Origin: an uncultured Actinomycetes bacterium
GTDB lineage: Bacteria > Actinomycetota > Actinomycetes > S36-B12
DNA: 64,000 nucleotides
Direction of reading: 5' to 3'
Assembly (NCBI GenBank): GCA_903960135.1
Contig: CAJBZP010000041.1
Coordinates: 909 to 64,908 of the forward strand
Positions 1 to 64,000 of the stretch are shown in pieces (position 1 is the first letter of the stretch; each line of letters begins with the position of its first letter). The notes beneath the pieces were generated by a model that had not been told where the DNA came from, did no database searches, and saw nothing but the letters and a program-made list of their open reading frames with translations. The position numbers and the translations under genes were made by a program.

Positions 1-244
1 CACCCTTGTAGGCCTTCTGATTGAAGCCCTTATCGTCAACGCCGCCAACGTCGGTTACTTCGCACGCCTTTAGTGCGGGAGCAACCGGCTCTTCACTCGC
101 AACTGCTGGAGCCTCAGCGGAAGCAGATGCAGGTGCCGGAGCCGCCGCCGAGGGCTCAGTGGTGGTGCTTGCGCTGCTGCAGCCGGCTAGGCCGAGTGCT
201 GACACGGCCAAAACGGCCGCAACAATCTTGAAATTGGTCTTCAT
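1..244 (-). CDS. BMP/PnrA-family substrate-binding lipoprotein (ABC transporter, probably nucleoside-binding); 5' part only, the gene continues beyond the window edge
   Basis: Absent from the ORF track because it runs off the window. The minus-strand translation from ATG (244..242) is MKTNFKIVAAVLAVSALGLAGCSS..., a signal peptide with an LAGC lipobox. It continues ...CEVTDVGGVDDKGFNQKAYKG, which matches the conserved N-terminal BMP-family motif. An AAGGAG RBS lies 5 nt upstream. The track ORF 21..272(+) is its antisense shadow. Confidence 0.6.
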   Translation of the reverse strand, partial: MKTNFKIVAAVLAVSALGLAGCSSASTTTEPSAAAPAPASASAEAPAVASEEPVAPALKACEVTDVGGVDDKGFNQKAYKG

Positions 245-320
245 TTATCTCCTTGTGAGATCGGATTATTAGGCCCCACCCTAGTCCCTGACCGGGGGTC
301 ATTACTAACCCGAATGCATG

Positions 321-1253
321 TTACGCAAGGTGCGATATCGCACTTAACAGCAGGGTAACGAAACGGTCACGATCAATAGTCAATCCGACCTTGGCCGTGG
401 GGGGCAACCCGGTAACCGACCAACGATCTGCCACCGTTCGGCCAATACACAAGGGGGACGTAGTCTCGATTTGCACATTCATCGCCATCGTCGATACCAA
501 GGTGGGGTCAATCAGGTGGGCAATCGTGACGGCATCGTGAATCGGCGCCCCGGGCCAGCCAAAGCGGTCCTGATGGAATTTCACGAAGTGGTCCAGGAGT
601 TCAGCCACGTACTGGCCGGCCCGCCCGGTGCCACGGAGATGATCGGCGTGGGCGTCCGATAACCACGCCTGGTGTGTTACCTCCAGGCCGATCATGGTCA
701 GGGGGATACCGGCTTCGAAAACAATTTTGGCGGCGTCAGGATCAACCCAAATATTGAACTCGGCAGCGGGAGTCCAATTTCCGAGTTCTACCGCGCCACC
801 CATGATGACGATTTCAGCGATCAGGTGGTGCGCCTCCGGCAACTGCCTGACAACATCGGCAATATTCGTCAGCGGCCCGGTGGCAACCAAAGTTATCGGT
901 TCACCGGCTTGCCGCAGCACCTCTTCGATCAACTGCAACGCGGTTAGGTGCGACTGCGAACGGCTCGGTTCAAATGCCAATGGTCCTGCCAGCCCGCTCT
1001 CACCGTGCATAACCGCCGCCGTCGATAGCTTCCGAATGAGCGGCCCGTCACGACCGGCCGCAACCGGAATGTCCGCGCGACCAAGCAGGTCAAGAACCCT
1101 GAGTGCATTGCGGGTGGTGTGTTCCAAGGTGACGTTGCCGGCAACCGTGGTAACCCCTAGGAGCTCGATTTCTGGGCTCGCGCAGGCGAGCATGATCGCG
1201 ATGGCATCGTCGTGGCCTGGATCGCAGTCCAAAACGATCTTGCGGGCCGACAT
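321..1253 (-). CDS. Inosine/uridine-preferring nucleoside hydrolase family protein
   Basis: N-terminal DCDPGHDDAIAIMLA signature (DxDxxxDD aspartate cluster of the IUNH family). The preferred start is MSARK at 1253, which overlaps the upstream stop as TAATG. The track ORF extends to 1286. Confidence 0.85.
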   Translation of the reverse strand: MSARKIVLDCDPGHDDAIAIMLACASPEIELLGVTTVAGNVTLEHTTRNALRVLDLLGRADIPVAAGRDGPLIRKLSTAAVMHGESGLAGPLAFEPSRSQSHLTALQLIEEVLRQAGEPITLVATGPLTNIADVVRQLPEAHHLIAEIVIMGGAVELGNWTPAAEFNIWVDPDAAKIVFEAGIPLTMIGLEVTHQAWLSDAHADHLRGTGRAGQYVAELLDHFVKFHQDRFGWPGAPIHDAVTIAHLIDPTLVSTMAMNVQIETTSPLCIGRTVADRWSVTGLPPTAKVGLTIDRDRFVTLLLSAISHLA

Positions 1254-2833
1254 TAGAACCGGTCGGTCGGCTCGAACAAACCCCAAACATCGCGCAGCGC
1301 ATCCGAAACCTCACCTACGGTCGCACTTGCCCTTAATGCATCGCGCATCGGGTAGAGCAGGTTAGCGTCGCCCCTGGCGGTTTCGCGGATCACCTCGAGC
1401 AGTTTGTCGACCTCGGCATTGTCGCGACCGGCCCGCAGCGCAGCCAAGCGGGCTGACTGCTCGGCCTCGATGGCAGGGTTCACCCGCAGCGGTGGGTAGT
1501 GCTCTTTGTCATCGGTTGTAAATTTGTTGAGGCCGACAACCACCCGGGTGCCATCGTCAATTTCGCGGGCGATGTCATAGGCCGAGCGCTCGATCTCTGC
1601 CTTCTGGAAGCCCTGCTCGATAGCCGCCACCGCCCCGCCCATCTCGTCAATGCGGGTGATCAATGCGGTGGCCGCCGCCTCAATGTCATCGGTCAAGGAC
1701 TCGACAACATACGAGCCGGCAAATGGGTCGACGGTTGCGCAGACATCGGTTTCATATGCGAGCACCTGCTGGGTGCGCAGTGCTAGCCGTGCGGCTTTTT
1801 CACTCGGAAGTGCAATCGCCTCATCAAATGAGTTGGTGTGCAGGGATTGGGTGCCGCCGAGGACGGCGGCTAAACCCTGCACCGCCACCCGAACCATATT
1901 CACCTCGGGCTGTTGAGCGGTCAATTGCACGCCGGCGGTTTGAGTATGAAACCGAAGCATCCACGACTTGGGATCCTTGGCCCCGAATCGCTCCCGCATG
2001 ATCTTGGCCCACATGCGCCGAGCTGCCCGAAATTTCGCTACTTCTTCCAGAATCGTCGTGCGTGAAACGAAAAAGAAGGCCAGACGCGGCGCGAAGTCAT
2101 CAACATCTTGGCCCGAAGAAACGGCGGCCTTTACGTATTCAATGCCGTCAGCGAGGGTGAAGGCAATCTCCTGGACGGGGGTGGCCCCGGCCTCTGCCAT
2201 GTGGTAGCCGGAGATCGAGATGGTGTTCCATTTCGGGATCTCAGTGCGGCAGTAAGTGAAGATGTCAGTGATCAGCCGAAGGGACTGCGCGGGCGGATAA
2301 ATATAGGTGCCGCGCGCGATGTACTCCTTGAGCACATCGTTTTGAATGGTGCCGCTTAACTGGTCGGCTGATATTCCTTGCTCTTCGGCAACTAACTGAT
2401 AGAGCAGGAGAAGTATTGCTGCCGTGGAATTAATCGTCATTGATGTCGAGACTTCGTCGAGGGCAATGCCGTTGAAGAGGATTCGCATATCGGCGAGTGA
2501 ATCAATCGCCACGCCCACCTTGCCGACTTCACCATGTGCTAGCGGGTGATCTGAGTCGTAGCCCATCTGAGTCGGAAGGTCGAAGGCCACCGATAAGCCG
2601 GTGGTACCAGCGCCTAGTAGTTGTCGATAGCGCTCATTTGATTCAATGGCGGTACCAAATCCCGCGTACTGACGCATCGTCCAGGGCCGCCCGGTGTACA
2701 TCGACGCGTACACGCCGCGGGTATACGGGTACTCCCCCGGCGTGCCAAGTTGCCGCGATTCGTCCCAATCAACAAGCGCCTCCGGACCGTAGACCGGGCG
2801 CAGGGGCAGACCAGACTCGGTTGCACCGTTCAC
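1253..2833 (-). CDS. Methylmalonyl-CoA mutase family, catalytic (TIM-barrel) large subunit without a fused B12 domain
   Basis: 526 aa with the motifs [59 protein letters not shown] and FHTQTAG. Tyr and Arg at the substrate-carboxylate positions indicate an MCM-type enzyme. There is no C-terminal DxHxxG domain, so this is a split enzyme. Confidence 0.85.
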
Positions 2834-2843
2834 TTAACTAATC

Positions 2844-3596
2844 CTAGTCGCGTCGCACACCGATCTTGCGCCCCAGCCAAGTGAGGGGGTCGTACTTGAC
2901 ATCGACCACCCGCTCCTTGAGCGGAATCAAGGCGTTGTCGGTGATCTTGATGTGCTCTGGGCAGACTTCGGTGCAGCACTTGGTGATATTGCAATACCCC
3001 AAGCCCAGGACTTCCTGGGCCTCATGCTTTCGATCGACGACATCGAGTGGGTGCATATCAAGCTCGGCGACCCGCATCAAGACGCGCGGGCCGGCGAAAT
3101 TAGTCATATTGTCTTCATGGTCGCGGATGGCGTGGCAGGTGTTCTGGCACAGGAAGCATTCAATGCATTTGCGGAACTCCTGGCTGCGCGATACATCCTC
3201 CTGCTGCATTCGGTACTCGCCGGGCTTTAGGCCGGCCGGCGGCGCAAAAGCCGGGACCTGGCGAGCCTTCTCGTAGTTGAAGGAGACATCGGTTACCAAA
3301 TCGCGAATGGTCGGAAAGGTGCGAAGCGGCGTGACGGTTATGACCTCGTTGTCCTCGAAGGTGTTCATCCGAGTCATGCACAGCAGCCTTGGCCGACCAT
3401 TTACCTCGGCACTACAGGAGCCGCACTTACCGGCTTTGCAATTCCAGCGCACGGCGAGATCTGATGCCTGGGTTGCTTGAATTCGGTGGATTACATCGAG
3501 GACGACTTCACCGTCATTGACCTCTACCGTGTAATCCTGCAGAGCGCCTTCACCGGCTTCGCCTCGCCATACGCGGAATTCGGCTGTGTGTGCCAT
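2844..3596 (-). CDS. sdhB: Succinate dehydrogenase / fumarate reductase iron-sulfur subunit
   Basis: 250 aa. It has Cys clusters CKAGKCGSCSAEVNG (2Fe-2S), CIECFLCQNTC and CNITKCCTEVCP (4Fe-4S/3Fe-4S), and lies immediately downstream of the flavoprotein subunit. Confidence 0.9.
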   Translation of the reverse strand: MAHTAEFRVWRGEAGEGALQDYTVEVNDGEVVLDVIHRIQATQASDLAVRWNCKAGKCGSCSAEVNGRPRLLCMTRMNTFEDNEVITVTPLRTFPTIRDLVTDVSFNYEKARQVPAFAPPAGLKPGEYRMQQEDVSRSQEFRKCIECFLCQNTCHAIRDHEDNMTNFAGPRVLMRVAELDMHPLDVVDRKHEAQEVLGLGYCNITKCCTEVCPEHIKITDNALIPLKERVVDVKYDPLTWLGRKIGVRRD

Positions 3597-3598
3597 CG

Positions 3599-5518
3599 CT
3601 ATGCCACCTCTCCGGGGATTCGGCGAATTTCCGCCTCGGTCATGTACTTGCGGAGCTCTGAGACGTCAAATAGCGTGACAAGTTCATCGCGCATCCAAGG
3701 CAGATCCTGCTGGACAACTTCGACGTCCTTGCCCGCTAGGCGGCAGGCAATGATTATCGATCTCCAGTTCGGCTCCATTGACGGGAAGTCGTCACGAGTG
3801 TGGCCGCCTCTGGACTCCTCGCGCATCAGAGCCGACTTGGCGATGCACTCTGACACGACGAGCATGTTCTGCAGATCAAGTGCCAGATGCCAGCCGGGGT
3901 TATAGGCCCTGCCACCGGGGACGCTCAAAGTTGCCGCGCGCGCCTTCAGCGCCACCAATCGGTCCAGGGCCGACTTCATCTCGTCGGCCGTGCGAATGAT
4001 GCCAACCAGGTCATTCATCAGTTGCTGCAGATCCTGCTGGATCGTGTAAGGGTTCTCGCCCCCGTCGTGACTAAAGGGCGCCAATGCTGCCGCCACCGCC
4101 GCGTCGACGTCAACCTGACTCACCGCCGGGCGCCCGCCTGCCGCATCGAGATCAGCCAGGTAGGCAACTGCACCGAGGCCGGCGCGCCGCCCGAAAACCA
4201 GCAGGTCAGAAAGGGAGTTACCGCCCAGACGATTCGATCCGTGCAGGCCGCCGGCGGCCTCCCCGGCCGAGAAGAGACCCTGCACCCCAACCGCAGCGGC
4301 CGTATCGGGCTCAACTTCGACCCCGCCCATTACGTAGTGGCAGGTCGGGCCGACCTCCATCGCCTCCATGGTGATGTCGACGTCGGCGAGTTCCTTGAAC
4401 TGGTGCCACATGGACGGTAACTTCGCTTTGATGGTCGCCGCCGGCAGCCGCTTGGACACGTCGAGGAAGACACCCCCGTGCGGGGATCCCCGGCCTGCCT
4501 TAACCTCCGTGTTTATCGCCCGGGCCACCTCATCGCGCGGCAACAACTCCGGTGGGCGCTTGTTGTTATCCGGATCGGTGTACCACCGATCGGCTTCCTC
4601 CTCGGTCTTTGCGTACTGCTTCTCGAATACCGGCGGGATGTAGTCGAACATGAAGCGTCGGCCTTCAGAGTTGGTCAGGATGCCACCATCACCGCGGACG
4701 GATTCGGTCACCAAAATGCCCTTGACGCTCAGTGGCCACACCATGCCGGTTGGGTGAAACTGGACGAACTCCATATTGATGAGTGAGCCACCAGCCCGCA
4801 TAGCCAGTGCATGGCCATCACCGGTGTACTCCCATGAGTTGCTGGAGACCTTGAAGGATTTGCCAATGCCGCCGGTGGCGATTACGACTGCCGCAGTCTC
4901 GAAGAGCACGAATTGCCCGGACTCCCGCCAGTAGCCGAAGGCACCGGCGACCCGTCGATTGGCACCTTCACCGGTGATGAGAATGTCGGTGATGGTGCAC
5001 TCGGCGAACACCTTGATACGCGACTCATAGTCACCGCTGAGTTTCATATCCTGTTGCTGCAGTTGGACAACTTTCTGCTGCAGCGTGCGAATTAACTCCA
5101 GTCCGGTGCGGTCGCCTACGTGCGCCAACCGCGGGTACTCGTGCCCACCGAAATTTCGCTGACTGATCTTGCCATCTGCGGTGCGATCAAAAAGTGCGCC
5201 CCACTCCTCGAGTTCCCAGACCCGATCGGGCGCCTCTTTGGCATGTAGTTCAGCCATCCGGTAATCATTCAAATACTTGCCACCGCGCATCGTGTCGCGG
5301 TAATGCACCTGCCAATTGTCTTTACTGTTCACATTGCCCATCGATGCGGCGATACCACCTTCAGCCATCACGGTATGGGCTTTGCCGAAGAGGGACTTAC
5401 TGATGATCGCGGTGGTCTTGCCGAGTTCACGTGACTCAATAGCTGCCCGTAATCCCGCCCCACCGGCGCCGATGACGACGACGTCGTACTTGTAGTGCTC
5501 GATGTCTGCCATGAACAA
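3599..5518 (-). CDS. sdhA: Succinate dehydrogenase / fumarate reductase flavoprotein subunit
   Basis: 639 aa with YDVVVIGAGGAGLRAA (FAD fold), AHTVMAEGG (covalent-FAD His context), HPTG and RGGHTR motifs. The start is ambiguous: TTG at 5518 or ATG at 5512. Confidence 0.9.
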   Translation of the reverse strand: MFMADIEHYKYDVVVIGAGGAGLRAAIESRELGKTTAIISKSLFGKAHTVMAEGGIAASMGNVNSKDNWQVHYRDTMRGGKYLNDYRMAELHAKEAPDRVWELEEWGALFDRTADGKISQRNFGGHEYPRLAHVGDRTGLELIRTLQQKVVQLQQQDMKLSGDYESRIKVFAECTITDILITGEGANRRVAGAFGYWRESGQFVLFETAAVVIATGGIGKSFKVSSNSWEYTGDGHALAMRAGGSLINMEFVQFHPTGMVWPLSVKGILVTESVRGDGGILTNSEGRRFMFDYIPPVFEKQYAKTEEEADRWYTDPDNNKRPPELLPRDEVARAINTEVKAGRGSPHGGVFLDVSKRLPAATIKAKLPSMWHQFKELADVDITMEAMEVGPTCHYVMGGVEVEPDTAAAVGVQGLFSAGEAAGGLHGSNRLGGNSLSDLLVFGRRAGLGAVAYLADLDAAGGRPAVSQVDVDAAVAAALAPFSHDGGENPYTIQQDLQQLMNDLVGIIRTADEMKSALDRLVALKARAATLSVPGGRAYNPGWHLALDLQNMLVVSECIAKSALMREESRGGHTRDDFPSMEPNWRSIIIACRLAGKDVEVVQQDLPWMRDELVTLFDVSELRKYMTEAEIRRIPGEVA

Positions 5519-5533
5519 ATTGCCCTTCGCGGC

Positions 5534-6346
5534 CTAGAAGAAGTAGAAGTTGGTGATAGCGCCGGTTGCGACCTCGCGGACGTATAGATCAGTTAGTGCA
5601 ACGCCGATCAAGGAGATCCATGCGAACCGCGGATGGTGCGCATTTAACTTTGAGACATATGTCCAGAACTTGTAGCGCACCGGATGAGCTGAAAAGTTCT
5701 TCAAGCGTCCGCCCATGATGTGCCGGCAGGTGTGGCACGACATCGAGTAGAGCCACAGGAATGTTGCGTTCGCAGCCAGCACCAAAGTGCCAACACTTAA
5801 GTGGCCCCATTCCCCCTCGCCATTACGCAGGGCCAGTAGGACGTCGTAGGTCAAGATGACATTGAAGATCAAGCCGGCGAAGAAGAAGTACCGGTGGCTG
5901 TTCTGCAAAATCAACGGGGCGCGGGTTTCACCGGTGTACTTCTTGTGGGGCTCGGCCACCGAACAGGCCGGCGGCGACAGCCAGAACGACCGATAGTAGG
6001 CCTTGCGGTAGTAGTAGCAGGTCATGCGAAAACCCAGCGGGAAGATCAAAATCAGCAAGGCCGGCGACAAAATCCACCAAGAGCCAAATGGAGTCCAGCT
6101 ACTTGACCCCGAAACACATGAGGTGGCTAGGCACGGGGAGTAAAACGGTGAGATCAGGGGCTCGGAGAAGTAGTAAGCGTTCTCAAACGCCCGCCACGTC
6201 GAGTAGACGATGAACGCCAAGAGCGCGGCGACCACGATTGCCGGTTGCAGCCACCAGCGGTCAGTACGAAGGGTCCGGGCCTTGATATCTGCCCGTTTTT
6301 CCCCTGGGACGCCACCAGTTTGCGGCGCGGTCGTGACCCCGCTCAT
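5534..6346 (-). CDS. sdhC: Single membrane-anchor subunit of a three-subunit (mycobacterial Sdh1-type) succinate dehydrogenase
   Basis: 270-aa polytopic membrane protein directly upstream of sdhA/sdhB. Its size and position match the Rv0249c-type anchor. It contains a CHTCRH motif (nt 5720..5737) and other conserved Cys/His residues. Confidence 0.65.
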   Translation of the reverse strand: MSGVTTAPQTGGVPGEKRADIKARTLRTDRWWLQPAIVVAALLAFIVYSTWRAFENAYYFSEPLISPFYSPCLATSCVSGSSSWTPFGSWWILSPALLILIFPLGFRMTCYYYRKAYYRSFWLSPPACSVAEPHKKYTGETRAPLILQNSHRYFFFAGLIFNVILTYDVLLALRNGEGEWGHLSVGTLVLAANATFLWLYSMSCHTCRHIMGGRLKNFSAHPVRYKFWTYVSKLNAHHPRFAWISLIGVALTDLYVREVATGAITNFYFF

Positions 6347-6468
6347 AGCGGAACCCCTCTCGACGGTGTGTGGCTCGAAATCTAGCGGTTTGACCGCGGT
6401 GGCGCAGCCTGCCGGTATAGGAGGTTCGTCACAGCTTTTTCACCCCCACGACGTACCCTAGGTGGACT

Positions 6469-7446
6469 ATGCGCCAAATCGACCGGTCGGCCGGAGTGCC
6501 CGACCGCTTACCAGCAAAGTATTTGGCGGCCGCCCTCGTCCTTTGTTTTAGTGTCTTGGCGGTTTTCGGCGCCCGGCCAGCGGCCGCGGACCCGCCCGTT
6601 GGGTACACGAGCATCGGCGGCGAGCAACTCATGGCACCGGGGCGCCAGGTCAACCTCGGGCCGGGCGCCAAGCCGCTGCCAGATATCAGGGCCACCTCCT
6701 GGGTACTTGCCGATGCCAACACCGGTGAGATTTTGGCCGCCAAGTCGGCCCACCTGCAGCGTGCGCCAGCAAGTACCTTAAAAACCTTGACTGCCTTGAC
6801 CGTGTTACCGCAGGTGAGCCTGGACCAGTTGTATGTGGCCACCACCGGTGATGCCAACACCTATGGCTCCCGGGTTGGGCTGATAGCCGGGAAGACTTAC
6901 ACCATCGGCGACCTGCTCCATGGCTTAATGCTGCCAAGTGGCAATGACGCCGCATTGGCCTTGGCCAGGGCGAATGGCTCGGTACCAAGGACAGTTGCCC
7001 AAATGAATGAATTGGCCACCCGACTGCAGGCACTAGACACCGTGGCCATGAACCCCAGCGGGCTTGATGCCCCGGGGCAATTGTCCAGCGCGTATGACCT
7101 CGCCCTGTTCGGGCGGGCAACCTTGGCATTGCCGGAGATTGTCGACATTGCGAGTACCGAGCGCTATGAATTCCCGTGGCGAGGGCAGCGCACCCGAACC
7201 ATCTACAACGAAAACCGGCTGCTATTAAGTGACTACCCCGGGGTCATCGGCCTCAAGACCGGTTACACCACCAATGCCGGCCGCACCTTCATCGGCATGG
7301 CGCGGCGTGGGGATCGCACCCTCGTGGTCGCGCTCATGGGAATCCACGAGGCAAGTGCCGACGCAGCGCGCAAGGCGCTGACCTGGGGCTTTAAAAACCA
7401 GGAGTTTGTCACTCCCGTCGGCGTTTTGGTCGATCCGCTCGCTTAG
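6469..7446 (+). CDS. D-alanyl-D-alanine carboxypeptidase (serine-type, PBP5/DacB-like)
   Basis: Signal peptide (LAAALVLCFSVLAVFGARPAAA), an SxxK motif (ASTLKTLTAL), an SxN motif (PSGNDAA) and KTGYT (KTG box). Confidence 0.8.
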   Translation: MRQIDRSAGVPDRLPAKYLAAALVLCFSVLAVFGARPAAADPPVGYTSIGGEQLMAPGRQVNLGPGAKPLPDIRATSWVLADANTGEILAAKSAHLQRAPASTLKTLTALTVLPQVSLDQLYVATTGDANTYGSRVGLIAGKTYTIGDLLHGLMLPSGNDAALALARANGSVPRTVAQMNELATRLQALDTVAMNPSGLDAPGQLSSAYDLALFGRATLALPEIVDIASTERYEFPWRGQRTRTIYNENRLLLSDYPGVIGLKTGYTTNAGRTFIGMARRGDRTLVVALMGIHEASADAARKALTWGFKNQEFVTPVGVLVDPLA

Positions 7447-7455
7447 ATCACCGAA

Positions 7456-9803
<2,348 letters not shown>

Positions 9804-9830
9804 GGCATGAGACTACGGAAGAACCATCGA

Positions 9831-11048
9831 TCAGGCACGTACCGCCCGCTGCAAGTTCATGTCAACCTCAGCCAAGAAGTCCTGGGTGGTCTGCCATGGC
9901 TGCTCCGGGCCCACCAGCATCGCCAGATCCTTGGTCATTTTGCCGGACTCCACGGTCTGGACGCAGACCCGTTCCAGGGTCTGCGCAAAGTCCGTGACCG
10001 CCGGGGTGCCGTCCAATTTACCTCGGTGCGCGAGGCCCTGGGTCCAGGCGAAAATCGAGGCAATCGGATTAGTCGAGGTTGGCCTGCCTTTTTGATGCTC
10101 GCGATAGTGCCGGGTGACGGTCCCGTGCGCCGCCTCTGCTTCGACGGTCTTGCCGTCCGGAGTCATCAGCACCGAGGTCATTAGCCCGAGTGAGCCATAG
10201 CCTTGGGCCAGGGTGTCGGACTGCACATCGCCGTCATAATTCTTACACGCCCAGACATAGCCACCCTCCCACTTCATTGCGGCAGCAACCATGTCGTCGA
10301 TGAGTCGGTGCTCATAGGTGATACCAGCTGCATCGAATTCGGATTTGAACTCGGTCGCGAATACGTCCGCGAAGATATCCTTGAACTGGCCGTCATACGC
10401 CTTCAAGATGGTGTTCTTGGTCGACAGGTAAACCGGGTAATTACGGTTTAGCCCGTACCGCAGCGAGGCTCGGGCGAAATCGCGGATGCTTTCGTCTAAG
10501 TTGTACATGCCCATCGCTACGCCCGCACCGGGGAAGTCAAAGACATTGAACTCCATCGGCGCAGACCCATCAGCCGGGGTAAATGTCATCGTCAATGAAC
10601 CAGCGGCTGGCACCTTGAAGTCCGTCGCCTTGTACTGGTCACCGAAGGCATGACGACCGATTATCACCGGCTTCGTCCAACCGGGCACCAGCCTTGGGAT
10701 ATTCGAGATGATGATCGGCTCGCGGAAGATAACACCGCCGAGAATATTTCGGATCGTGCCGTTCGGGGATTTCCACATCTTCTTCAGGCCAAACTCTTCG
10801 ACCCGCGCCTCATCCGGAGTGATAGTCGCGCACTTGACCCCGACTCCGTACTTTTGAATGGCATGCGCTGAATCGATCGTGACTTGATCATCGGTTGCAT
10901 CGCGGTATTCCATGCCGAGGTCGTAGTACTTCAGGTCCACATCTAGGTACTTCAAGATCAATTCGTCCTTGATGAACTGCCAAATGATGCGAGTCATCTC
11001 ATCACCATCGAGTTCGACAACCGGATTGACTACCTTGATTTTGCTCAT
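9831..11048 (-). CDS. icd: NADP-dependent isocitrate dehydrogenase (homodimeric, eukaryote-like subfamily)
   Basis: Starts [23 protein letters not shown] and contains [23 protein letters not shown] and NYDGDVQSD. The start was moved to the ATG at 11048, so the track ORF 5' extension is rejected. Confidence 0.9.
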
Positions 11049-11103
11049 CGTGTTACTCCTAGATAGGTGCCCAAGTTGTTGGTCAAAAACTGGTGAAGTT
11101 CTC

Positions 11104-12060
11104 TTAGAGATCCTTAACGTCGGCTTGCTTGGCCTTGACGGCTTCATACGCTTCGACCAAAAGTGCCTTCTCGCTATCGGTTAATGGTGTTTCGACCACG
11201 CGGCGAATCCCCGCACGGCCAAGCTCGGCTTCGACGCCTAGGTAGGCACCGGATAGCCCGTACTCACCGTCAACCCATGCACAAACCGGCATGACGACAC
11301 CGGAGTCCTCGTGCACGGCCCTCGCCATGCGCGCGGCGGCGGCCGATGGGGCGTAATAAGCGGATCCGGTCTTGAGCAGCGCGACGATTTCGGCGCCGCC
11401 ATTGCGGGTACGGGTAACAAGATCGTCGATCTCATCTGCAGACAGCAACTCGGTCAGCGGCTTGCCAGCCACCGAGCAAACCGAGGCAACCGGCACCATG
11501 GTGTCACCGTGCGAGCCCAAGGTGAGCGTCTTCACCGAGGCAACCGGGACACCAAGTTTTTCGGCAACGAAGTTCGTGAACCGGGCGGTGTCAAGCATGC
11601 CCGCTTGCCCGATAACCCTGTTGTAAGGGAAGCCGGTGACCAATTGGGCCAGCGCGGTCATCTCATCGAGTGGATTAGCCACATTGATGACGACTGCGCC
11701 GGGCGCGTGCTTGGCAATGTTCTCGGCCACACTTCGCATGATCTTCGCGTTCGTCTCGATGAGATCCATGCGGCTCATCCCCGGCTTGCGCGGTAGGCCG
11801 GCGGTAATGATGACGATTTCAGAGCCGGCAATCGCCTCGTAGCCTTCACCATTTGGCCCGGTGGACTGGCCAACCAGTTTGGTCTCGAAGCCTTCGATCC
11901 AACGTGATTGGTTCATGTCGATCGCCAAGCCCTCTGGCTTGCCTTCGATGACATCGGTCAGGACGACCTCTTCGAAGATGTCGTATTCAGCCAACCGTAG
12001 TGCGGTGGTTGACCCGTAGAACCCTGCACCGATTACCGAAACTTTTCCGCTGCGAGACAT
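11104..12060 (-). CDS. mdh: Malate dehydrogenase (LDH-like MDH family)
   Basis: [15 protein letters not shown] (Rossmann fold), [16 protein letters not shown] and GSHGDTMVP motifs. The ATG at 12060 is preceded by AAGGAG. Confidence 0.9.
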
Positions 12061-12117
12061 AGTCGCCCTGCTCCTTAGAAGAAAGTGGCCCACATCGCCT
12101 TTGAGGTTTAGGCGATT

Positions 12118-12133
12118 ATCTTGACGTCAAGAT
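12118..12133. promoter_or_regulatory. Perfect 16-bp palindrome upstream of mdh (candidate operator)
   Basis: ATCTTGACGTCAAGAT is identical to its own reverse complement. It lies 58-73 nt upstream of the mdh ATG and 56 nt downstream of the DUF3017 gene stop. No adjacent T-run was seen. Confidence 0.45.
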
Positions 12134-12188
12134 ACCCCACCCGCGGTCACGATGACGTCTTGACCTCGGCGCTCCCAAAGTCCGCAAA

Positions 12189-12515
12189 TCAATTGGGCGC
12201 CGGCACCCAAAAACAGAAGATGGCCAGCCCAAGCCCGAGGGCACCCAGCACCAAAACATCGGTCCTCTTGGATCGCACTACCAGCCACCCGGCCTCATCA
12301 TCAGTTAGTAGCAAGCGCAAAAATGTGGCGAGCACCACACTTGCCGCCAGTACCACCGAACCCCGTCGAAAATGGTCGGTCGCAACCAAGATCAAAGCCA
12401 CCGCAACACCTAGCAGCACCACCGATATCGGCCACTGCCGAAAGCTAAGCCGTCGACGCTTTTGCGGCAGCCGCCGCACCACCCCGCCACCGGAGCTACC
12501 AGCCGTCATTTGCAC
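12189..12515 (-). CDS. Small membrane protein (DUF3017-like), downstream of folD as in other actinobacteria
   Basis: 108 aa with two predicted TM helices. It lies 5 nt after the folD stop, and the position is conserved next to folD in mycobacteria. No catalytic motif was seen. Confidence 0.5.
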   Translation of the reverse strand: MQMTAGSSGGGVVRRLPQKRRRLSFRQWPISVVLLGVAVALILVATDHFRRGSVVLAASVVLATFLRLLLTDDEAGWLVVRSKRTDVLVLGALGLGLAIFCFWVPAPN

Positions 12516-12519
12516 ACCG

Positions 12520-13371
12520 TCATTTACGCCCCGCCTCGGCGGCCTCGACGACGTTTTGCAGCAGCATCGCGCGCGTCATCGGGCCCACTCCACCTGGCAT
12601 CGGTGCCACATATCCCGCAACATCGAGTACTTCGGGTGCAACATCGCCAACGAGACCTGCCTCGGTACGGGTGATTCCGACATCTAGCACCGCAGCCCCT
12701 GGCTTGACCGAAGCAGCATCAATCAAGTGCGGTACCCCCGCTGCCGCAACGATGATGTCGGCCGAACGCAGATAACTTTTAAGGTCTTTGGTACCCGTAT
12801 GACATAACGTCACCGTGGCATTCTCGCTGCGTCGGGTCAGCAGCAGACCTAGTGGGCGCCCAACTGTTATGCCCCTACCGACGACAACTACCTGGGCACC
12901 GTCAATTGGGACGTCATAGGCGCGAAGTAATGCGACGATGCCGCGCGGCGTGCACGGCAAGGGCGCCGGGATGCCGAGTACCAGCCGACCTAAACTCACC
13001 GGGTGCAAACCGTCAGCATCTTTAGCCGGAGCCATTGACTCAAGTACCCGGTATTCATCAAGATGCTTTGGCAGCGGCAATTGAATGATGTAGCCGGTCA
13101 CCGCCGGGTCGCCGTTGAGCTTGGCGACTTCGGCCTCAACCGCCAACTGGCTGGCGTCAGCGGGCAGGTCAACTCGAATAGATGCGATCCCTACTTCAGC
13201 GCAATCGCGGTGCTTGCCCCCGACATATGCCTGGCTGCCGGGATCAGAACCAACCAGCACCGTGCCGAGTCCCGGGAAAATTCCGTTAATCTTGAGGGCA
13301 TCAACGCGAACCTTGAGATCAGCCTTGACTCGGGCGGCGGTGGCCTTGCCATCAAGCAGGATTGCGGTCAT
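12520..13371 (-). CDS. folD: Bifunctional methylenetetrahydrofolate dehydrogenase / methenyltetrahydrofolate cyclohydrolase
   Basis: 283 aa with the motifs [37 protein letters not shown] and [10 protein letters not shown]. Confidence 0.9.
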
Positions 13372-13386
13372 AGCCTCAGTCTTTCA

Positions 13387-14337
13387 TCATGGGCCGATAC
13401 GCGGACGCAGCCGCCCTAATGAGCTGGCCGCTACCGCAACAAATGCCAGCAATACGCCCGCCACCAAGTTCCAGCCAATGGTGGTAGTTGCAGTGGGCGC
13501 CACCACATCCAGCAGCAGGGCACCCGATAACTGACCGGCGATGGATACGAGGGCAAATACAAGCACGCCGATGATGGGAACGGTCCAAGCCGCCACCGCG
13601 ATAAAAACCACACCCACTACTCCCCCGGCATAAATCCACCACGGACCGCCGCTAACGACTCCCGGATCAGTGTCCGTCAGGGCCCAGGCTAGGCCGAATG
13701 CCGATGCCAGTAATGCCGTCCCGAAAACGAAGTTATAGAAAGTAGCCGCTAGTGGGCTACCCGCTGCGATGCTGATGCGGCCATTCAATGCCTGCTGGAC
13801 CGCTACACAAAGTCCGGCAATAACCGCCATCGCGACCGCGGCAAGCGCCACGCTACCTGTTGTGAATCGATCAGCGGCCGCGAGAGTGACAGCAAGCACC
13901 GCGAGCACAGCCGACACCACCCGGCCGATGGTGATGGGTTGCCGACCGGCCGGACCAAGGCCAATCCGGTCAACCACCAAGGAGTTGGCACTTTGCCCTG
14001 CCACCACAGCAACCGTGAAGATCGCCACCCCGATCATCGGCACCACAATGCTCTGCACCGCCACGAAAAACCCGCCGATCAGCCCTGCCAATAACTGCCA
14101 CCAATTCAACTCACCTGTTCGAATTGCCATTGGAACTCGGGCGATACCCGACCGAATTGACGGGATGAAAAACAACATTATTGAGATGACGGCTAAGCCC
14201 GACCCGAAACTAATTGCCGCCGACTCAATTCCATTACCTGACAACAGAGTCAATTCGCCGTTCATCCTGGCCTGAACTGCTGCTAATGACCCAGCGAAGA
14301 AGGTGCAAATAGCAGGTAACCAGCGCCCACCAACCAT
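13387..14337 (-). CDS. DMT-superfamily transporter (duplicated YdcZ/DUF606-like)
   Basis: 316 aa with about 10 TM helices and internal two-fold similarity. Its start ATG overlaps the purH stop as TGATG. Confidence 0.55.
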   Translation of the reverse strand: MVGGRWLPAICTFFAGSLAAVQARMNGELTLLSGNGIESAAISFGSGLAVISIMLFFIPSIRSGIARVPMAIRTGELNWWQLLAGLIGGFFVAVQSIVVPMIGVAIFTVAVVAGQSANSLVVDRIGLGPAGRQPITIGRVVSAVLAVLAVTLAAADRFTTGSVALAAVAMAVIAGLCVAVQQALNGRISIAAGSPLAATFYNFVFGTALLASAFGLAWALTDTDPGVVSGGPWWIYAGGVVGVVFIAVAAWTVPIIGVLVFALVSIAGQLSGALLLDVVAPTATTTIGWNLVAGVLLAFVAVAASSLGRLRPRIGP

Positions 14338-15902
14338 CAGTGAAAGAAGTGCCGGGTATCGGTGAAGTACATCGTGATACCGGCCGCCTGCGCCGCGGCA
14401 ATCACTTCGTCATCTCGTACCGAACCGCCAGGTTGCACCACCGCACGCACTCCGGCATCGATCAATACTTGCAGGCCATCGGCGAACGGAAAGAAGGCAT
14501 CCGACGCGGCGACCGCACCCGTTACCCGGTCACCGGCCCGGTCGACGGCAAGCCGGGCAGAGTCAACCCGATTTACCTGTCCCATGCCAATACCTACCGC
14601 CGCCCCACCCGCAGCAAGCAAGATGGCATTGGATTTCACCGACCGCACCGCACGCCAGGCAAACTCCAGATCTCCAAGGATTGACGCTGCTACTGGCGAT
14701 CCCGCGGCTAGCCGCCAATTTGCCGGGTCATCACCGGGCGCAGCAATGTCATCGGTGGATTGCACTAACACGCCGCCACTGATTGAGCGCGTTTCGTAGT
14801 GGCGCCCCGGGTGCGGGCCCGCGACCTGCAAAACCCGCAAGTTCTTCTTCGCAGCTAGCAGCTCCAAAGCGGCCGGCTCGTAATCAGGGGCCACGATCAC
14901 CTCGGTAAAGACATCCCCGAGGGCCACCGCCAAGGCGGCGGTGATCGGGCGGTTGGCCGCAACCACTCCGCCAAAAGCTGATACGGGGTCGGTGGCGAAG
15001 GCCTTCACATAGGCCTCGGCGATATCAGCTCCGACGGCGATCCCGCATGGATTAGCGTGCTTGATGATGGCAATCGCCGGTTCGAGATGATCAAATGCAG
15101 CACGCCTGGCCGCATCAGCATCAACGAAGTTGTTGTATGACATCGCTTTGCCCTGTAATTGTTTGGCATTGGCCAACCCGGGCTCATGTTGATGCGATTG
15201 GTAAACCGCGGCCTGCTGATGCGGGTTCTCGCCATAACGCAGGACTTCACCGCGCGACCAGGAAGCACCCGCCCATTCGGCAAAGCCCTCCGGTGCTGGC
15301 GCGACGGCTTTGCTCAGCCACGAAGCGACCGCGATGTCATAGGTGGCGGTATGGGCAAATGCCTCCGCCGCCAAAGCTGCGCGCTGCTCTAGGGTAAATC
15401 CACCAGCCTCAATTGCCGCGACAACCGCCGAATACTTAAGGGGTGAAACCACAACCGCGACATTTGCGTAGTTCTTGGCCGATGCCCGGACCATGGCCGG
15501 GCCGCCGATGTCGATCTGCTCAATGCACTCGGTGGCACTGGCACCCGATGCAACAGTGTCATTGAATGGGTACAGATTGACCACGACGAGATCAAATGGC
15601 TCGATTCCCAGTGCCTGCAATTCATCACGATGCGAATCGCGCCGCAAATCGGCGAGCAACCCGCCATGGATCATCGGATGCAGTGTCTTCACGCGCCCGT
15701 CCAGGCACTCTGGGAATCCGGTTACGTCACCGACCAAAGTCACCGGGCACCCAGCAGCGGCGATTGTCTTGGCCGTGGATCCGGTCGAGACGATCTCAAC
15801 ACCTGATGCACTTAGCGCCTCGGCCAGATCTACTAGGCCAGTCTTGTCGTAAACCGAGACCAAGGCCCGTCGGATTGCTCGACCTGCTGGATCACTCATC
15901 AA
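14337..15902 (-). CDS. purH: Bifunctional AICAR transformylase / IMP cyclohydrolase
   Basis: 521 aa with [37 protein letters not shown] and GGSVRD motifs. Confidence 0.95.
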
Positions 15903-16458
15903 TGGCTCCGATCAGTTCTGTTATGACGGATATCAGCAAGGTTCGCTCCGCAACCTTGATGCGCTCGTGCAGGGTCGACTCGTCATCACCCGGCATGATC
16001 GCAACCGGCACCTGCGCGATTATCGGCCCGGTGTCGACCCCGTCATCTAGGTAATGCACGGTGCAACCGGTCTCGGTGACCCCGGCGGCAAGCGCATCGC
16101 GCACCGCGTGCGCCCCGGGGAAACTCGGCAACAAGGCGGGGTGGGTATTGATGATGCGCCCGCTGAATTCGGCGACAAATTCAGGTGCCAGGATCCGCAT
16201 GAAGCCAGCACTCACCACCAGATCCGGATCGTACTCCGCTACCGCGTCCAATATCGCACTGTCCCAGTCGGTGCGCGCCGGAAAACTCGCCGGGTCGACG
16301 GTAAATATCGCGACCCCGCGGTTGGCGGCTCGAACCAGCGCACCCGCGTCGCCACGATCGGATCCCACCGCAACTATGAACTGCCCAAGTGGTGAATCAA
16401 GGAGCGCTTGCAGCAAGGTGCCAGAACCCGAAGCTAGGACGAGAATTCGGGGGGCCAC
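15892..16458 (-). CDS. purN: Phosphoribosylglycinamide formyltransferase
   Basis: 188 aa with [25 protein letters not shown] and [18 protein letters not shown] motifs. It overlaps purH by 11 nt. Confidence 0.9.
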
Positions 16459-16467
16459 GCCACCACC

Positions 16468-17190
16468 CTAGCGAACTGCCTCGCCGTTGAACTGTCGATA
16501 CATATGCGCCATGAACAAGGTGGCGAAGGGCAGTGTCACCAGCGTCAAGATTCCGTAAAACGCACCACCTACCACGAGCACCAAAGTACTTAACAACGTC
16601 ATTACGATCGCCGGCCCAAGGTTCTTGCTCATCACCTGAGCACTTGCCCTAATGGCTTGGCGTACGCCATAGCCCTTATCAAGTACGTAGAAGGGACCTA
16701 GTTGCAGGAGGAACAAAACAAGGAAACCCGGCACGATGCAGGCGATAAAACCAAGTAGTGACAAGCCGATGTAAGCGATGGTGAAGAGCAGATACTTGCC
16801 TAGGTTCTCGCTCGTAAACATCTCGGCAAAACTTGGCGGCTGCCCTTGGGTGGCCCGGATGCCGGCGCGATAAACCCCGATGGTGGCAAGAAATCCAAGG
16901 ATGGTGAAAATCACCAAGAGCGATACTCCTGTGAAGGCGCCTTCGGCGATGGCAGCTGAGCAGGCATTTATCTGACCGGGGCTTTGCGGGTCCAGGCAGT
17001 CAACCACGATGTTGTTCAGCGGTTGCAAGGCAACCTGCTGGGCCAGTTGAATGACCGCGACCACCGCGGCTAAGGAAACGAAGCCGGCGAAATTTGCCCG
17101 CAGTTTTTGAAATGCCCAAGCCAGTGCCAATCCCACCTGACTGGGCGTTCGTGGCTCATTCGGCGATGCTGGGGAGCTCATCAATTTCAC
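16468..17190 (-). CDS. Integral membrane protein of unknown function
   Basis: 240 aa with 5-6 predicted TM helices and no recognisable catalytic motif. The call rests only on ORF length, codon usage and position within the operon. Confidence 0.45.
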   Translation of the reverse strand: MKLMSSPASPNEPRTPSQVGLALAWAFQKLRANFAGFVSLAAVVAVIQLAQQVALQPLNNIVVDCLDPQSPGQINACSAAIAEGAFTGVSLLVIFTILGFLATIGVYRAGIRATQGQPPSFAEMFTSENLGKYLLFTIAYIGLSLLGFIACIVPGFLVLFLLQLGPFYVLDKGYGVRQAIRASAQVMSKNLGPAIVMTLLSTLVLVVGGAFYGILTLVTLPFATLFMAHMYRQFNGEAVR

Positions 17191-18484
17191 TTTCTGCGGT
17201 TACCGGCTCCGGCAATGAGGCCTTGGGGCGCAGACCAAAAAGTAACACGGTCGCAACTGAACCAATCAGCATCAATGCCAAGGCAATGGTCGCACCCAAG
17301 GCCGGCTTCGGACCAACCTGCACCAGGTTCATGGTGCCCAAGGCGCCACTTGACATGAACAGCAGCAGATAAACCCCAATCGCGGCCAGCAAACTGGCCC
17401 CGGCGGCCAAGCAAATGCGCCGACCTAACCGAAAGCCGCCCTTCGCCACAACTAATCCGATCAAGGTGCCCGCGAATACCCCAATAACCGGCAGTGCCCA
17501 CGCCACGGGGCCAACATCTTGTGGCAAGGCGGCCAGCATCGGAAATGGCGGCAGCTCAACCGGAGCCGAAGTTGCGATAAATGGTGTCAGCGTGACGTCA
17601 GTGCCAATGCTCACCCCGGCACCAAGGCAATAGCTAACTGCCCACATCGCGGCAACCGGCAGGTAGCCGATGCTCAACACTAAGAGCGCGACACCACCTA
17701 GTGGCCCCGGTTCGAGGTACTGCTGAATCCGGATGACTTCACCGAAGTGCACAATAAGTGACAACGCCACCAGGGCCGCACCCATGCCGATTAGCGTCGC
17801 GATGGCGATGACGGCGCCGCGAATTACCACCCGAAGATCGCGCGGTATCGCACTGAGGATCATCGGCCGCATGGAAGACCCGTGCAATACGCCCCATAAC
17901 AAAGCCAATACCGAGATGGCCAAGGCTGCGAGCAGTGCATACTTCGCCGAGGTTCGAGCCCCCGGGACCCGCGCGAGTAAACTCACGACGGTGACTAGCA
18001 CCGTGTAGAGAACCGCGGTGCTACCTGCGACAAGTAGCCAATCTCGCACGGTATCGACCTTCGCCACCCGCCCGGCCCAGCGTCCGGCATAAACCAACAA
18101 GAACACCGGAATGGCCAATAGGCCCCAGGGCAGGAGCGAATAGGTGGCGCCGCCGACTTGAACCGGCACATCGTGGGCCACCACCCAAGCCAGCCCGGCG
18201 GTGCGCAATACCTGCCCCCACCCGGCCGTCGATTGCACCGAGGAGACCCAAGCCGCGAGCACCGGCAATGCGAAGATCGCCCACCCCAAGGCGGCCGCCC
18301 AAATCGCTGCTAGCGGTGCGACAACCCACCAAGCCCGCGCACTTGGGGTGGCACCCGGGGCATTCACGCCCGTAGCGTCGCAGGATTTGGGTTGTCGTTG
18401 GCGGACCGCCACGCAACCACAACTAGATTTTGCCAGGTATGGCTCGTCAACCGTGAATAACCAGCCAAATCGAGGCCACCGCAC
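17156..18484 (-). CDS. Large polytopic membrane protein, possibly PerM-like (DUF6350)
   Basis: 442 aa with about 10 TM helices. Its position between sucCD and purNH parallels mycobacterial perM (Rv0955), and this is the only basis for the family guess. The true start may lie downstream of 18484, since the ORF overlaps the upstream gene by 38 nt. Confidence 0.4.
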   Translation of the reverse strand: MRWPRFGWLFTVDEPYLAKSSCGCVAVRQRQPKSCDATGVNAPGATPSARAWWVVAPLAAIWAAALGWAIFALPVLAAWVSSVQSTAGWGQVLRTAGLAWVVAHDVPVQVGGATYSLLPWGLLAIPVFLLVYAGRWAGRVAKVDTVRDWLLVAGSTAVLYTVLVTVVSLLARVPGARTSAKYALLAALAISVLALLWGVLHGSSMRPMILSAIPRDLRVVIRGAVIAIATLIGMGAALVALSLIVHFGEVIRIQQYLEPGPLGGVALLVLSIGYLPVAAMWAVSYCLGAGVSIGTDVTLTPFIATSAPVELPPFPMLAALPQDVGPVAWALPVIGVFAGTLIGLVVAKGGFRLGRRICLAAGASLLAAIGVYLLLFMSSGALGTMNLVQVGPKPALGATIALALMLIGSVATVLLFGLRPKASLPEPVTAESEIDELPSIAE

Positions 18485-19223
18485 TCAAGCCCAGTGCGAT
18501 CCGGACGAATACCACCTGGCTCATGCGACGAAAGACGAAGGCGCCCGCAAACGCACCAAGGCCAAGTGCTGGCGCGAACCATAAATTGGCGAGCAGGGAG
18601 GCCGGTGTGATCAACCCTAAAGCTAGGACGAATGGCACCTTCAAAACATTAAGGACGAAGAAGAACCAGGTTGAGGTACCCATGAAGACCAACATTGGGA
18701 CCCGCATCCGCACCAGATACGCCGACAGGGCGGCTCCACCAGAATTCGCAGCCATCGTGGTAACACCGGTGACGGTGCCGAACAGCAAGGTGGCCGCCGA
18801 GTTGGTCATCGCCGGTGCGCTCTCGTGCTCGCCGCCTGCACCGCGTTGCCGCCAGATCTCACTCACCACCGACACCAAGATGATCACACCGACCAACCGG
18901 CTAAGTGCGGCGGTATCCAAATAGATGAACATGAGGGCGGTGATTACAAAACCCAGCAATACCCCTGGCACCAATTTACGAATCAAGCGCCAGTTAGCGT
19001 GCTGCCGGTACAGTGCCAAAGCGATGAAGTCACCGGCGATTAGCATTGGAACCACGAACCCCGCCGCAATTGTTGGCGTGAGGGCGAGCACGAGAAGTGG
19101 GCTCGCCAATACTCCCAACACCGGCATCGCGGTCTTAGAAACGCCATAGAAGAAAACCCCGGCGCCGACCAGCGCGATCAGCAGGGGTGTCCAGGCTTCA
19201 GGCACTTGCGATCCGGAATCCAA
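18447..19223 (-). CDS. Sulfite-exporter TauE/SafE family membrane protein
   Basis: 258 aa with about 8 TM helices and a composition typical of TauE/SafE (duplicated 4-TM units, Gly-rich helices). Confidence 0.65.
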   Translation of the reverse strand: MDSGSQVPEAWTPLLIALVGAGVFFYGVSKTAMPVLGVLASPLLVLALTPTIAAGFVVPMLIAGDFIALALYRQHANWRLIRKLVPGVLLGFVITALMFIYLDTAALSRLVGVIILVSVVSEIWRQRGAGGEHESAPAMTNSAATLLFGTVTGVTTMAANSGGAALSAYLVRMRVPMLVFMGTSTWFFFVLNVLKVPFVLALGLITPASLLANLWFAPALGLGAFAGAFVFRRMSQVVFVRIALGLSAVASIWLVIHG

Positions 19224-19256
19224 ATCTCACAACTGGACTCTAGGCCAAATGGGGGC

Positions 19257-20126
19257 CTACCCCTGCATTAGTTCGCGCATTAAGCGCGCGGTTGCCGATG
19301 GGGTCTTGCCAACTTTCACGCCCACGGCCTCGAGCGCCTCCTGCTTAGCGATTGCCGTGCCCGCCGAACCCGAAACAATCGCACCCGCATGCCCCATTGT
19401 CTTGCCCTCGGGGGCCGTGAACCCGGCCACATAGCCGACGACCGGCTTGGTGATGTGCTCGCCAATATAAGCAGCTGCACGTTCTTCGGCATCGCCACCA
19501 ATCTCACCGATCATCACGATGGCATCGGTTTCTGGGTCGTCCTGGAACGCCTGCAGACAGTCAATATGCGTGGTGCCGATGATTGGATCCCCACCGATGC
19601 CAACGCAGGTGGAAAAACCGATATCGCGAAGTTCGTACATCATCTGGTAAGTCAAGGTGCCGGACTTCGAAACCAAGCCAATGCGACCGGCTTTGGTGAT
19701 GTCGGCAGGAATGATGCCAGCGTTCGACTGCCCCGGACTGATGATGCCCGGGCAATTCGGTCCGATAATGCGAGTTGCGCCCGCATTCTGCGAATACTGA
19801 AAGAACTGCGCGGTGTCGTGCACCGGTATGCCTTCGGTGATTACTACCGCCAAAGCGATCTTGGCATCGACCGCCTCAAGCACCGCGGCCTTTGCGAACT
19901 TTGGCGGCACGAACACCACGCTGACGTTGGCCCCGGTGGCCGCCATCGCCGCCTGAACATCATCGAAAATCGGAATACCGTCGACAGCTTGCCCGGCCTT
20001 GCCCGGGGTAACTCCAGCAACAACTCGCGCACCGGAAGCAACCATGCGCCGAGTGTGTTTGGTGCCCTCCGAGCCGGTCATCCCCTGAACGAGGATCAAG
20101 CTGTTGGTATCAAGCCAGATAGCCAT
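19257..20126 (-). CDS. sucD: Succinate--CoA ligase (ADP-forming) subunit alpha
   Basis: 289 aa with [34 protein letters not shown] and the MGHAGAI phospho-His loop. Confidence 0.95.
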
Positions 20127-20138
20127 GTGCGCGCGCCC

Positions 20139-21326
20139 TTACTGTCCGGCCTTGCGGGCAGCTGCCAATTCGGCAACGCGGCGCGCGGCATCATCCATGG
20201 TGTCGACAATTTCAATGAGCGGGTGGTTCGCTTCCGTCAGAATGCGACGACCCTCAACAGCATTGTTACCGTCGATGCGGCAGACAATCGGCTTTGAAAG
20301 TGGTGCACCCTCGGACTTAAGCATTTCAAGAGCCTGCAGCACTCCTTCTGCCACCGCATCACATGAGGTGATCCCACCGAATACGTTTACGAATACTGAT
20401 TGAACTTCCGGATCATTGAGCACGATGTCAAGACCATTGGCCATCACGGTGGCACTTGCGCCCCCACCGATGTCCAAGAAGTTGGCCGGCTTAATGCCGC
20501 CGAACTCCTCGCCCGCATACGCAACGACATCAAGGGTGCTCATCACCAAGCCGGCACCGTTGCCGATAATTCCGACTTCACCGTGCAGTTTCACGTAATT
20601 AAGTTCGAACTCCTTCGCCCGCAGTTCAATCGGGTCAGTGCCTTCGCGATCTACGAAGTCCGCGTGGCTGGCATGACGATAGTTTGCATTGTCATCGAGA
20701 GTGACTTTGCCGTCGAGTGCCAGCACCGTGCCATTTGGTGTCAGCACCAATGGGTTGACTTCAACCAAAGTTGCATCTTCATCGACCATGACATTCCATA
20801 GCTGCACCATGATCGCAATCACTTGATCGCGTACCGCCGGCGGGAAGTTCGCGGCATCAACAATCTCGGTGGCCTTGTGCACATCAACACCGTGAAGTGC
20901 GTCAACACGAATCATCGCGAGGTCCTGCGGGCGGGTCGCTGCAACTTCCTCGATTTCTACACCACCTGCGGTACTCGCCATGGCGAGGAATGCGCGATTG
21001 GCCCGATCAAGTAGAAATGAGACGTAGTACTCCTCAGCGATATCAGAAGCTTCGGCAACAAGAACCCGATGCACCGTATGACCTTTAATATCCATGCCCA
21101 GGATTGCGGTTGCGACCGCAGCCGCCTCATCGGGGGTCTGCGCCAGCTTGACGCCGCCGGCCTTGCCGCGCCCGCCGGTCTTGACCTGGGCCTTGACCAC
21201 CACCTGCCCACCGATCTTGCGGGCTACCTCGTGGGCGGCGGCTGCGGTCGAGCACACCTCACCCGGGGTGCCTGGGATCTGATGCTTGCGGAAAAGGTGC
21301 TTGGCCTGATACTCGTACAGATCCAC
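20139..21326 (-). CDS. sucC: Succinate--CoA ligase (ADP-forming) subunit beta
   Basis: 395 aa with [30 protein letters not shown] and [12 protein letters not shown] motifs. Confidence 0.95.
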
Positions 21327-21394
21327 TTAGACTCCTTCAGGCGTTTAACAAGTTGCAGATCGCTGGAAACCAGTGCGCCCGAGCCTAGTGATGA

Positions 21395-21811
21395 TCAGTT
21401 GCCAGCGGTAACCGCACGGCTGTGATCTTCGACCCACTCGACGATAGACATGGTGGTGGCTCCCGGGGTAAAGATTTTGGCCACTCCGAGGGCTTCCAGC
21501 TCCACGATGTCGTCCTCAGGGATGATGCCGCCGCCAAATACGATGATGTCGTCCGCTTTGCGGGAGCGCAGGAGATCCATGACTTCGGCAAACAAGGTCA
21601 GGTGTGCCCCCGAGAGGATGGACAGGCCAATGAAGTCCACATCTTCTTGGACCGCTGCGTCAACTACCTGGGCTGGTGTTTGATGGAGGCCGGTGTAAAT
21701 GACCTCGATCCCGGCATCACGTAGTGCACGAGCGACTACCTTGGCACCTCGGTCGTGACCGTCGAGGCCCGGCTTGGCCACCAGCACCCGAATTGGACCC
21801 GCCATTACCAA
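21395..21811 (-). CDS. Stand-alone cobalamin-binding small subunit of a split acyl-CoA mutase
   Basis: 138 aa. [34 protein letters not shown] contains the DxHxxG base-off/His-on motif, followed by GLSILSGAH and VFGGGIIP. Confidence 0.85.
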
Positions 21812-21835
21812 CTCCTTTTCCGGTGTTGCCAGATC

Positions 21836-21849
21836 TCGACGACCGTCGA
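21836..21849. promoter_or_regulatory. Inverted repeat overlapping a putative paaX -35 (candidate operator)
   Basis: TCGACG-AC-CGTCGA has perfect 6-bp arms. A TATAAAT -10-like element lies at 21858..21864. The site is in the 108-bp region between the divergent B12-subunit and paaX genes. Confidence 0.4.
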
Positions 21850-21919
21850 AAGTACACTATAAATCGCTGGTCGACCGGGCCGGCACCGACCCGGTTTTAA
21901 CTAGCCTAGGAGGCGGCAG

Positions 21920-22777
21920 GTGGCTAGCCCGCGCGACCTGCGCCCGCAATCACTGATCATCTCCATCTTCGGGGCATACGGGCGCAGTATCGGTGGCTGG
22001 CTCTCAGTTAGCTCACTTATCTCCTTGCTCAACGATGTCGGGGTCGATGACCCAGCCGTGCGCAGTGCACTATCGCGGTTCAAGCGCCGCGGTATTTTGC
22101 TTTCGGAGAAACACGGCGCAGTTGCCGGTTATGCACTCAGTGAATCAACCTGGCGCACCTTTGATGTCGGTGATGCGCGGGTACTTCAGCGCCGCACCCC
22201 GCCCCAGAACGCTGGCTGGGTGCTAGCGGCTTTCTCTATCCCGGAGAGCAAGCGCGATGTGCGCTATCGCTTGCGCTCGCGGTTAGCCAAAGTCGGGTTT
22301 GCGCAGGTGGTAGGCGGCCTGTGGGTCGCGCCAAAGGCCCTGGAGGCAGACGCACTGTACGTAGTCGAAGCATTGGGCCTGCAAGAGCATGTCGACATCT
22401 TCAATGCCGAGCACATGGCATTTCGAACTACAGCAGGTGCCGTAAACCAGTGGTGGGACCTACCGGCAATCGCCCGTGAATACGAGTCTTTCACCAAAGA
22501 CTTCAAAAGCCTGCGCGTGACATATGACCGGGCGAAAAAGCCACCTACCCCGGCAAGCGCCTTCGCCGACTACACCAGGGCCCTGACGGCTTGGCGACCA
22601 CTGCCCTACAACGACCCGGGATTGCCTCGTGATTACCTGCCAAAAGTTTGGCCAGGTGACCAAGCCACGGAGCTCTTCTACGCACTCCATGACCAGCTGG
22701 CGCACCTAGCCCAGCAGCATGTGGTCGATGTGGTCGATGGCTTCAGTGACGAAAGTGCAAATTCTAAAACGTCGTAG
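21920..22777 (+). CDS. paaX: PaaX-family transcriptional repressor
   Basis: 285 aa. The N-terminal SLIISIFGAYGR...WLSVSSLISLLNDVGVDDPAVRSALSRFKRRGIL (winged-helix PaaX_N) and the C-terminal PaaX_C-like region are recognisable. It has a GTG start preceded by GGAGG (21909..21913). Its 3' end overlaps the convergent mutase gene by 14 nt. Confidence 0.8.
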   Translation: MASPRDLRPQSLIISIFGAYGRSIGGWLSVSSLISLLNDVGVDDPAVRSALSRFKRRGILLSEKHGAVAGYALSESTWRTFDVGDARVLQRRTPPQNAGWVLAAFSIPESKRDVRYRLRSRLAKVGFAQVVGGLWVAPKALEADALYVVEALGLQEHVDIFNAEHMAFRTTAGAVNQWWDLPAIAREYESFTKDFKSLRVTYDRAKKPPTPASAFADYTRALTAWRPLPYNDPGLPRDYLPKVWPGDQATELFYALHDQLAHLAQQHVVDVVDGFSDESANSKTS

Positions 22778-24266
22778 ACGGCTGGCAAGCACCATACGTT
22801 TCGCGCAGCACAGCGACAATCTCGCCGACAGTGGCATAAGCCGTAACCGCCTGCACGCACGCTGGCACCACATTCGCATTCGCAACGGCCGCCGCGCGCA
22901 CCGCCGCCAAGCCCGCCGTTACTTCAACTTGATCCCGGGCGGCTCGCACCTCCTGCAGGCTAGCGATCTGGGTGCGTTCACTTGTCGGATCTAGGGCGAA
23001 GACCTCAAATGCCACCGGATCAGTCACAAAGGCATTGACGCCGACAACGGTCTTCGCGCCAGTGTCGACCGCCCTTGCCAACTGGTAGGCACTATCGCCC
23101 AACTCGGTCTGGAAGTACCCCGACTCTATGCAGGCAAGCGCGCCACCACGCTCAGCGATATTGGACATCTCCGCCCAGATTTCAGCTTCCAACTCATCGG
23201 TGAGCTGCTCCAGCAGGTAACTGCCGCCGAGCGGATCAACCATCGAGGTGACACCTGTTTCAAAAGCCACAATCTGTTGCGTGCGAAGGGCCAAGGTTGC
23301 CGCCGTTTCGGTAGGTACGCCCAGCGCCTCATCGAAAGCGCACACATGCATGGTCTGAACCCCGCCCAAAGCCGCTGCCATCGCCTCGATGGATGTGCGA
23401 ACCACGTTATTGAGTGGCTGTTGCGCGGTGAGTGAGGATCCCGCGGTAAAGACGAAGATTCGCAGTTGCTCCGAACGTGGGTCCTGCGATTGGTAGGTGT
23501 CGCGCATCAGCTTCGCCCAAACCCGGCGCGCCGCTCTGAATTTGGCAATCTCCGGCATGAAGTCCATGTTGCTCGACAGGAAGGTGAAAAGAGATGGGGC
23601 TACCGCGTCAACACTTAGACCGCGGCGCACCGCTTCATCCAGATAGGCGCGGGAGTTAGAAAAGGTAAATGCGATCTCCTGCACTGCGCTGGAGCCCGAC
23701 TCACGAATGTGGTAGCCGCTCATGGCCAGTGATACCCAACGCGGGATGTTGTTAGCAATGTGCTCTATGACATCTACTGAAAGCTTTAGCCCGGCGGCGG
23801 CCGGGAAGATTTGCGTGCCGCGAGCGAAGTACTCCTTGAGTACATCATTTTGAATAAAGAGCCCAAATTCATTGGGATTGACGCCCCGCTTCTTGGCCAG
23901 TGCCTCGAACATCGCGGCCCAGATGTAGCCGATGGAATTGGCGGTTGTTCGAACCTGACTGATTTTCTCCAGCGGTATGCCATCCATCAACACTTCAATG
24001 TCGGCAAGGCTATCGATGGCGACTCCGACTTTGCCCACCTCGCCGCGTGCCAATGCATTGTCTGAGTCAAGGCCCATCTGCGTAGGCAGATCCAGTGCCA
24101 CGCTGAAACCGGTTAGCCCCTGATCAAGTAGCGACCGAAAGCGCGCATTTGTCTCGCGCGCAGTCCCGAAACCCGCGTACTGCCCCATGGTCCAGACCCC
24201 AGGATCAGCACTGATCCCACGGGTGTAGGGGAACTCGCCTTGCTGCTCGCGGACTTCACGGGTCAC
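22764..24266 (-). CDS. Divergent methylmalonyl-CoA-mutase-family catalytic subunit (paralog 2, no B12 domain)
   Basis: Contains [55 protein letters not shown] and VFTAGSS. The preferred start is GTG at 24266, which forms a GTGA overlap with the upstream ligase stop and has a GGAGGTG RBS. The track ORF extends to 24395. Confidence 0.8.
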   Translation of the reverse strand: MTREVREQQGEFPYTRGISADPGVWTMGQYAGFGTARETNARFRSLLDQGLTGFSVALDLPTQMGLDSDNALARGEVGKVGVAIDSLADIEVLMDGIPLEKISQVRTTANSIGYIWAAMFEALAKKRGVNPNEFGLFIQNDVLKEYFARGTQIFPAAAGLKLSVDVIEHIANNIPRWVSLAMSGYHIRESGSSAVQEIAFTFSNSRAYLDEAVRRGLSVDAVAPSLFTFLSSNMDFMPEIAKFRAARRVWAKLMRDTYQSQDPRSEQLRIFVFTAGSSLTAQQPLNNVVRTSIEAMAAALGGVQTMHVCAFDEALGVPTETAATLALRTQQIVAFETGVTSMVDPLGGSYLLEQLTDELEAEIWAEMSNIAERGGALACIESGYFQTELGDSAYQLARAVDTGAKTVVGVNAFVTDPVAFEVFALDPTSERTQIASLQEVRAARDQVEVTAGLAAVRAAAVANANVVPACVQAVTAYATVGEIVAVLRETYGACQPSTTF

Positions 24267-25822
24267 TTTTTCACCTCCGCATTCAACTGCTCGCGCAGCA
24301 CCTTCTTCGCAATCTTGCCTGTTGAGTTGAGCGGAAACTCGGCGACGATCCGTACGTCCTTCGGCTTCTTGTATGAAGCCATTCGTGACTTGCAATGTTC
24401 AAGCACCTCTTCAACGGTGACACTAGCCCCAGCGGACACGGTAATCATCGCAGTGACATGCTGACCCCAGTCGGCATCCTCGACACCGATTACTGCAACT
24501 TCGTGAACCCCGGAGACCTCGGCTATTACATCTTCAATCTCGCGCGGGTAAATGTTGTAGCCACCCGAGATGATCATGTCGCCCTTGCGGTCAACCAGGA
24601 ACAACCTCTCATCCGCATCTGATCTACCTAGATCACCGGTGTAGAGCCAGCCGTCGCGTACTGCTTTCGTCACGGTGGCATCCTGCCCGGCCTGCCCGTA
24701 ATAGCCGCGCATCACATGGTCACCTCGGGTTATTACCTCGCCGATTTCACCTGTTGGCAAGTCTTCACCTTGATCATCAACAATGCGAATTTCTACGCCA
24801 TTACATGGCAACCCCGCACTCGTCAGAATTTCCAGATCACCATCAATCCCCCGACGATGGTCAGCCGGCCCAAGCACGGTTACCGGCGGGATTGCCTCGA
24901 CCAACCCGTAATACTGCGACATCTGCGGGGTGATGCGCTCAAAGCATTGCCTAATTTGCTCAGGTGGCATCGGGGCACCCGCATAGCCCAAGATCTCCAG
25001 ATTTGCCATCCGCTCCAGTGAGATATCGGGCATCGCGAGCAGTCGAGCGACCATCGTCGGCACGAGCGCCGTGGCATTGGCACCTCTGTTTTCGAACGCA
25101 TCAACAAGTGACTCCGGGTCAAACTTGGCCTGCACGATCTGTCGGCCACCGAAAGTGAAATAGGGCAGGACGAAGAGCCCACTGGTGTGGGTTACCGGGC
25201 CAGCGTGCACCCAACAACTGCGTTCATCGGGAACTTTGCCAAGGAAGTCAGTGACGATGTTGTGCAGACTCGCCATCCGGTTTCGATGGGTCCGAATCGC
25301 ACCCTTCGGGTTGCCGGTGGTGCCACTTGAATAATTCAGTGAGACCAAGGCGTCAGGATCCACATTGAGTAAGAGCGGCTCAGGGGCCTGTGCATCAAGA
25401 AACCTCTCATAAGGGGTGGCGCCTTCCGCGCCATCGACCCCGGCGTTGATAACGATTATGTGATCGACCATCGCCCGCACACCTGCGGCGTCGTCCCAGA
25501 ACTTGGCATCAAGGATCAAGACCTTCGGGGTGCAATCGGCAGCGATTCGGACCCAATCGGTTGGGTGCAATCGGTAGTTCAGCGCCACTCGACACAATCC
25601 GGCAGTGCTGATCCCTAAATCAGTCTCGATGTAGGTGTTTTGGTTTGACTGGAGGTCAAGCACTCGGTCACCTGTCACCAAACCAAGTGCTCGAAGACCG
25701 CGAGCAAGTTGCATGATGCGCGAGCCGGTGCGGCCGTAGGTACTCGTGCCTTCCGGGCCGTCCAAGGCAATCCGGTCGCGGTACCTTCGCATTGAGCGTG
25801 CTACGAGCCGGCCGACATCCAT
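24263..25822 (-). CDS. AMP-forming acyl-CoA/aryl-CoA ligase (class I adenylate-forming enzyme)
   Basis: 519 aa with LNYSSGTTGNPKGA (AMP-binding A3), YGLVE, YTGDLG, GGYNIYPREIE and STGKIAKK motifs. Its start abuts the upstream stop with a 0-nt gap. Confidence 0.85.
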   Translation of the reverse strand: MDVGRLVARSMRRYRDRIALDGPEGTSTYGRTGSRIMQLARGLRALGLVTGDRVLDLQSNQNTYIETDLGISTAGLCRVALNYRLHPTDWVRIAADCTPKVLILDAKFWDDAAGVRAMVDHIIVINAGVDGAEGATPYERFLDAQAPEPLLLNVDPDALVSLNYSSGTTGNPKGAIRTHRNRMASLHNIVTDFLGKVPDERSCWVHAGPVTHTSGLFVLPYFTFGGRQIVQAKFDPESLVDAFENRGANATALVPTMVARLLAMPDISLERMANLEILGYAGAPMPPEQIRQCFERITPQMSQYYGLVEAIPPVTVLGPADHRRGIDGDLEILTSAGLPCNGVEIRIVDDQGEDLPTGEIGEVITRGDHVMRGYYGQAGQDATVTKAVRDGWLYTGDLGRSDADERLFLVDRKGDMIISGGYNIYPREIEDVIAEVSGVHEVAVIGVEDADWGQHVTAMITVSAGASVTVEEVLEHCKSRMASYKKPKDVRIVAEFPLNSTGKIAKKVLREQLNAEVKK

Positions 25823-27886
25823 CTAGTGCCCTCCTGCCTGCTGAAGTTGATCCCCGGTTGATGCGTCGAAGTACATTGCGTCCAAGATCCAGCACCCATC
25901 AGTTAATACCGCGATCGGATTTAGGTCGAGCTCGAAGCCGGTTGGCCATTCTCGGGTGCAATCAGCCAGGCGCACCACTGCCCGGACAAGCGCGTCAATG
26001 TCAGCTGGTGCGGCACCGCGAGCACCAGCGAGCATCGGTGCCAAGGCGGTCTCGGCGATCATCTCGCGCACGTCTATTTCATCGACGGGCAGCAGTCGCA
26101 CCGCGGCATCGGCGACGATCTCGGTGAGCACCCCACCAACGCCGACCGTCAACACCGGCCCAAGGGCGCTTGGGGTGATACCCACAATGGCCTCGACACC
26201 GCCGCGGACAAACCGTTCCGCGAGCACCTGCCCGCCAAGGTCCGCTAGCCGGGTAAATACCTCTGCTGCGGTCTCCGCGGTAACGCCAAGCACCACGCCA
26301 CCTGCATCACTTTTGTGAATTAGGCCGGGAACCACGGCCTTGAAGACCGCAACGCCATCGAACCTAGACACGGCGTCAACCGCCGCGGCCGCACTGCCAA
26401 TCAGCACCGACGAAGGAACTGGTAATCCTGCGTCCGCGAGGATCGTCTTGACCTGCTTCTCGGATGCGCCAGCCTCTGGTGCCGGCGCTAATGGGCCGGC
26501 AATTACCTCTCGGTCCCGGTGCTTTGAGGTGGCGTGCAAGGCCTGCAATGCGGCGACCGCTCGTTCAGGGGTGGGATAAACGGGGATGCCATTCGACGCA
26601 AGGACAGCAGCTCCGTCGGGGGCCAGCGAGGCGGCGCCGGTTCGCACCGCGACCACGGGCAGACCGGTGCGAGAGCGCACGGACCCGAGGGCACTTGCGA
26701 TTCGGGTGACGTCGGCCCCAACCAAGACCGCGAAGCAGGCGACGATCGCATCAACACTCAGGTCGCCCGCCAATCGGTCAACGCACTTCTCGAACAACCC
26801 CGGCTCAGCCATCACCGCCGCGGTGACATCGACCGGATTGGTCGCATTGCCGTAACTTGGAACTACCGCGGTTAGATCGGCGATGGTGTCGGCGCCAAGT
26901 TGGGCAAGTTGCATCCCACACGCCTCGATCGCATCAGCCGCCAAGATCCCACTGCCCCCCGAAGTCGTGACCACCCCGATCCGGCTTCCAGGCATCCGCG
27001 CACCCGTCGCGAACAGGGCACCGGCATCGAGTAGTGCGTCAATATCTGCGACTCGCGCGATGCCCGCCTTCTTCAGCGCCGCATCCACGACTTTGTCAGC
27101 TGACGCCAGCGCACCGGTGTGCGAGGCGGCTGCCCTCGCCCCCGCTTCACTCCTACCGGCTTTTACGACCGCGATCGGCTTCGACTCGGCAGCACCGGCT
27201 AAGGCACCGAGCTCCCCCAGTGACTCGATGTACATGAGCACCGCATCGACACTTGGGTCAGCAGCCAACTGCACCGCAACATCAACGGCAGTGACATCTG
27301 CCTCATTGCCGGTCGTGACCGCAATCCCAATTGGCACACCGCGTTCTATCCCCAAGGACAGCGCACCGAAACCAAGTGCACCCGATTGGCTAACAAGTGC
27401 GATATTGCCATCGGGTAATGGGGTTGCTGGCGAGGAGAACACCGGACTAAATGTCGCAAGCACCCGGGCTGGGCCACCGACCGCGCCGATGCAGTTGGGG
27501 CCGACCAAGCGCATCCCGTGATCACGAGCTATTCGCACCAACGCATCTTGAGCTGCGGCGCCGCTCGCACCGGTCTCCGCGAACCCTGAAGACATAACAA
27601 TGCAAACCGAGGTGCCTGCTCGGGCGCAGTCGGTCACCGCGTCTAGTACCGCGGCCGCCGGCACCATAACCAAGGCCAGATCAACCGCCCGCCCGATACT
27701 TGCCATACTCGGGAAGACCGGCAACCCCAGAACCTCGCCACCCTTTGGGTTGACCGGCGCGATGAAACCCTGGTATCCGTACTTTTGCAAGTAATCGATT
27801 GGTAGCCGGCCCATCGCACCAGGTCGTTCGGTGGCCCCGATGACCGCAATCGAGCCAGCCGACCAAAGGGCTTGCAGGCTGCTCAC
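25823..27886 (-). CDS. ADP(NDP)-forming acyl-CoA synthetase, fused alpha+beta domains (acetate--CoA ligase family)
   Basis: 687 aa. It has an N-terminal CoA-binding domain (SIAVIGATERPG), VGPNCIG, a phospho-His loop (AAASHTGALAS) and a C-terminal ATP-grasp region. Confidence 0.8.
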   Translation of the reverse strand: MSSLQALWSAGSIAVIGATERPGAMGRLPIDYLQKYGYQGFIAPVNPKGGEVLGLPVFPSMASIGRAVDLALVMVPAAAVLDAVTDCARAGTSVCIVMSSGFAETGASGAAAQDALVRIARDHGMRLVGPNCIGAVGGPARVLATFSPVFSSPATPLPDGNIALVSQSGALGFGALSLGIERGVPIGIAVTTGNEADVTAVDVAVQLAADPSVDAVLMYIESLGELGALAGAAESKPIAVVKAGRSEAGARAAASHTGALASADKVVDAALKKAGIARVADIDALLDAGALFATGARMPGSRIGVVTTSGGSGILAADAIEACGMQLAQLGADTIADLTAVVPSYGNATNPVDVTAAVMAEPGLFEKCVDRLAGDLSVDAIVACFAVLVGADVTRIASALGSVRSRTGLPVVAVRTGAASLAPDGAAVLASNGIPVYPTPERAVAALQALHATSKHRDREVIAGPLAPAPEAGASEKQVKTILADAGLPVPSSVLIGSAAAAVDAVSRFDGVAVFKAVVPGLIHKSDAGGVVLGVTAETAAEVFTRLADLGGQVLAERFVRGGVEAIVGITPSALGPVLTVGVGGVLTEIVADAAVRLLPVDEIDVREMIAETALAPMLAGARGAAPADIDALVRAVVRLADCTREWPTGFELDLNPIAVLTDGCWILDAMYFDASTGDQLQQAGGH

Positions 27887-28281
27887 GGGAGGATCGCGGT
27901 CCCTTCTATCTCGAGCAGCGCCGCATCGTCATATAACCGGGTGACACCGATCAGCGTCATCGCCGGATAATCGCGGCCCACCAGTTGGTGCCAGATTCGC
28001 CCGATTTCCTTGGCGTGATCGCGATAGTCGACCGGGTCTACCGAATAGATAGTGAGTTTCGCTAGTTGCGATGGCGTGCCGCCGGCTGCCGTAAGGGCGA
28101 CCAGCAAATTGGTGAGCACCTGCTCGAATTGCTCGACGATGGTTTCCCCAACTATCTCGCCGTCGATATTTAGTGCGGTCTGCCCCGCCAGCAGCACGAT
28201 GGTGCTGCCTTCGGCCACCACCGCATGGGTAAAACCGATCGGTGGGGCCAACTCGGGCGGGTTAATCCTTCGCACTGTCAT
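27883..28281 (-). CDS. ridA: RidA/YjgF-family enamine/imine deaminase
   Basis: The core sequence PPIGFTHAVVAEGSTIVLLAGQTAL...LVALTAAGGTP..LAKLTIY...PAMTLIGVTRL...LLEIEGTAIL is typical of the family. The preferred start is MTVRR at 28281, with alternatives at 28287 and 28320. The stop overlaps the next gene's start by 4 nt. Confidence 0.75.
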   Translation of the reverse strand: MTVRRINPPELAPPIGFTHAVVAEGSTIVLLAGQTALNIDGEIVGETIVEQFEQVLTNLLVALTAAGGTPSQLAKLTIYSVDPVDYRDHAKEIGRIWHQLVGRDYPAMTLIGVTRLYDDAALLEIEGTAILP

Positions 28282-28449
28282 TTCCATACCCTTCGGCCAT
28301 CGCTGGATAGACTCAACCACTGCCCTTGGACAGCTAGTTGCGGGGCTGGCTGAAAAGGAGTGCGCGTTGCCGAATCCATTTGGCCTTTCCCGCCCGCTAG
28401 CCTACCCGGGCATAGTGCGCATCCTTGCCGATCGACAATAATACGACAC

Positions 28450-29625
28450 ATGAGCGCCCCACGTCCCGTACTTGCGGCAGCCCGCCGGACCCCATTTGGC
28501 CGGTACCGGGGCCAATTGTCGACGATCCGCCCCGATGATCTCCTCGGGTTCACCATCGCCGATCTCATCGCGACCACCCCACAACTAGACCCTGCCCATA
28601 TCGATGACGTAATCATGGGCGACGCTAACGGTGCCGGCGAGGACAACCGCAATGTCGCCCGAATGGCCGCCCTGCTCGCTGGGCTCCCGCTGACGGTGCC
28701 CGGGGTCACCGTAAATCGCCTGTGCGGCTCCGGCGCCGAGGCCATCGTCCAAGCCGCCCGGGCAGTACGCGCCGGTGATCTGGATTTAGTGCTGGCCGGC
28801 GGTGTCGAAAGCATGAGCCGGGCGCCCTATGTGCTCCCGAAATCAGATAAGTCACTTGATCCGGCCATGCGGTTGGAGCAAACAACCGTGGGCTGGCGGA
28901 TGATTAACCCGGCTTTCCCCGCGCATTGGACCGATAGCCTCGGGGCTTGCGCTGAGCGCAGTGCCAACGTGCGCGGCATCGGCCGCAGTGAGCAAGATGA
29001 CTGGGCCGTTCGATCACATGAACTCGCCAGTGCCGCTTGGTCAAATGGGTTACATGATGGCTTTGCGTTTCCCATTGCCGGGCTGGCAATCGATGAATCC
29101 ATTCGCACCGATTGCACCTCCGAGTCCCTAGCGCGCCTGAAACCAGCCTTTACCGCAGATGGCACGGTGACCGCCGGTAACTCATCACCTATTAATGACG
29201 GCGCCGTAGCCACCTTAATTACGTCAGAAACAAAGGCACTCGAACTCGGGTTGGCTCCGATCGGCACAATATTGGGATCCGCAGTAGTTGCCACCGAGCC
29301 CGATGACTTTGCGAGCGCTCCCGTCCCGGCAATGCGCAAGCTGCTCCAGCGAACCGGGTATTCATTTTCCGATATCGATCTCTTCGAGATCAATGAGGCT
29401 TTCGCCGCGATGGTGCTCACCGTGCTTCGAGATGCCCCGGAAATCGAGGTGGCGAAAGTCAATCCAAATGGGGGCGCCATCGCAATCGGGCACCCCGTTG
29501 GGGCTTCGGCAGCCAGGGTCGTTGTCGACACGTGCCGTGAGTTACAGCGTCGTGGTGGTGGCTTGGGCATTGCAACGGCATGTATCGGTGTCGGACTCGG
29601 CATCGCCGTACTAGTGGAGGTTTGA
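28450..29625 (+). CDS. Acetyl-CoA C-acyltransferase (degradative thiolase)
   Basis: Has VNRLCGSGAEAI (active-site Cys), NPNGGAIAIGHPVGASAARV (His) and ATACIGVGLG (second Cys). The start was set to the ATG at 28450 (MSAPRPVLAAARRTPFG). Confidence 0.9.
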   Translation: MSAPRPVLAAARRTPFGRYRGQLSTIRPDDLLGFTIADLIATTPQLDPAHIDDVIMGDANGAGEDNRNVARMAALLAGLPLTVPGVTVNRLCGSGAEAIVQAARAVRAGDLDLVLAGGVESMSRAPYVLPKSDKSLDPAMRLEQTTVGWRMINPAFPAHWTDSLGACAERSANVRGIGRSEQDDWAVRSHELASAAWSNGLHDGFAFPIAGLAIDESIRTDCTSESLARLKPAFTADGTVTAGNSSPINDGAVATLITSETKALELGLAPIGTILGSAVVATEPDDFASAPVPAMRKLLQRTGYSFSDIDLFEINEAFAAMVLTVLRDAPEIEVAKVNPNGGAIAIGHPVGASAARVVVDTCRELQRRGGGLGIATACIGVGLGIAVLVEV

Positions 29626-30422
29626 TGATTCAGCTGGACGAGTTCACCGATGTGAATTACGAAGTCATCGACGGCGTTGCGGTGATCACGATAAACCGGC
29701 CAGAGCGCTACAACGCACTTCGCGGCCGCACCGTTGATGAGCTCATCTATGCATTTCGCTACGCATGGGTCGACAAAACCGTTGGCTCAATAGTCTTGAC
29801 CGGTGCCGGCGCCAAAGCGTTTTGCAGTGGCGGTGATCAAAAGGAGCGCGCAGCAACCGGCGGCTACGGCGAGACCGAGATGGGCATGTTCGAGATAGAT
29901 CGGCTGCACCGGCTGATCCGCGAGGTACCCAAGCCCGTTATCGCTGCCGTTAATGGGTTTGCGATCGGCGGCGGCCATGTGCTCCATGTCCTATGTGACG
30001 TCTCACTGGCCGCGAGCACCGCGAAGTTTGGCCAGGTGGGCCCGCGGGTCGGTAGTTTCGATGCCGGCTTCGGTACCGCCTACCTAGCAAGGGTGGTCGG
30101 GGAAAAACGCGCCCGCGAGATCTGGTTCTTCTGCGATCAATATGACGCTGCCACCGCCGAACGCTGGGGCCTGGTGAACCGCGTCGTCGAACCAGATGAG
30201 CTGATGCCGCTCGCACTTGCTTGGGGCCGCAAGGTACTGGACTTATCGCCGACGGCGATCAAGACCCTCAAGCACAGCTTCAATGCCGATACCGACCACC
30301 TGGTTGGCCTGCAATCACTGGCCTTTGATGTGCTGGATCTCTTCGTCGAAACCGATGAAGCCAAGGAGGGCGGCGCCGCCTTCAACGAGAAGCGGCCGCC
30401 GGATTTCACGCCCTACCGCTGA
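29625..30422 (+). CDS. MenB/BadI-subfamily crotonase (1,4-dihydroxy-2-naphthoyl-CoA synthase-like / 2-ketocyclohexanecarboxyl-CoA hydrolase-like)
   Basis: Colinear with E. coli MenB as I remember it: AFCSGGDQKER...GGY, PKPVIAAVNGFAIGGGHVLHVLCD, FGQVGPRVGSFDAGFG, AREIWFFCDQYDA and AFNEKRPPDF. The ATG overlaps the thiolase stop as TGATG, and GGAGG lies upstream. Confidence 0.8.
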   Translation: MIQLDEFTDVNYEVIDGVAVITINRPERYNALRGRTVDELIYAFRYAWVDKTVGSIVLTGAGAKAFCSGGDQKERAATGGYGETEMGMFEIDRLHRLIREVPKPVIAAVNGFAIGGGHVLHVLCDVSLAASTAKFGQVGPRVGSFDAGFGTAYLARVVGEKRAREIWFFCDQYDAATAERWGLVNRVVEPDELMPLALAWGRKVLDLSPTAIKTLKHSFNADTDHLVGLQSLAFDVLDLFVETDEAKEGGAAFNEKRPPDFTPYR

Positions 30423-30445
30423 AATCAGGGTCATCTCCTCGGATT

Positions 30446-30480
30446 TCTACCATTATAGAATTTGCTTCTACCGTGGTAGA
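30446..30480. promoter_or_regulatory. Two palindromic sites (candidate VapBC autoregulatory operators) with an embedded -10-like TATAGA
   Basis: TCTACCATTATAGA (30446..30459, imperfect) and TCTACCGTGGTAGA (30467..30480, perfect 6-2-6 palindrome) end 9 nt before the vapB ATG. Confidence 0.5.
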
Positions 30481-30488
30481 TTGGGCCT

Positions 30489-30752
30489 ATGTCCCTGAAC
30501 ATCAAGAACCCCGAAACCCATAACTTGGCTCGGGAGCTGGCCGCGATCTTGAGCACCACCGTGACGAGTGCAGTTACGGTGGCTTTGCAGGAGTCGATTG
30601 CCGCCCACGGCAGCGGGAAGCATCCGCAGGATCGATTAGAACGGTTGCGCGCCATCTCCCAGCGAGCGGCAGCAAGGGTGCGGGCCACGCCTGGGCCTGA
30701 CCTCCAGCTGGTCGCCGACGATCTCTACGACGCTAACGGACTACCGATTTGA
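30489..30752 (+). CDS. vapB: Type II antitoxin, VapB family (Rv0623/VapB30-like)
   Basis: 87 aa. MSLNIKNPETHNLARELAAILSTTVTSAVTVAL is typical of the FitA/Rv0623-like antitoxin family. It overlaps the downstream PIN gene by 4 nt. Confidence 0.7.
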   Translation: MSLNIKNPETHNLARELAAILSTTVTSAVTVALQESIAAHGSGKHPQDRLERLRAISQRAAARVRATPGPDLQLVADDLYDANGLPI

Positions 30753-31165
30753 TTATTGACACTTCGGCTCTAGTCGGTGCATTACTGGGCGAGCAGCACG
30801 CCGAAGAACTCCTTCAAATAATTGCCGATGCGCATCAACCGCGGATGTCTGCTGCCAGCTACCTAGAATCAGGGGTGGTCTTGGATTCGCGGCGAGACCC
30901 GGTGCTTTCGCGATCACTCGACGACTTCCTTGATATCGCGGAAGTCGAAATCGAACCAGTAACAGCCGAGCAGGCGCGAATTGCCCGCGAAGCGTATCGA
31001 GATTTTGGTAAAGGAAGCGGACACCCGGCACAACTCAACTTCGGCGACTGCTTTGCTTACGCATTGGCAAAGTCCACCGATGAACCATTGCTCTTCGTAG
31101 GTTTAGATTTCAGTCACACCGACGTCACTGCGGCACAGGTCAGCAGGCCCAAGAACGGCGGCTGA
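30749..31165 (+). CDS. vapC: Type II toxin, VapC family PIN-domain ribonuclease
   Basis: 138 aa. It has (M)IIDTSALV with the first acidic PIN residue at position 4, later acidic residues (E, FGDCFAYALA, D near the C-terminus), and a TTG start in a TTGA overlap with vapB. Confidence 0.8.
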   Translation: MIIDTSALVGALLGEQHAEELLQIIADAHQPRMSAASYLESGVVLDSRRDPVLSRSLDDFLDIAEVEIEPVTAEQARIAREAYRDFGKGSGHPAQLNFGDCFAYALAKSTDEPLLFVGLDFSHTDVTAAQVSRPKNGG

Positions 31166-31178
31166 CTCGCCCCTTAAG

Positions 31179-33539
31179 TTAGTTGACCAACCACCGCCGC
31201 GGCCGCTCGGCGACTTCCTCCTTGGCCACCAAGGTAAGGCGTGGCTTGGGGTCTTCGGTCCGGCCCGCCGGCGGCTTGCGACTTCCTGCCGCATATGGCT
31301 TTGGCCACGGCATCCGGTACCCCTGATCCGCGGCCGCGTGCAAAGTCCACGCCGGGTCATAAAGGTGCGGGCGGCCAAGTGCACAGAGGTCGGCCCGACC
31401 AGCCGCGATGATGGTGTTGATGTCATCCCAACTACTGATTGACCCGACAGCCATGGTCGCAACTTTCGAGATATTTCGAATTCGGTCAGCAAACGGGGTT
31501 TGGTAGGTACGGCCATATGCCGGTCGCGCATTGGCTGCAGTCTGCCCGGTCGACACATCGATGATGTCCGCGCCATGCGCTGCGAAGGCGCGCGCGATCT
31601 CAATTGAGTCCTCGCCGCTCAAGCCATCATCGACCCAGTCGGTAGCCGATACCCGCACACTCATCGGGCGATCGGCGGGCCAAGCCGCCCGCACCGCATC
31701 AAAGACTTCGAGTGGGAAGCGCAACCGGTTGGCGACATCACCGCCGTAGTCATCAGTTCGCTGATTACTGATTGGGGTCAAGAAGCTGGAAAGCAGGTAG
31801 CCGTGGGCCGCATGTAGTTCGAGCAGGTCGAAGCCGGCTTCGGCCGCACGCAAGGTTGCCGATACGAACTCGGCTTTAACCGCATCCATGTCGGCTCGGG
31901 TCATTTCCCGCGGCACCTGGTTTATCGCCTGGTATGGGATTGGCGATGGCGCGATCAGCGGCCAGTTGCCGTCAGCCAGGGGTTCGTCGATGCCATCCCA
32001 CATGAGTTTGGTCGAGCCTTTGCGTCCCGCGTGCCCAAGTTGCACCCCGATCTTCGATGGGGTGGTATGAACGAATTCAACAATCTTGGCCCAAGCCTGG
32101 GTTTGCTCGTCGGTCCACAGACCGCCGCAGCCGGGTGTGATGCGACCGTCGGCCGAGGTGCAAACCATCTCGGTCATCACCAGGCCAGCGCCACCGAGTG
32201 CGCGAGCTCCAAGGTGCACCAGATGGAAGTCACCGGGCACCCCGGCTTCTGATGAGTACATGTCCATCGCCGAGACAACAACCCGATTTGGCAGTTCTAG
32301 GCCGCGCATTCGAAATGGCATGAACATCGGCGGCCTTGCAGTAGTACCGGCCGGCGCCCGGCCCTCGTCAATTTGGTTCTGGAGTAACCAAGAGTCCACC
32401 CGCTCCATGAACTCAGGATCGCGCTCGCGCAGGTTGCCGTAGGTAACTCGACGTGACCGGGTCAAGAGATTGAATGCGAATTGAATCGGCTCCTGATCCA
32501 CGTACTGGGTTATCTCCTCGAACCACTCAAGGGCGGCCTGCGCTGATCGCTGGGTGCTTTCGACCACCGGCCTGCGCTCCCCGTCATAGGCCGCCAGTGC
32601 CTTAGCTACGTCCTGATGTTCGAGTAGGCAGGCGGCTAAGGAAATCGACCCTTCCATCGCCAATTTGGTGCCTGAGCCGATTGCGAAATGGGCGGTATGC
32701 GCAGCATCGCCCAAGATCACGAGGTTCTTGTGGGCCCAGGTCGCATTGCGGAAGGCACGGAAGGTTACCCACCGACTGTTATTGCGCAGCAGCGGTTGGC
32801 CACCTAGGTAATCCTTGAAGATCTCTGCCACCTTGGCAATTGATGGCTCATCACTTTCGCCAATTGGCAGATCCGCAGCCGCGTCAGCCAGCTCCTCGAA
32901 ACCGGCCCGGCGCCAGATATCTTCGTGCATCTCAACGATGAAGGTGCTGCTGTGGTCATCCATCGGGTAGGCATGCGCTTGCATCGTCCCCCACGGGGTG
33001 TCAACAATGAAAAACTTGAACGCTTCATATACAACCGGGGTGCCCAGCCAGATGAACTTGCATTTGCGGAAGTCAACCGTGGTGCCGAACTCGTCTTTGA
33101 AAGTCTCCCGAGTTGCGCTATTGATGCCATCGCTCGCTAGCACTAGGTCATAGTCGGCCATCAACTCATCGATCGGTGGCGCCGGCGTGTTGAAGAGCAC
33201 ATTAACGCCGTTAGCGATCGCACGACGCTGCAAAATCGCGAGCAGGTCGGTGCGACTCATCGCCGCGAACCCGTGCCCGCCACTTGTTAGGACTTCATCA
33301 CGGTAGTGAATATCGATGTCATCCCAGTAGGCGAAGGCCTTGGACATCTCCTCGTAGATGGACGGGTCTGAGATTCGGATACCGGAGAGCGTCTGGTCAC
33401 TGAAAACAACGCCGAACCCAAAAGTATCAAGTGGTGCGTTGCGCTCCCAGACCGTGATGTCGTACTCGGGTTCGAACTGTTTGACCAAGCTTGCGAAATA
33501 GAGCCCACCCGGGCCACCGCCAACGACTGCGATCTTCAT
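31179..33539 (-). CDS. Bifunctional FAD-dependent aryl-CoA monooxygenase / Old-Yellow-Enzyme-type reductase (2-aminobenzoyl-CoA monooxygenase/reductase- or salicylyl-CoA 5-hydroxylase-like)
   Basis: 786 aa. The N-terminal half has [16 protein letters not shown] (GxGxxG) and [18 protein letters not shown] (flavin monooxygenase DG/GD motifs). The C-terminal half has [28 protein letters not shown] and GRPHLYDP, typical of OYE/NADH:flavin oxidoreductases. Confidence 0.8.
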
Positions 33540-33585
33540 TTATCTCCTTAGGCGTTGGCGGTCCTTCGCCAGATGTTGCGGATTA

Positions 33586-33614
33586 TTGACTGTCGCCAAA
33601 TTAGCGGTATAAAT
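33586..33614 (+). promoter_or_regulatory. Putative promoter of the SDR / RAM-domain genes
   Basis: TTGACT (33586..33591), a 16/17-nt spacer, then TATAAAT (33608..33614), in the 114-bp divergent region shared with the monooxygenase/reductase gene. Confidence 0.5.
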
Positions 33615-33653
33615 AGTCCCACGCAAGCCCAATTAAACAACCTGCAGAAAGAT

Positions 33654-34460
33654 ATGCCCATGGCAACTAATCCCCCGGCCGGCCAGGTAGCCGCACGGTT
33701 CACCGACCAAGTCGCCATCGTGACCGGCGGGGCCGGCGGTCTCGGCCGCCAGATCTGCCTGAGCATCGGCGCCGAAGGGGGCAAGGTCGCGGTCTTCGAT
33801 ACCAATGCAGAGGCCATCGACCAAACGGTTGCGCTCCTTAATGCCGGCGGCACCGAGGCGGTTGGGCACCTGGTCGATGTCCGTGACCACGGCGCAGTGA
33901 CCTCCGCGGTCGCCGCAGTAGCCACCTACTTTGGGCGCATCGACATCCTGATCGCTGCAGCCGGCGGCAGCTTGGCCACGCCACGGGACCTCGCAGATAT
34001 TGCACCCGCCGACCTGGACCTAGTTATCGACGTAAACGTAAAAGGCACCTTCAACTGCGCACAAGCCGTCGTCCCGCACCTGCTGCGAGCCGGTGGCGGT
34101 GCGATCGTCACGTTCTCCTCAATCGGTGGCCGTTCGACCAGCCCGGTGACCGGGGTCCCGTATGCCGCAGCGAAAGCCGCGATCTTAGGTCTAACCCGCC
34201 GACTGGCCCGCGAGGTCGGCCCCGGCGGGATCCGGGTTAATGCGGTTGCCCCCGGCCTATTTCTCACCGGCCGCCTACAAGGCATGTTCGATGACATGAC
34301 CGAGGCCGACCGCTCCGAAGTGCTAGACGGTATCCCCCTTGGACGGATGCCGCAGTTACAAGAGTGCGTGGATCCGGTGCTCTTCCTCGCCTCCGGTCAA
34401 TCCTCATACATCACCGGAGCCGTCCTTGACGTCAACGGCGGCCGATTCATGGCCGGTTGA
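33654..34460 (+). CDS. Short-chain dehydrogenase/reductase (3-oxoacyl / 3-hydroxyacyl-CoA type)
   Basis: Has VAIVTGGAGGLG (TGxxxGxG), NAAG-like AAAGG, the catalytic YAAAKAA (YxxxK) and PGLFLT. The start is ATG 33654 (or 33660); the track ORF 5' extension is rejected. Confidence 0.85.
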   Translation: MPMATNPPAGQVAARFTDQVAIVTGGAGGLGRQICLSIGAEGGKVAVFDTNAEAIDQTVALLNAGGTEAVGHLVDVRDHGAVTSAVAAVATYFGRIDILIAAAGGSLATPRDLADIAPADLDLVIDVNVKGTFNCAQAVVPHLLRAGGGAIVTFSSIGGRSTSPVTGVPYAAAKAAILGLTRRLAREVGPGGIRVNAVAPGLFLTGRLQGMFDDMTEADRSEVLDGIPLGRMPQLQECVDPVLFLASGQSSYITGAVLDVNGGRFMAG

Positions 34461-34768
34461 TCGAGCCCACCTACACTGCATCCATGATCACCGCCCTGTG
34501 CTTCATCCAAGTAGTCCCCGAGCACGTCAACTCCGCGGGCGAGGCCATCGCCAAGATTCCAGGGGTCACCGCGGCCTATTCGGTAACCGGAAAAATTGAC
34601 CTAGTGGCTCTCATCGAGGTACGCACCCACGACGACATCGCCAAGACGGTGACCGATGGCATCTCCAAAGTCAAGGGTGTGCAATCAACAAAGACCCACG
34701 TCTCGTTCCGCACCTTCAATAGTGCTGATCTAGAAGCGGGCTTCGCCCTCGGCGCCGAAGAGGGCTAA
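34457..34768 (+). CDS. Stand-alone Lrp/AsnC ligand-binding (RAM) domain protein
   Basis: ALCFIQV...AIAKIPGVTAAYSVTGKIDLVALIEVRTHDDIAKTV...KGVQSTKTHVSF matches the RAM-domain pattern, and there is no HTH domain. The start is either TTG 34457 (overlapping the SDR stop) or ATG 34484. Confidence 0.6.
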   Translation: MIEPTYTASMITALCFIQVVPEHVNSAGEAIAKIPGVTAAYSVTGKIDLVALIEVRTHDDIAKTVTDGISKVKGVQSTKTHVSFRTFNSADLEAGFALGAEEG

Positions 34769-35913
34769 AGCCCGCTCGCAGCTAGCCGCCCACCCAGTGC
34801 ATCGCAGGCGACCGTAACCCAATGGCGCGGATTCGCAAGGGCAGCGGACACTGAACCGGCGGCCTCGGCCAAGGTCACGACATCGAGCTCAGACTTGATA
34901 CCCAACTCCAGTAATTGAGTTGCGTTCAACGCCGATGAACCAGCGAGGGCAAATACCGGCTTGCCCGCGGCTTTTGCGATCGATGCCACAAAGGCCGGCC
35001 CCTTACCCGCCAAAGTCTGCTCATCGAGTCGGCCTTCGCCGATAATTACCGCATCGGCAGCGGCCACCGCGCCCGCCAAATTGGTTAATTGCGCCAGCAC
35101 CTCGGCACCGGAACGAATCGAGGCACCGAGAACTCCCGATGCAGCAACCGCGAACCCGCCGGCCGCGCCTGCTCCCGGTAACTGCTGCAGCTCACCGACC
35201 GAGAACCGCCCACCAAATCTCGAAACAATGTCACACCAGCGGCCCATCGCGGTATCCAGCCGAAAGCACTCATCCTCGGTAAAACCTTTTTGTGGTCCAA
35301 ATACTTGAGCAGCGCCATGCGGACCACAAGCCGGGCTGTCAACGTCGACCAAAACCGTCCAGGTACACGAATTGAGCAATCGCTCGTCGGCCGGTGGTGT
35401 AATTGACCAAATACGCGCCAACCCCTTCGCGGTCGGTGGCACTTTGTCGCCATTGGCGTCAAACAGCCCGTAGCCAAGGCCGGCCAGCAGCCCTAAGCCA
35501 CCATCTACTGACGCACTACCACCGACGGCGAGCAACAACTCTTTCGCGCCGCCAACCAAGGCGGCATGTGCCGCGAGCCCGACGCCTTGGGTTGAGGTAT
35601 CCCATGGCCTTGGGGGCCGATCCTTAACCCCAGCCAGCCCGCAAATCTCGGCTAATTCGATTACCACGGTGGCAGCTTGGCGAGCCACCTGCGATTTGGT
35701 TGCGCACAGCAGGGCATCGACGGTGTCGACCGGCTCCCCATCGAAGCCAGCGGCGATCAGTACCGAGATGGTTCCGTCACCCCCGTCAGCGATGGGCAAC
35801 TCGGTGACATGCACCCCGGGTAACCGGTGAGCCAGTCCGGTACTTACCAAATGTGCCACCGCACCGGCAGTAAGTGAGCCCTTAAAGGTATTTGGCGCTA
35901 CCAGGACCCGCAT
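34765..35913 (-). CDS. Glycerate kinase
   Basis: MRVLVAPNTFKGSLTA..., ELPIADGGDGT and IIGEGRLDEQTLAGKGP motifs. The start was moved to the ATG at 35913. The 3' end overlaps the convergent RAM-domain gene by 4 nt. Confidence 0.8.
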   Translation of the reverse strand: MRVLVAPNTFKGSLTAGAVAHLVSTGLAHRLPGVHVTELPIADGGDGTISVLIAAGFDGEPVDTVDALLCATKSQVARQAATVVIELAEICGLAGVKDRPPRPWDTSTQGVGLAAHAALVGGAKELLLAVGGSASVDGGLGLLAGLGYGLFDANGDKVPPTAKGLARIWSITPPADERLLNSCTWTVLVDVDSPACGPHGAAQVFGPQKGFTEDECFRLDTAMGRWCDIVSRFGGRFSVGELQQLPGAGAAGGFAVAASGVLGASIRSGAEVLAQLTNLAGAVAAADAVIIGEGRLDEQTLAGKGPAFVASIAKAAGKPVFALAGSSALNATQLLELGIKSELDVVTLAEAAGSVSAALANPRHWVTVACDALGGRLAASGL

Positions 35914-36014
35914 GCCCGAATTGTGCCTGCCTGAGCCGGTCCCGGCACCCCCACCCCGGTGACTTCCCCTGGGGATTTGCGCAAACTTGCGCCCCACTGG
36001 TAGACACCTACCCC

Positions 36015-36557
36015 ATGCGTGTGTTTCGGGCCGGACTTTTCGCCCTGCTGCTGTATATCGCGGCCACACTTTTGCCAACCCTCGCGCACGCTGACCCGCT
36101 GCCGCGCGAGCGAGTACCAGAGATCTCCCTGCCGGTCTCGCCGGTGAAACTTTCGGCTAAGTTCGGCGAGAGTGGTTCCTACTGGGGTGGTGTCCCGCAC
36201 TCAGGTTTGGATTTTGACGGCAACACCGGGGATCCCATCTATGCGGTCGCCGCCGGGGTGGTGCGCGAGGTAGCAACGCGTGGCAGTTACGGCCGCACCA
36301 TCACGATCGCCCACGGTGATGGCGTGGCTTCGATGTATGCGCACCTGGCAAGCACCGAGGTAAAGGTCGGCCAGCAAGTTAAGTCGGGTGAGCGGATCGC
36401 CCAAATGGGTGCCACCGGGAATGTCTCCGGATCCCACCTGCACCTTGAGATTCAACTACGTGGGGCACCGACTGATCCTTATGGCTTCCTGTTCGCCGCA
36501 AACCCAGGCAGCGTCAGCGAGCCGCCGGGCTGGGCTTGTCGGATCTACGGATGCTGA
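36015..36557 (+). CDS. M23-family (LytM-type) peptidoglycan metalloendopeptidase, secreted
   Basis: Signal peptide MRVFRAGLFALLLYIAATLLPTLAHA, then HSGLDFDG (HxxxD), ITIAHGDG, SMYAHL and ATGNVSGSHLHLEI (HxH). Confidence 0.8.
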   Translation: MRVFRAGLFALLLYIAATLLPTLAHADPLPRERVPEISLPVSPVKLSAKFGESGSYWGGVPHSGLDFDGNTGDPIYAVAAGVVREVATRGSYGRTITIAHGDGVASMYAHLASTEVKVGQQVKSGERIAQMGATGNVSGSHLHLEIQLRGAPTDPYGFLFAANPGSVSEPPGWACRIYGC

Positions 36558-38810
36558 TCAGAGTTTTTCAACCGGTGCATATCTAAGCAACAATCGCTTA
36601 ACCCCTGATGAACCGAAATCAATGGTGGCATCAGCTTTAGCGCCCACTCCTTCGGCCGAGATGACAGTGCCCAGGCCAAATCGCTCATGCGTAACCCGAT
36701 CACCGGCCTCTAGCACGATGGTTGGGGCGTCGCCACCTAGGCGCTCATTTAGGCGCTCATTTAGGTTGAGCGCCGCTCGCGTGCTGGCCGGCGACGACCC
36801 AAACCCATTTTCGCCAATGGGCCTGCTCATGGGCTCCTCGCGCTCCCACTGCACGTCTGGGATCTCCTCTAGGAAACGCGATGCCGGGTTATAGGAGGGA
36901 GTACCCCACGCGGATCGTGAAATTGAACGAGTCACGTAAAGGCGCTCTCGTGCCCGGGTAATGCCGACATAGGCCAGCCGGCGTTCCTCTTCAAGTTCCG
37001 TTGGATCACCCAGGGACCGCGAATGCGGGAAAATACCGTCTTCCATGCCAGTTAGGAACACGACCGGGAACTCAAGTCCCTTAGCCGTATGCAAAGTCAT
37101 TAACGTGACTACGCCCCCATGCTCATCACGGTCGGGTATTTCGTCGGCATCGGCCACCAGCGAGACTCGCTCCAGAAAATCCGTCAGTGTGCCTTCTGGG
37201 TGCTCGTTCGCAAACTCCTGCGCCACTGACTCAAGTTCCGCCAAGTTTTCAATCCGGGTTTCATCCTGCGGATCAGCCGAACCCTGTAATTCGAATAGGT
37301 ACCCACTTTGCTCTAGCACCGCCTGCAGGACCATGGCGGCATTGGCCCCCGACTCAACGATCGTGCGTAGGTCAGACAGCATTCGCGTGAAAGCCTCGAT
37401 ACTGGCCAGTGATCTGGTTGCCACCCCCGGAGCCTCGGCGGCCCGATCAAGTGCTGCAGCGAACGAAATACCGGCCCGCTGGGCAAACGCATCGACCATG
37501 GCTTCGGCGCGCTCCCCAATTCCGCGCTTGGGCACATTGAGAATCCGACGTAATGAGACTTCGTCAGTTGGGTTGGCAAGTGCTCGCAGGTAGGCCACGG
37601 CATCTCGCACCTCGCGGCGCTCATAGAACCGCACCCCACCCACAACTCGGTATGGCATCCCCACCCGAATGAAAATATCTTCGACCGACCTCGACTGGGC
37701 GTTCGTGCGGTAGAACACTGCCACATCACTGGACAACAGGCCCACTTCATCGCGCAGGCGCTTGATCTCATTGGAGACGAATGCCGCTTCGTCATGTTCA
37801 TCATCGGCGACATAACCGATGATCGCCGTGCCAGCGCCGGCATCAGTCCACAAATTCTTGGCCCGCCTGCTGCTGTTGCGCGAGATTACCGCGTTGGCTG
37901 CCGTGAGAATAGTCTGGGTTGATCGGTAGTTTTGCTCAAGCACGATAGTTGTGGCATTGGAATAATCCCGCTCGAACTCTTCGATATTGCGAATTGTCGC
38001 GCCACGAAATGCGTAGATCGACTGATCGGCATCACCAACAACACACAACTGCCCTGCTGGTAACTCTGGCGTACCGGGACCAACCAACTCCTTGATTAGC
38101 ACATACTGTGCGTGATTGGTGTCCTGGTATTCGTCGACCAGAATATGTCGAAACCGCCGCCGATAATGCTCTGCGACATCGGGGAAGAGTTGCATGAGTG
38201 CGACGGTTGCTGAGATTAGATCATCGAAGTCAAATGCGTTGGCGCGCTGCAATCGGCGCTGGTAATCTCGATAGGCCTCGGCAAGAGTCTGCTCCATGTG
38301 ATTGACCGCTTGCCGAGCGAATTGCTCGTAGTCGATGAGTTCATTCTTCAGATTCGAGACCTGGCCCAAGAAGGCACGGGGGCTAAATCGCTTTGGATCA
38401 AGATCGAGCTCGCGGATCACCATGGTCATCAAGCGCAAAGAGTCGGCCTGATCGTAAATCGTAAAGGTGCGGCTGACCCCCAAGCGACCGGCTTCAGCAC
38501 GCAAAATCCGCACGCAGGCACTATGGAAGGTAGATACCCACATCGCTCGAGACGAGGCACCGACCAGCTCGGCTACTCGCTCCTTCATTTCACCGGCTGC
38601 CTTATTGGTGAAGGTGATGGCGAGGATTTCAGTTGGCTGGGCGTCGCCTGCTTCCAGCAAATGGGCGATTCGACGGGTCAGCACCCGGGTCTTGCCAGAA
38701 CCAGCGCCGGCCACGATCAACAGTGGGGTAACCCGGTGCTCCACGGCTGCTCGCTGTGCGGGATTTAGATCCGCAGTGAGTTCTGCCATGGCATTAGCGC
38801 TGGGTGTCAC
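36558..38810 (-). CDS. pcrA: ATP-dependent DNA helicase PcrA (UvrD/Rep superfamily 1)
   Basis: 750 aa with LNPAQRAAV, AGAGSGKTRVLT (Walker A), ILVDEYQDTN, VGDADQSIYAFRGA, LEQNYRS, TLHTAKGLEF and YVGITRA motifs. Confidence 0.9.
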   Translation of the reverse strand: MTPSANAMAELTADLNPAQRAAVEHRVTPLLIVAGAGSGKTRVLTRRIAHLLEAGDAQPTEILAITFTNKAAGEMKERVAELVGASSRAMWVSTFHSACVRILRAEAGRLGVSRTFTIYDQADSLRLMTMVIRELDLDPKRFSPRAFLGQVSNLKNELIDYEQFARQAVNHMEQTLAEAYRDYQRRLQRANAFDFDDLISATVALMQLFPDVAEHYRRRFRHILVDEYQDTNHAQYVLIKELVGPGTPELPAGQLCVVGDADQSIYAFRGATIRNIEEFERDYSNATTIVLEQNYRSTQTILTAANAVISRNSSRRAKNLWTDAGAGTAIIGYVADDEHDEAAFVSNEIKRLRDEVGLLSSDVAVFYRTNAQSRSVEDIFIRVGMPYRVVGGVRFYERREVRDAVAYLRALANPTDEVSLRRILNVPKRGIGERAEAMVDAFAQRAGISFAAALDRAAEAPGVATRSLASIEAFTRMLSDLRTIVESGANAAMVLQAVLEQSGYLFELQGSADPQDETRIENLAELESVAQEFANEHPEGTLTDFLERVSLVADADEIPDRDEHGGVVTLMTLHTAKGLEFPVVFLTGMEDGIFPHSRSLGDPTELEEERRLAYVGITRARERLYVTRSISRSAWGTPSYNPASRFLEEIPDVQWEREEPMSRPIGENGFGSSPASTRAALNLNERLNERLGGDAPTIVLEAGDRVTHERFGLGTVISAEGVGAKADATIDFGSSGVKRLLLRYAPVEKL
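36739..36762. repeat. Perfect 12-bp tandem duplication (in frame, C-terminal region of pcrA)
   Basis: AGGCGCTCATTT occurs twice in tandem and encodes LNERLNER. Confidence 0.95.
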
Positions 38811-38879
38811 TGCTTCATCGTAGGCATAACGCCTGACATGACTTGTTGCCGGCTCGCACTGGCTTAACCGGGCCGAGGG

Positions 38880-40826
38880 TTAGCGGACGTAACCGACAAT
38901 CGTCGCGTTCGCGGCCGCGGCCACCGAGGAAGTCACCATGATCTGGCCATCGGCTCCAACCGGGGCTAAAACCAGCGCCGCGTATCGGGTATTGGCCACC
39001 ACGGGCGCTGATCTTGTCGCCGGCGGCTGCCCGCCAGCGGCATAAACACTGACCGTGCCGTCTGCCGTGCTCTTCTTAGTTTGGACGCGCAGCAGTACCG
39101 CCTTGAGTTTCTTGACCTTTGGCAGCCCAAAGTGGTTGGCCACCTTGTAGGTCTTGATCTCACCGGCAGCGAAACTGCCAGCGAAAACCGACCTTGGTGA
39201 TAAGGCGATCGCGGTACTCGGTGACGCACCGGTGCCGTAGCCCAGGACTTCGACGCGAAGGCTGACCGCCGGCTTCTTGGACGCAGCCAAGCGGACCGCA
39301 CCGCCAGACACGGGCACCAGCATCACCGCTTTGTGCATAGCCGCTCGCGGGAAACGGAATTTCGCAGAGGCGGATTTGTCCGTCCTGCCAATTCGAACCG
39401 AGCCTTTGCTGGTGGCGTCCTTGCTGGTGATGAAAATTAAGGCCGATGTCGCATCGCCCGGCACCCCCGCCAGGTTCACGGTGCGCTCCTCGCCGGGCTG
39501 CAGTGCGCCATCGGTTGTCGACTCGTAGCCGATGATTGACCCAACCGGGAAGAAATCAACCGGGCCGATCGGGGTATTTGGGGCCGGCGCTGCCGGTGCA
39601 TTAATAACCGGTAGTTCTGGGCTCCCGCCCGCCCCGCCCTTGCTCTTCGTGTAATAGCCGATGACGTCGACACTTAGGTCGGTCGCCCCCGAGGTGGTGG
39701 CAAAGACGATGGTGCCCTCGGATGACACCGGAAGGGTCGCGGTGCCTGTGGTGTCACCGTTCATGATCGCGTTCACCACCGTTTGACTCGCCCGTTGGCC
39801 CGGTGACCAGACGCGCACCCGGGAGGCGGAGTTCGATCCTAGAGCTGCGACATTGATCGTGACACCGGTGACACCGGTCGCCGGAACGCCGCCAACCCCG
39901 GTAACTTTCACGTAAATGCGATTGCTGTCACCGGAGTAACGGTCCTGAAGTAGCCGGCAGCGGCCTTCAGCACCGACACCGGCTCGGGTATTTAGGGCAT
40001 TAAACGGAGTAATCGCGACCATTTCGCCCGCTGGGGTGCTGTCACCGGTGGTTGCGGTCGATGACTGCCCCTTACAAAATGGCACATCGATCGGTGTGCC
40101 ATCCCAGAAGGAACCCGTCGCGGTCGCGCCATCCCACGTCAGGGAGATATGAATGTGGTTGCGGTGGCATACGGTGTCGTTACCTTGCTCCGGCTTGCTG
40201 AAGCAGCCCTTGAGTTCGGTCCACCCTCGCTCGATGTCATAGCCGCGCCAGATGCGGTCATTCCAGCCGATATACATCACGCCAAGGCGAACAGCATTGC
40301 CGTATGGGGTACCGAATTGGTCCGGGCCGAGCAACCAGTTCAAGAATGTCTCGGCGTTCGCGCGTTGCTGCGCATTTCGCACGCTGGTCATCCAGTCAAG
40401 GGCGCGGCCCTCCTTGTGCTCGCTCTGCCCGCCAATTTCGCAGGAGCGCGGAATCCAAACCGTTTGATCGGCGCCGTAGGTCGCCTTGATCAAATCCGCG
40501 AGTCGCTGGGTTCCGGGCTTGGCCGGCGGATCGCATTGGGCTTGACCTTCATACTGGGCAGCCACGTCATAGGTTGGCGGCAATGCCACCGGGTAACCCG
40601 GGACCGCCGCCGGCGGCAACCCCTCCCCGGGCACGGGAGCACCCGCGAGTGGGCCGGTCCAACTACTGGGCTGCCAAACACTGTCGCCCGCTTGGGCTAT
40701 CGGAATACCGATGACTACCGCCACGGCCACCAGACCCGCGACGAGGCTGATCCGGGAGGATCGAGCACCTCGACCCTCGGGTCGGTCAGCGGGCAGGGCA
40801 CAATGCCCTTGGCGACGGGGAAGCAC
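38880..40826 (-). CDS. Secreted/anchored LAS-type zinc peptidase-like protein with three C-terminal beta-rich repeat modules
   Basis: 648 aa with an N-terminal TM/signal segment. The region of about aa 90-245 carries SEHKEGRALD (H-x6-D) and HRNHIHIS (HxH), the LAS/M15 metal-ligand pattern. Three modules of about 110-120 aa follow, each ending in (D/E)V(I/L)GY or IVGYV. Confidence 0.5.
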   Translation of the reverse strand: MLPRRQGHCALPADRPEGRGARSSRISLVAGLVAVAVVIGIPIAQAGDSVWQPSSWTGPLAGAPVPGEGLPPAAVPGYPVALPPTYDVAAQYEGQAQCDPPAKPGTQRLADLIKATYGADQTVWIPRSCEIGGQSEHKEGRALDWMTSVRNAQQRANAETFLNWLLGPDQFGTPYGNAVRLGVMYIGWNDRIWRGYDIERGWTELKGCFSKPEQGNDTVCHRNHIHISLTWDGATATGSFWDGTPIDVPFCKGQSSTATTGDSTPAGEMVAITPFNALNTRAGVGAEGRCRLLQDRYSGDSNRIYVKVTGVGGVPATGVTGVTINVAALGSNSASRVRVWSPGQRASQTVVNAIMNGDTTGTATLPVSSEGTIVFATTSGATDLSVDVIGYYTKSKGGAGGSPELPVINAPAAPAPNTPIGPVDFFPVGSIIGYESTTDGALQPGEERTVNLAGVPGDATSALIFITSKDATSKGSVRIGRTDKSASAKFRFPRAAMHKAVMLVPVSGGAVRLAASKKPAVSLRVEVLGYGTGASPSTAIALSPRSVFAGSFAAGEIKTYKVANHFGLPKVKKLKAVLLRVQTKKSTADGTVSVYAAGGQPPATRSAPVVANTRYAALVLAPVGADGQIMVTSSVAAAANATIVGYVR

Positions 40827-40952
40827 CCGCCTATCGTGTCATGAGCGTGACGCAAGTGACGCTTGGGACATGGGCGATCCGCGAACAACAGGTGTGTAAT
40901 TCACCGCAAAAACAGTGGAATTCCCCCTATCAGGGGTTGATGAGGGAGACGG

Positions 40953-41672
40953 ATGCTCGACGAAGAAGCCGTGGAACGGGTACTCGTTATCACCGCCCAC
41001 CCCGATGACGTGGATTTTGGGGCCGCCGGCACCGTGGCGGGCTGGGTAGAGACGGGGATCGCCGTCACCTACTGCATCGTCACCGACGGGGACGCCGGCG
41101 GCGCCGATCCGACGGTGCCACGCGGGGATATCGCCGGGATCCGGCAAGCCGAGCAGCGGGCCGCGGGTGCGGTACTCGGGGTGCGCGATATCCGATTCCT
41201 CGGCTACCGCGATGGCGAACTTACCGTCAGCCATGATCTGCGCCGGGATTTGAGCCGGGTCATTCGACAGGTACGCCCCCAGCGGGTGCTGACCCAGTCG
41301 CCAGATCGGAATTGGCAGCGCATCTACGCCTCCCACCCAGATCACCTGGCGGCCGGGGAGGCTGCGATCTTTGCCATCTACCCCGACGCACGCAACCCAT
41401 TTGCCCACCCGGCGCTCCTACAGGACGAGGGTCTGGTCGATTGGGCGGTGCCCGAGGTTTGGGTGATGGGATCATCAACACCAAATCACTATGTCGATGT
41501 CACGGACAAGTTCGATCTCAAGATTGCCGCCTTGGAAGCGCACACCAGCCAAACCGCGCACATGGACGACTTGGCCGGTCGCATCACCGGCTGGCTGACA
41601 ATGCAGGCGGCCGAGGCTGGGTTACCCGAAGGCCGGCTGGCCGAAGCATTCATGGTGGTCGACACCGCGTAA
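40953..41672 (+). CDS. PIG-L/LmbE-family deacetylase (MshB/Mca-related)
   Basis: 239 aa with VLVITAHPDDVDFGAAGT (AHPDD motif) and HPDH later in the sequence. The overlapping minus-strand ORF 40839..41408 is judged to be a shadow. Confidence 0.8.
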   Translation: MLDEEAVERVLVITAHPDDVDFGAAGTVAGWVETGIAVTYCIVTDGDAGGADPTVPRGDIAGIRQAEQRAAGAVLGVRDIRFLGYRDGELTVSHDLRRDLSRVIRQVRPQRVLTQSPDRNWQRIYASHPDHLAAGEAAIFAIYPDARNPFAHPALLQDEGLVDWAVPEVWVMGSSTPNHYVDVTDKFDLKIAALEAHTSQTAHMDDLAGRITGWLTMQAAEAGLPEGRLAEAFMVVDTA

Positions 41673-41713
41673 CTTGGACAGCACCGCGTCACTGCACCGA
41701 AGTGACGCGCCGG

Positions 41714-42061
41714 TCACCAAAATACTGCAAGCACCACATTCAAAAGAGTGAGCGCACCGATTGCCGCCCACATCCCGGTCTGCGGCATTGGCTTCTTGCG
41801 ACCAACGAACGCAAGTACGGTGATGATTAGTACGACGACGAGTTTAACAGCGATCTTGGTCATGTTGAGTTCTTCATCTACCGCACCGGATTCGGCGATG
41901 CCTACCAGCAGCACGCCGGTGACAAGTTGAGTGAGTGCACCATGCAACATGGCCGGATTGACGCCCTTATCCGATGACTTAGCCTGCACAATCACCCCGC
42001 CCAGGAGGCTGGCCAAGCCGACAAAGTGCAAAACCAAGATCAGGTTGTATAGAAAAATCAT
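41714..42061 (-). CDS. Small integral membrane protein, unknown function
   Basis: About 115 aa with 4 predicted TM helices. The ATG at 42061 lies 5 nt after the guaA stop, with an alternative GTG at 42076. No motif was recognised. Confidence 0.4.
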   Translation of the reverse strand: MIFLYNLILVLHFVGLASLLGGVIVQAKSSDKGVNPAMLHGALTQLVTGVLLVGIAESGAVDEELNMTKIAVKLVVVLIITVLAFVGRKKPMPQTGMWAAIGALTLLNVVLAVFW

Positions 42062-42066
42062 CAGCT

Positions 42067-43635
42067 TTACTCCCACTCAATCGTGCCCGGCGGCTTGCTC
42101 GTGACGTCTAAGGTAACGCGATTGATCTCTGGAACCTCGTTGGTGATGCGTGTCGAGATCCGGGCAATGACGTCATAGGGCAGCCGCGACCAGTCCGCGG
42201 TCATCGCATCCTCACTTGACACCGGGCGTAGTACCACCGGATGGCCATAGGTCCGACCATCGCCTTGCACCCCAACCGATCGCACATCAGCCAGCAATAC
42301 CACCGGGAATTGCCACACGTCGCGGTCCAGCCCGGCCGCGGTCAACTCCTCGCGGGCAATGGCATCGGCGGCACGCAGGATGCGAAGGCGCTCAGCATCG
42401 ACCGCACCCACAATGCGGATAGCCAGACCCGGGCCCGGAAACGGGTGTCGCCAGACGATCGCCGGCGGCAGCCCCAGATCTAAACCGACCTGACGCACCT
42501 CATCTTTAAACAGAGCGCGAAGTGGCTCAACCAAAGTGAACTTCATGTCATCGGGCAGGCCGCCCACATTGTGGTGGCTCTTGATATTTGCCGTGCCACT
42601 ACCACCGCCGGATTCAACGACATCTGGATACAAAGTGCCCTGCACCAAGAAATCAACCGGCTCATCATCGGCTGATTCCACTATTTCGCGTGCCGCATCC
42701 TCGAAAACCCTAATGAATTCAGCGCCGATGATCTTGCGCTTGGACTCTGGGTCACTCACTCCGGCAAGGGCAGTTAGGAATCTGTCAGCCGCATCGACAA
42801 CAACGAGCTTGACCCCGGTCGCGGCCACGAAGTCACGTTCGACCTGCTCGGCCTCGCCCTTGCGTAGCAGGCCGTGGTCAACAAACACACAAGTCAATTG
42901 ATCACCTACGGCTCGCTGCACCAACGCAGCGGCCACCGCTGAGTCAACACCGCCGGATAGCCCGCAGATCACCAGACCGCTGCCGACCTGCTCGCGAATC
43001 GCCGCAACCTGCACGTCAATGACATTGAGCATCGTCCAGGTCGGGGCAATATTGGCTATGTCATAGAGGAAGCGGGTGAGCACTGACTGACCGTGCTCAC
43101 TATGAAGGACCTCGGGATGAAACTGGACCCCCGCCATCTGTCGCTCAAGGCTTTCAAATGCCGCAACCGGGGCCCCCGCCGACACCGCACTGACCGTGAA
43201 CCCGGCCGGCGCAACCGCTACTGAGTCGCCATGGGACATCCACACACTTTGGGAATCAGGCAGACCAGCGAACAGGGCACCGGGCTCGGTGACCTGAAGT
43301 ATCGTGCCACCGAATTCGCGCAGCCCCGTCTTATCAACTTTGCCGCCCATCGCCTGCGCCATCGCCTGGAAGCCGTAGCAGATCCCGAAGACCGGTATCC
43401 CAAGTTCCAGGATCGATTCATCAAAATGCGGTGCACCAACTTCATAGACACTCGACGGCCCCCCGCTGAGCACGATCGCCGCTGGATTTCGGGCCGCCAA
43501 CTCCGGCGCCGTGATGGTGTGCGGGACGACCTCAGAGTAGATATTTGCCTCGCGCACCCGGCGGGCGATGAGTTGCGCGTACTGCGCACCAAAATCAACG
43601 ACTAGGACCGTTGGTTGCACCTGCGTCACCGCCAA
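42067..43635 (-). CDS. guaA: GMP synthase (glutamine-hydrolysing)
   Basis: 522 aa with a GATase domain ([12 protein letters not shown]), the ATP-PPase loop [10 protein letters not shown], and a C-terminal KPPGTIEWE. Confidence 0.95.
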
Positions 43636-43691
43636 AGCCTATGACCAAACAATTCGGTCCCAAGACCCGAGCCACCTGCTCGCCCGCAACG

Positions 43692-44006
43692 TCAACTAGC
43701 GAAGGCTCCGAGCAAGAACAGCGCCCCCAGGATTACTAGATCCACGAGCACCGCGACCACCGCGGTGCCGATGATCCAACGGTTGGCGGACCGTGATCGT
43801 TTCCGGGCACTAACCAAGTCCCCAGCCCGAAGTGCAGCGGTGGTGCGCAGGGCTTGGATGATCGCGACCAGCCCAAGGGGTAGGAAGCCCAGTGCGGCCA
43901 CGGCGATGGCCCAACCTAGATGCGCGGACGGCAATTTGGCGGAGCCGGCGGCCGCTGGCTCGACTATTGGGTCAGCCGCTGGCTCGACTATTGGGTCATT
44001 AGTCAT
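43692..44006 (-). CDS. CD225/dispanin-like small membrane protein
   Basis: 104 aa. It has two TM helices with the interhelical sequence ALRTTAALRAGDLVSARKRSRSA resembling the CD225 family. The N-terminus contains an exact 8-aa duplication (DPIVEPAA x2). Confidence 0.45.
   Translation of the reverse strand: MTNDPIVEPAADPIVEPAAAGSAKLPSAHLGWAIAVAALGFLPLGLVAIIQALRTTAALRAGDLVSARKRSRSANRWIIGTAVVAVLVDLVILGALFLLGAFAS
43951..43998. repeat. Perfect 24-bp tandem duplication (in frame, inside the CD225-like gene)
   Basis: GCCGCTGGCTCGACTATTGGGTCA occurs twice in tandem (43951..43974 and 43975..43998) and encodes DPIVEPAA twice. Confidence 0.95.
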
Positions 44007-44107
44007 CGCCTAAACCCTATCCGGGGGTGAATTCTGCAGATATCGCGCTAAGTCTTGAGAATTTCAGTACCGTGACGTCCATCACATTACCCGCGGGAAG
44101 GAATCCT

Positions 44108-44596
44108 ATGGCCCACATCTCCGTGACCGTTGATGGCACGTCTTATCAGGGCGAGGTGGAACCGCGCAAACTCCTCGTGCATTGGCTCCGAGAAGACATC
44201 GGCCGGGTCGGAACCGTGGTGGGTTGCGATACCTCAAACTGCGGAGCATGCACCGTGCTCCTAAATGGTCGCAGCGTTAAATCCTGCAGCGTCCTGGCAG
44301 TGCAGGCAGATGGCTGCGAGGTGACAACGATTCAGGGGCTGGCAGATGGCAACGACTGGCACCCGGTGCAAACCGCATTCAAGGAGTGCCACGGCTTGCA
44401 ATGCGGGTACTGCACACCGGGCATGGTGATGGCCGCGGTGGACTTGCTATCGGAGAATCCGACACCCTCGGAGAGTGAAATCCGCGAAGGGCTAGAAGGC
44501 AATCTTTGCCGTTGCACCGGCTACCACAACATCGTCAAATCTGTCGCTTATGCCGCTGACCTCATGTCGGCCGGCCCCACGAAAGGTGCGAAATGA
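44108..44596 (+). CDS. coxS: Molybdenum hydroxylase small subunit, (2Fe-2S)-binding (CoxS-like)
   Basis: Has [12 protein letters not shown] (plant-type 2Fe-2S), then QCGYCTPG and CRCTGY (second cluster). The start is the ATG at 44108, preceded by GGAAGGA. Confidence 0.85.
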
Positions 44597-46965
44597 CCGC
44601 TGCACTTGAAACCGACACCGCACTGGGTAAGCCGATCAGGCGAAAGGAGGATGCGCATCTCCTGCACGGCCAAACAAATTGGACCGACAACATCCAACTG
44701 CCCGGAACCGTGCACATGGCAATCCTGCGCAGCCCGATGGCACATGCCAAAATCACAAAACTTGATGTATCGGGCGCCCTGAAGCAGCCGGGAGTCGTGG
44801 CCGCATACGGTGCGAAAGAACTAGGTGATCTAAATGGCGGAGTGCCGTGCGTTTGGCCGGTAACCGATGACATCAAGATGCCCGCATTCCCGGCGCTGGC
44901 AATCGACAAGGTCCGGCAGGTCGGTGACTGTGTTGCCGTGGTTCTTGCCACCAGTGTCGCGGCCGCTGTCGACGCTCTCGACTCAATAGTAGTTTCCTAT
45001 GATCAGCTGCCCGCTGTCACTGACATGGAAGCAGCCCTTGAAAGTGGCAGTGCACTAGTCCACGACGAGATCGAGACCAATGCCTGCTACGTCTACAAGA
45101 TGCCCTGCGGTGACTATGAAGCCTCGCGGGCAAAGGCCGATGTAGTAGTGGCCAGACGATTCATCAATCAACGACTGATCCCAACCTTCATGGAACCACG
45201 CTCGGTGGTTGCCGCACCAATGGGCATGAGTGACGAAATCACCATCTGGTCATCAACCCAGATTCCGCACGTTCTACGAGTCCTGCTGGCACTCGTCACG
45301 GGGATCCCGGAGAACAATCTTCGCGTCGTGGCACCAGATGTTGGCGGTGGTTTCGGTGGCAAGCTCCAGTGCTACCGGGAGGAGATCCTCGTCACCAACC
45401 TAGCTAAGAAGCTTGGTCGGCCAGTTAAATGGACCGAGACCCGAAGCGAGAATATGGTCGCAACCCATCATGGCCGCGATCAGATTCAAGATATTGAAAT
45501 CGCTGCCACCAAAGACGGCAAGATCTTGGGCCTTAAGGTCACCCTGCTCGCCAACATGGGTGCCTATTTGCAGATCATCACGCCTGGCGTACCACTTCTT
45601 GGGATGTTCATGTACCCGGCGATTTACAAAATGGATTCATACGACTTCACCTGCACGGGTGTGTTCACAAATAAGACGCCAACCGACGCCTATCGCGGGG
45701 CCGGTCGGCCCGAATCCACTTATGCGATCGAAAGAATTGTCGATGAGTTGGCTGCCGAAATCGGTATGGAACCCATGGAGTTGCGGAAGAAAAACTGGAT
45801 CAAACATGAGGAGTTCCCATTTACCACCGTTGCCGGATTAACGTACGACACTGGCAACTACGAAGCTGCGACTGAAAAAGCCCTTGCGATGTTCGACTAC
45901 GACGGCCTAAGGGCCGAGCAGGCACAGCGCCGGGCAGCCGGTGACCCAGTGCAACTTGGAATCGGAATATCAACATTCACCGAGATGTGCGGGCTCGCCC
46001 CCTCCCGAACCCTGGGCGCACTTAAGTACGTAGCTGGCGGCTGGGAGCACTGCACGGTACGCGCACTCCCAACCGGCAAGATCGAAGTGGTCACCGGGAC
46101 ATCTCCCCACGGCCAAGGCCACGAGACGGCTTGGAGCCAAATCGCCAGCAGCATCCTTGGCGTTCCAGTTGAGGATATTGAAGTGATCCACAGTGATACC
46201 GGTCGCGCGCCTTACGGCATGGACACCTACGGCTCTAGGTCACTTGCCGTCGGCGGGCAGGCGATCAAGGCCGCTAGCGAGCGTCTCGTCGAGAAGGCCC
46301 GGGTAATTGCCGCGCACCAACTCGAGTGCAGTGCATCGGACTTGGAATTCGTCAATGGCAGTTTCCAAGTGAAGGGCGACCCGAGTAAGTCACAGGCACT
46401 GGGTGCAGTTGCCTTCGAGGCCTTCACGGCACACAATCTGCCGCCGGGCGTAGAACCGACCTTGCAGGCTGAGGCCACAATCGACCCTGAGGATTTCTCG
46501 TATCCGCACGGGACCCACTTAGCTGCCTTGGAAGTCGATACCGAGACGGGGCAGGTCAAGCTGCGCAAATATGTCTGCGTAGATGATGTGGGCATGCAGG
46601 TGAACCCAATGATCGTAGAGGGCCAAGTTCATGGTGGTGTTGCCCAAGGCATCGCACAGGCGCTTTTTGAGGGCGCCGAGTACGACGACGACGGTAACCT
46701 GCTGACCGCCAGTCTCGCCGATTATCTAATACCGAGCGCTGCAGACCTACCCTCGTTCGAGACCGGCTCTACCGTCACCCCTTCGACGACGCACCCGCTA
46801 GGCACCAAGGGCGTTGGCGAAGCCGGAGCAATCGCATCAACGCCAGCGATCATCAATGGCATTGTCGACGCTCTTAGGCACCTTGGAGTAACAGACGTCG
46901 CCATGCCCGCCTCACCGCAGACCGTGTGGCGAACAATTCAAGCCGCTAAGGGAGGCGCGAAATGA
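44593..46965 (+). CDS. coxL: Molybdopterin-binding large subunit of a form-II CO-dehydrogenase-like enzyme (xanthine dehydrogenase family)
   Basis: 790 aa with the active-site loop TPTDAYRGAGRPES (AYRGAGR at nt 45688..45708). This is the form-II signature, not the form-I AYxCSFR. It has an ATGA overlap with coxS. Confidence 0.85.
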   Translation: MTAALETDTALGKPIRRKEDAHLLHGQTNWTDNIQLPGTVHMAILRSPMAHAKITKLDVSGALKQPGVVAAYGAKELGDLNGGVPCVWPVTDDIKMPAFPALAIDKVRQVGDCVAVVLATSVAAAVDALDSIVVSYDQLPAVTDMEAALESGSALVHDEIETNACYVYKMPCGDYEASRAKADVVVARRFINQRLIPTFMEPRSVVAAPMGMSDEITIWSSTQIPHVLRVLLALVTGIPENNLRVVAPDVGGGFGGKLQCYREEILVTNLAKKLGRPVKWTETRSENMVATHHGRDQIQDIEIAATKDGKILGLKVTLLANMGAYLQIITPGVPLLGMFMYPAIYKMDSYDFTCTGVFTNKTPTDAYRGAGRPESTYAIERIVDELAAEIGMEPMELRKKNWIKHEEFPFTTVAGLTYDTGNYEAATEKALAMFDYDGLRAEQAQRRAAGDPVQLGIGISTFTEMCGLAPSRTLGALKYVAGGWEHCTVRALPTGKIEVVTGTSPHGQGHETAWSQIASSILGVPVEDIEVIHSDTGRAPYGMDTYGSRSLAVGGQAIKAASERLVEKARVIAAHQLECSASDLEFVNGSFQVKGDPSKSQALGAVAFEAFTAHNLPPGVEPTLQAEATIDPEDFSYPHGTHLAALEVDTETGQVKLRKYVCVDDVGMQVNPMIVEGQVHGGVAQGIAQALFEGAEYDDDGNLLTASLADYLIPSAADLPSFETGSTVTPSTTHPLGTKGVGEAGAIASTPAIINGIVDALRHLGVTDVAMPASPQTVWRTIQAAKGGAK

Positions 46966-47810
46966 TTCCCGTCGAATTCGATTACGTGAAGGTGACATCC
47001 ATCGAGCAGGCACTTGCTGCCTTGAAGTCAGGGGGCGAGGACTCCAAGATAATTTCCGGTGGCCAATCCCTACTGCCAGTACTTAGACTGCGAATGGCCG
47101 AGCCATCGGTCCTGGTCGACTGCGGCGGCATCGACGAAATGCTCGGTGTCCGCGACGACGGTGATTCGATAACCATCGGGGCGGCGACAACCCACCACGG
47201 CGTCATGAGCAACCCCTTGGTGCAAAAGCACGCACTCTTGCTGGCGCAGGCAACCGCCACCGTCGCAGATCCGGCTATTCGACATCGGGGCACCACCGGC
47301 GGCGCCCTAGCCCATGCCGATCCGGCCGGTGATATCCCAGCCGCGGCATTGGCACTTGATACGTCCTTCGTAATCGCTGGGCCAGGTGGTCGGCGAACTG
47401 TCGCGGCCAAGGACTTCTTCCTTGATTACTTCACCACCGCCGTTGGCCCGGATGAAATCCTGGTCAGTTTCAGTATCCCCAAGTGCGACTGGGGCAGTAA
47501 CTATTCGAAGTTTAATCGAACGGCACAGGCCTGGGCCATTGTCGGAGTTGCCGCCGTTGTCAATGTCCAAGGCGGGGTTATCAAGGAGGCCCGCATCGGC
47601 CTCACCAATATGGCTCCGACCGCCGTCCGTGCAAGCACGGTGGAAGCAGCACTTGTTGGCGCCGCATCGCCGGCCGACATCACCGCAGCAGCAATGCATG
47701 CGGCCGATGGCACTCGGGCAACAAGTGACCTCCATGCCAAGGCCGATTACCGGGAGCACCTGGCCCGGGTCATCACGGCGCGGGCGGTTCGGGCCGCGTC
47801 CGGCATCTAG
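46962..47810 (+). CDS. coxM: FAD-binding medium subunit (CoxM-like)
   Basis: 282 aa with IISGGQSLLPVLRLR, IRHRGTTGGALAHADP and DYREHL motifs. It has an ATGA overlap with coxL and a GGGAGG RBS. Confidence 0.85.
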   Translation: MIPVEFDYVKVTSIEQALAALKSGGEDSKIISGGQSLLPVLRLRMAEPSVLVDCGGIDEMLGVRDDGDSITIGAATTHHGVMSNPLVQKHALLLAQATATVADPAIRHRGTTGGALAHADPAGDIPAAALALDTSFVIAGPGGRRTVAAKDFFLDYFTTAVGPDEILVSFSIPKCDWGSNYSKFNRTAQAWAIVGVAAVVNVQGGVIKEARIGLTNMAPTAVRASTVEAALVGAASPADITAAAMHAADGTRATSDLHAKADYREHLARVITARAVRAASGI

Positions 47811-47840
47811 CCCGGCCGCCGCGCTTACCCGCTTTCGCTT

Positions 47841-49541
47841 TCAGATAGCGGTAATGGGTAAGCGCAGGGCAGCCGGCGCGTGATCAGGTACTACCGGGTT
47901 CTTCGGCGCGACCGGCTGTATGCGCAGATAAGGCTGGCCAAGTGCCGGTCGTAAGTCCACCTCGCCCTTGTTCGGCCACAGTGCCATGGCCCGCTCGGCT
48001 TGGGCGGTGATGGTCAGCGAAGGGTTCACGCCAAGGTTCGCCGTGATTGCCGCGCCGTCAACCACATGCAGCCCCGGGTGGCCGAAAGCGCGGTGATAGG
48101 CGTCAATCACTCCGTGATCAGCGTCCGCGCCGATTACGCAACCGCCAACAAAGTGCGCGGTCATCGCAGCGTCGAAATTCTCGAAAACACTGCTACCCGG
48201 AACACCACCGATCTTTTGCGCCACCCGCTTGATGACATCGTGGGCCACCGGCAGGTAGGTGGGTGCTGGATTAGACTCATCTTTCTTGGTAGTCAAATGC
48301 CAACGGCCAAAACGCGATCGCGTGCCTACTGTGGTCAATGAGTTATCAACCGGCTGCATCACCAGCGAGATAACCGCACGCTCGCTCCACCGGCGCACAT
48401 TAAGCAGTGACACCGCATTACGCCGTTGACGCACGAGTTCACCGGTCCAGGTTTTCCACCGGGCTTTGCCCATTTGCGGGACGGTGATTACCGACTGCAA
48501 CAGACCCATCGAATTAGAACCCTTGCCGTACCGCACCGGCTCCACATGGGTATTTGGATCCGGGTACCAACTAGAGGTGATAGCCACCCCCTGCGTGTAG
48601 TCGCTCGCCGAGGAGTTCGAGATGGCTCCGAGAATCGATTCGGAGTTGGTCCGAGACAGCCGGCCCAGTCGCTTTGATAGGCGCGGCAACTTGCCCGTGT
48701 CACTCATTTCATGCAGTAATTTCTGCGTGTTGTAGGTACCGGCCGCCATGATCACGTGCGCTGCGCTGAAGGATCTCGTGCGCTTACCAAGATGCAAACC
48801 AGTACGGACAGTGCTGACTTCGTAGCCGCCACCGGCTCGCTCAGCAATCTCGGTAACGGTGGTGAGCGGGTGCACGCGCGCGCCCGCCAGCTCGGCCAGC
48901 CCCAGATAATTCTTGGGCAAAGTGTTCTTGGCGCCATGTCGGCACCCCGTCATACATTCACCGCATTCGATGCAACCGGTGCGATCTGGGCCAACACCTC
49001 CGAAGAATGGATCCGGTTTCGTGACACCGTGGCCCGCCCCGAAATAAACTCCGACCGGCGTGAGCCGGAAAGTGTGACCCACCCCCATGTCATCGGCGAC
49101 GGCCTTCATGACCAAGTCACTTGGAGTCATCGTCGGATTCTCAGCGACCCCGAGCATTCGAGCCGCTTGGTCATAGAACGGTGTCAACTCATCGGCCCAG
49201 TCGGTGATATCGACCCACTGCGGATCGGTGAAGTACTTCTTGCCGGGCACGTACAATGTGTTCGCATAGTTCAAACTGCCACCACCAACACCTGCGCCGG
49301 CAAGTACCACGACATCCTTCAGCACATGTATACGTTGGAGCCCCGTCAGGCCCAGCTTCGGTGCCCACAAGAACCGCGAAAGGTGCCACGAGTTCTTTGG
49401 GTAAGTGGATTCATCGAATCGGCGCCCAGCCTCGAGCACGCCTACCCGATAGCCCTTCTCGACTAATCGAAGAGCTGAGACCGAACCGCCGAAGCCGGAT
49501 CCGATAATGATGACATCGAAATCCATTTCGCTACCAGGCAT
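47841..49541 (-). CDS. GMC-family FAD oxidoreductase (ChoD/cholesterol-oxidase-like)
   Basis: 566 aa with DVIIIGSGFGGSVSALRL (FAD fold) and the C-terminal GMC motif VVDGAAITANLGVNPSLTI. Its position near guaB3 parallels mycobacterial choD. Confidence 0.8.
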   Translation of the reverse strand: MPGSEMDFDVIIIGSGFGGSVSALRLVEKGYRVGVLEAGRRFDESTYPKNSWHLSRFLWAPKLGLTGLQRIHVLKDVVVLAGAGVGGGSLNYANTLYVPGKKYFTDPQWVDITDWADELTPFYDQAARMLGVAENPTMTPSDLVMKAVADDMGVGHTFRLTPVGVYFGAGHGVTKPDPFFGGVGPDRTGCIECGECMTGCRHGAKNTLPKNYLGLAELAGARVHPLTTVTEIAERAGGGYEVSTVRTGLHLGKRTRSFSAAHVIMAAGTYNTQKLLHEMSDTGKLPRLSKRLGRLSRTNSESILGAISNSSASDYTQGVAITSSWYPDPNTHVEPVRYGKGSNSMGLLQSVITVPQMGKARWKTWTGELVRQRRNAVSLLNVRRWSERAVISLVMQPVDNSLTTVGTRSRFGRWHLTTKKDESNPAPTYLPVAHDVIKRVAQKIGGVPGSSVFENFDAAMTAHFVGGCVIGADADHGVIDAYHRAFGHPGLHVVDGAAITANLGVNPSLTITAQAERAMALWPNKGEVDLRPALGQPYLRIQPVAPKNPVVPDHAPAALRLPITAI

Positions 49542-49564
49542 CCATGCTCCCCAATCCGTGGGCG

Positions 49565-51127
49565 TTACTTGAAGCCAAATTTCTTCATGGCCCCGACCGC
49601 TGCCACGAGCGTGCCACCCCAGCGCTCATTTGACCACCCGAACGGGGCGCCGAAGCCAAGAGCCCGTTGCGTGGCGATGGTCTGCGCCTCCGTGTATTTC
49701 AAGAATCCCTCCGCGCCATGGCGGCGCCCGAGCCCTGAGTCACCCATGCCACCCATCGGCGCCCGAACGCTCCCCCACGCCGCCGCATAGCCCTCATTGA
49801 TATTTACGGTGCCGGCCTTGAGCTGTGCGGCGATCTTGTTGCCGGCGTAGGTATCGCTGGTTAGGACTGAAGCGTTCAGCCCGTACACGGTGTCATTGGC
49901 CAATGCGACCGCCTGCTCGTCGGAGTTAACCGGGTAGACCGCGACCACCGGGCCAAAAGTCTCATCCCGGCACAATTTCATGTCTTCGCTGACCCCGGCC
50001 AAGACCGTTGGCTCAAAGTAGTACGGACCGACTTCAGGGCGTGCCTTTCCACCGACTAGCACCTGCGCACCGTGCGCCACAGCATCGGCTAGGTGCGCCT
50101 GAACTCGATCCAACTGGCCCTGCGAAATAAGCGAACCCATATCCGCGCCCCAGCCAAGTTCAGGGACCATTCGCATTCCGGCGACTCGTGGCAAGAATAG
50201 ATCCAAGAATGGCTGCATTACCTCCTCATGGATATACATCCGCTCAATGGATATACACAGCTGACCTGCGTTCGCAAAGCAGGCTCGCACTGCGATTTCT
50301 GCGGCGCGTTCAAGATCTGCATCCGCACGAATGATCATCGCGTTCTTGCCGCCGAGTTCAAGGGAGCAGCCGATGAGTCGCTCACCGCAGCGGCGAGCGA
50401 CTTCGCGGCCAACCTGTGTCGACCCGGTGAACATCACATAATCAACGCGATCAACAACCATCGGCCCGACATCGGCACCGGCCCCGGTTACCACTCGGAT
50501 GACCGACTCCGGGACCCCGGCCTCAATCATCAGATCGACCACCCAAAGGGCGGTCAGCGAGGTTTTTGAATCCGGCTTTAGCACCACCGCGTTACCTGCC
50601 AGCAATGCCGGAATCGCATCACTCGCCGCCAAGGTGAGCGGGTAGTTCCAGGGCGAGATGATCCCGACAACCCCCTTTGGGCGCCGTAACTCCTGAACCC
50701 CCACCAGGACTGGCAACGCACCACGATGGCGAACGGGCCTCATCAAGCGTGCCGCATCCCGCGCGTAATGCCGGGCGTTTATCAGGACGTCGAGGATCTC
50801 CTCCATTGCATCGCGGCGAGCCTTGCCCGTCTCGAGCTGAATTATGTCTAGGCCTTCATCTCTTCGCTCCAAGACCAGGTCATGGAACTTCAAGAAGATG
50901 CGAGCGCGCTCTTGCACCGGCCGCTGCGCCCACCACCGCCCCGCTTTGCGCGCGGTGGCCACAGCGGCAGTCACGTCAAGTTCGGTTGAGATGGGGAGTG
51001 CATAAAGGGCAGTTCCACTGAAAGGAGCGAGCACTTCAATTGACCTGGGATTCGCCCCTACCGCTGCATGCCCAAGAAGTCGCCGGACAACGGCAGGCTC
51101 CATCTCAACCCCAGCAGCGACGCTCAC
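49565..51127 (-). CDS. NAD(P)-dependent aldehyde dehydrogenase (succinic-semialdehyde dehydrogenase GabD2-like)
   Basis: 520 aa with SPWNYP, FTGST, LELGGKN, the catalytic FANAGQLCISIERMY and ETFGPV. Confidence 0.85.
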   Translation of the reverse strand: MSVAAGVEMEPAVVRRLLGHAAVGANPRSIEVLAPFSGTALYALPISTELDVTAAVATARKAGRWWAQRPVQERARIFLKFHDLVLERRDEGLDIIQLETGKARRDAMEEILDVLINARHYARDAARLMRPVRHRGALPVLVGVQELRRPKGVVGIISPWNYPLTLAASDAIPALLAGNAVVLKPDSKTSLTALWVVDLMIEAGVPESVIRVVTGAGADVGPMVVDRVDYVMFTGSTQVGREVARRCGERLIGCSLELGGKNAMIIRADADLERAAEIAVRACFANAGQLCISIERMYIHEEVMQPFLDLFLPRVAGMRMVPELGWGADMGSLISQGQLDRVQAHLADAVAHGAQVLVGGKARPEVGPYYFEPTVLAGVSEDMKLCRDETFGPVVAVYPVNSDEQAVALANDTVYGLNASVLTSDTYAGNKIAAQLKAGTVNINEGYAAAWGSVRAPMGGMGDSGLGRRHGAEGFLKYTEAQTIATQRALGFGAPFGWSNERWGGTLVAAVGAMKKFGFK

Positions 51128-51137
51128 GCCAACCCTC

Positions 51138-52247
51138 TCATGCCGTAACTACCATCTCCACCCGTTGGAATTCCTTTAGATCGCTGTAGCCTGTTGTTGC
51201 CATCGCCTTACGCAGGGCGCCAGCGATATTCATCGCCCCGGCCGCGTGAGTTGATGGTCCGTTCAAAACCTCCGCGAAGGAGCCGACCTGGGTCAGCACA
51301 TTGCGCTGACCTCGCGGTAGGTGCGCGTGCCAGGCTTCGGCGCCCCAGTGCGCACCGCCACCGGGGGCGTCGGCGGCTCGTGCCAGTACCGATCCGAGCA
51401 TCGCCGCATCCGCGCCACATGCGAAGGCACGCACGATATCGCCACTTTGCCCCATCGAGCCGTCTGCGATCACATGTACGTAGCGACCACCCGACTCGTC
51501 GAGATAGTCCCGTCGCGCAGCAGCAACATCTGCGACCGCGCTCGCCATCGGTACCCGCACTCCCAACACATCGGAGGTGGTCATGGACGAGCCACCGCCA
51601 AAGCCAACGAGCACCCCGGCCGCACCGGTGCGCATCAGGTGCAGGGCCGCTTGGTAAGTGGCACACCCGCCCACGATCACCGGAACATCGAGCTGGTGGA
51701 TGAACTCCTTCAAGTTAAGCGGCTCACCATTCCCCGAAACATGTTCGGCAGAAACGGTGGTGCCTCGGATGACGATGATGTCGGCACCGGCCGCCACCGC
51801 ACGTGGCGCCAACTCTGCGGTGCGCTGTGGGCTAACCGCGACCGCTACTGTGACGCCGGCTTGCTTCATCTCCGCAACCCGCTGGCCTACCAGGTCAAGG
51901 TCAACCGGCACTGCATAAATCGCTTGCATCCGAGCGGTTACCTGGTCTTCTGGCAACTGCCTGATCTCGTCGAGCAGGCCCGACGGATCCGCATACCGCC
52001 CCCAGACACCTTCTAGATTGAGAACCGCAAGCATGCCAAGCCCGGTAAGGGTCTGCGCCGAGCTGGGGCTGACTATCGAATCCATCGGAGCCGCAATAAA
52101 TGGCAGCTCGAATCGATAGGCGTCGATGGTCCAGGCCGTCGAAACCTCCTGCGGGTCACGGGTGCGCCGGCTCGGCGCAATAGCCACCTCATCGAATGAA
52201 TAGGCTCGGCGGGCACGCTTGGCGCCACCGATTTGGATGTCGGTCAC
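51138..52247 (-). CDS. guaB3: GuaB3-type IMP-dehydrogenase-related protein (no CBS insert)
   Basis: 369 aa. It has an IMPDH-like TIM barrel (IAAPMD, VIVGGCATYQAA, GVLVGFGGG) without a CBS pair, and lies directly downstream of guaB as in mycobacteria. Confidence 0.85.
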   Translation of the reverse strand: MTDIQIGGAKRARRAYSFDEVAIAPSRRTRDPQEVSTAWTIDAYRFELPFIAAPMDSIVSPSSAQTLTGLGMLAVLNLEGVWGRYADPSGLLDEIRQLPEDQVTARMQAIYAVPVDLDLVGQRVAEMKQAGVTVAVAVSPQRTAELAPRAVAAGADIIVIRGTTVSAEHVSGNGEPLNLKEFIHQLDVPVIVGGCATYQAALHLMRTGAAGVLVGFGGGSSMTTSDVLGVRVPMASAVADVAAARRDYLDESGGRYVHVIADGSMGQSGDIVRAFACGADAAMLGSVLARAADAPGGGAHWGAEAWHAHLPRGQRNVLTQVGSFAEVLNGPSTHAAGAMNIAGALRKAMATTGYSDLKEFQRVEMVVTA

Positions 52248-52254
52248 TTAAGTC

Positions 52255-53760
<1,506 letters not shown>

Positions 53761-54744
53761 CTACTCTCCTACTAACCGAGTGATTCTCGACACCGCCTCG
53801 GTGAAGTCAAAGACCCGCTCCACCCCCGATGGGATAGCCCCACCCCAGCCCGGCCCCCCGATGACCACCGCCGGTGCCGGCCGAATCTGGCGCAGGGCGG
53901 CAAGTGGCAGCGCATCCCCGGTTTCGGCCAATTGCGACCAAACGAAAACCGCGATCGGCCCCGACCGTTGAGCTGTTCTTACCAGTGCCTCGGTTGGCAC
54001 CCGCTGCCCCAGTATTCGAACTTCGATGTGCCGCTCGGCCAGTGCCCCACCCAAGGCGGTGAGGGCAAGTGAGTGGAGGTCTTCTGGGGCTGAGGCCAGC
54101 AGCACCGGGCGCAGATTTACCGGCGTGCGAAGTCGCTCGATCACCGCACCAAAACATGACTCGATGACGTTGGTGAACAAGTGCTCGACCTCAATGCCTT
54201 CACCGGTGGCCGCCCAATTGGCGCCAAGCTCCACCAGCACCGGGGTCAGCAAGGACTCCCAAGTCCAGATCACGCCCCGTTTTTCAATGGACTCGGCGAT
54301 GATCCCCCGGCAGGCCGCGGTGTCGGCTGAATTAGCGGCCCGGGCCAAACCGCGAATTGATGCTTTCTCGGCGCCCACCCGCGCCGGCACCCGAACTCCA
54401 CTAACCGGCGGTCCACTAACCGGCGGTTCACTTGAATCTGAGGATGCCGGCACTTGGCCCGGGCCGCCGGCTGGCACCGCCCGCGCCGCCTCACCCGGAG
54501 TTACTCCGGAGTTGATCAAGCGCCGAACCTGATCCAAGCGCGCTAAATCAGCAGTCGAATACCGCCGATGGGCACCGAGTTGATGCCCGCTGGGCCCCAG
54601 GCCGTAACGGCGATCCCAGGTCCGCAGGGTGGCCGGGGCAATCCCTAACCGCCGGGCCACCGCGGCCACGGTCAATCCGGGAGTCGTGTCGGGGCTCACG
54701 CCGTCAATTTCAGCTTGTGCACCAACTTGGGCCGGATTTGCCAT
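53761..54744 (-). CDS. MerR-family regulator with a CarH/LitR-type cobalamin-binding C-terminal domain
   Basis: The N-terminal LTVAAVARRLGIAPATLRTWDRRYGL is a MerR HTH. The central W177-AATGEGIEV-E187-H188 is a Wx9EH motif. The C-terminal EDLHSLA...WSQL...VIGG corresponds to DxHxx(G->A)-x42-SxL-x23-GG. The gene ends 9 nt before guaB. Confidence 0.7.
   Translation of the reverse strand: MANPAQVGAQAEIDGVSPDTTPGLTVAAVARRLGIAPATLRTWDRRYGLGPSGHQLGAHRRYSTADLARLDQVRRLINSGVTPGEAARAVPAGGPGQVPASSDSSEPPVSGPPVSGVRVPARVGAEKASIRGLARAANSADTAACRGIIAESIEKRGVIWTWESLLTPVLVELGANWAATGEGIEVEHLFTNVIESCFGAVIERLRTPVNLRPVLLASAPEDLHSLALTALGGALAERHIEVRILGQRVPTEALVRTAQRSGPIAVFVWSQLAETGDALPLAALRQIRPAPAVVIGGPGWGGAIPSGVERVFDFTEAVSRITRLVGE
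54397..54426. repeat. Perfect 15-bp tandem duplication (in frame, linker of the MerR/CarH-like gene)
   Basis: TCCACTAACCGGCGG occurs twice in tandem (54397..54411 and 54412..54426) and encodes PPVSG twice. Confidence 0.95.
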
Positions 54745-54813
54745 ACCGCATTGTCCAGTTAATTAGGTCACATTGCATTCTGAAACCGCGCAAGCCCCGG
54801 AATTGGGGCAAAA

Positions 54814-54835
54814 AAGTTAGGTAGCACCCTAACTT
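54814..54835. promoter_or_regulatory. Inverted repeat (candidate operator) in the MerR-like/whiB divergent region
   Basis: AAGTTAGG-N6-CCTAACTT, with perfect 8-bp arms, lies 16 nt upstream of the putative whiB -35. TTAGG/CCTAA pentamers recur at 54763, 54817, 54828, 54844 and 54903. Confidence 0.45.
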
Positions 54836-54850
54836 GTTCACTTTTAGGGC

Positions 54851-54880
54851 TTGACTAACCTATGAAGCGTTTTATATAGT
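54851..54880 (+). promoter_or_regulatory. Putative whiB promoter
   Basis: TTGACT (54851..54856), an 18-nt spacer, then TATAGT (54875..54880), located 28 nt upstream of the ATG. Confidence 0.5.
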
Positions 54881-54907
54881 CGGGGCACTAGACAACTGGA
54901 GGCCCTA

Positions 54908-55195
54908 ATGGCTGATGTTTCCCGGCTCCCGGGACCAAACAGCGACTTTTGGGATTGGCAATTGCTCGCAGCCTGTCGCGGTGAGGACCCAAGTGCCTTC
55001 TTCCATCCAGATGGCGAGCGGGGCCCGGCGCGAGCGGCGCGGGAGAAAGCCGCCAAGGCGATCTGCAATACCTGCCCGATTAAGACCAAGTGCGCCGACC
55101 ATGCCCTTGAAGTACGGGAACCGTATGGAGTTTGGGGTGGGCTATCCGAGGAGGACCGCGAGGTCATCTACTCCAGGCGCACTCTCGCGTCCTAA
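54908..55195 (+). CDS. whiB: WhiB-family [4Fe-4S] transcription factor (WhiB3/WhiD-like)
   Basis: 95 aa. LPGPNSDFWDWQLLAACRGEDPSAFFHPDGERGPAR...AKAICNTCPIKTKCADHALEVREPYGVWGGLSE has four Cys including CxxC, plus the GVWGG turn. It is near-colinear with M. tuberculosis WhiB3 as I remember it, and lies next to groEL as in mycobacteria. A GGAGG RBS sits 5 nt upstream. Confidence 0.9.
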   Translation: MADVSRLPGPNSDFWDWQLLAACRGEDPSAFFHPDGERGPARAAREKAAKAICNTCPIKTKCADHALEVREPYGVWGGLSEEDREVIYSRRTLAS

Positions 55196-55238
55196 GGTTC
55201 GACGCCACCACGGCCCTCGCGGCCGATTCTTTCCCAAA

Positions 55239-55278
55239 AATTTAGGGGCGCCGCGCAATCGCGCGGCGCCCCTAAATT
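55239..55278. terminator. Bidirectional intrinsic terminator between convergent whiB and groEL
   Basis: Perfect 18-bp stem AATTTAGGGGCGCCGCGC / GCGCGGCGCCCCTAAATT with a 4-nt loop (AATC). It is flanked by a T-rich tract on the plus strand (TATTT) and by TTTTTGGG on the minus strand. Confidence 0.8.
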
Positions 55279-55286
55279 ATTTCGGA

Positions 55287-56954
<1,668 letters not shown>

Positions 56955-57011
56955 TTACAGATCAGGTTTCAAGTCAGTAGTGGTACCGGTAGTGCTCCCG
57001 CCTGACATAAG

Positions 57012-57046
57012 CGCCCCGGTACCCGGTACTACCGGTTACCGGGGCG
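57012..57046. other. Stem-loop in the groES-groEL intergenic region
   Basis: CGCCCCGGTA (57012..57021) pairs with TACCGGGGCG (57037..57046) around a 15-nt loop. The surrounding 56980..57046 is rich in CCGGTA/TACCGG repeats. Confidence 0.5.
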
Positions 57047-57076
57047 GCTTACGTCAAAGACGATGCTTTGGCAGGA

Positions 57077-57376
57077 CTACTTCTCGACGATTGCCAGCAC
57101 GTCGCGGGCTGAGAGAATCAAGTACTCCTCATTGTTGTACTTGACCTCGGTGCCGCCGTACTTGCTGTAAATGACGATATCGCCGGCCTTGATGTCGAGC
57201 GGAATCCGCTTTTCACCGTCCTCGTCGAAGCGACCCGGGCCAACCGCAATTACTTTGCCCTCTTGGGGCTTTTCCTTGGCGGTATCTGGGATGACGAGGC
57301 CGGAAGCAGTGGTCTGCTCGGCTTCTAGGGTTTGGACCAAGATTCGATCCTCGAGCGGCTTGATGGAGACCGACAC
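57077..57376 (-). CDS. groES: Co-chaperonin GroES
   Basis: 99 aa with [11 protein letters not shown]...[25 protein letters not shown]. It has a GTG start preceded by GGAGGG. Confidence 0.95.
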
Positions 57377-57428
57377 TGTGGCGTCCCTCCGAAGGAGTTG
57401 GGTGGCTCCCTTGCGGGAGTGGCTGATA

Positions 57429-57455
57429 GTTGGCAGTCCCCGGTGGGGAGTGCCA
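57429..57455. promoter_or_regulatory. CIRCE-like (HrcA operator) copy 1 upstream of groES
   Basis: TTGGCAGTC-N9-GAGTGCCAG, with 2 mismatches per arm against the CIRCE consensus. It lies 53-79 nt upstream of the groES start. Confidence 0.6.
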
Positions 57456-57460
57456 GAGCA

Positions 57461-57489
57461 AACATTACGGGTCCGTTAGCACTCTGTCA
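57461..57489 (-). promoter_or_regulatory. Putative sigma-70-type groES promoter
   Basis: Read on the minus strand: TTGACA (57489..57484), a 17-nt spacer, then TAATGT (57466..57461). The -35 element lies inside the spacer of CIRCE copy 2, and the predicted transcription start falls in CIRCE copy 1. Confidence 0.55.
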
Positions 57490-57501
57490 ACTTGAGTGCC
57501 A
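57475..57501. promoter_or_regulatory. CIRCE (HrcA operator) copy 2 upstream of groES
   Basis: TTAGCACTC-N9-GAGTGCCAG compared with the consensus TTAGCACTC-N9-GAGTGCTAA. The left arm is perfect and the right arm has 2 mismatches. It lies 99-125 nt upstream of the groES start. Confidence 0.8.
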
Positions 57502-57531
57502 GCGGGCCCACACCGCCCGGCACCGCGGCAG

Positions 57532-58416
57532 TTATCCGGTCACCTCAGCCCGGATCGCCGAGATTGCCGCGGCATCGGTGCCACAACAGCCGCCCACCCA
57601 AGTGGCGCCCAGGTCTACCCAGGTCGCTGCGGCCGCTGCCACCGAAGCGGCGGGCACCTGCTGCCATGATTCCTGTTGCGCCGACCACACCCCGCCGGCG
57701 TTGGGGTAGGCAATCACCGCTTTAGCCGTGGTCGCCGAGATCCGCCCGAGCAACTGCGGCAGGAACTGCGGTGCGGTGCAGTTGATGCCCACCAGCTGCA
57801 CGCTGGCGATCCCATCGGCGATCTCGATGGCGGCCTCCATCGGCTGGCCGGCGCAGGTGTGAGCACCATCTGCTGCGGTGAACGTAATCCAGGCCGGCAG
57901 GTGCGGGAAGTCTTCGAGGATTTCAGCGATCACCTCTAGTTCGCGCACATCGGGGATGGTTTCGATCGCGAGCAGATCCGGTGATCCGCTCGCAAGGATC
58001 TCAATGCGCGGTCGATGAAAATCCCGAAGTTGCACAGCGCTGAGCCCATAGTTGCCCCGATACTCGCCGCCATCGTGGCTGATCGCACCGTAGGGGCCAA
58101 CACTCGCGGCAACGATGGTCGATGGCGCACAGGCAGCTCGCGCTATCTCAATACTCCTTAGCAGGCACCGATCTGCAGCTGCCGCGGTCAATCCGGCCTC
58201 GATGAACCCTTGCCGCGAAACTTGATAGCTCGCGGTGATCAGCACATCAGCGCCGGCCTCGACAAATGCCCGATGCGCACTTTCAATCGCGTCCGGTTGC
58301 TCAAGAAGTGCCCGTCCGGTCCACAGGGAGCCCGAAATGTCGTAGCCCATCAACTCAAGTTGTGTTGATAGTCCACCATCGACAATCGTGATCCCCGGGC
58401 GGTCAGTTAAGAACAT
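57532..58416 (-). CDS. Homocysteine S-methyltransferase family protein
   Basis: 294 aa with [21 protein letters not shown] and WVGGCCGT (zinc-ligand Cys pattern of Pfam S-methyl_trans). It overlaps tsaD by 14 nt. Confidence 0.8.
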
Positions 58417-59458
58417 TGAGCACTACCGTTTCGATTGGCAGCACCGACGTCGTTGCGAATGAAAGGTCCGATGCGATCGCACCACGCACCAGCAAACGCG
58501 ACCCAAGTGCCGCGATCATGGCGCCATTGTCGGTGCATAATCCCGGGCGCGGGATTCGAACCGAAACCCCAATGCGGGCCGCGCGCTCCAGTGCCAATGC
58601 CCGTAGCCGACTATTTGCGGCTACCCCACCGCCAATAACTAGATGCTCAATTCCGGTGTCTTGGCACGCAGCCAAGGCTTTTTGGGTGAGAACATCCACC
58701 ACGGCTTCTTGGAAGCTGGCCGCCACGTCAGGTACCGACACCCCGATACCGGCCTGCTCCTGCTGCTTGACCCATCGTGCAACCGCCGTCTTAAGCCCCG
58801 AAAACGAGAAGTTCAACCTGTTCGCTGCGCCGTCATGGGCTGCCGTCAAACCGCGCGGAAACGCAATTGCCCGTTCGTCCCCACTTCGCGCCACTTCATC
58901 TATCCACGGTCCACCCGGGAAAGGCAACCCGAGTAGGCGTGCAACTTTGTCAAACGCCTCACCGGCAGCATCGTCCAAGGTGGCCCCTAGGGACTGAAAG
59001 TCACTCCCCGTCAATTGAACTAAGGACGAATGTCCACCCGATACCAGCAGCCCGATGACCGAATCGGGCAGTGGACCGTGCTCGAGTTCATCAACGACAA
59101 TATGGCCGGCCAGGTGATTTACCGCGAAAACCGGAATGCCAAGGGCAAGTGCCAGGGCTTTAGCGCTTGCGGTTCCAACAAGGAGTGCGCCAACCAAGCC
59201 CGGGCCACCGGTCACCGCAATAGCGTCAATATCACTTAGTTTGACGTTCGCGACCGCGCAGGCCCGCTCGATGGTCGGCACCATGGCCTCAAGGTGCGCT
59301 CGACTGGCAATCTCCGGCACCACTCCCCCGAACCGCGCATGTTCATCAATACTCGAGGCCACCTCATCAGCCAATAAGGTGGCGCCACGCACGATCCCGA
59401 CGCCGGTTTCATCGCAAGAGGTCTCGATCCCCAGAACCAGTGGCTCGCTGATCATCAC
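58403..59458 (-). CDS. tsaD: tRNA N6-adenosine threonylcarbamoyltransferase
   Basis: 351 aa with [19 protein letters not shown] (metal His pair), SGGHS and GGVAAN motifs. Confidence 0.95.
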
Positions 59459-59931
59459 TTGCCGCCGCCCGAAGTGGTTGTTCGCGCAAGTGGCCGTAGT
59501 CGCATGATGAGAGCGTCAACATCAGGGGCGTAGTAATTGGGGCGCGAACTAATTTTCTCGAACCCAAATTGTTGATACATGGCGATCGCCGCAACATTGT
59601 CAGAGCGAACTTCAAGGATCAACTGCGCAGCCTGCGCCTGCGTCGCATGCTCGATCAAGGTCGTGAGCAGTAAGGCGCCGACGCCTTGGCCCTGATGGTC
59701 CTTGGCAACCCCGATTGTCTGCACATCGGCTTCGGGGCTGAGCACGAAACTGCCCGCGTAGCCGACGATGTCATCGTCTAATGTGGCAATGAAGTAGTGC
59801 CGGGTTGGCTCTGCTAACTCTGACCAAAATTGCTCAATACTCCATGGATCGGTGGCAAATACTGATATCTCAATCGCGTGCACGGACGGGATATCCCACC
59901 AACGCATAGGCCGCACCTCAACTGCTGTCAT
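59455..59931 (-). CDS. rimI: Ribosomal-protein-alanine N-acetyltransferase (GNAT)
   Basis: 158 aa with a GNAT acetyl-CoA motif ([16 protein letters not shown]). It occupies the conserved position between tsaB and tsaD, with 4-nt overlaps on both sides. Confidence 0.85.
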
Positions 59932-60596
59932 GCCTTAACACCTGCCACCGCATCCGGCCTGCGCACATAGAGCGGGTACGGCGACAACAACTGTTGGAGC
60001 CCGAGTTGCTTAGCGGTTGCGCCGTCATCGGTCCCATGGATGGCTAAATCGGTGATGCGTTGGGCGAGCGGCACGTCGGCAAGAAGCAGTGGCATTGCGA
60101 GCTGGGCCAAGGCCGTGGCATCTGGATACTGCGGGTCGGCGCCCACCCCTACCCACGGCAAGGTGAGCAGCTGCGGGTCGAGCTCACCGGGGCGGTTCAC
60201 AAACGGGCCCGCCAGTCGGTGCTCGCCATAGCGGGCCCAATAAACCTCGTTTCGACGCGCATCAATCGCTGCGATGAACTCCCCGGTCACTCCCGCGGCG
60301 CGAGCTGCATATGCGACGGCATCGAGTGAGCAAATACCAACCACCGGGACCTGCCAAGCAAGTGCGAGGCTCTGCGCGGTGGCAACTCCCACTCGAAGCC
60401 CGGTGTAAGGGCCAGGCCCAACCCCGCACACGACAGCGTCAACGGTGCGCCCGGCCACCACCGAAGCAATCATCGGGGCGAGGAGTTCGGCGTGGCGGCG
60501 CGCATCAACATGACGCGCAAATTTCAAGATGACATCACCATCTACCAAGGCCACCGAAGTGGCCGCCGACGCAGTATCCAAGGCCAAAAGGATCAT
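59928..60596 (-). CDS. tsaB: tRNA threonylcarbamoyladenosine biosynthesis protein TsaB
   Basis: 222 aa with MILLALDTASAATSVAL and GVGPGPYTGLRVG motifs. Confidence 0.85.
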   Translation of the reverse strand: MILLALDTASAATSVALVDGDVILKFARHVDARRHAELLAPMIASVVAGRTVDAVVCGVGPGPYTGLRVGVATAQSLALAWQVPVVGICSLDAVAYAARAAGVTGEFIAAIDARRNEVYWARYGEHRLAGPFVNRPGELDPQLLTLPWVGVGADPQYPDATALAQLAMPLLLADVPLAQRITDLAIHGTDDGATAKQLGLQQLLSPYPLYVRRPDAVAGVKA

Positions 60597-61069
60597 GGCC
60601 CGACAATCAATTCGAGGTCACGTGCTGTCCAGCGGTCACCCACCGCTCTGATGTCGACCCTGCGGGTCTCATCGCTGCCATCATCTGCTCGAACTATCTG
60701 GACGGTCAGGTAATCGCTACTCAACTGCTCGGCCTTGCCTTCACCCCACTCGACAACCATCACGCTTTCGGCAAAATCAGCGTCCAAGCCAAGGTCGTCA
60801 AATTCGAGAACCGAGCCAAGGCGGTAAGCGTCCACGTGCACCAGCTGTGGAAGCCCAATATCTGTGACGTGGACCCGAGCAATAACAAATGTCGGGCTAG
60901 TTATCTGCTCGGTCACGCCCAAGGCCCGGCCGAGCCCCTGAACCAGTGTCGTTTTGCCCGAGCCAAGATCACCGGCTAAGACAATTAGATCCCCGGGCCG
61001 ACACCGGTGCCCAATCCGCTCACCCAGAGCCTGCATCGATTCCGCGGTCTGGACTTCAAGCCCTGTCAT
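60593..61069 (-). CDS. tsaE: tRNA threonylcarbamoyladenosine biosynthesis ATPase TsaE
   Basis: 158 aa with a GDLGSGKTT P-loop, SPTF, and H.D.YRL. Confidence 0.85.
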   Translation of the reverse strand: MTGLEVQTAESMQALGERIGHRCRPGDLIVLAGDLGSGKTTLVQGLGRALGVTEQITSPTFVIARVHVTDIGLPQLVHVDAYRLGSVLEFDDLGLDADFAESVMVVEWGEGKAEQLSSDYLTVQIVRADDGSDETRRVDIRAVGDRWTARDLELIVGP

Positions 61070-62142
61070 GCAACGCCGCTACCGGATGCGCCATCAATGT
61101 CGCGCTTCACGCGCACTAGCAACGTTTGAAGCAAGGCATCAACTTGCTCGTGATGCTCAATGTTTACCATATGCCCGCCATCTTTAATAACGGCGAATTC
61201 CGCTCCTGGGATGCGGCCGACAATCTCCTCGCTATGGGATCTTGGAGTCAGGCGATCCGAGTCACCGACGATCACAAGCACCTCTGCATGCTGGAGTATC
61301 GGCAGGGCATCGCGCTTGTCATGATCTAGGAGTGCGGGTAGAAATTCGGCAAGTACATCTATTGGGGTGGCCGTTATCATGTTTGATACCAGTTGACCTG
61401 CTTGCTCAGATGCCACCGACCCAAATGAATAAAGGCGAGTCAGCAGCATTCCTAAGTCGCTACTCGTGCGGCGTCCGCGCTCAACGATATTGCGTCGCCG
61501 CGCCAGTGCGGCCGCGGCCGGTGAAGCAATGCGATGGAAAATATGCCCAAGTGGTGCTGGTAGTCCCAGCGTAACTTCGGTCAAGCCGCCAGCAGAACTG
61601 GCAATCAAGGCGACACCATAGACGCGTTCGCGGATGACCTCAGGCTGCTGCTCGGCAAATGCCATGATGCTCATGCCGCCCATCGAGTGCCCGACGAGCA
61701 TCAGCGGCCCGGTCGGTGCAAACGCCGCTATTAGATCCCCGAGGTCCTCGCCTAATTGCTCAACATGGTGTGAATCAAAATCGGCACGGCCGGAACGGCC
61801 GTGGCTGCGCTGGTCATAAAACACCAAACGCGCTTGGCCTTGCAGAGCCTTGCGCTGGAAATACCATGAGTCCAAACTCAAGGCGTATCCATGGCAGAAA
61901 ATTATCGTGAGCGGTGATTCATCTTCGTCAATTTCAACATGAAGCACGGTTCCATCGCTGGTTACTACTTCACTGGTTACCGGATCGAATTCGTCCATAG
62001 ACCACTTGTCGTCGGGCTTTGACCCCCGGGCCAGCATGATCCGCTCCGCGGCCGCTCCGGCCGCGGCCCCAGCCGCAAGTACCCCGGCGGCCAGTAGGCC
62101 ACCGCCAACCACCCGGATTGCGTTGGTCATGTCGCGAGTCAT
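61066..62142 (-). CDS. Membrane-anchored alpha/beta-fold hydrolase
   Basis: 358 aa with an N-terminal hydrophobic segment, HG-type oxyanion context (IIFCHGYA), the nucleophile elbow GHSMGG, and a C-terminal GGH. Confidence 0.75.
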   Translation of the reverse strand: MTRDMTNAIRVVGGGLLAAGVLAAGAAAGAAAERIMLARGSKPDDKWSMDEFDPVTSEVVTSDGTVLHVEIDEDESPLTIIFCHGYALSLDSWYFQRKALQGQARLVFYDQRSHGRSGRADFDSHHVEQLGEDLGDLIAAFAPTGPLMLVGHSMGGMSIMAFAEQQPEVIRERVYGVALIASSAGGLTEVTLGLPAPLGHIFHRIASPAAAALARRRNIVERGRRTSSDLGMLLTRLYSFGSVASEQAGQLVSNMITATPIDVLAEFLPALLDHDKRDALPILQHAEVLVIVGDSDRLTPRSHSEEIVGRIPGAEFAVIKDGGHMVNIEHHEQVDALLQTLLVRVKRDIDGASGSGVA

Positions 62143-63230
62143 GGAAGCCCAACATAAACACGTGGTACCCGGGAACCGATTCGGGTGACGATTTCATAAC
62201 CGATGGTCTCGCACGCCACCCCCAGTTCATTCGCCGTCGGAGCCTGGCCAAAGATGACGACTTCATCACCTGGCGCTGCCGGACACTGCAATGCCACCAT
62301 GAACTGATCCATGGCCACCCGCCCCACGATCGGGTGCAGTTGGCCGTTTAGGTAAACCTGTGCGCGGTTACCCGCCGACCGCGGAATCCCGTCGGCATAC
62401 CCGCCAAGCACGAGGGCGATCGGTGTTTCCTGCGTTGCCGTCCAGGTGCCACCGTAGGACACTGAGGCGCCGGCGTCGATCAGTTTCACCGAGGCAACCG
62501 AGGAGACCAACGTCATGGCCGGTGCCAACCCAAAATCAAGTCCGGTAACAGGTGATACCCCGTAAAGGGCGATGCCAACCCGCACGAGGTCGTAGTGGGT
62601 ATTAGGTGCAGTTAATGCGGCTGGGCTATTGGCCAGATGGCGCATTGGAATATCAAGGCCGAGGGCTTCGGCGCTCTCGCACGCCTGATCAAATAGCCGG
62701 CTCTGCTCCTGCACCGTCGGATGATTTGGTAGATCCGCATTGGCCAGGTGCGACCACACCGCTGTCACCTCAACCAATGGTTTCGCCGCCAGCGCCTCGG
62801 CGACTAACTCCGACCATTTCGATATCGGACAACCATTGCGAGATAGTCCGGTATCTACTTTCAACTGCACGCGAGCTCTCGTACCTGTAATACCCGCCGC
62901 CGCAACCACCTCGTGCAGCATCTGCGAATTCGAGACTCCAAGATCAACACCGGTTGCCACGCAGCGCACAATGTCTGCGTTACCGGGCGCCCATAACCAA
63001 GCCAAGATCGGCCCGGTGTCGCCGAAATCACGGAGGGCCAGCGCCTCACTCGGCAGCGCCACCCCGAGCCAGTTAACACCGCGAGCGCGCAAAACCTGAG
63101 CAACCCGATGCATGCCGTGGCCGTAGGCATCGGCCTTGACTACGCCCATCACCTCGACGCCGGGTGCCACGGCGCGCACCAAGTCCAAATTTTGGGCGAT
63201 GGCGCCGAGATCGACGATCGCGGTGGTCAT
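62139..63230 (-). CDS. alr: Alanine racemase
   Basis: 363 aa with VVKADAYGHG (PLP-Lys motif), and GYADG and VSYGG-type motifs. Confidence 0.9.
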   Translation of the reverse strand: MTTAIVDLGAIAQNLDLVRAVAPGVEVMGVVKADAYGHGMHRVAQVLRARGVNWLGVALPSEALALRDFGDTGPILAWLWAPGNADIVRCVATGVDLGVSNSQMLHEVVAAAGITGTRARVQLKVDTGLSRNGCPISKWSELVAEALAAKPLVEVTAVWSHLANADLPNHPTVQEQSRLFDQACESAEALGLDIPMRHLANSPAALTAPNTHYDLVRVGIALYGVSPVTGLDFGLAPAMTLVSSVASVKLIDAGASVSYGGTWTATQETPIALVLGGYADGIPRSAGNRAQVYLNGQLHPIVGRVAMDQFMVALQCPAAPGDEVVIFGQAPTANELGVACETIGYEIVTRIGSRVPRVYVGLP

Positions 63231-63400
63231 GGGTCCATTGTCCCTTACGGACTAACGCCCACTGTTAGCCCCCTGTCGGATCGTTGACAACCGGTAATAG
63301 GCCTTGTTCACCCAGAATTAAATTTCCGGTGCCGGTATTTCCCATCTAAATTCATGAATTGCGGATTAACTTCGCACAACCAATCCGAGAGGAAACACCA

Positions 63401-64000
63401 GTGCGTATTCGTAAACCAGTGATCGCAGGTATCGCGGGCGTAGCGGCCCTTTGCGTGTCCATTCCAGCAAATGCCGAGTCGCAGTTCATCTACATGGAGC
63501 CGGTGGCAAGTGGCGTAACCCTTAAACCCCTAGCAACCGCTGGCGACAGTTTCGGTGGAGTAATTTGGCCCGGCACGCCAGACGGCATGGGTGTGCTCAA
63601 GGGCAAGGACGGAAACCTGACGATTTTCGTCAATCACGAGTTCTCGGCGACGAATGCGGTTGCCGCAGGTCTAGCCCACGCCAACGGAAATGCCACGGCA
63701 TCGACCGTTTACGCGCTTAACTATGACCCGAAACTGGGGTCAGTCACAGCGGCCCGCGACGTATTGAATTCGGTGACCTGGTACAACTACGCAACCGGCC
63801 AGAGCAGCTCAACCCCCGTCGCGCCCTCTGGCGCTGCAGCAAAAGATGAATACAACACCCCCAACCACACCAAAGCACTGAACCGATTCTGCTCTTCCAG
63901 CATGACCCAGCCAGGTGAGCTCGCCTACACGGTCACGGATAAAGCCGGTAACGAAAAAGTCACCGGGTACACCGGTCCGGCCTATTTCACCGGCGAAGAA
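63401..64000 (+). CDS. Secreted protein, possibly PhoX/DUF839-like; N-terminal 200 codons only, continues past the window end
   Basis: Absent from the track because it runs off the window. GTG 63401 is preceded by GAGAGGAA, and the frame stays open to nt 64000. It begins with the signal peptide VRIRKPVIAGIAGVAALCVSIPANAES, followed by ...WPGTPDGMGVL.GKDGNLTIFVNHEF, which resembles the DUF839/PhoX N-terminal pattern. The family assignment is tentative. Confidence 0.4.
   Translation, partial: MRIRKPVIAGIAGVAALCVSIPANAESQFIYMEPVASGVTLKPLATAGDSFGGVIWPGTPDGMGVLKGKDGNLTIFVNHEFSATNAVAAGLAHANGNATASTVYALNYDPKLGSVTAARDVLNSVTWYNYATGQSSSTPVAPSGAAAKDEYNTPNHTKALNRFCSSSMTQPGELAYTVTDKAGNEKVTGYTGPAYFTGEE

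Follow-up and report, generated by a model that had tools for sequence, protein, structure and literature searches.

A PaaX-type regulon, probably for aerobic anthranilate catabolism via CoA thioesters, with a candidate lower module built around a B12-dependent mutase

The genes lying between sucCD (19257-21326) and a glycerate kinase gene (34765-36078) in the 64,000-nucleotide stretch of DNA from an uncultured Actinomycetes bacterium analyzed here (the window) appear, on balance, to form a PaaX-type regulon for the aerobic catabolism of anthranilate via CoA thioesters, in which a dearomatizing "hybrid" pathway is joined to an undescribed lower module. The core of the cluster corresponds to the aerobic 2-aminobenzoyl-CoA hybrid pathway already established in Azoarcus evansii and Arthrobacter Rue61a. 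The new part is the lower half, comprising a MenB-like crotonase, a PcaF-like thiolase, ADP- and AMP-forming CoA synthetases, and a B12-dependent mutase. In the literature on the anthranilate CoA pathway the lower part is still open, and the mutase, if our reading is true, may explain the final splitting of the opened ring.

Results

All genes listed in an initial annotation of the locus are present, with their coordinates, junctions, and flanks, and each assignment is backed by profile searches; the count of 12 coherent genes given there becomes 11 pathway-type genes. As read from the sequence, Rid and the ADP-forming synthetase overlap by 4 nt (GTGA), the TAG of the ADP-forming synthetase is followed directly by the ATG of the AMP-forming ligase (0 nt), and the mutase start overlaps the ligase stop (GTGA, 4 nt), while thiolase and crotonase overlap by 1 nt (TGATG) and the start of the RAM-protein gene overlaps the stop of the SDR gene (TTGA). 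The stretch at 30423-31178, which had been passed over, holds vapB (antitoxin, 30489-30752, plus strand; PF07704, 72 bits) and vapC (PIN toxin, 30749-31165, plus strand; PF01850, 61.7 bits), a toxin-antitoxin insertion that separates the crotonase gene from the fusion gene and lies outside the pathway. The PIN gene is also found in the closest related locus, L001 (79% identity), and in no other locus.

Other genomes and contigs contain syntenic copies of the window gene set; they come from freshwater and soil Actinomycetota, the cultured species Ornithinimicrobium faecis among them, and the cluster is therefore not a chance grouping. Co-occurrence across related genomes thus bears out the earlier proposal that these genes are one conserved, co-regulated CoA-thioester catabolic unit. 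Judged by gene order and sequence, the crotonase, thiolase, SDR1, fusion enzyme, ADP-forming synthetase, AMP-forming ligase, and mutase travel together in two actinobacterial lineages, with either the fusion or the Rid gene leading into the triad ADP-forming synthetase, AMP-forming ligase, and mutase. Locus L051 holds the whole window gene set plus a classical anthranilate-CoA ligase (59% identical to the pAL1 ligase). The triad lies directly 3′ of the fusion gene, in the same direction of transcription, in L051 and O. faecis; in the latter, the operon has neither a crotonase nor a Rid gene closer than 10 kb. The window and L081-L086 show translational coupling between Rid and the triad. Phytoactinopolyspora limicola has the triad on its own, next to genes for an ABC transporter and a class V PLP enzyme and with no fusion gene closer than 10 kb, indicating that the triad can work outside this pathway. 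Genes near the clusters of freshwater relatives encode indolepyruvate-oxidoreductase-like proteins, a nitrilase-family hydrolase, a cyclase-family amidohydrolase, and a luciferase-like monooxygenase with its flavin reductase.

The fusion protein (31179-33539, minus strand, 786 aa) joins an FAD monooxygenase (PF01494) to an OYE-type FMN reductase (PF00724) and matches NF006101 over its full length at 1182.4 bits (cut-off 1078). Its placement with the 2-aminobenzoyl-CoA monooxygenase/reductase (ACMR) of Azoarcus and the salicylyl-CoA 5-hydroxylase (SdgC) of Streptomyces, made initially from the letters alone, is thereby upheld at the level of sequence family. The protein is 63% identical to the pAL1 enzyme, and its homologues, with 598 confirmed genome matches, are labeled anthraniloyl-CoA monooxygenase by JGI. 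The accompanying Rid-family (YjgF/RidA superfamily) protein (27883-28287, minus strand, 134 aa; PF01042) is 47% identical to its pAL1 homologue, scores 39.9 bits against TIGR00004 (cut-off 106.25), and has Met in place of the carboxylate-binding Arg105 of archetypal RidA, an Arg that binds an α-carboxylate. Its predicted role is to hydrolyze the enamine/imine in the CoA-bound 2-amino-enoyl compound formed by the fusion enzyme. Among 53 related fusion-gene loci of at least 20 kb each, Rid is present in 50, a PaaX-type regulator in 47, and a classical anthranilate-CoA ligase in 41, making fusion enzyme, Rid, and PaaX regulator a near-universal trio; other lower modules in these loci are ACAD plus ECH (about 24 of 53) and thioesterase plus cupin (19 of 53). 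The substrate range first suggested, an amino- or hydroxy-aromatic or alicyclic acid, narrows to what is most likely anthranilate (2-aminobenzoate). Anthranilate is a breakdown product of tryptophan.

The regulator (21920-22777, plus strand, 285 aa) contains PaaX, PaaX_M, and PaaX_C domains and shares 39-40% identity with each of the two PaaX-type regulators of Arthrobacter pAL1. Its score of 154 bits against TIGR02277, below the cut-off of 264.55, rules out the phenylacetate PaaX equivalog. We infer a repressor released by anthraniloyl-CoA. Candidate operators lie in three divergent promoters. The perfect palindrome TCGACGACCGTCGA at 21836-21849, between PaaX and B12-sucCD, is the only site in the window that fits CGACGNNCGTCG without a mismatch, and its core, GACGACCGTC, is that of the pAL1 palindrome TGACGACCGTCA, which sits upstream of a PaaX gene. 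Related elements occur upstream of PaaX in L086 and of the B12 subunit gene in L084, and a palindrome-like element is conserved upstream of the B12 subunit gene in the window, L084, and L085. The palindrome TTGCCGATCGACAA at 28425-28438, between thiolase and the Rid operon, falls within a block kept almost base for base in L081, L082, L084, L085, and L086 (GTGTCGTATTATTGCCGATCGRCAAGGA); in L051, L007, and L026, the corresponding promoter has TTGACGGTCGTCA or TGACGAGCGTCA. An imperfect palindrome, TTGACTGTCGCCAA (other strand, TTGGCGACAGTCAA), is found at 33586-33599 between the fusion and SDR genes, with TTGTCGATAGTCAC (L081), TTTCCGATAGTCAA (L082), TTGACGACCGTC (L096), and TTGACGCCCGTC (L051) in the equivalent promoters. 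The latter two window sites are the only zero-mismatch matches to TTGNCGANNGNCAA in the window. In pAL1, the palindrome TGACGNNCGTCA is enriched (6 matches versus 1.2 expected, 5 of them intergenic); it recurs in equivalent promoters of L007, L026, L051, and L096 and in drifted form in all three window promoters. Palindromic, operator-like sites thus occupy all three divergent promoters of the cluster.

The window encodes no classical anthranilate-CoA ligase, and activation of the substrate would therefore rest on one of two candidates. The fused α-β ADP-forming (NDP-forming) acyl-CoA synthetase (25823-27886, minus strand, 687 aa) has five domains, among them CoA_binding, Succ_CoA_lig, Ligase_CoA_2, and ATP-grasp_5, and contains the SHTG phosphohistidine motif; its counterparts in L051, L096, and L097 are 49-54% identical, in an unchanged operon position. 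The AMP-forming acyl-CoA ligase of FadD/MenE/MatB type (24263-25822, minus strand; PF00501 and PF13193), always located between the ADP-forming synthetase and the mutase, stays below the cut-off of every NCBIfam model it matches, and its nearest structures are fatty-acyl- and feruloyl-CoA synthetases, FadD8, and MatB. Its identity to the verified pAL1 anthranilate-CoA ligase is only 28%, and L051 encodes both types; it is therefore probably not the aryl ligase it had been taken for. A 4-oxopimelate-type acid and anthranilate are candidate substrates.

The MenB/BadI-type crotonase (29625-30422, plus strand, 265 aa; PF00378) is 56% identical to Geobacillus MenB (2IEX) and scores only 196 bits against Mycobacterium tuberculosis MenB. 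The choice between MenB and BadI had been left for a later check, and curated models assign the protein to neither: its scores fall below the MenB cut-offs (345.6 versus 380 and 318.2 versus 342.7 bits) and, at 304.7 bits, below that of BadI (467.6), excluding a BadI equivalog. A housekeeping MenB is likewise excluded, as MenB Tyr258 is lost in all 10 cluster-linked homologues and we found no men genes nearby. Orthologues (65-69% identity) adjoin SDR2, Rid, ligase, and fusion genes in mutase-free clusters of Geodermatophilus telluris and Pseudonocardia eucalypti, which links the crotonase to steps that follow the fusion reaction, where it would hydrolyze the ring by reversing the Dieckmann condensation of MenB. 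The coupled thiolase (28450-29625, plus strand, 391 aa; Thiolase_N and Thiolase_C) is 64-71% identical in L002, L051, and L096. It passes TIGR01930 (411.7 bits, cut-off 240.55) and by its profile scores is closest to the 3-oxoadipyl-CoA thiolase (PcaF/PaaJ) models, with 422 bits against TIGR02430 pcaF (cut-off 597). Divergent from the fusion gene is a short-chain dehydrogenase/reductase, SDR1 (33654-34460, plus strand, 268 aa; adh_short domains), a candidate for a keto/hydroxy step on the ring or the opened chain. The SDR in the equivalent position is 72% (L081), 58% (L051), or 59% (L096) identical to SDR1, which is only 27-31% identical to SDR2, the protein whose gene precedes Rid in most other clusters and of which 21395-34768 holds no homologue. 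The stand-alone RAM (AsnC/Lrp ligand-binding) protein (34457-34768, plus strand, 103 aa; PF01037, 57 bits) has no DNA-binding domain, and its gene also adjoins the fusion gene in L001 (87%), L003 (53%), and L006 (49%).

The mutase large (catalytic) subunit (22764-24266, minus strand; PF01642, 569 bits) begins with the GTG codon at position 24266 and is about 500 aa long (496-511 aa in homologues), and its best solved relative is HcmA (4R3U, 425 bits). Its clade has the signature G87 Y89 L117 R164 F195 R207 H244 S/T283 F285 F328 F330 V365 C/S366, where the methylmalonyl-CoA mutases (MCMs) of Propionibacterium shermanii and human have R Y F S T R H R S H Q T N, a pattern from which split-type and paralogous MCMs differ only at 283 or 285. 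Tyr89, Gln197, Arg207, Tyr243, and His244 are kept. Of the ten positions at which the cluster mutase departs from canonical MCM (87, 117, 164, 195, 283, 285, 328, 330, 365, and 366), seven are invariant in MCM, HCM, and ICM-like references; Phe117 is also kept in all of these, and 283 and 285 vary in some. The 13-position signature is identical in all 120 freshwater homologues and nearly so in the 120 soil homologues, and among the best 150 matches out of 1.84 billion representative proteins it is shared by only two full-length proteins. By these residues, the enzyme is a specialized paralogue of a distinct clade and not a housekeeping MCM. A substituted succinyl-CoA fits the retained Tyr89 and Arg207, which bind the carboxylate in MCM, at least as well as a 4-oxoacyl-CoA.

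Discussion

A cluster of ligase, fusion, YjgF/Rid, and β-oxidation-type genes is the published arrangement in Arthrobacter pAL1, which also includes a PaaX-type regulator, as does the window. The combination was first thought undescribed as a whole; that holds for the lower half, the upper part being a published type of anthranilate CoA cluster. A 2001 paper reportedly described the same makeup of ligase, fusion, YjgF/Rid, and β-oxidation-type genes in Azoarcus evansii.

Comparative evidence favors the general order proposed earlier, namely activation, hydroxylation and reduction, Rid-assisted deamination, and retro-Dieckmann ring opening. Either synthetase would convert anthranilate to anthraniloyl-CoA, which the fusion enzyme would hydroxylate at C5 and reduce to 2-amino-5-oxocyclohex-1-ene-1-carbonyl-CoA. 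The Arg-less Rid protein would hydrolyze the enamine/imine, releasing ammonia and 2,5-dioxocyclohexane-1-carbonyl-CoA, an analogue of keto-form DHNA-CoA without the fused benzene ring; ring opening by the crotonase would give 4-oxopimelyl-CoA, the corresponding analogue of o-succinylbenzoyl-CoA. The mutase may then move the thioester group of this ring-opened C7 acyl-CoA from C2 to C3, yielding 2-methyl-3-oxoadipyl-CoA, or act on the 4-hydroxy form ahead of SDR1, and thiolysis would produce propionyl-CoA and succinyl-CoA, next to sucCD. Re-activation of the free C7 acid or recovery of ATP may fall to the second CoA synthetase. The mutase had been placed after the thiolase; a position before it is more likely, and two distant signature-bearing members also adjoin a CoA-activating enzyme and a thiolase. 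In favor of anthranilate as the substrate, the pAL1 ligase beside the fusion gene has measured anthranilate-CoA ligase activity, and in the pAL1 host anthraniloyl-CoA and C7H8O4-CoA (cyclohexanedione-carboxyl-CoA) accumulate only on anthranilate. Two CoA synthetases exceed the need of the simplest scheme, in which SDR1 has no necessary role, and SDR2, the usual companion of Rid, is absent from the cluster.

The triad, together with the thiolase, could instead be an independent module for an unrelated acid (e.g., an environmental 4-oxo or branched dicarboxylate), merely co-located and perhaps co-regulated with a fusion enzyme, Rid, crotonase, SDR, and PaaX regulator that serve anthranilate. The solitary triad of P. 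limicola, mutase-clade members in clusters without any fusion enzyme, and the other lower modules used by most fusion loci are compatible with such an arrangement, but we regard it as unlikely given the position of the triad directly 3′ of the fusion gene in L051 and O. faecis, its translational coupling to Rid, the coupling of thiolase to crotonase, and the operator-like palindromes ahead of both units. Decidedly unlikely, in our judgment, is a mutase acting upstream, on an aerobic aryl-succinyl-CoA route that would lead from tryptophan or auxin through anthraniloyl-CoA and further. Here one of the synthetases would make an aryl-succinyl-CoA (e.g., (2-aminophenyl)succinyl-CoA from oxindole-acetate), the mutase would convert it to (2-aminobenzyl)malonyl-CoA, and the crotonase, SDR, and thiolase would shorten this to 2-aminobenzoyl-CoA for the fusion enzyme, in parallel with the indoleacetate pathway that Aromatoleum uses anaerobically. 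A phenylsuccinyl/benzylmalonyl-CoA mutase, IaaGH, is documented en route to 2-aminobenzoyl-CoA. The cluster mutase keeps the carboxylate-binding Tyr89 and Arg207, the four Phe gained in its barrel would suit an aryl group, and indolepyruvate-oxidoreductase-like, nitrilase-family, amidohydrolase, and luciferase-like monooxygenase genes lie near the clusters of freshwater relatives. However, the window cluster, L051, and L096 contain neither an acyl-CoA dehydrogenase (the IaaF step) nor an oxindole-forming or ring-hydrolyzing enzyme, and the crotonase is MenB-like, not a hydratase, with orthologues in clusters whose only companions are anthranilate ligase, fusion, SDR2, and Rid genes. The distant mutase-clade loci L091 and L094 have no aromatic-pathway neighbors, and the cluster would then have no other enzyme to open the ring that the fusion reaction leaves.

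Salicylate as the substrate, with the fusion enzyme an SdgC-type salicylyl-CoA 5-hydroxylase forming gentisyl-CoA as in Streptomyces sp. WA46, is very improbable. The NCBIfam model that the fusion protein passes carries the name of this activity, and Streptomyces homologues (about 60-61%) are as similar to it as Arthrobacter ones; against this, a deaminase-type Rid protein accompanies nearly all related fusion genes, the intact OYE half and the MenB-like hydrolase point to a non-aromatic product, the regulator and candidate operators match the pAL1 anthranilate cluster, and the window lacks a thioesterase, a gentisate dioxygenase, and an SdgA/SdgB-type activation pair. It would be more surprising still if the cluster mutase were the organism's ordinary MCM, converting propionyl-CoA-derived methylmalonyl-CoA to succinyl-CoA, even though public annotations name it so, five MCM residues are retained, and the B12 subunit gene immediately precedes sucCD. 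The window already encodes, at 1253-2833 beside sdhAB, an initially overlooked canonical MCM large subunit that carries the full signature, whereas the cluster copy, with its ten substitutions, shares less than 50% identity with every mutase in the plasmid collection and has no MeaB, epimerase, or carboxylase gene nearby. With the mutase taken as a specialized paralogue, its partner is probably the B12-binding small subunit (21395-21811, minus strand; PF02310, 95.7 bits; TIGR00640, 159.5 bits; DxHxxG present), which is 73% identical to the small subunit adjoining the clade mutase P0242. The order B12-sucC-sucD is kept in L084 and L085, though the genes between B12 and the mutase differ; because the subunit stays attached to sucCD in these relatives, it possibly also serves the canonical MCM large subunit.

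Gene content and setting of the cluster

All genes named in the initial annotation for positions 21395-34768 are present, as judged by ORF listing and profile searches, and the tight coupling that it had described is borne out on reading the sequence. The successive junctions of the operon running from Rid through the ADP-forming synthetase and the AMP-forming ligase to the mutase are GTGA, TAG directly followed by ATG, and GTGA, and the thiolase and crotonase genes meet at TGATG. We place the starts of the mutase at 24266, Rid at 28287 or 28281, the thiolase at 28450, the crotonase at 29625, and the SDR (SDR1, 33654-34460, + strand) at 33654. Two groups of genes had been overlooked: a vapB (Rv0623-like, PF07704)/vapC (PIN) toxin-antitoxin pair between the crotonase and fusion genes (30489-31165, + strand), and a second mutase large subunit at 1253-2833, which lies outside the cluster. 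The vapB/vapC insertion is common only to the closest relative, the fusion-gene locus L001. The flanking genes (sucCD, DUF6350/PerM, and PcrA) are in ordinary actinobacterial synteny, and base composition gives no sign of recent transfer, with G+C even at ~59-60%. The window contains neither tRNA genes nor matches to any Rfam family, riboswitches included, and a scan for promoter and terminator consensus sequences performed at chance level. The RAM-domain protein at 34457-34768 (+ strand) stands alone, without a DNA-binding domain, and is translationally coupled to SDR1; it adjoins the fusion gene in loci L001, L003, and L006.

An upper half of probable anthranilate type

The fusion of FAD monooxygenase and OYE reductase (31179-33539, - strand; 786 aa) matches NF006101 over residues 1-768 with 1182.4 bits, above the cut-off of 1078. 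Its homologues, 60-93% identical, are plentiful in freshwater Actinomycetota metagenomes, where the JGI label is anthraniloyl-CoA monooxygenase. The cluster shares this flavoenzyme family, a Rid/YjgF protein, and CoA-thioester logic with the anthranilate hybrid pathway of Azoarcus evansii (abm) and of the pAL1 and chromosomal clusters of Arthrobacter sp. Rue61a; with the Arthrobacter clusters it also shares a PaaX-type regulator and the same kind of palindromic operator. Identity to the pAL1 counterparts is 63% for the fusion protein, 47% for Rid, and 39-40% for the regulator, the last to both pAL1 regulators. In Azoarcus evansii, the clusters described by Schuhle et al. in 2001 reportedly bring together beta-oxidation genes and genes for a ligase, the fusion enzyme, and a YjgF/Rid protein labelled 'translation inhibitor'.

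Searching species-representative genomes for the fusion gene gave 598 confirmed hits, from which 80 loci were kept. Their gene content was assessed by tblastn with a reference panel; naive longest-ORF calling in high-GC loci yields many spurious antisense ORFs. Of the kept loci, 53 are 20 kb or longer; in these, the fusion gene has a Rid-family gene nearby in 50, a PaaX-family regulator in 47, and a benzoate/anthranilate-type CoA ligase in 41. This ligase family is 59% identical to the pAL1 ligase of Arthrobacter sp. Rue61a, for which anthranilate-CoA ligase activity has been measured, and the pAL1 host contains anthraniloyl-CoA and C7H8O4-CoA (read as cyclohexanedione-carboxyl-CoA) only during growth on anthranilate (PMC3534580). 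From the likeness of fusion enzyme, Rid, and regulator to their pAL1 counterparts, and from the gene content of the related loci, we conclude that the upper half of the cluster belongs to a known kind of system, with anthranilate as its most likely substrate. The initial annotation had put the entire combination forward as a candidate undescribed pathway; this view is partly supported, in that the upper pathway is already known and the lower module, the mutase clade above all, forms a new variant.

Unlike the anthranilate hybrid clusters, the window has no benzoate/anthranilate-type CoA ligase: tblastn of the conserved family against the whole window returned only a FadD-like ligase at 28% identity. 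The soil MAG L051 does encode the classical anthranilate-CoA ligase; in it, the genes for synthetase, ligase, and mutase come immediately after the fusion gene. The two CoA synthetases of the window cluster exceed what the simplest scheme needs. SDR2, which precedes Rid in most clusters, is missing from 21395-34768 as well, SDR1 being a different protein with 27-31% identity to it. The Rid protein matches PF01042 and does not qualify as an archetypal RidA (39.9 bits with TIGR00004, cut-off 106.25); in an alignment to 5YU2, Arg105 of RidA, which binds the substrate carboxylate, is replaced by Met. The loss of an Arg that binds the alpha-carboxylate fits a CoA-bound substrate.

Regulator and candidate operators

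The regulator shares the three-domain architecture of the PaaX family. It reaches 154.4 bits with TIGR02277, below the 264.55 that defines the PaaX equivalog (phenylacetate catabolon repressor), and the window ORFs that were scanned with Pfam include no paa genes. As in other PaaX-family systems, operator-like palindromes lie in the catabolic promoters and in the regulator's own promoter. Within 25 kb, pAL1 carries six copies of the palindrome TGACGNNCGTCA, against 1.2 expected; five of the six copies are intergenic, including promoters of catabolic and regulator genes. This agrees with the operator reported for MeqR2, a regulator that, reportedly from work of Niewerth et al., responds to anthraniloyl-CoA. 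The pAL1-type palindrome, mostly as TTGACGNNCGTC(AA), is also found in the equivalent divergent promoters of L007, L026, L051, and L096 (Ornithinimicrobium faecis), and in the freshwater lineage the operators have drifted from TTGACGNNCGTCAA to TTGCCGATCGRCAA.

Each of the three intergenic regions that had been singled out for EMSA contains a specific candidate site. These putative operators are TCGACGACCGTCGA between the regulator and B12-subunit genes (21836-21849), TTGCCGATCGACAA between the thiolase gene and the Rid operon (28425-28438), in a block conserved nearly base for base in five related contigs, and TTGACTGTCGCCAA between the fusion and SDR genes (33586-33599). A palindrome-like element upstream of the B12-subunit gene is conserved in this lineage; a related element precedes that gene in the freshwater contigs L084 and L085, in which the regulator gene is located elsewhere. 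A single operator, CGACGNNCGTCG, shared by all three promoters was considered and rejected, as only one exact site exists; the drifted sites surfaced by cross-locus alignment.

Lower modules across loci

The genes that accompany the fusion enzyme downstream fall into several sets. An acyl-CoA dehydrogenase (ACAD) with an ordinary enoyl-CoA hydratase, which we take to be the Azoarcus type as reportedly described by Schuhle et al. in 2001, is present in about 24 of the loci of at least 20 kb, and a thioesterase, small cupin, and FAH-family hydrolase, the pAL1 type, in 19 of these same 53. A MenB-like crotonase set occurs in five of the 80 loci surveyed, including Geodermatophilus telluris and Pseudonocardia eucalypti. 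Neither of the first two sets is present in the window, where a MenB-like crotonase is accompanied instead by two CoA synthetases, a thiolase, and a B12 mutase. This type, in which the crotonase and thiolase are joined by a second SDR, the ADP-forming synthetase, the AMP-forming ligase, and the mutase, is seen again, with its gene order or operon structure preserved, in the freshwater contigs L081-L086, and also in L051 and in the cultured Ornithinimicrobium faecis, at 3.25-3.27 Mb of CP099489.1. The initial annotation had its hypothesis hang on co-conservation of these genes among relatives, and this recurrence provides it.

In pAL1 itself, the fusion enzyme is paired with an acyl-CoA thioesterase, a small cupin, and an FAH hydrolase (9517-10905 and 8606-9511 of that locus). 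Such pairing suggests that Arthrobacter-type clusters follow a re-aromatised 5-hydroxyanthranilate ring-cleavage branch and not hydrolytic ring opening. Among freshwater relatives, the surroundings of the fusion gene are richer: L081 (1-9078 and 12403-16400), L002, and L003 have a PF04199 cyclase-family amidohydrolase, two CrtI/amine-oxidase-like flavoproteins, indolepyruvate-oxidoreductase-like subunits, a bicupin, a nitrilase-family hydrolase, an FAH-family hydrolase, and a luciferase-like monooxygenase with flavin reductase, all absent in the window. Taken together, these genes resemble an extended island devoted to the catabolism of tryptophan or indole.

A MenB-like crotonase

The crotonase is 56% identical to Geobacillus MenB, but its score with M. 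tuberculosis MenB is only 196 bits; its form is that of the short Bacillales MenB, here in an actinobacterial host. It stays below the cut-offs of the MenB models NF005637 (345.6 versus 380), TIGR01929 (318.2 versus 342.7), and NF006186 (258.6 versus 378), and of the BadI model TIGR03210 (304.7 versus 467.6). Its fold is that of a crotonase, with an intact oxyanion-hole region, GSFD motif (Ser161/Asp163), and Tyr97; the NAFRP and LNV motifs are altered. Tyr258 (E. coli numbering), which is catalytic in MenB and present in both MenB structures, is Val in the window protein and Val, Ala, or Thr in nine cluster-linked homologues. No men or bad genes lie near the crotonase. A genuine MenB is ruled out by the curated cut-offs, the lost Tyr258, the weak match to actinobacterial MenB, and the missing men genes. 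In Geodermatophilus-type clusters, the crotonase orthologue has only SDR2, Rid, ligase, and fusion enzyme beside it, which places its function downstream of the fusion enzyme.

A distinct clade of B12 mutases

The cluster mutase is a TIM-barrel large subunit that passes TIGR00641, has HcmA (4R3U) as its best solved relative, and keeps the MCM residues Tyr89, Gln197, Arg207, Tyr243, and His244. With NF006944, a model that also expects a fused B12 domain, it reaches 466.5 (cut-off 876). It shares with MCM, HCM, ICM, IcmF, ECM, and IaaGH the split into large and small subunits and the DxHxxG motif of the small subunit; in contrast to these references, it has no MeaB-type chaperone gene nearby. 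Identity is 39-49% to every reference and 48% to the second large subunit of the window (1253-2833, - strand), which carries the full canonical MCM signature and lies directly downstream of sdhA/sdhB (2844-5518). That paralogue scores 770 bits with TIGR00641, against 549 for the cluster copy, and is 58% identical to a Brevibacillus mutase that adjoins methylmalonyl-CoA epimerase and carboxyltransferase.

Ten substitutions set the cluster mutase apart: R87G, F117L, S164R, T195F, R283S, S285F, H328F, Q330F, T365V, and N366C. Across the clade they take the form R87G, F117L/M, S164R, T195F/L, R283S/T, S285F, H328F, Q330F, T365V, and N366C/S. Positions 87, 164, 195, 328, 330, 365, and 366 are invariant in all alignable MCM, HCM, and ICM-like references and in the canonical paralogue, and position 117 is Phe in all references; positions 283 and 285 vary in some. 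All 120 of the freshwater homologues agree fully in a 13-position signature and the 120 soil homologues nearly so, and just two full-length proteins among the best 150 hits from 1.84 billion representative proteins share it. In the plasmid collection, no close relative of the mutase was found, all matches being below 50% identity. On the strength of the canonical paralogue and the clade signature, a housekeeping MCM was rejected. The same 150 representative homologues include many further clades (P0248, P0250, P0251, P0254, P0263, P0294, and others), which point to much uncharacterised mutase diversity: they keep Tyr89 and Arg207, but their residues at positions 87, 164, 195, 328, and 330 match neither MCM nor the window clade.

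A single small subunit was found in the window, upstream of sucCD; none adjoins the paralogue at 1253-2833, and the one by sucCD may serve both large subunits. The order of B12 small subunit, sucC, and sucD is kept in the window (19257-21811), L084 (16170-18654), and L085 (14833-17296), and in relatives the small subunit stays directly upstream of sucCD even when it is parted from the mutase by other genes. This order may mean that a mutase subunit shares a transcript with succinyl-CoA synthetase. A second sign of cobalamin use is a MerR-family regulator with B12-binding domains (CarH/LitR-like) at 53761-54744 (- strand).

Proposed lower pathway and alternatives

The fate of 2-amino-5-oxocyclohex-1-ene-1-carbonyl-CoA has been open since its enzyme was described in the 1990s, and the cluster offers a compact and conserved candidate gene set. 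After deamination, the product of the fusion enzyme would be 2,5-dioxocyclohexane-1-carbonyl-CoA, the keto analogue of DHNA-CoA minus the fused benzene ring. The crotonase would run the Dieckmann condensation of MenB in reverse, in the direction of BadI, to give 4-oxopimelyl-CoA, the corresponding analogue of o-succinylbenzoyl-CoA (OSB-CoA). The mutase would then move the thioester carbon of this 4-oxoacyl-CoA, or of its 4-hydroxy form, from C2 to C3, yielding a 2-methyl-3-oxo(hydroxy)acyl-CoA; the move is the same as that from succinyl-CoA to methylmalonyl-CoA. From the mutase product of 4-oxopimelyl-CoA, the thiolase would release propionyl-CoA and succinyl-CoA. The logic resembles that of the HCM 2-hydroxyisobutyrate pathway (Mycobacterium sp. 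ELW1, pELW1-1), in which the acid is activated and a B12 mutase puts an oxygen function in the beta position before oxidation and thiolysis. However, HCM has Ile90, Asp117, and Gln208 where the window mutase has Tyr, Ala, and Arg, and the substrate here, a C7 dicarboxyl-CoA, would stem from an aromatic ring. The mutase step on 4-oxopimelyl-CoA is our inference; our literature search returned no description of such a reaction and nothing useful on 4-oxopimelyl-CoA, levulinyl-CoA mutase, or the roles of His328 and Gln330 in MCM. That the cluster is the missing lower half of the aerobic anthraniloyl-CoA pathway, with a reverse-MenB crotonase, a new mutase clade acting on 4-oxoacyl-CoA, and a thiolase, is put forward as a tentative reading that may well prove wrong.

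The missing classical ligase and SDR2, the surplus synthetase, the triad of synthetase, ligase, and mutase on its own, and the fit of the active site to arylsuccinyl-CoA lead us to keep three alternatives. It is unlikely that the cluster is a mosaic of two modules, as might be read from Phytoactinopolyspora limicola (L097), in which the triad occurs without a nearby fusion gene. (For a class V PLP enzyme beside the L097 triad, a kynureninase reading found no support, with 84 bits against a cut-off of 246.) Action of the mutase upstream of anthraniloyl-CoA seems to us decidedly unlikely. An arylsuccinyl-CoA, the kind of substrate that the IaaGH mutase handles in anaerobic indoleacetate degradation, would also agree with the kept Tyr89 and Arg207 and with the four Phe residues gained. 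Two distant clade members (54-55% identity, same signature) lie in clusters without aromatic-pathway genes: in L091 (9181-16966), ECH, mutase, family III CoA-transferase, and thiolase follow one another, with AtuA present too, and in L094 (134-9795) the mutase is followed in order by the B12 subunit, AMP ligase, and thiolase, while a beta-keto-acid cleavage enzyme (BKACE) and three SDRs lie close by. The clade is linked each time to CoA-activating enzymes and a thiolase, which suggests that the mutase makes a thiolase substrate. Salicylate as the substrate is highly improbable: no thioesterase, cupin, or FAH homologue was found across the window by tblastn or in Pfam scans of the ORFs tested, and the thioesterase and gentisate 1,2-dioxygenase that mark Sdg-type salicylyl-CoA/gentisyl-CoA systems are not found beside the hydroxylase.

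If the 4-oxoacyl-CoA reading is true, the mutase would catalyse a reaction of a new type and offer a general solution to the 'gamma-keto acid' problem, and the L091 and L094 enzymes may use the same reaction on other 4-oxo acids, such as levulinate. With its remodelled active site, the clade is of interest to B12 enzymology and to the design of 4-oxo acid pathways, and versions of the cluster in the cultured Ornithinimicrobium faecis, Geodermatophilus telluris DSM 45421, and Pseudonocardia eucalypti JCM 18303 bring the rest of the route within direct experimental reach. Because the cluster is common in freshwater Actinomycetota metagenomes, it would couple the breakdown of tryptophan-derived aromatics in lakes to the supply of B12.

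Other features of the window

A 648-aa ORF with no Pfam match lies beside pcrA (38880-40826, - strand). At 44027-47810 (+ strand), three genes encode a molybdenum hydroxylase of the xanthine dehydrogenase/CO dehydrogenase family, with 2Fe-2S, MoCo-binding, and FAD subunits, and they are followed on the opposite strand by a GMC oxidoreductase and an aldehyde dehydrogenase (47841-51127).
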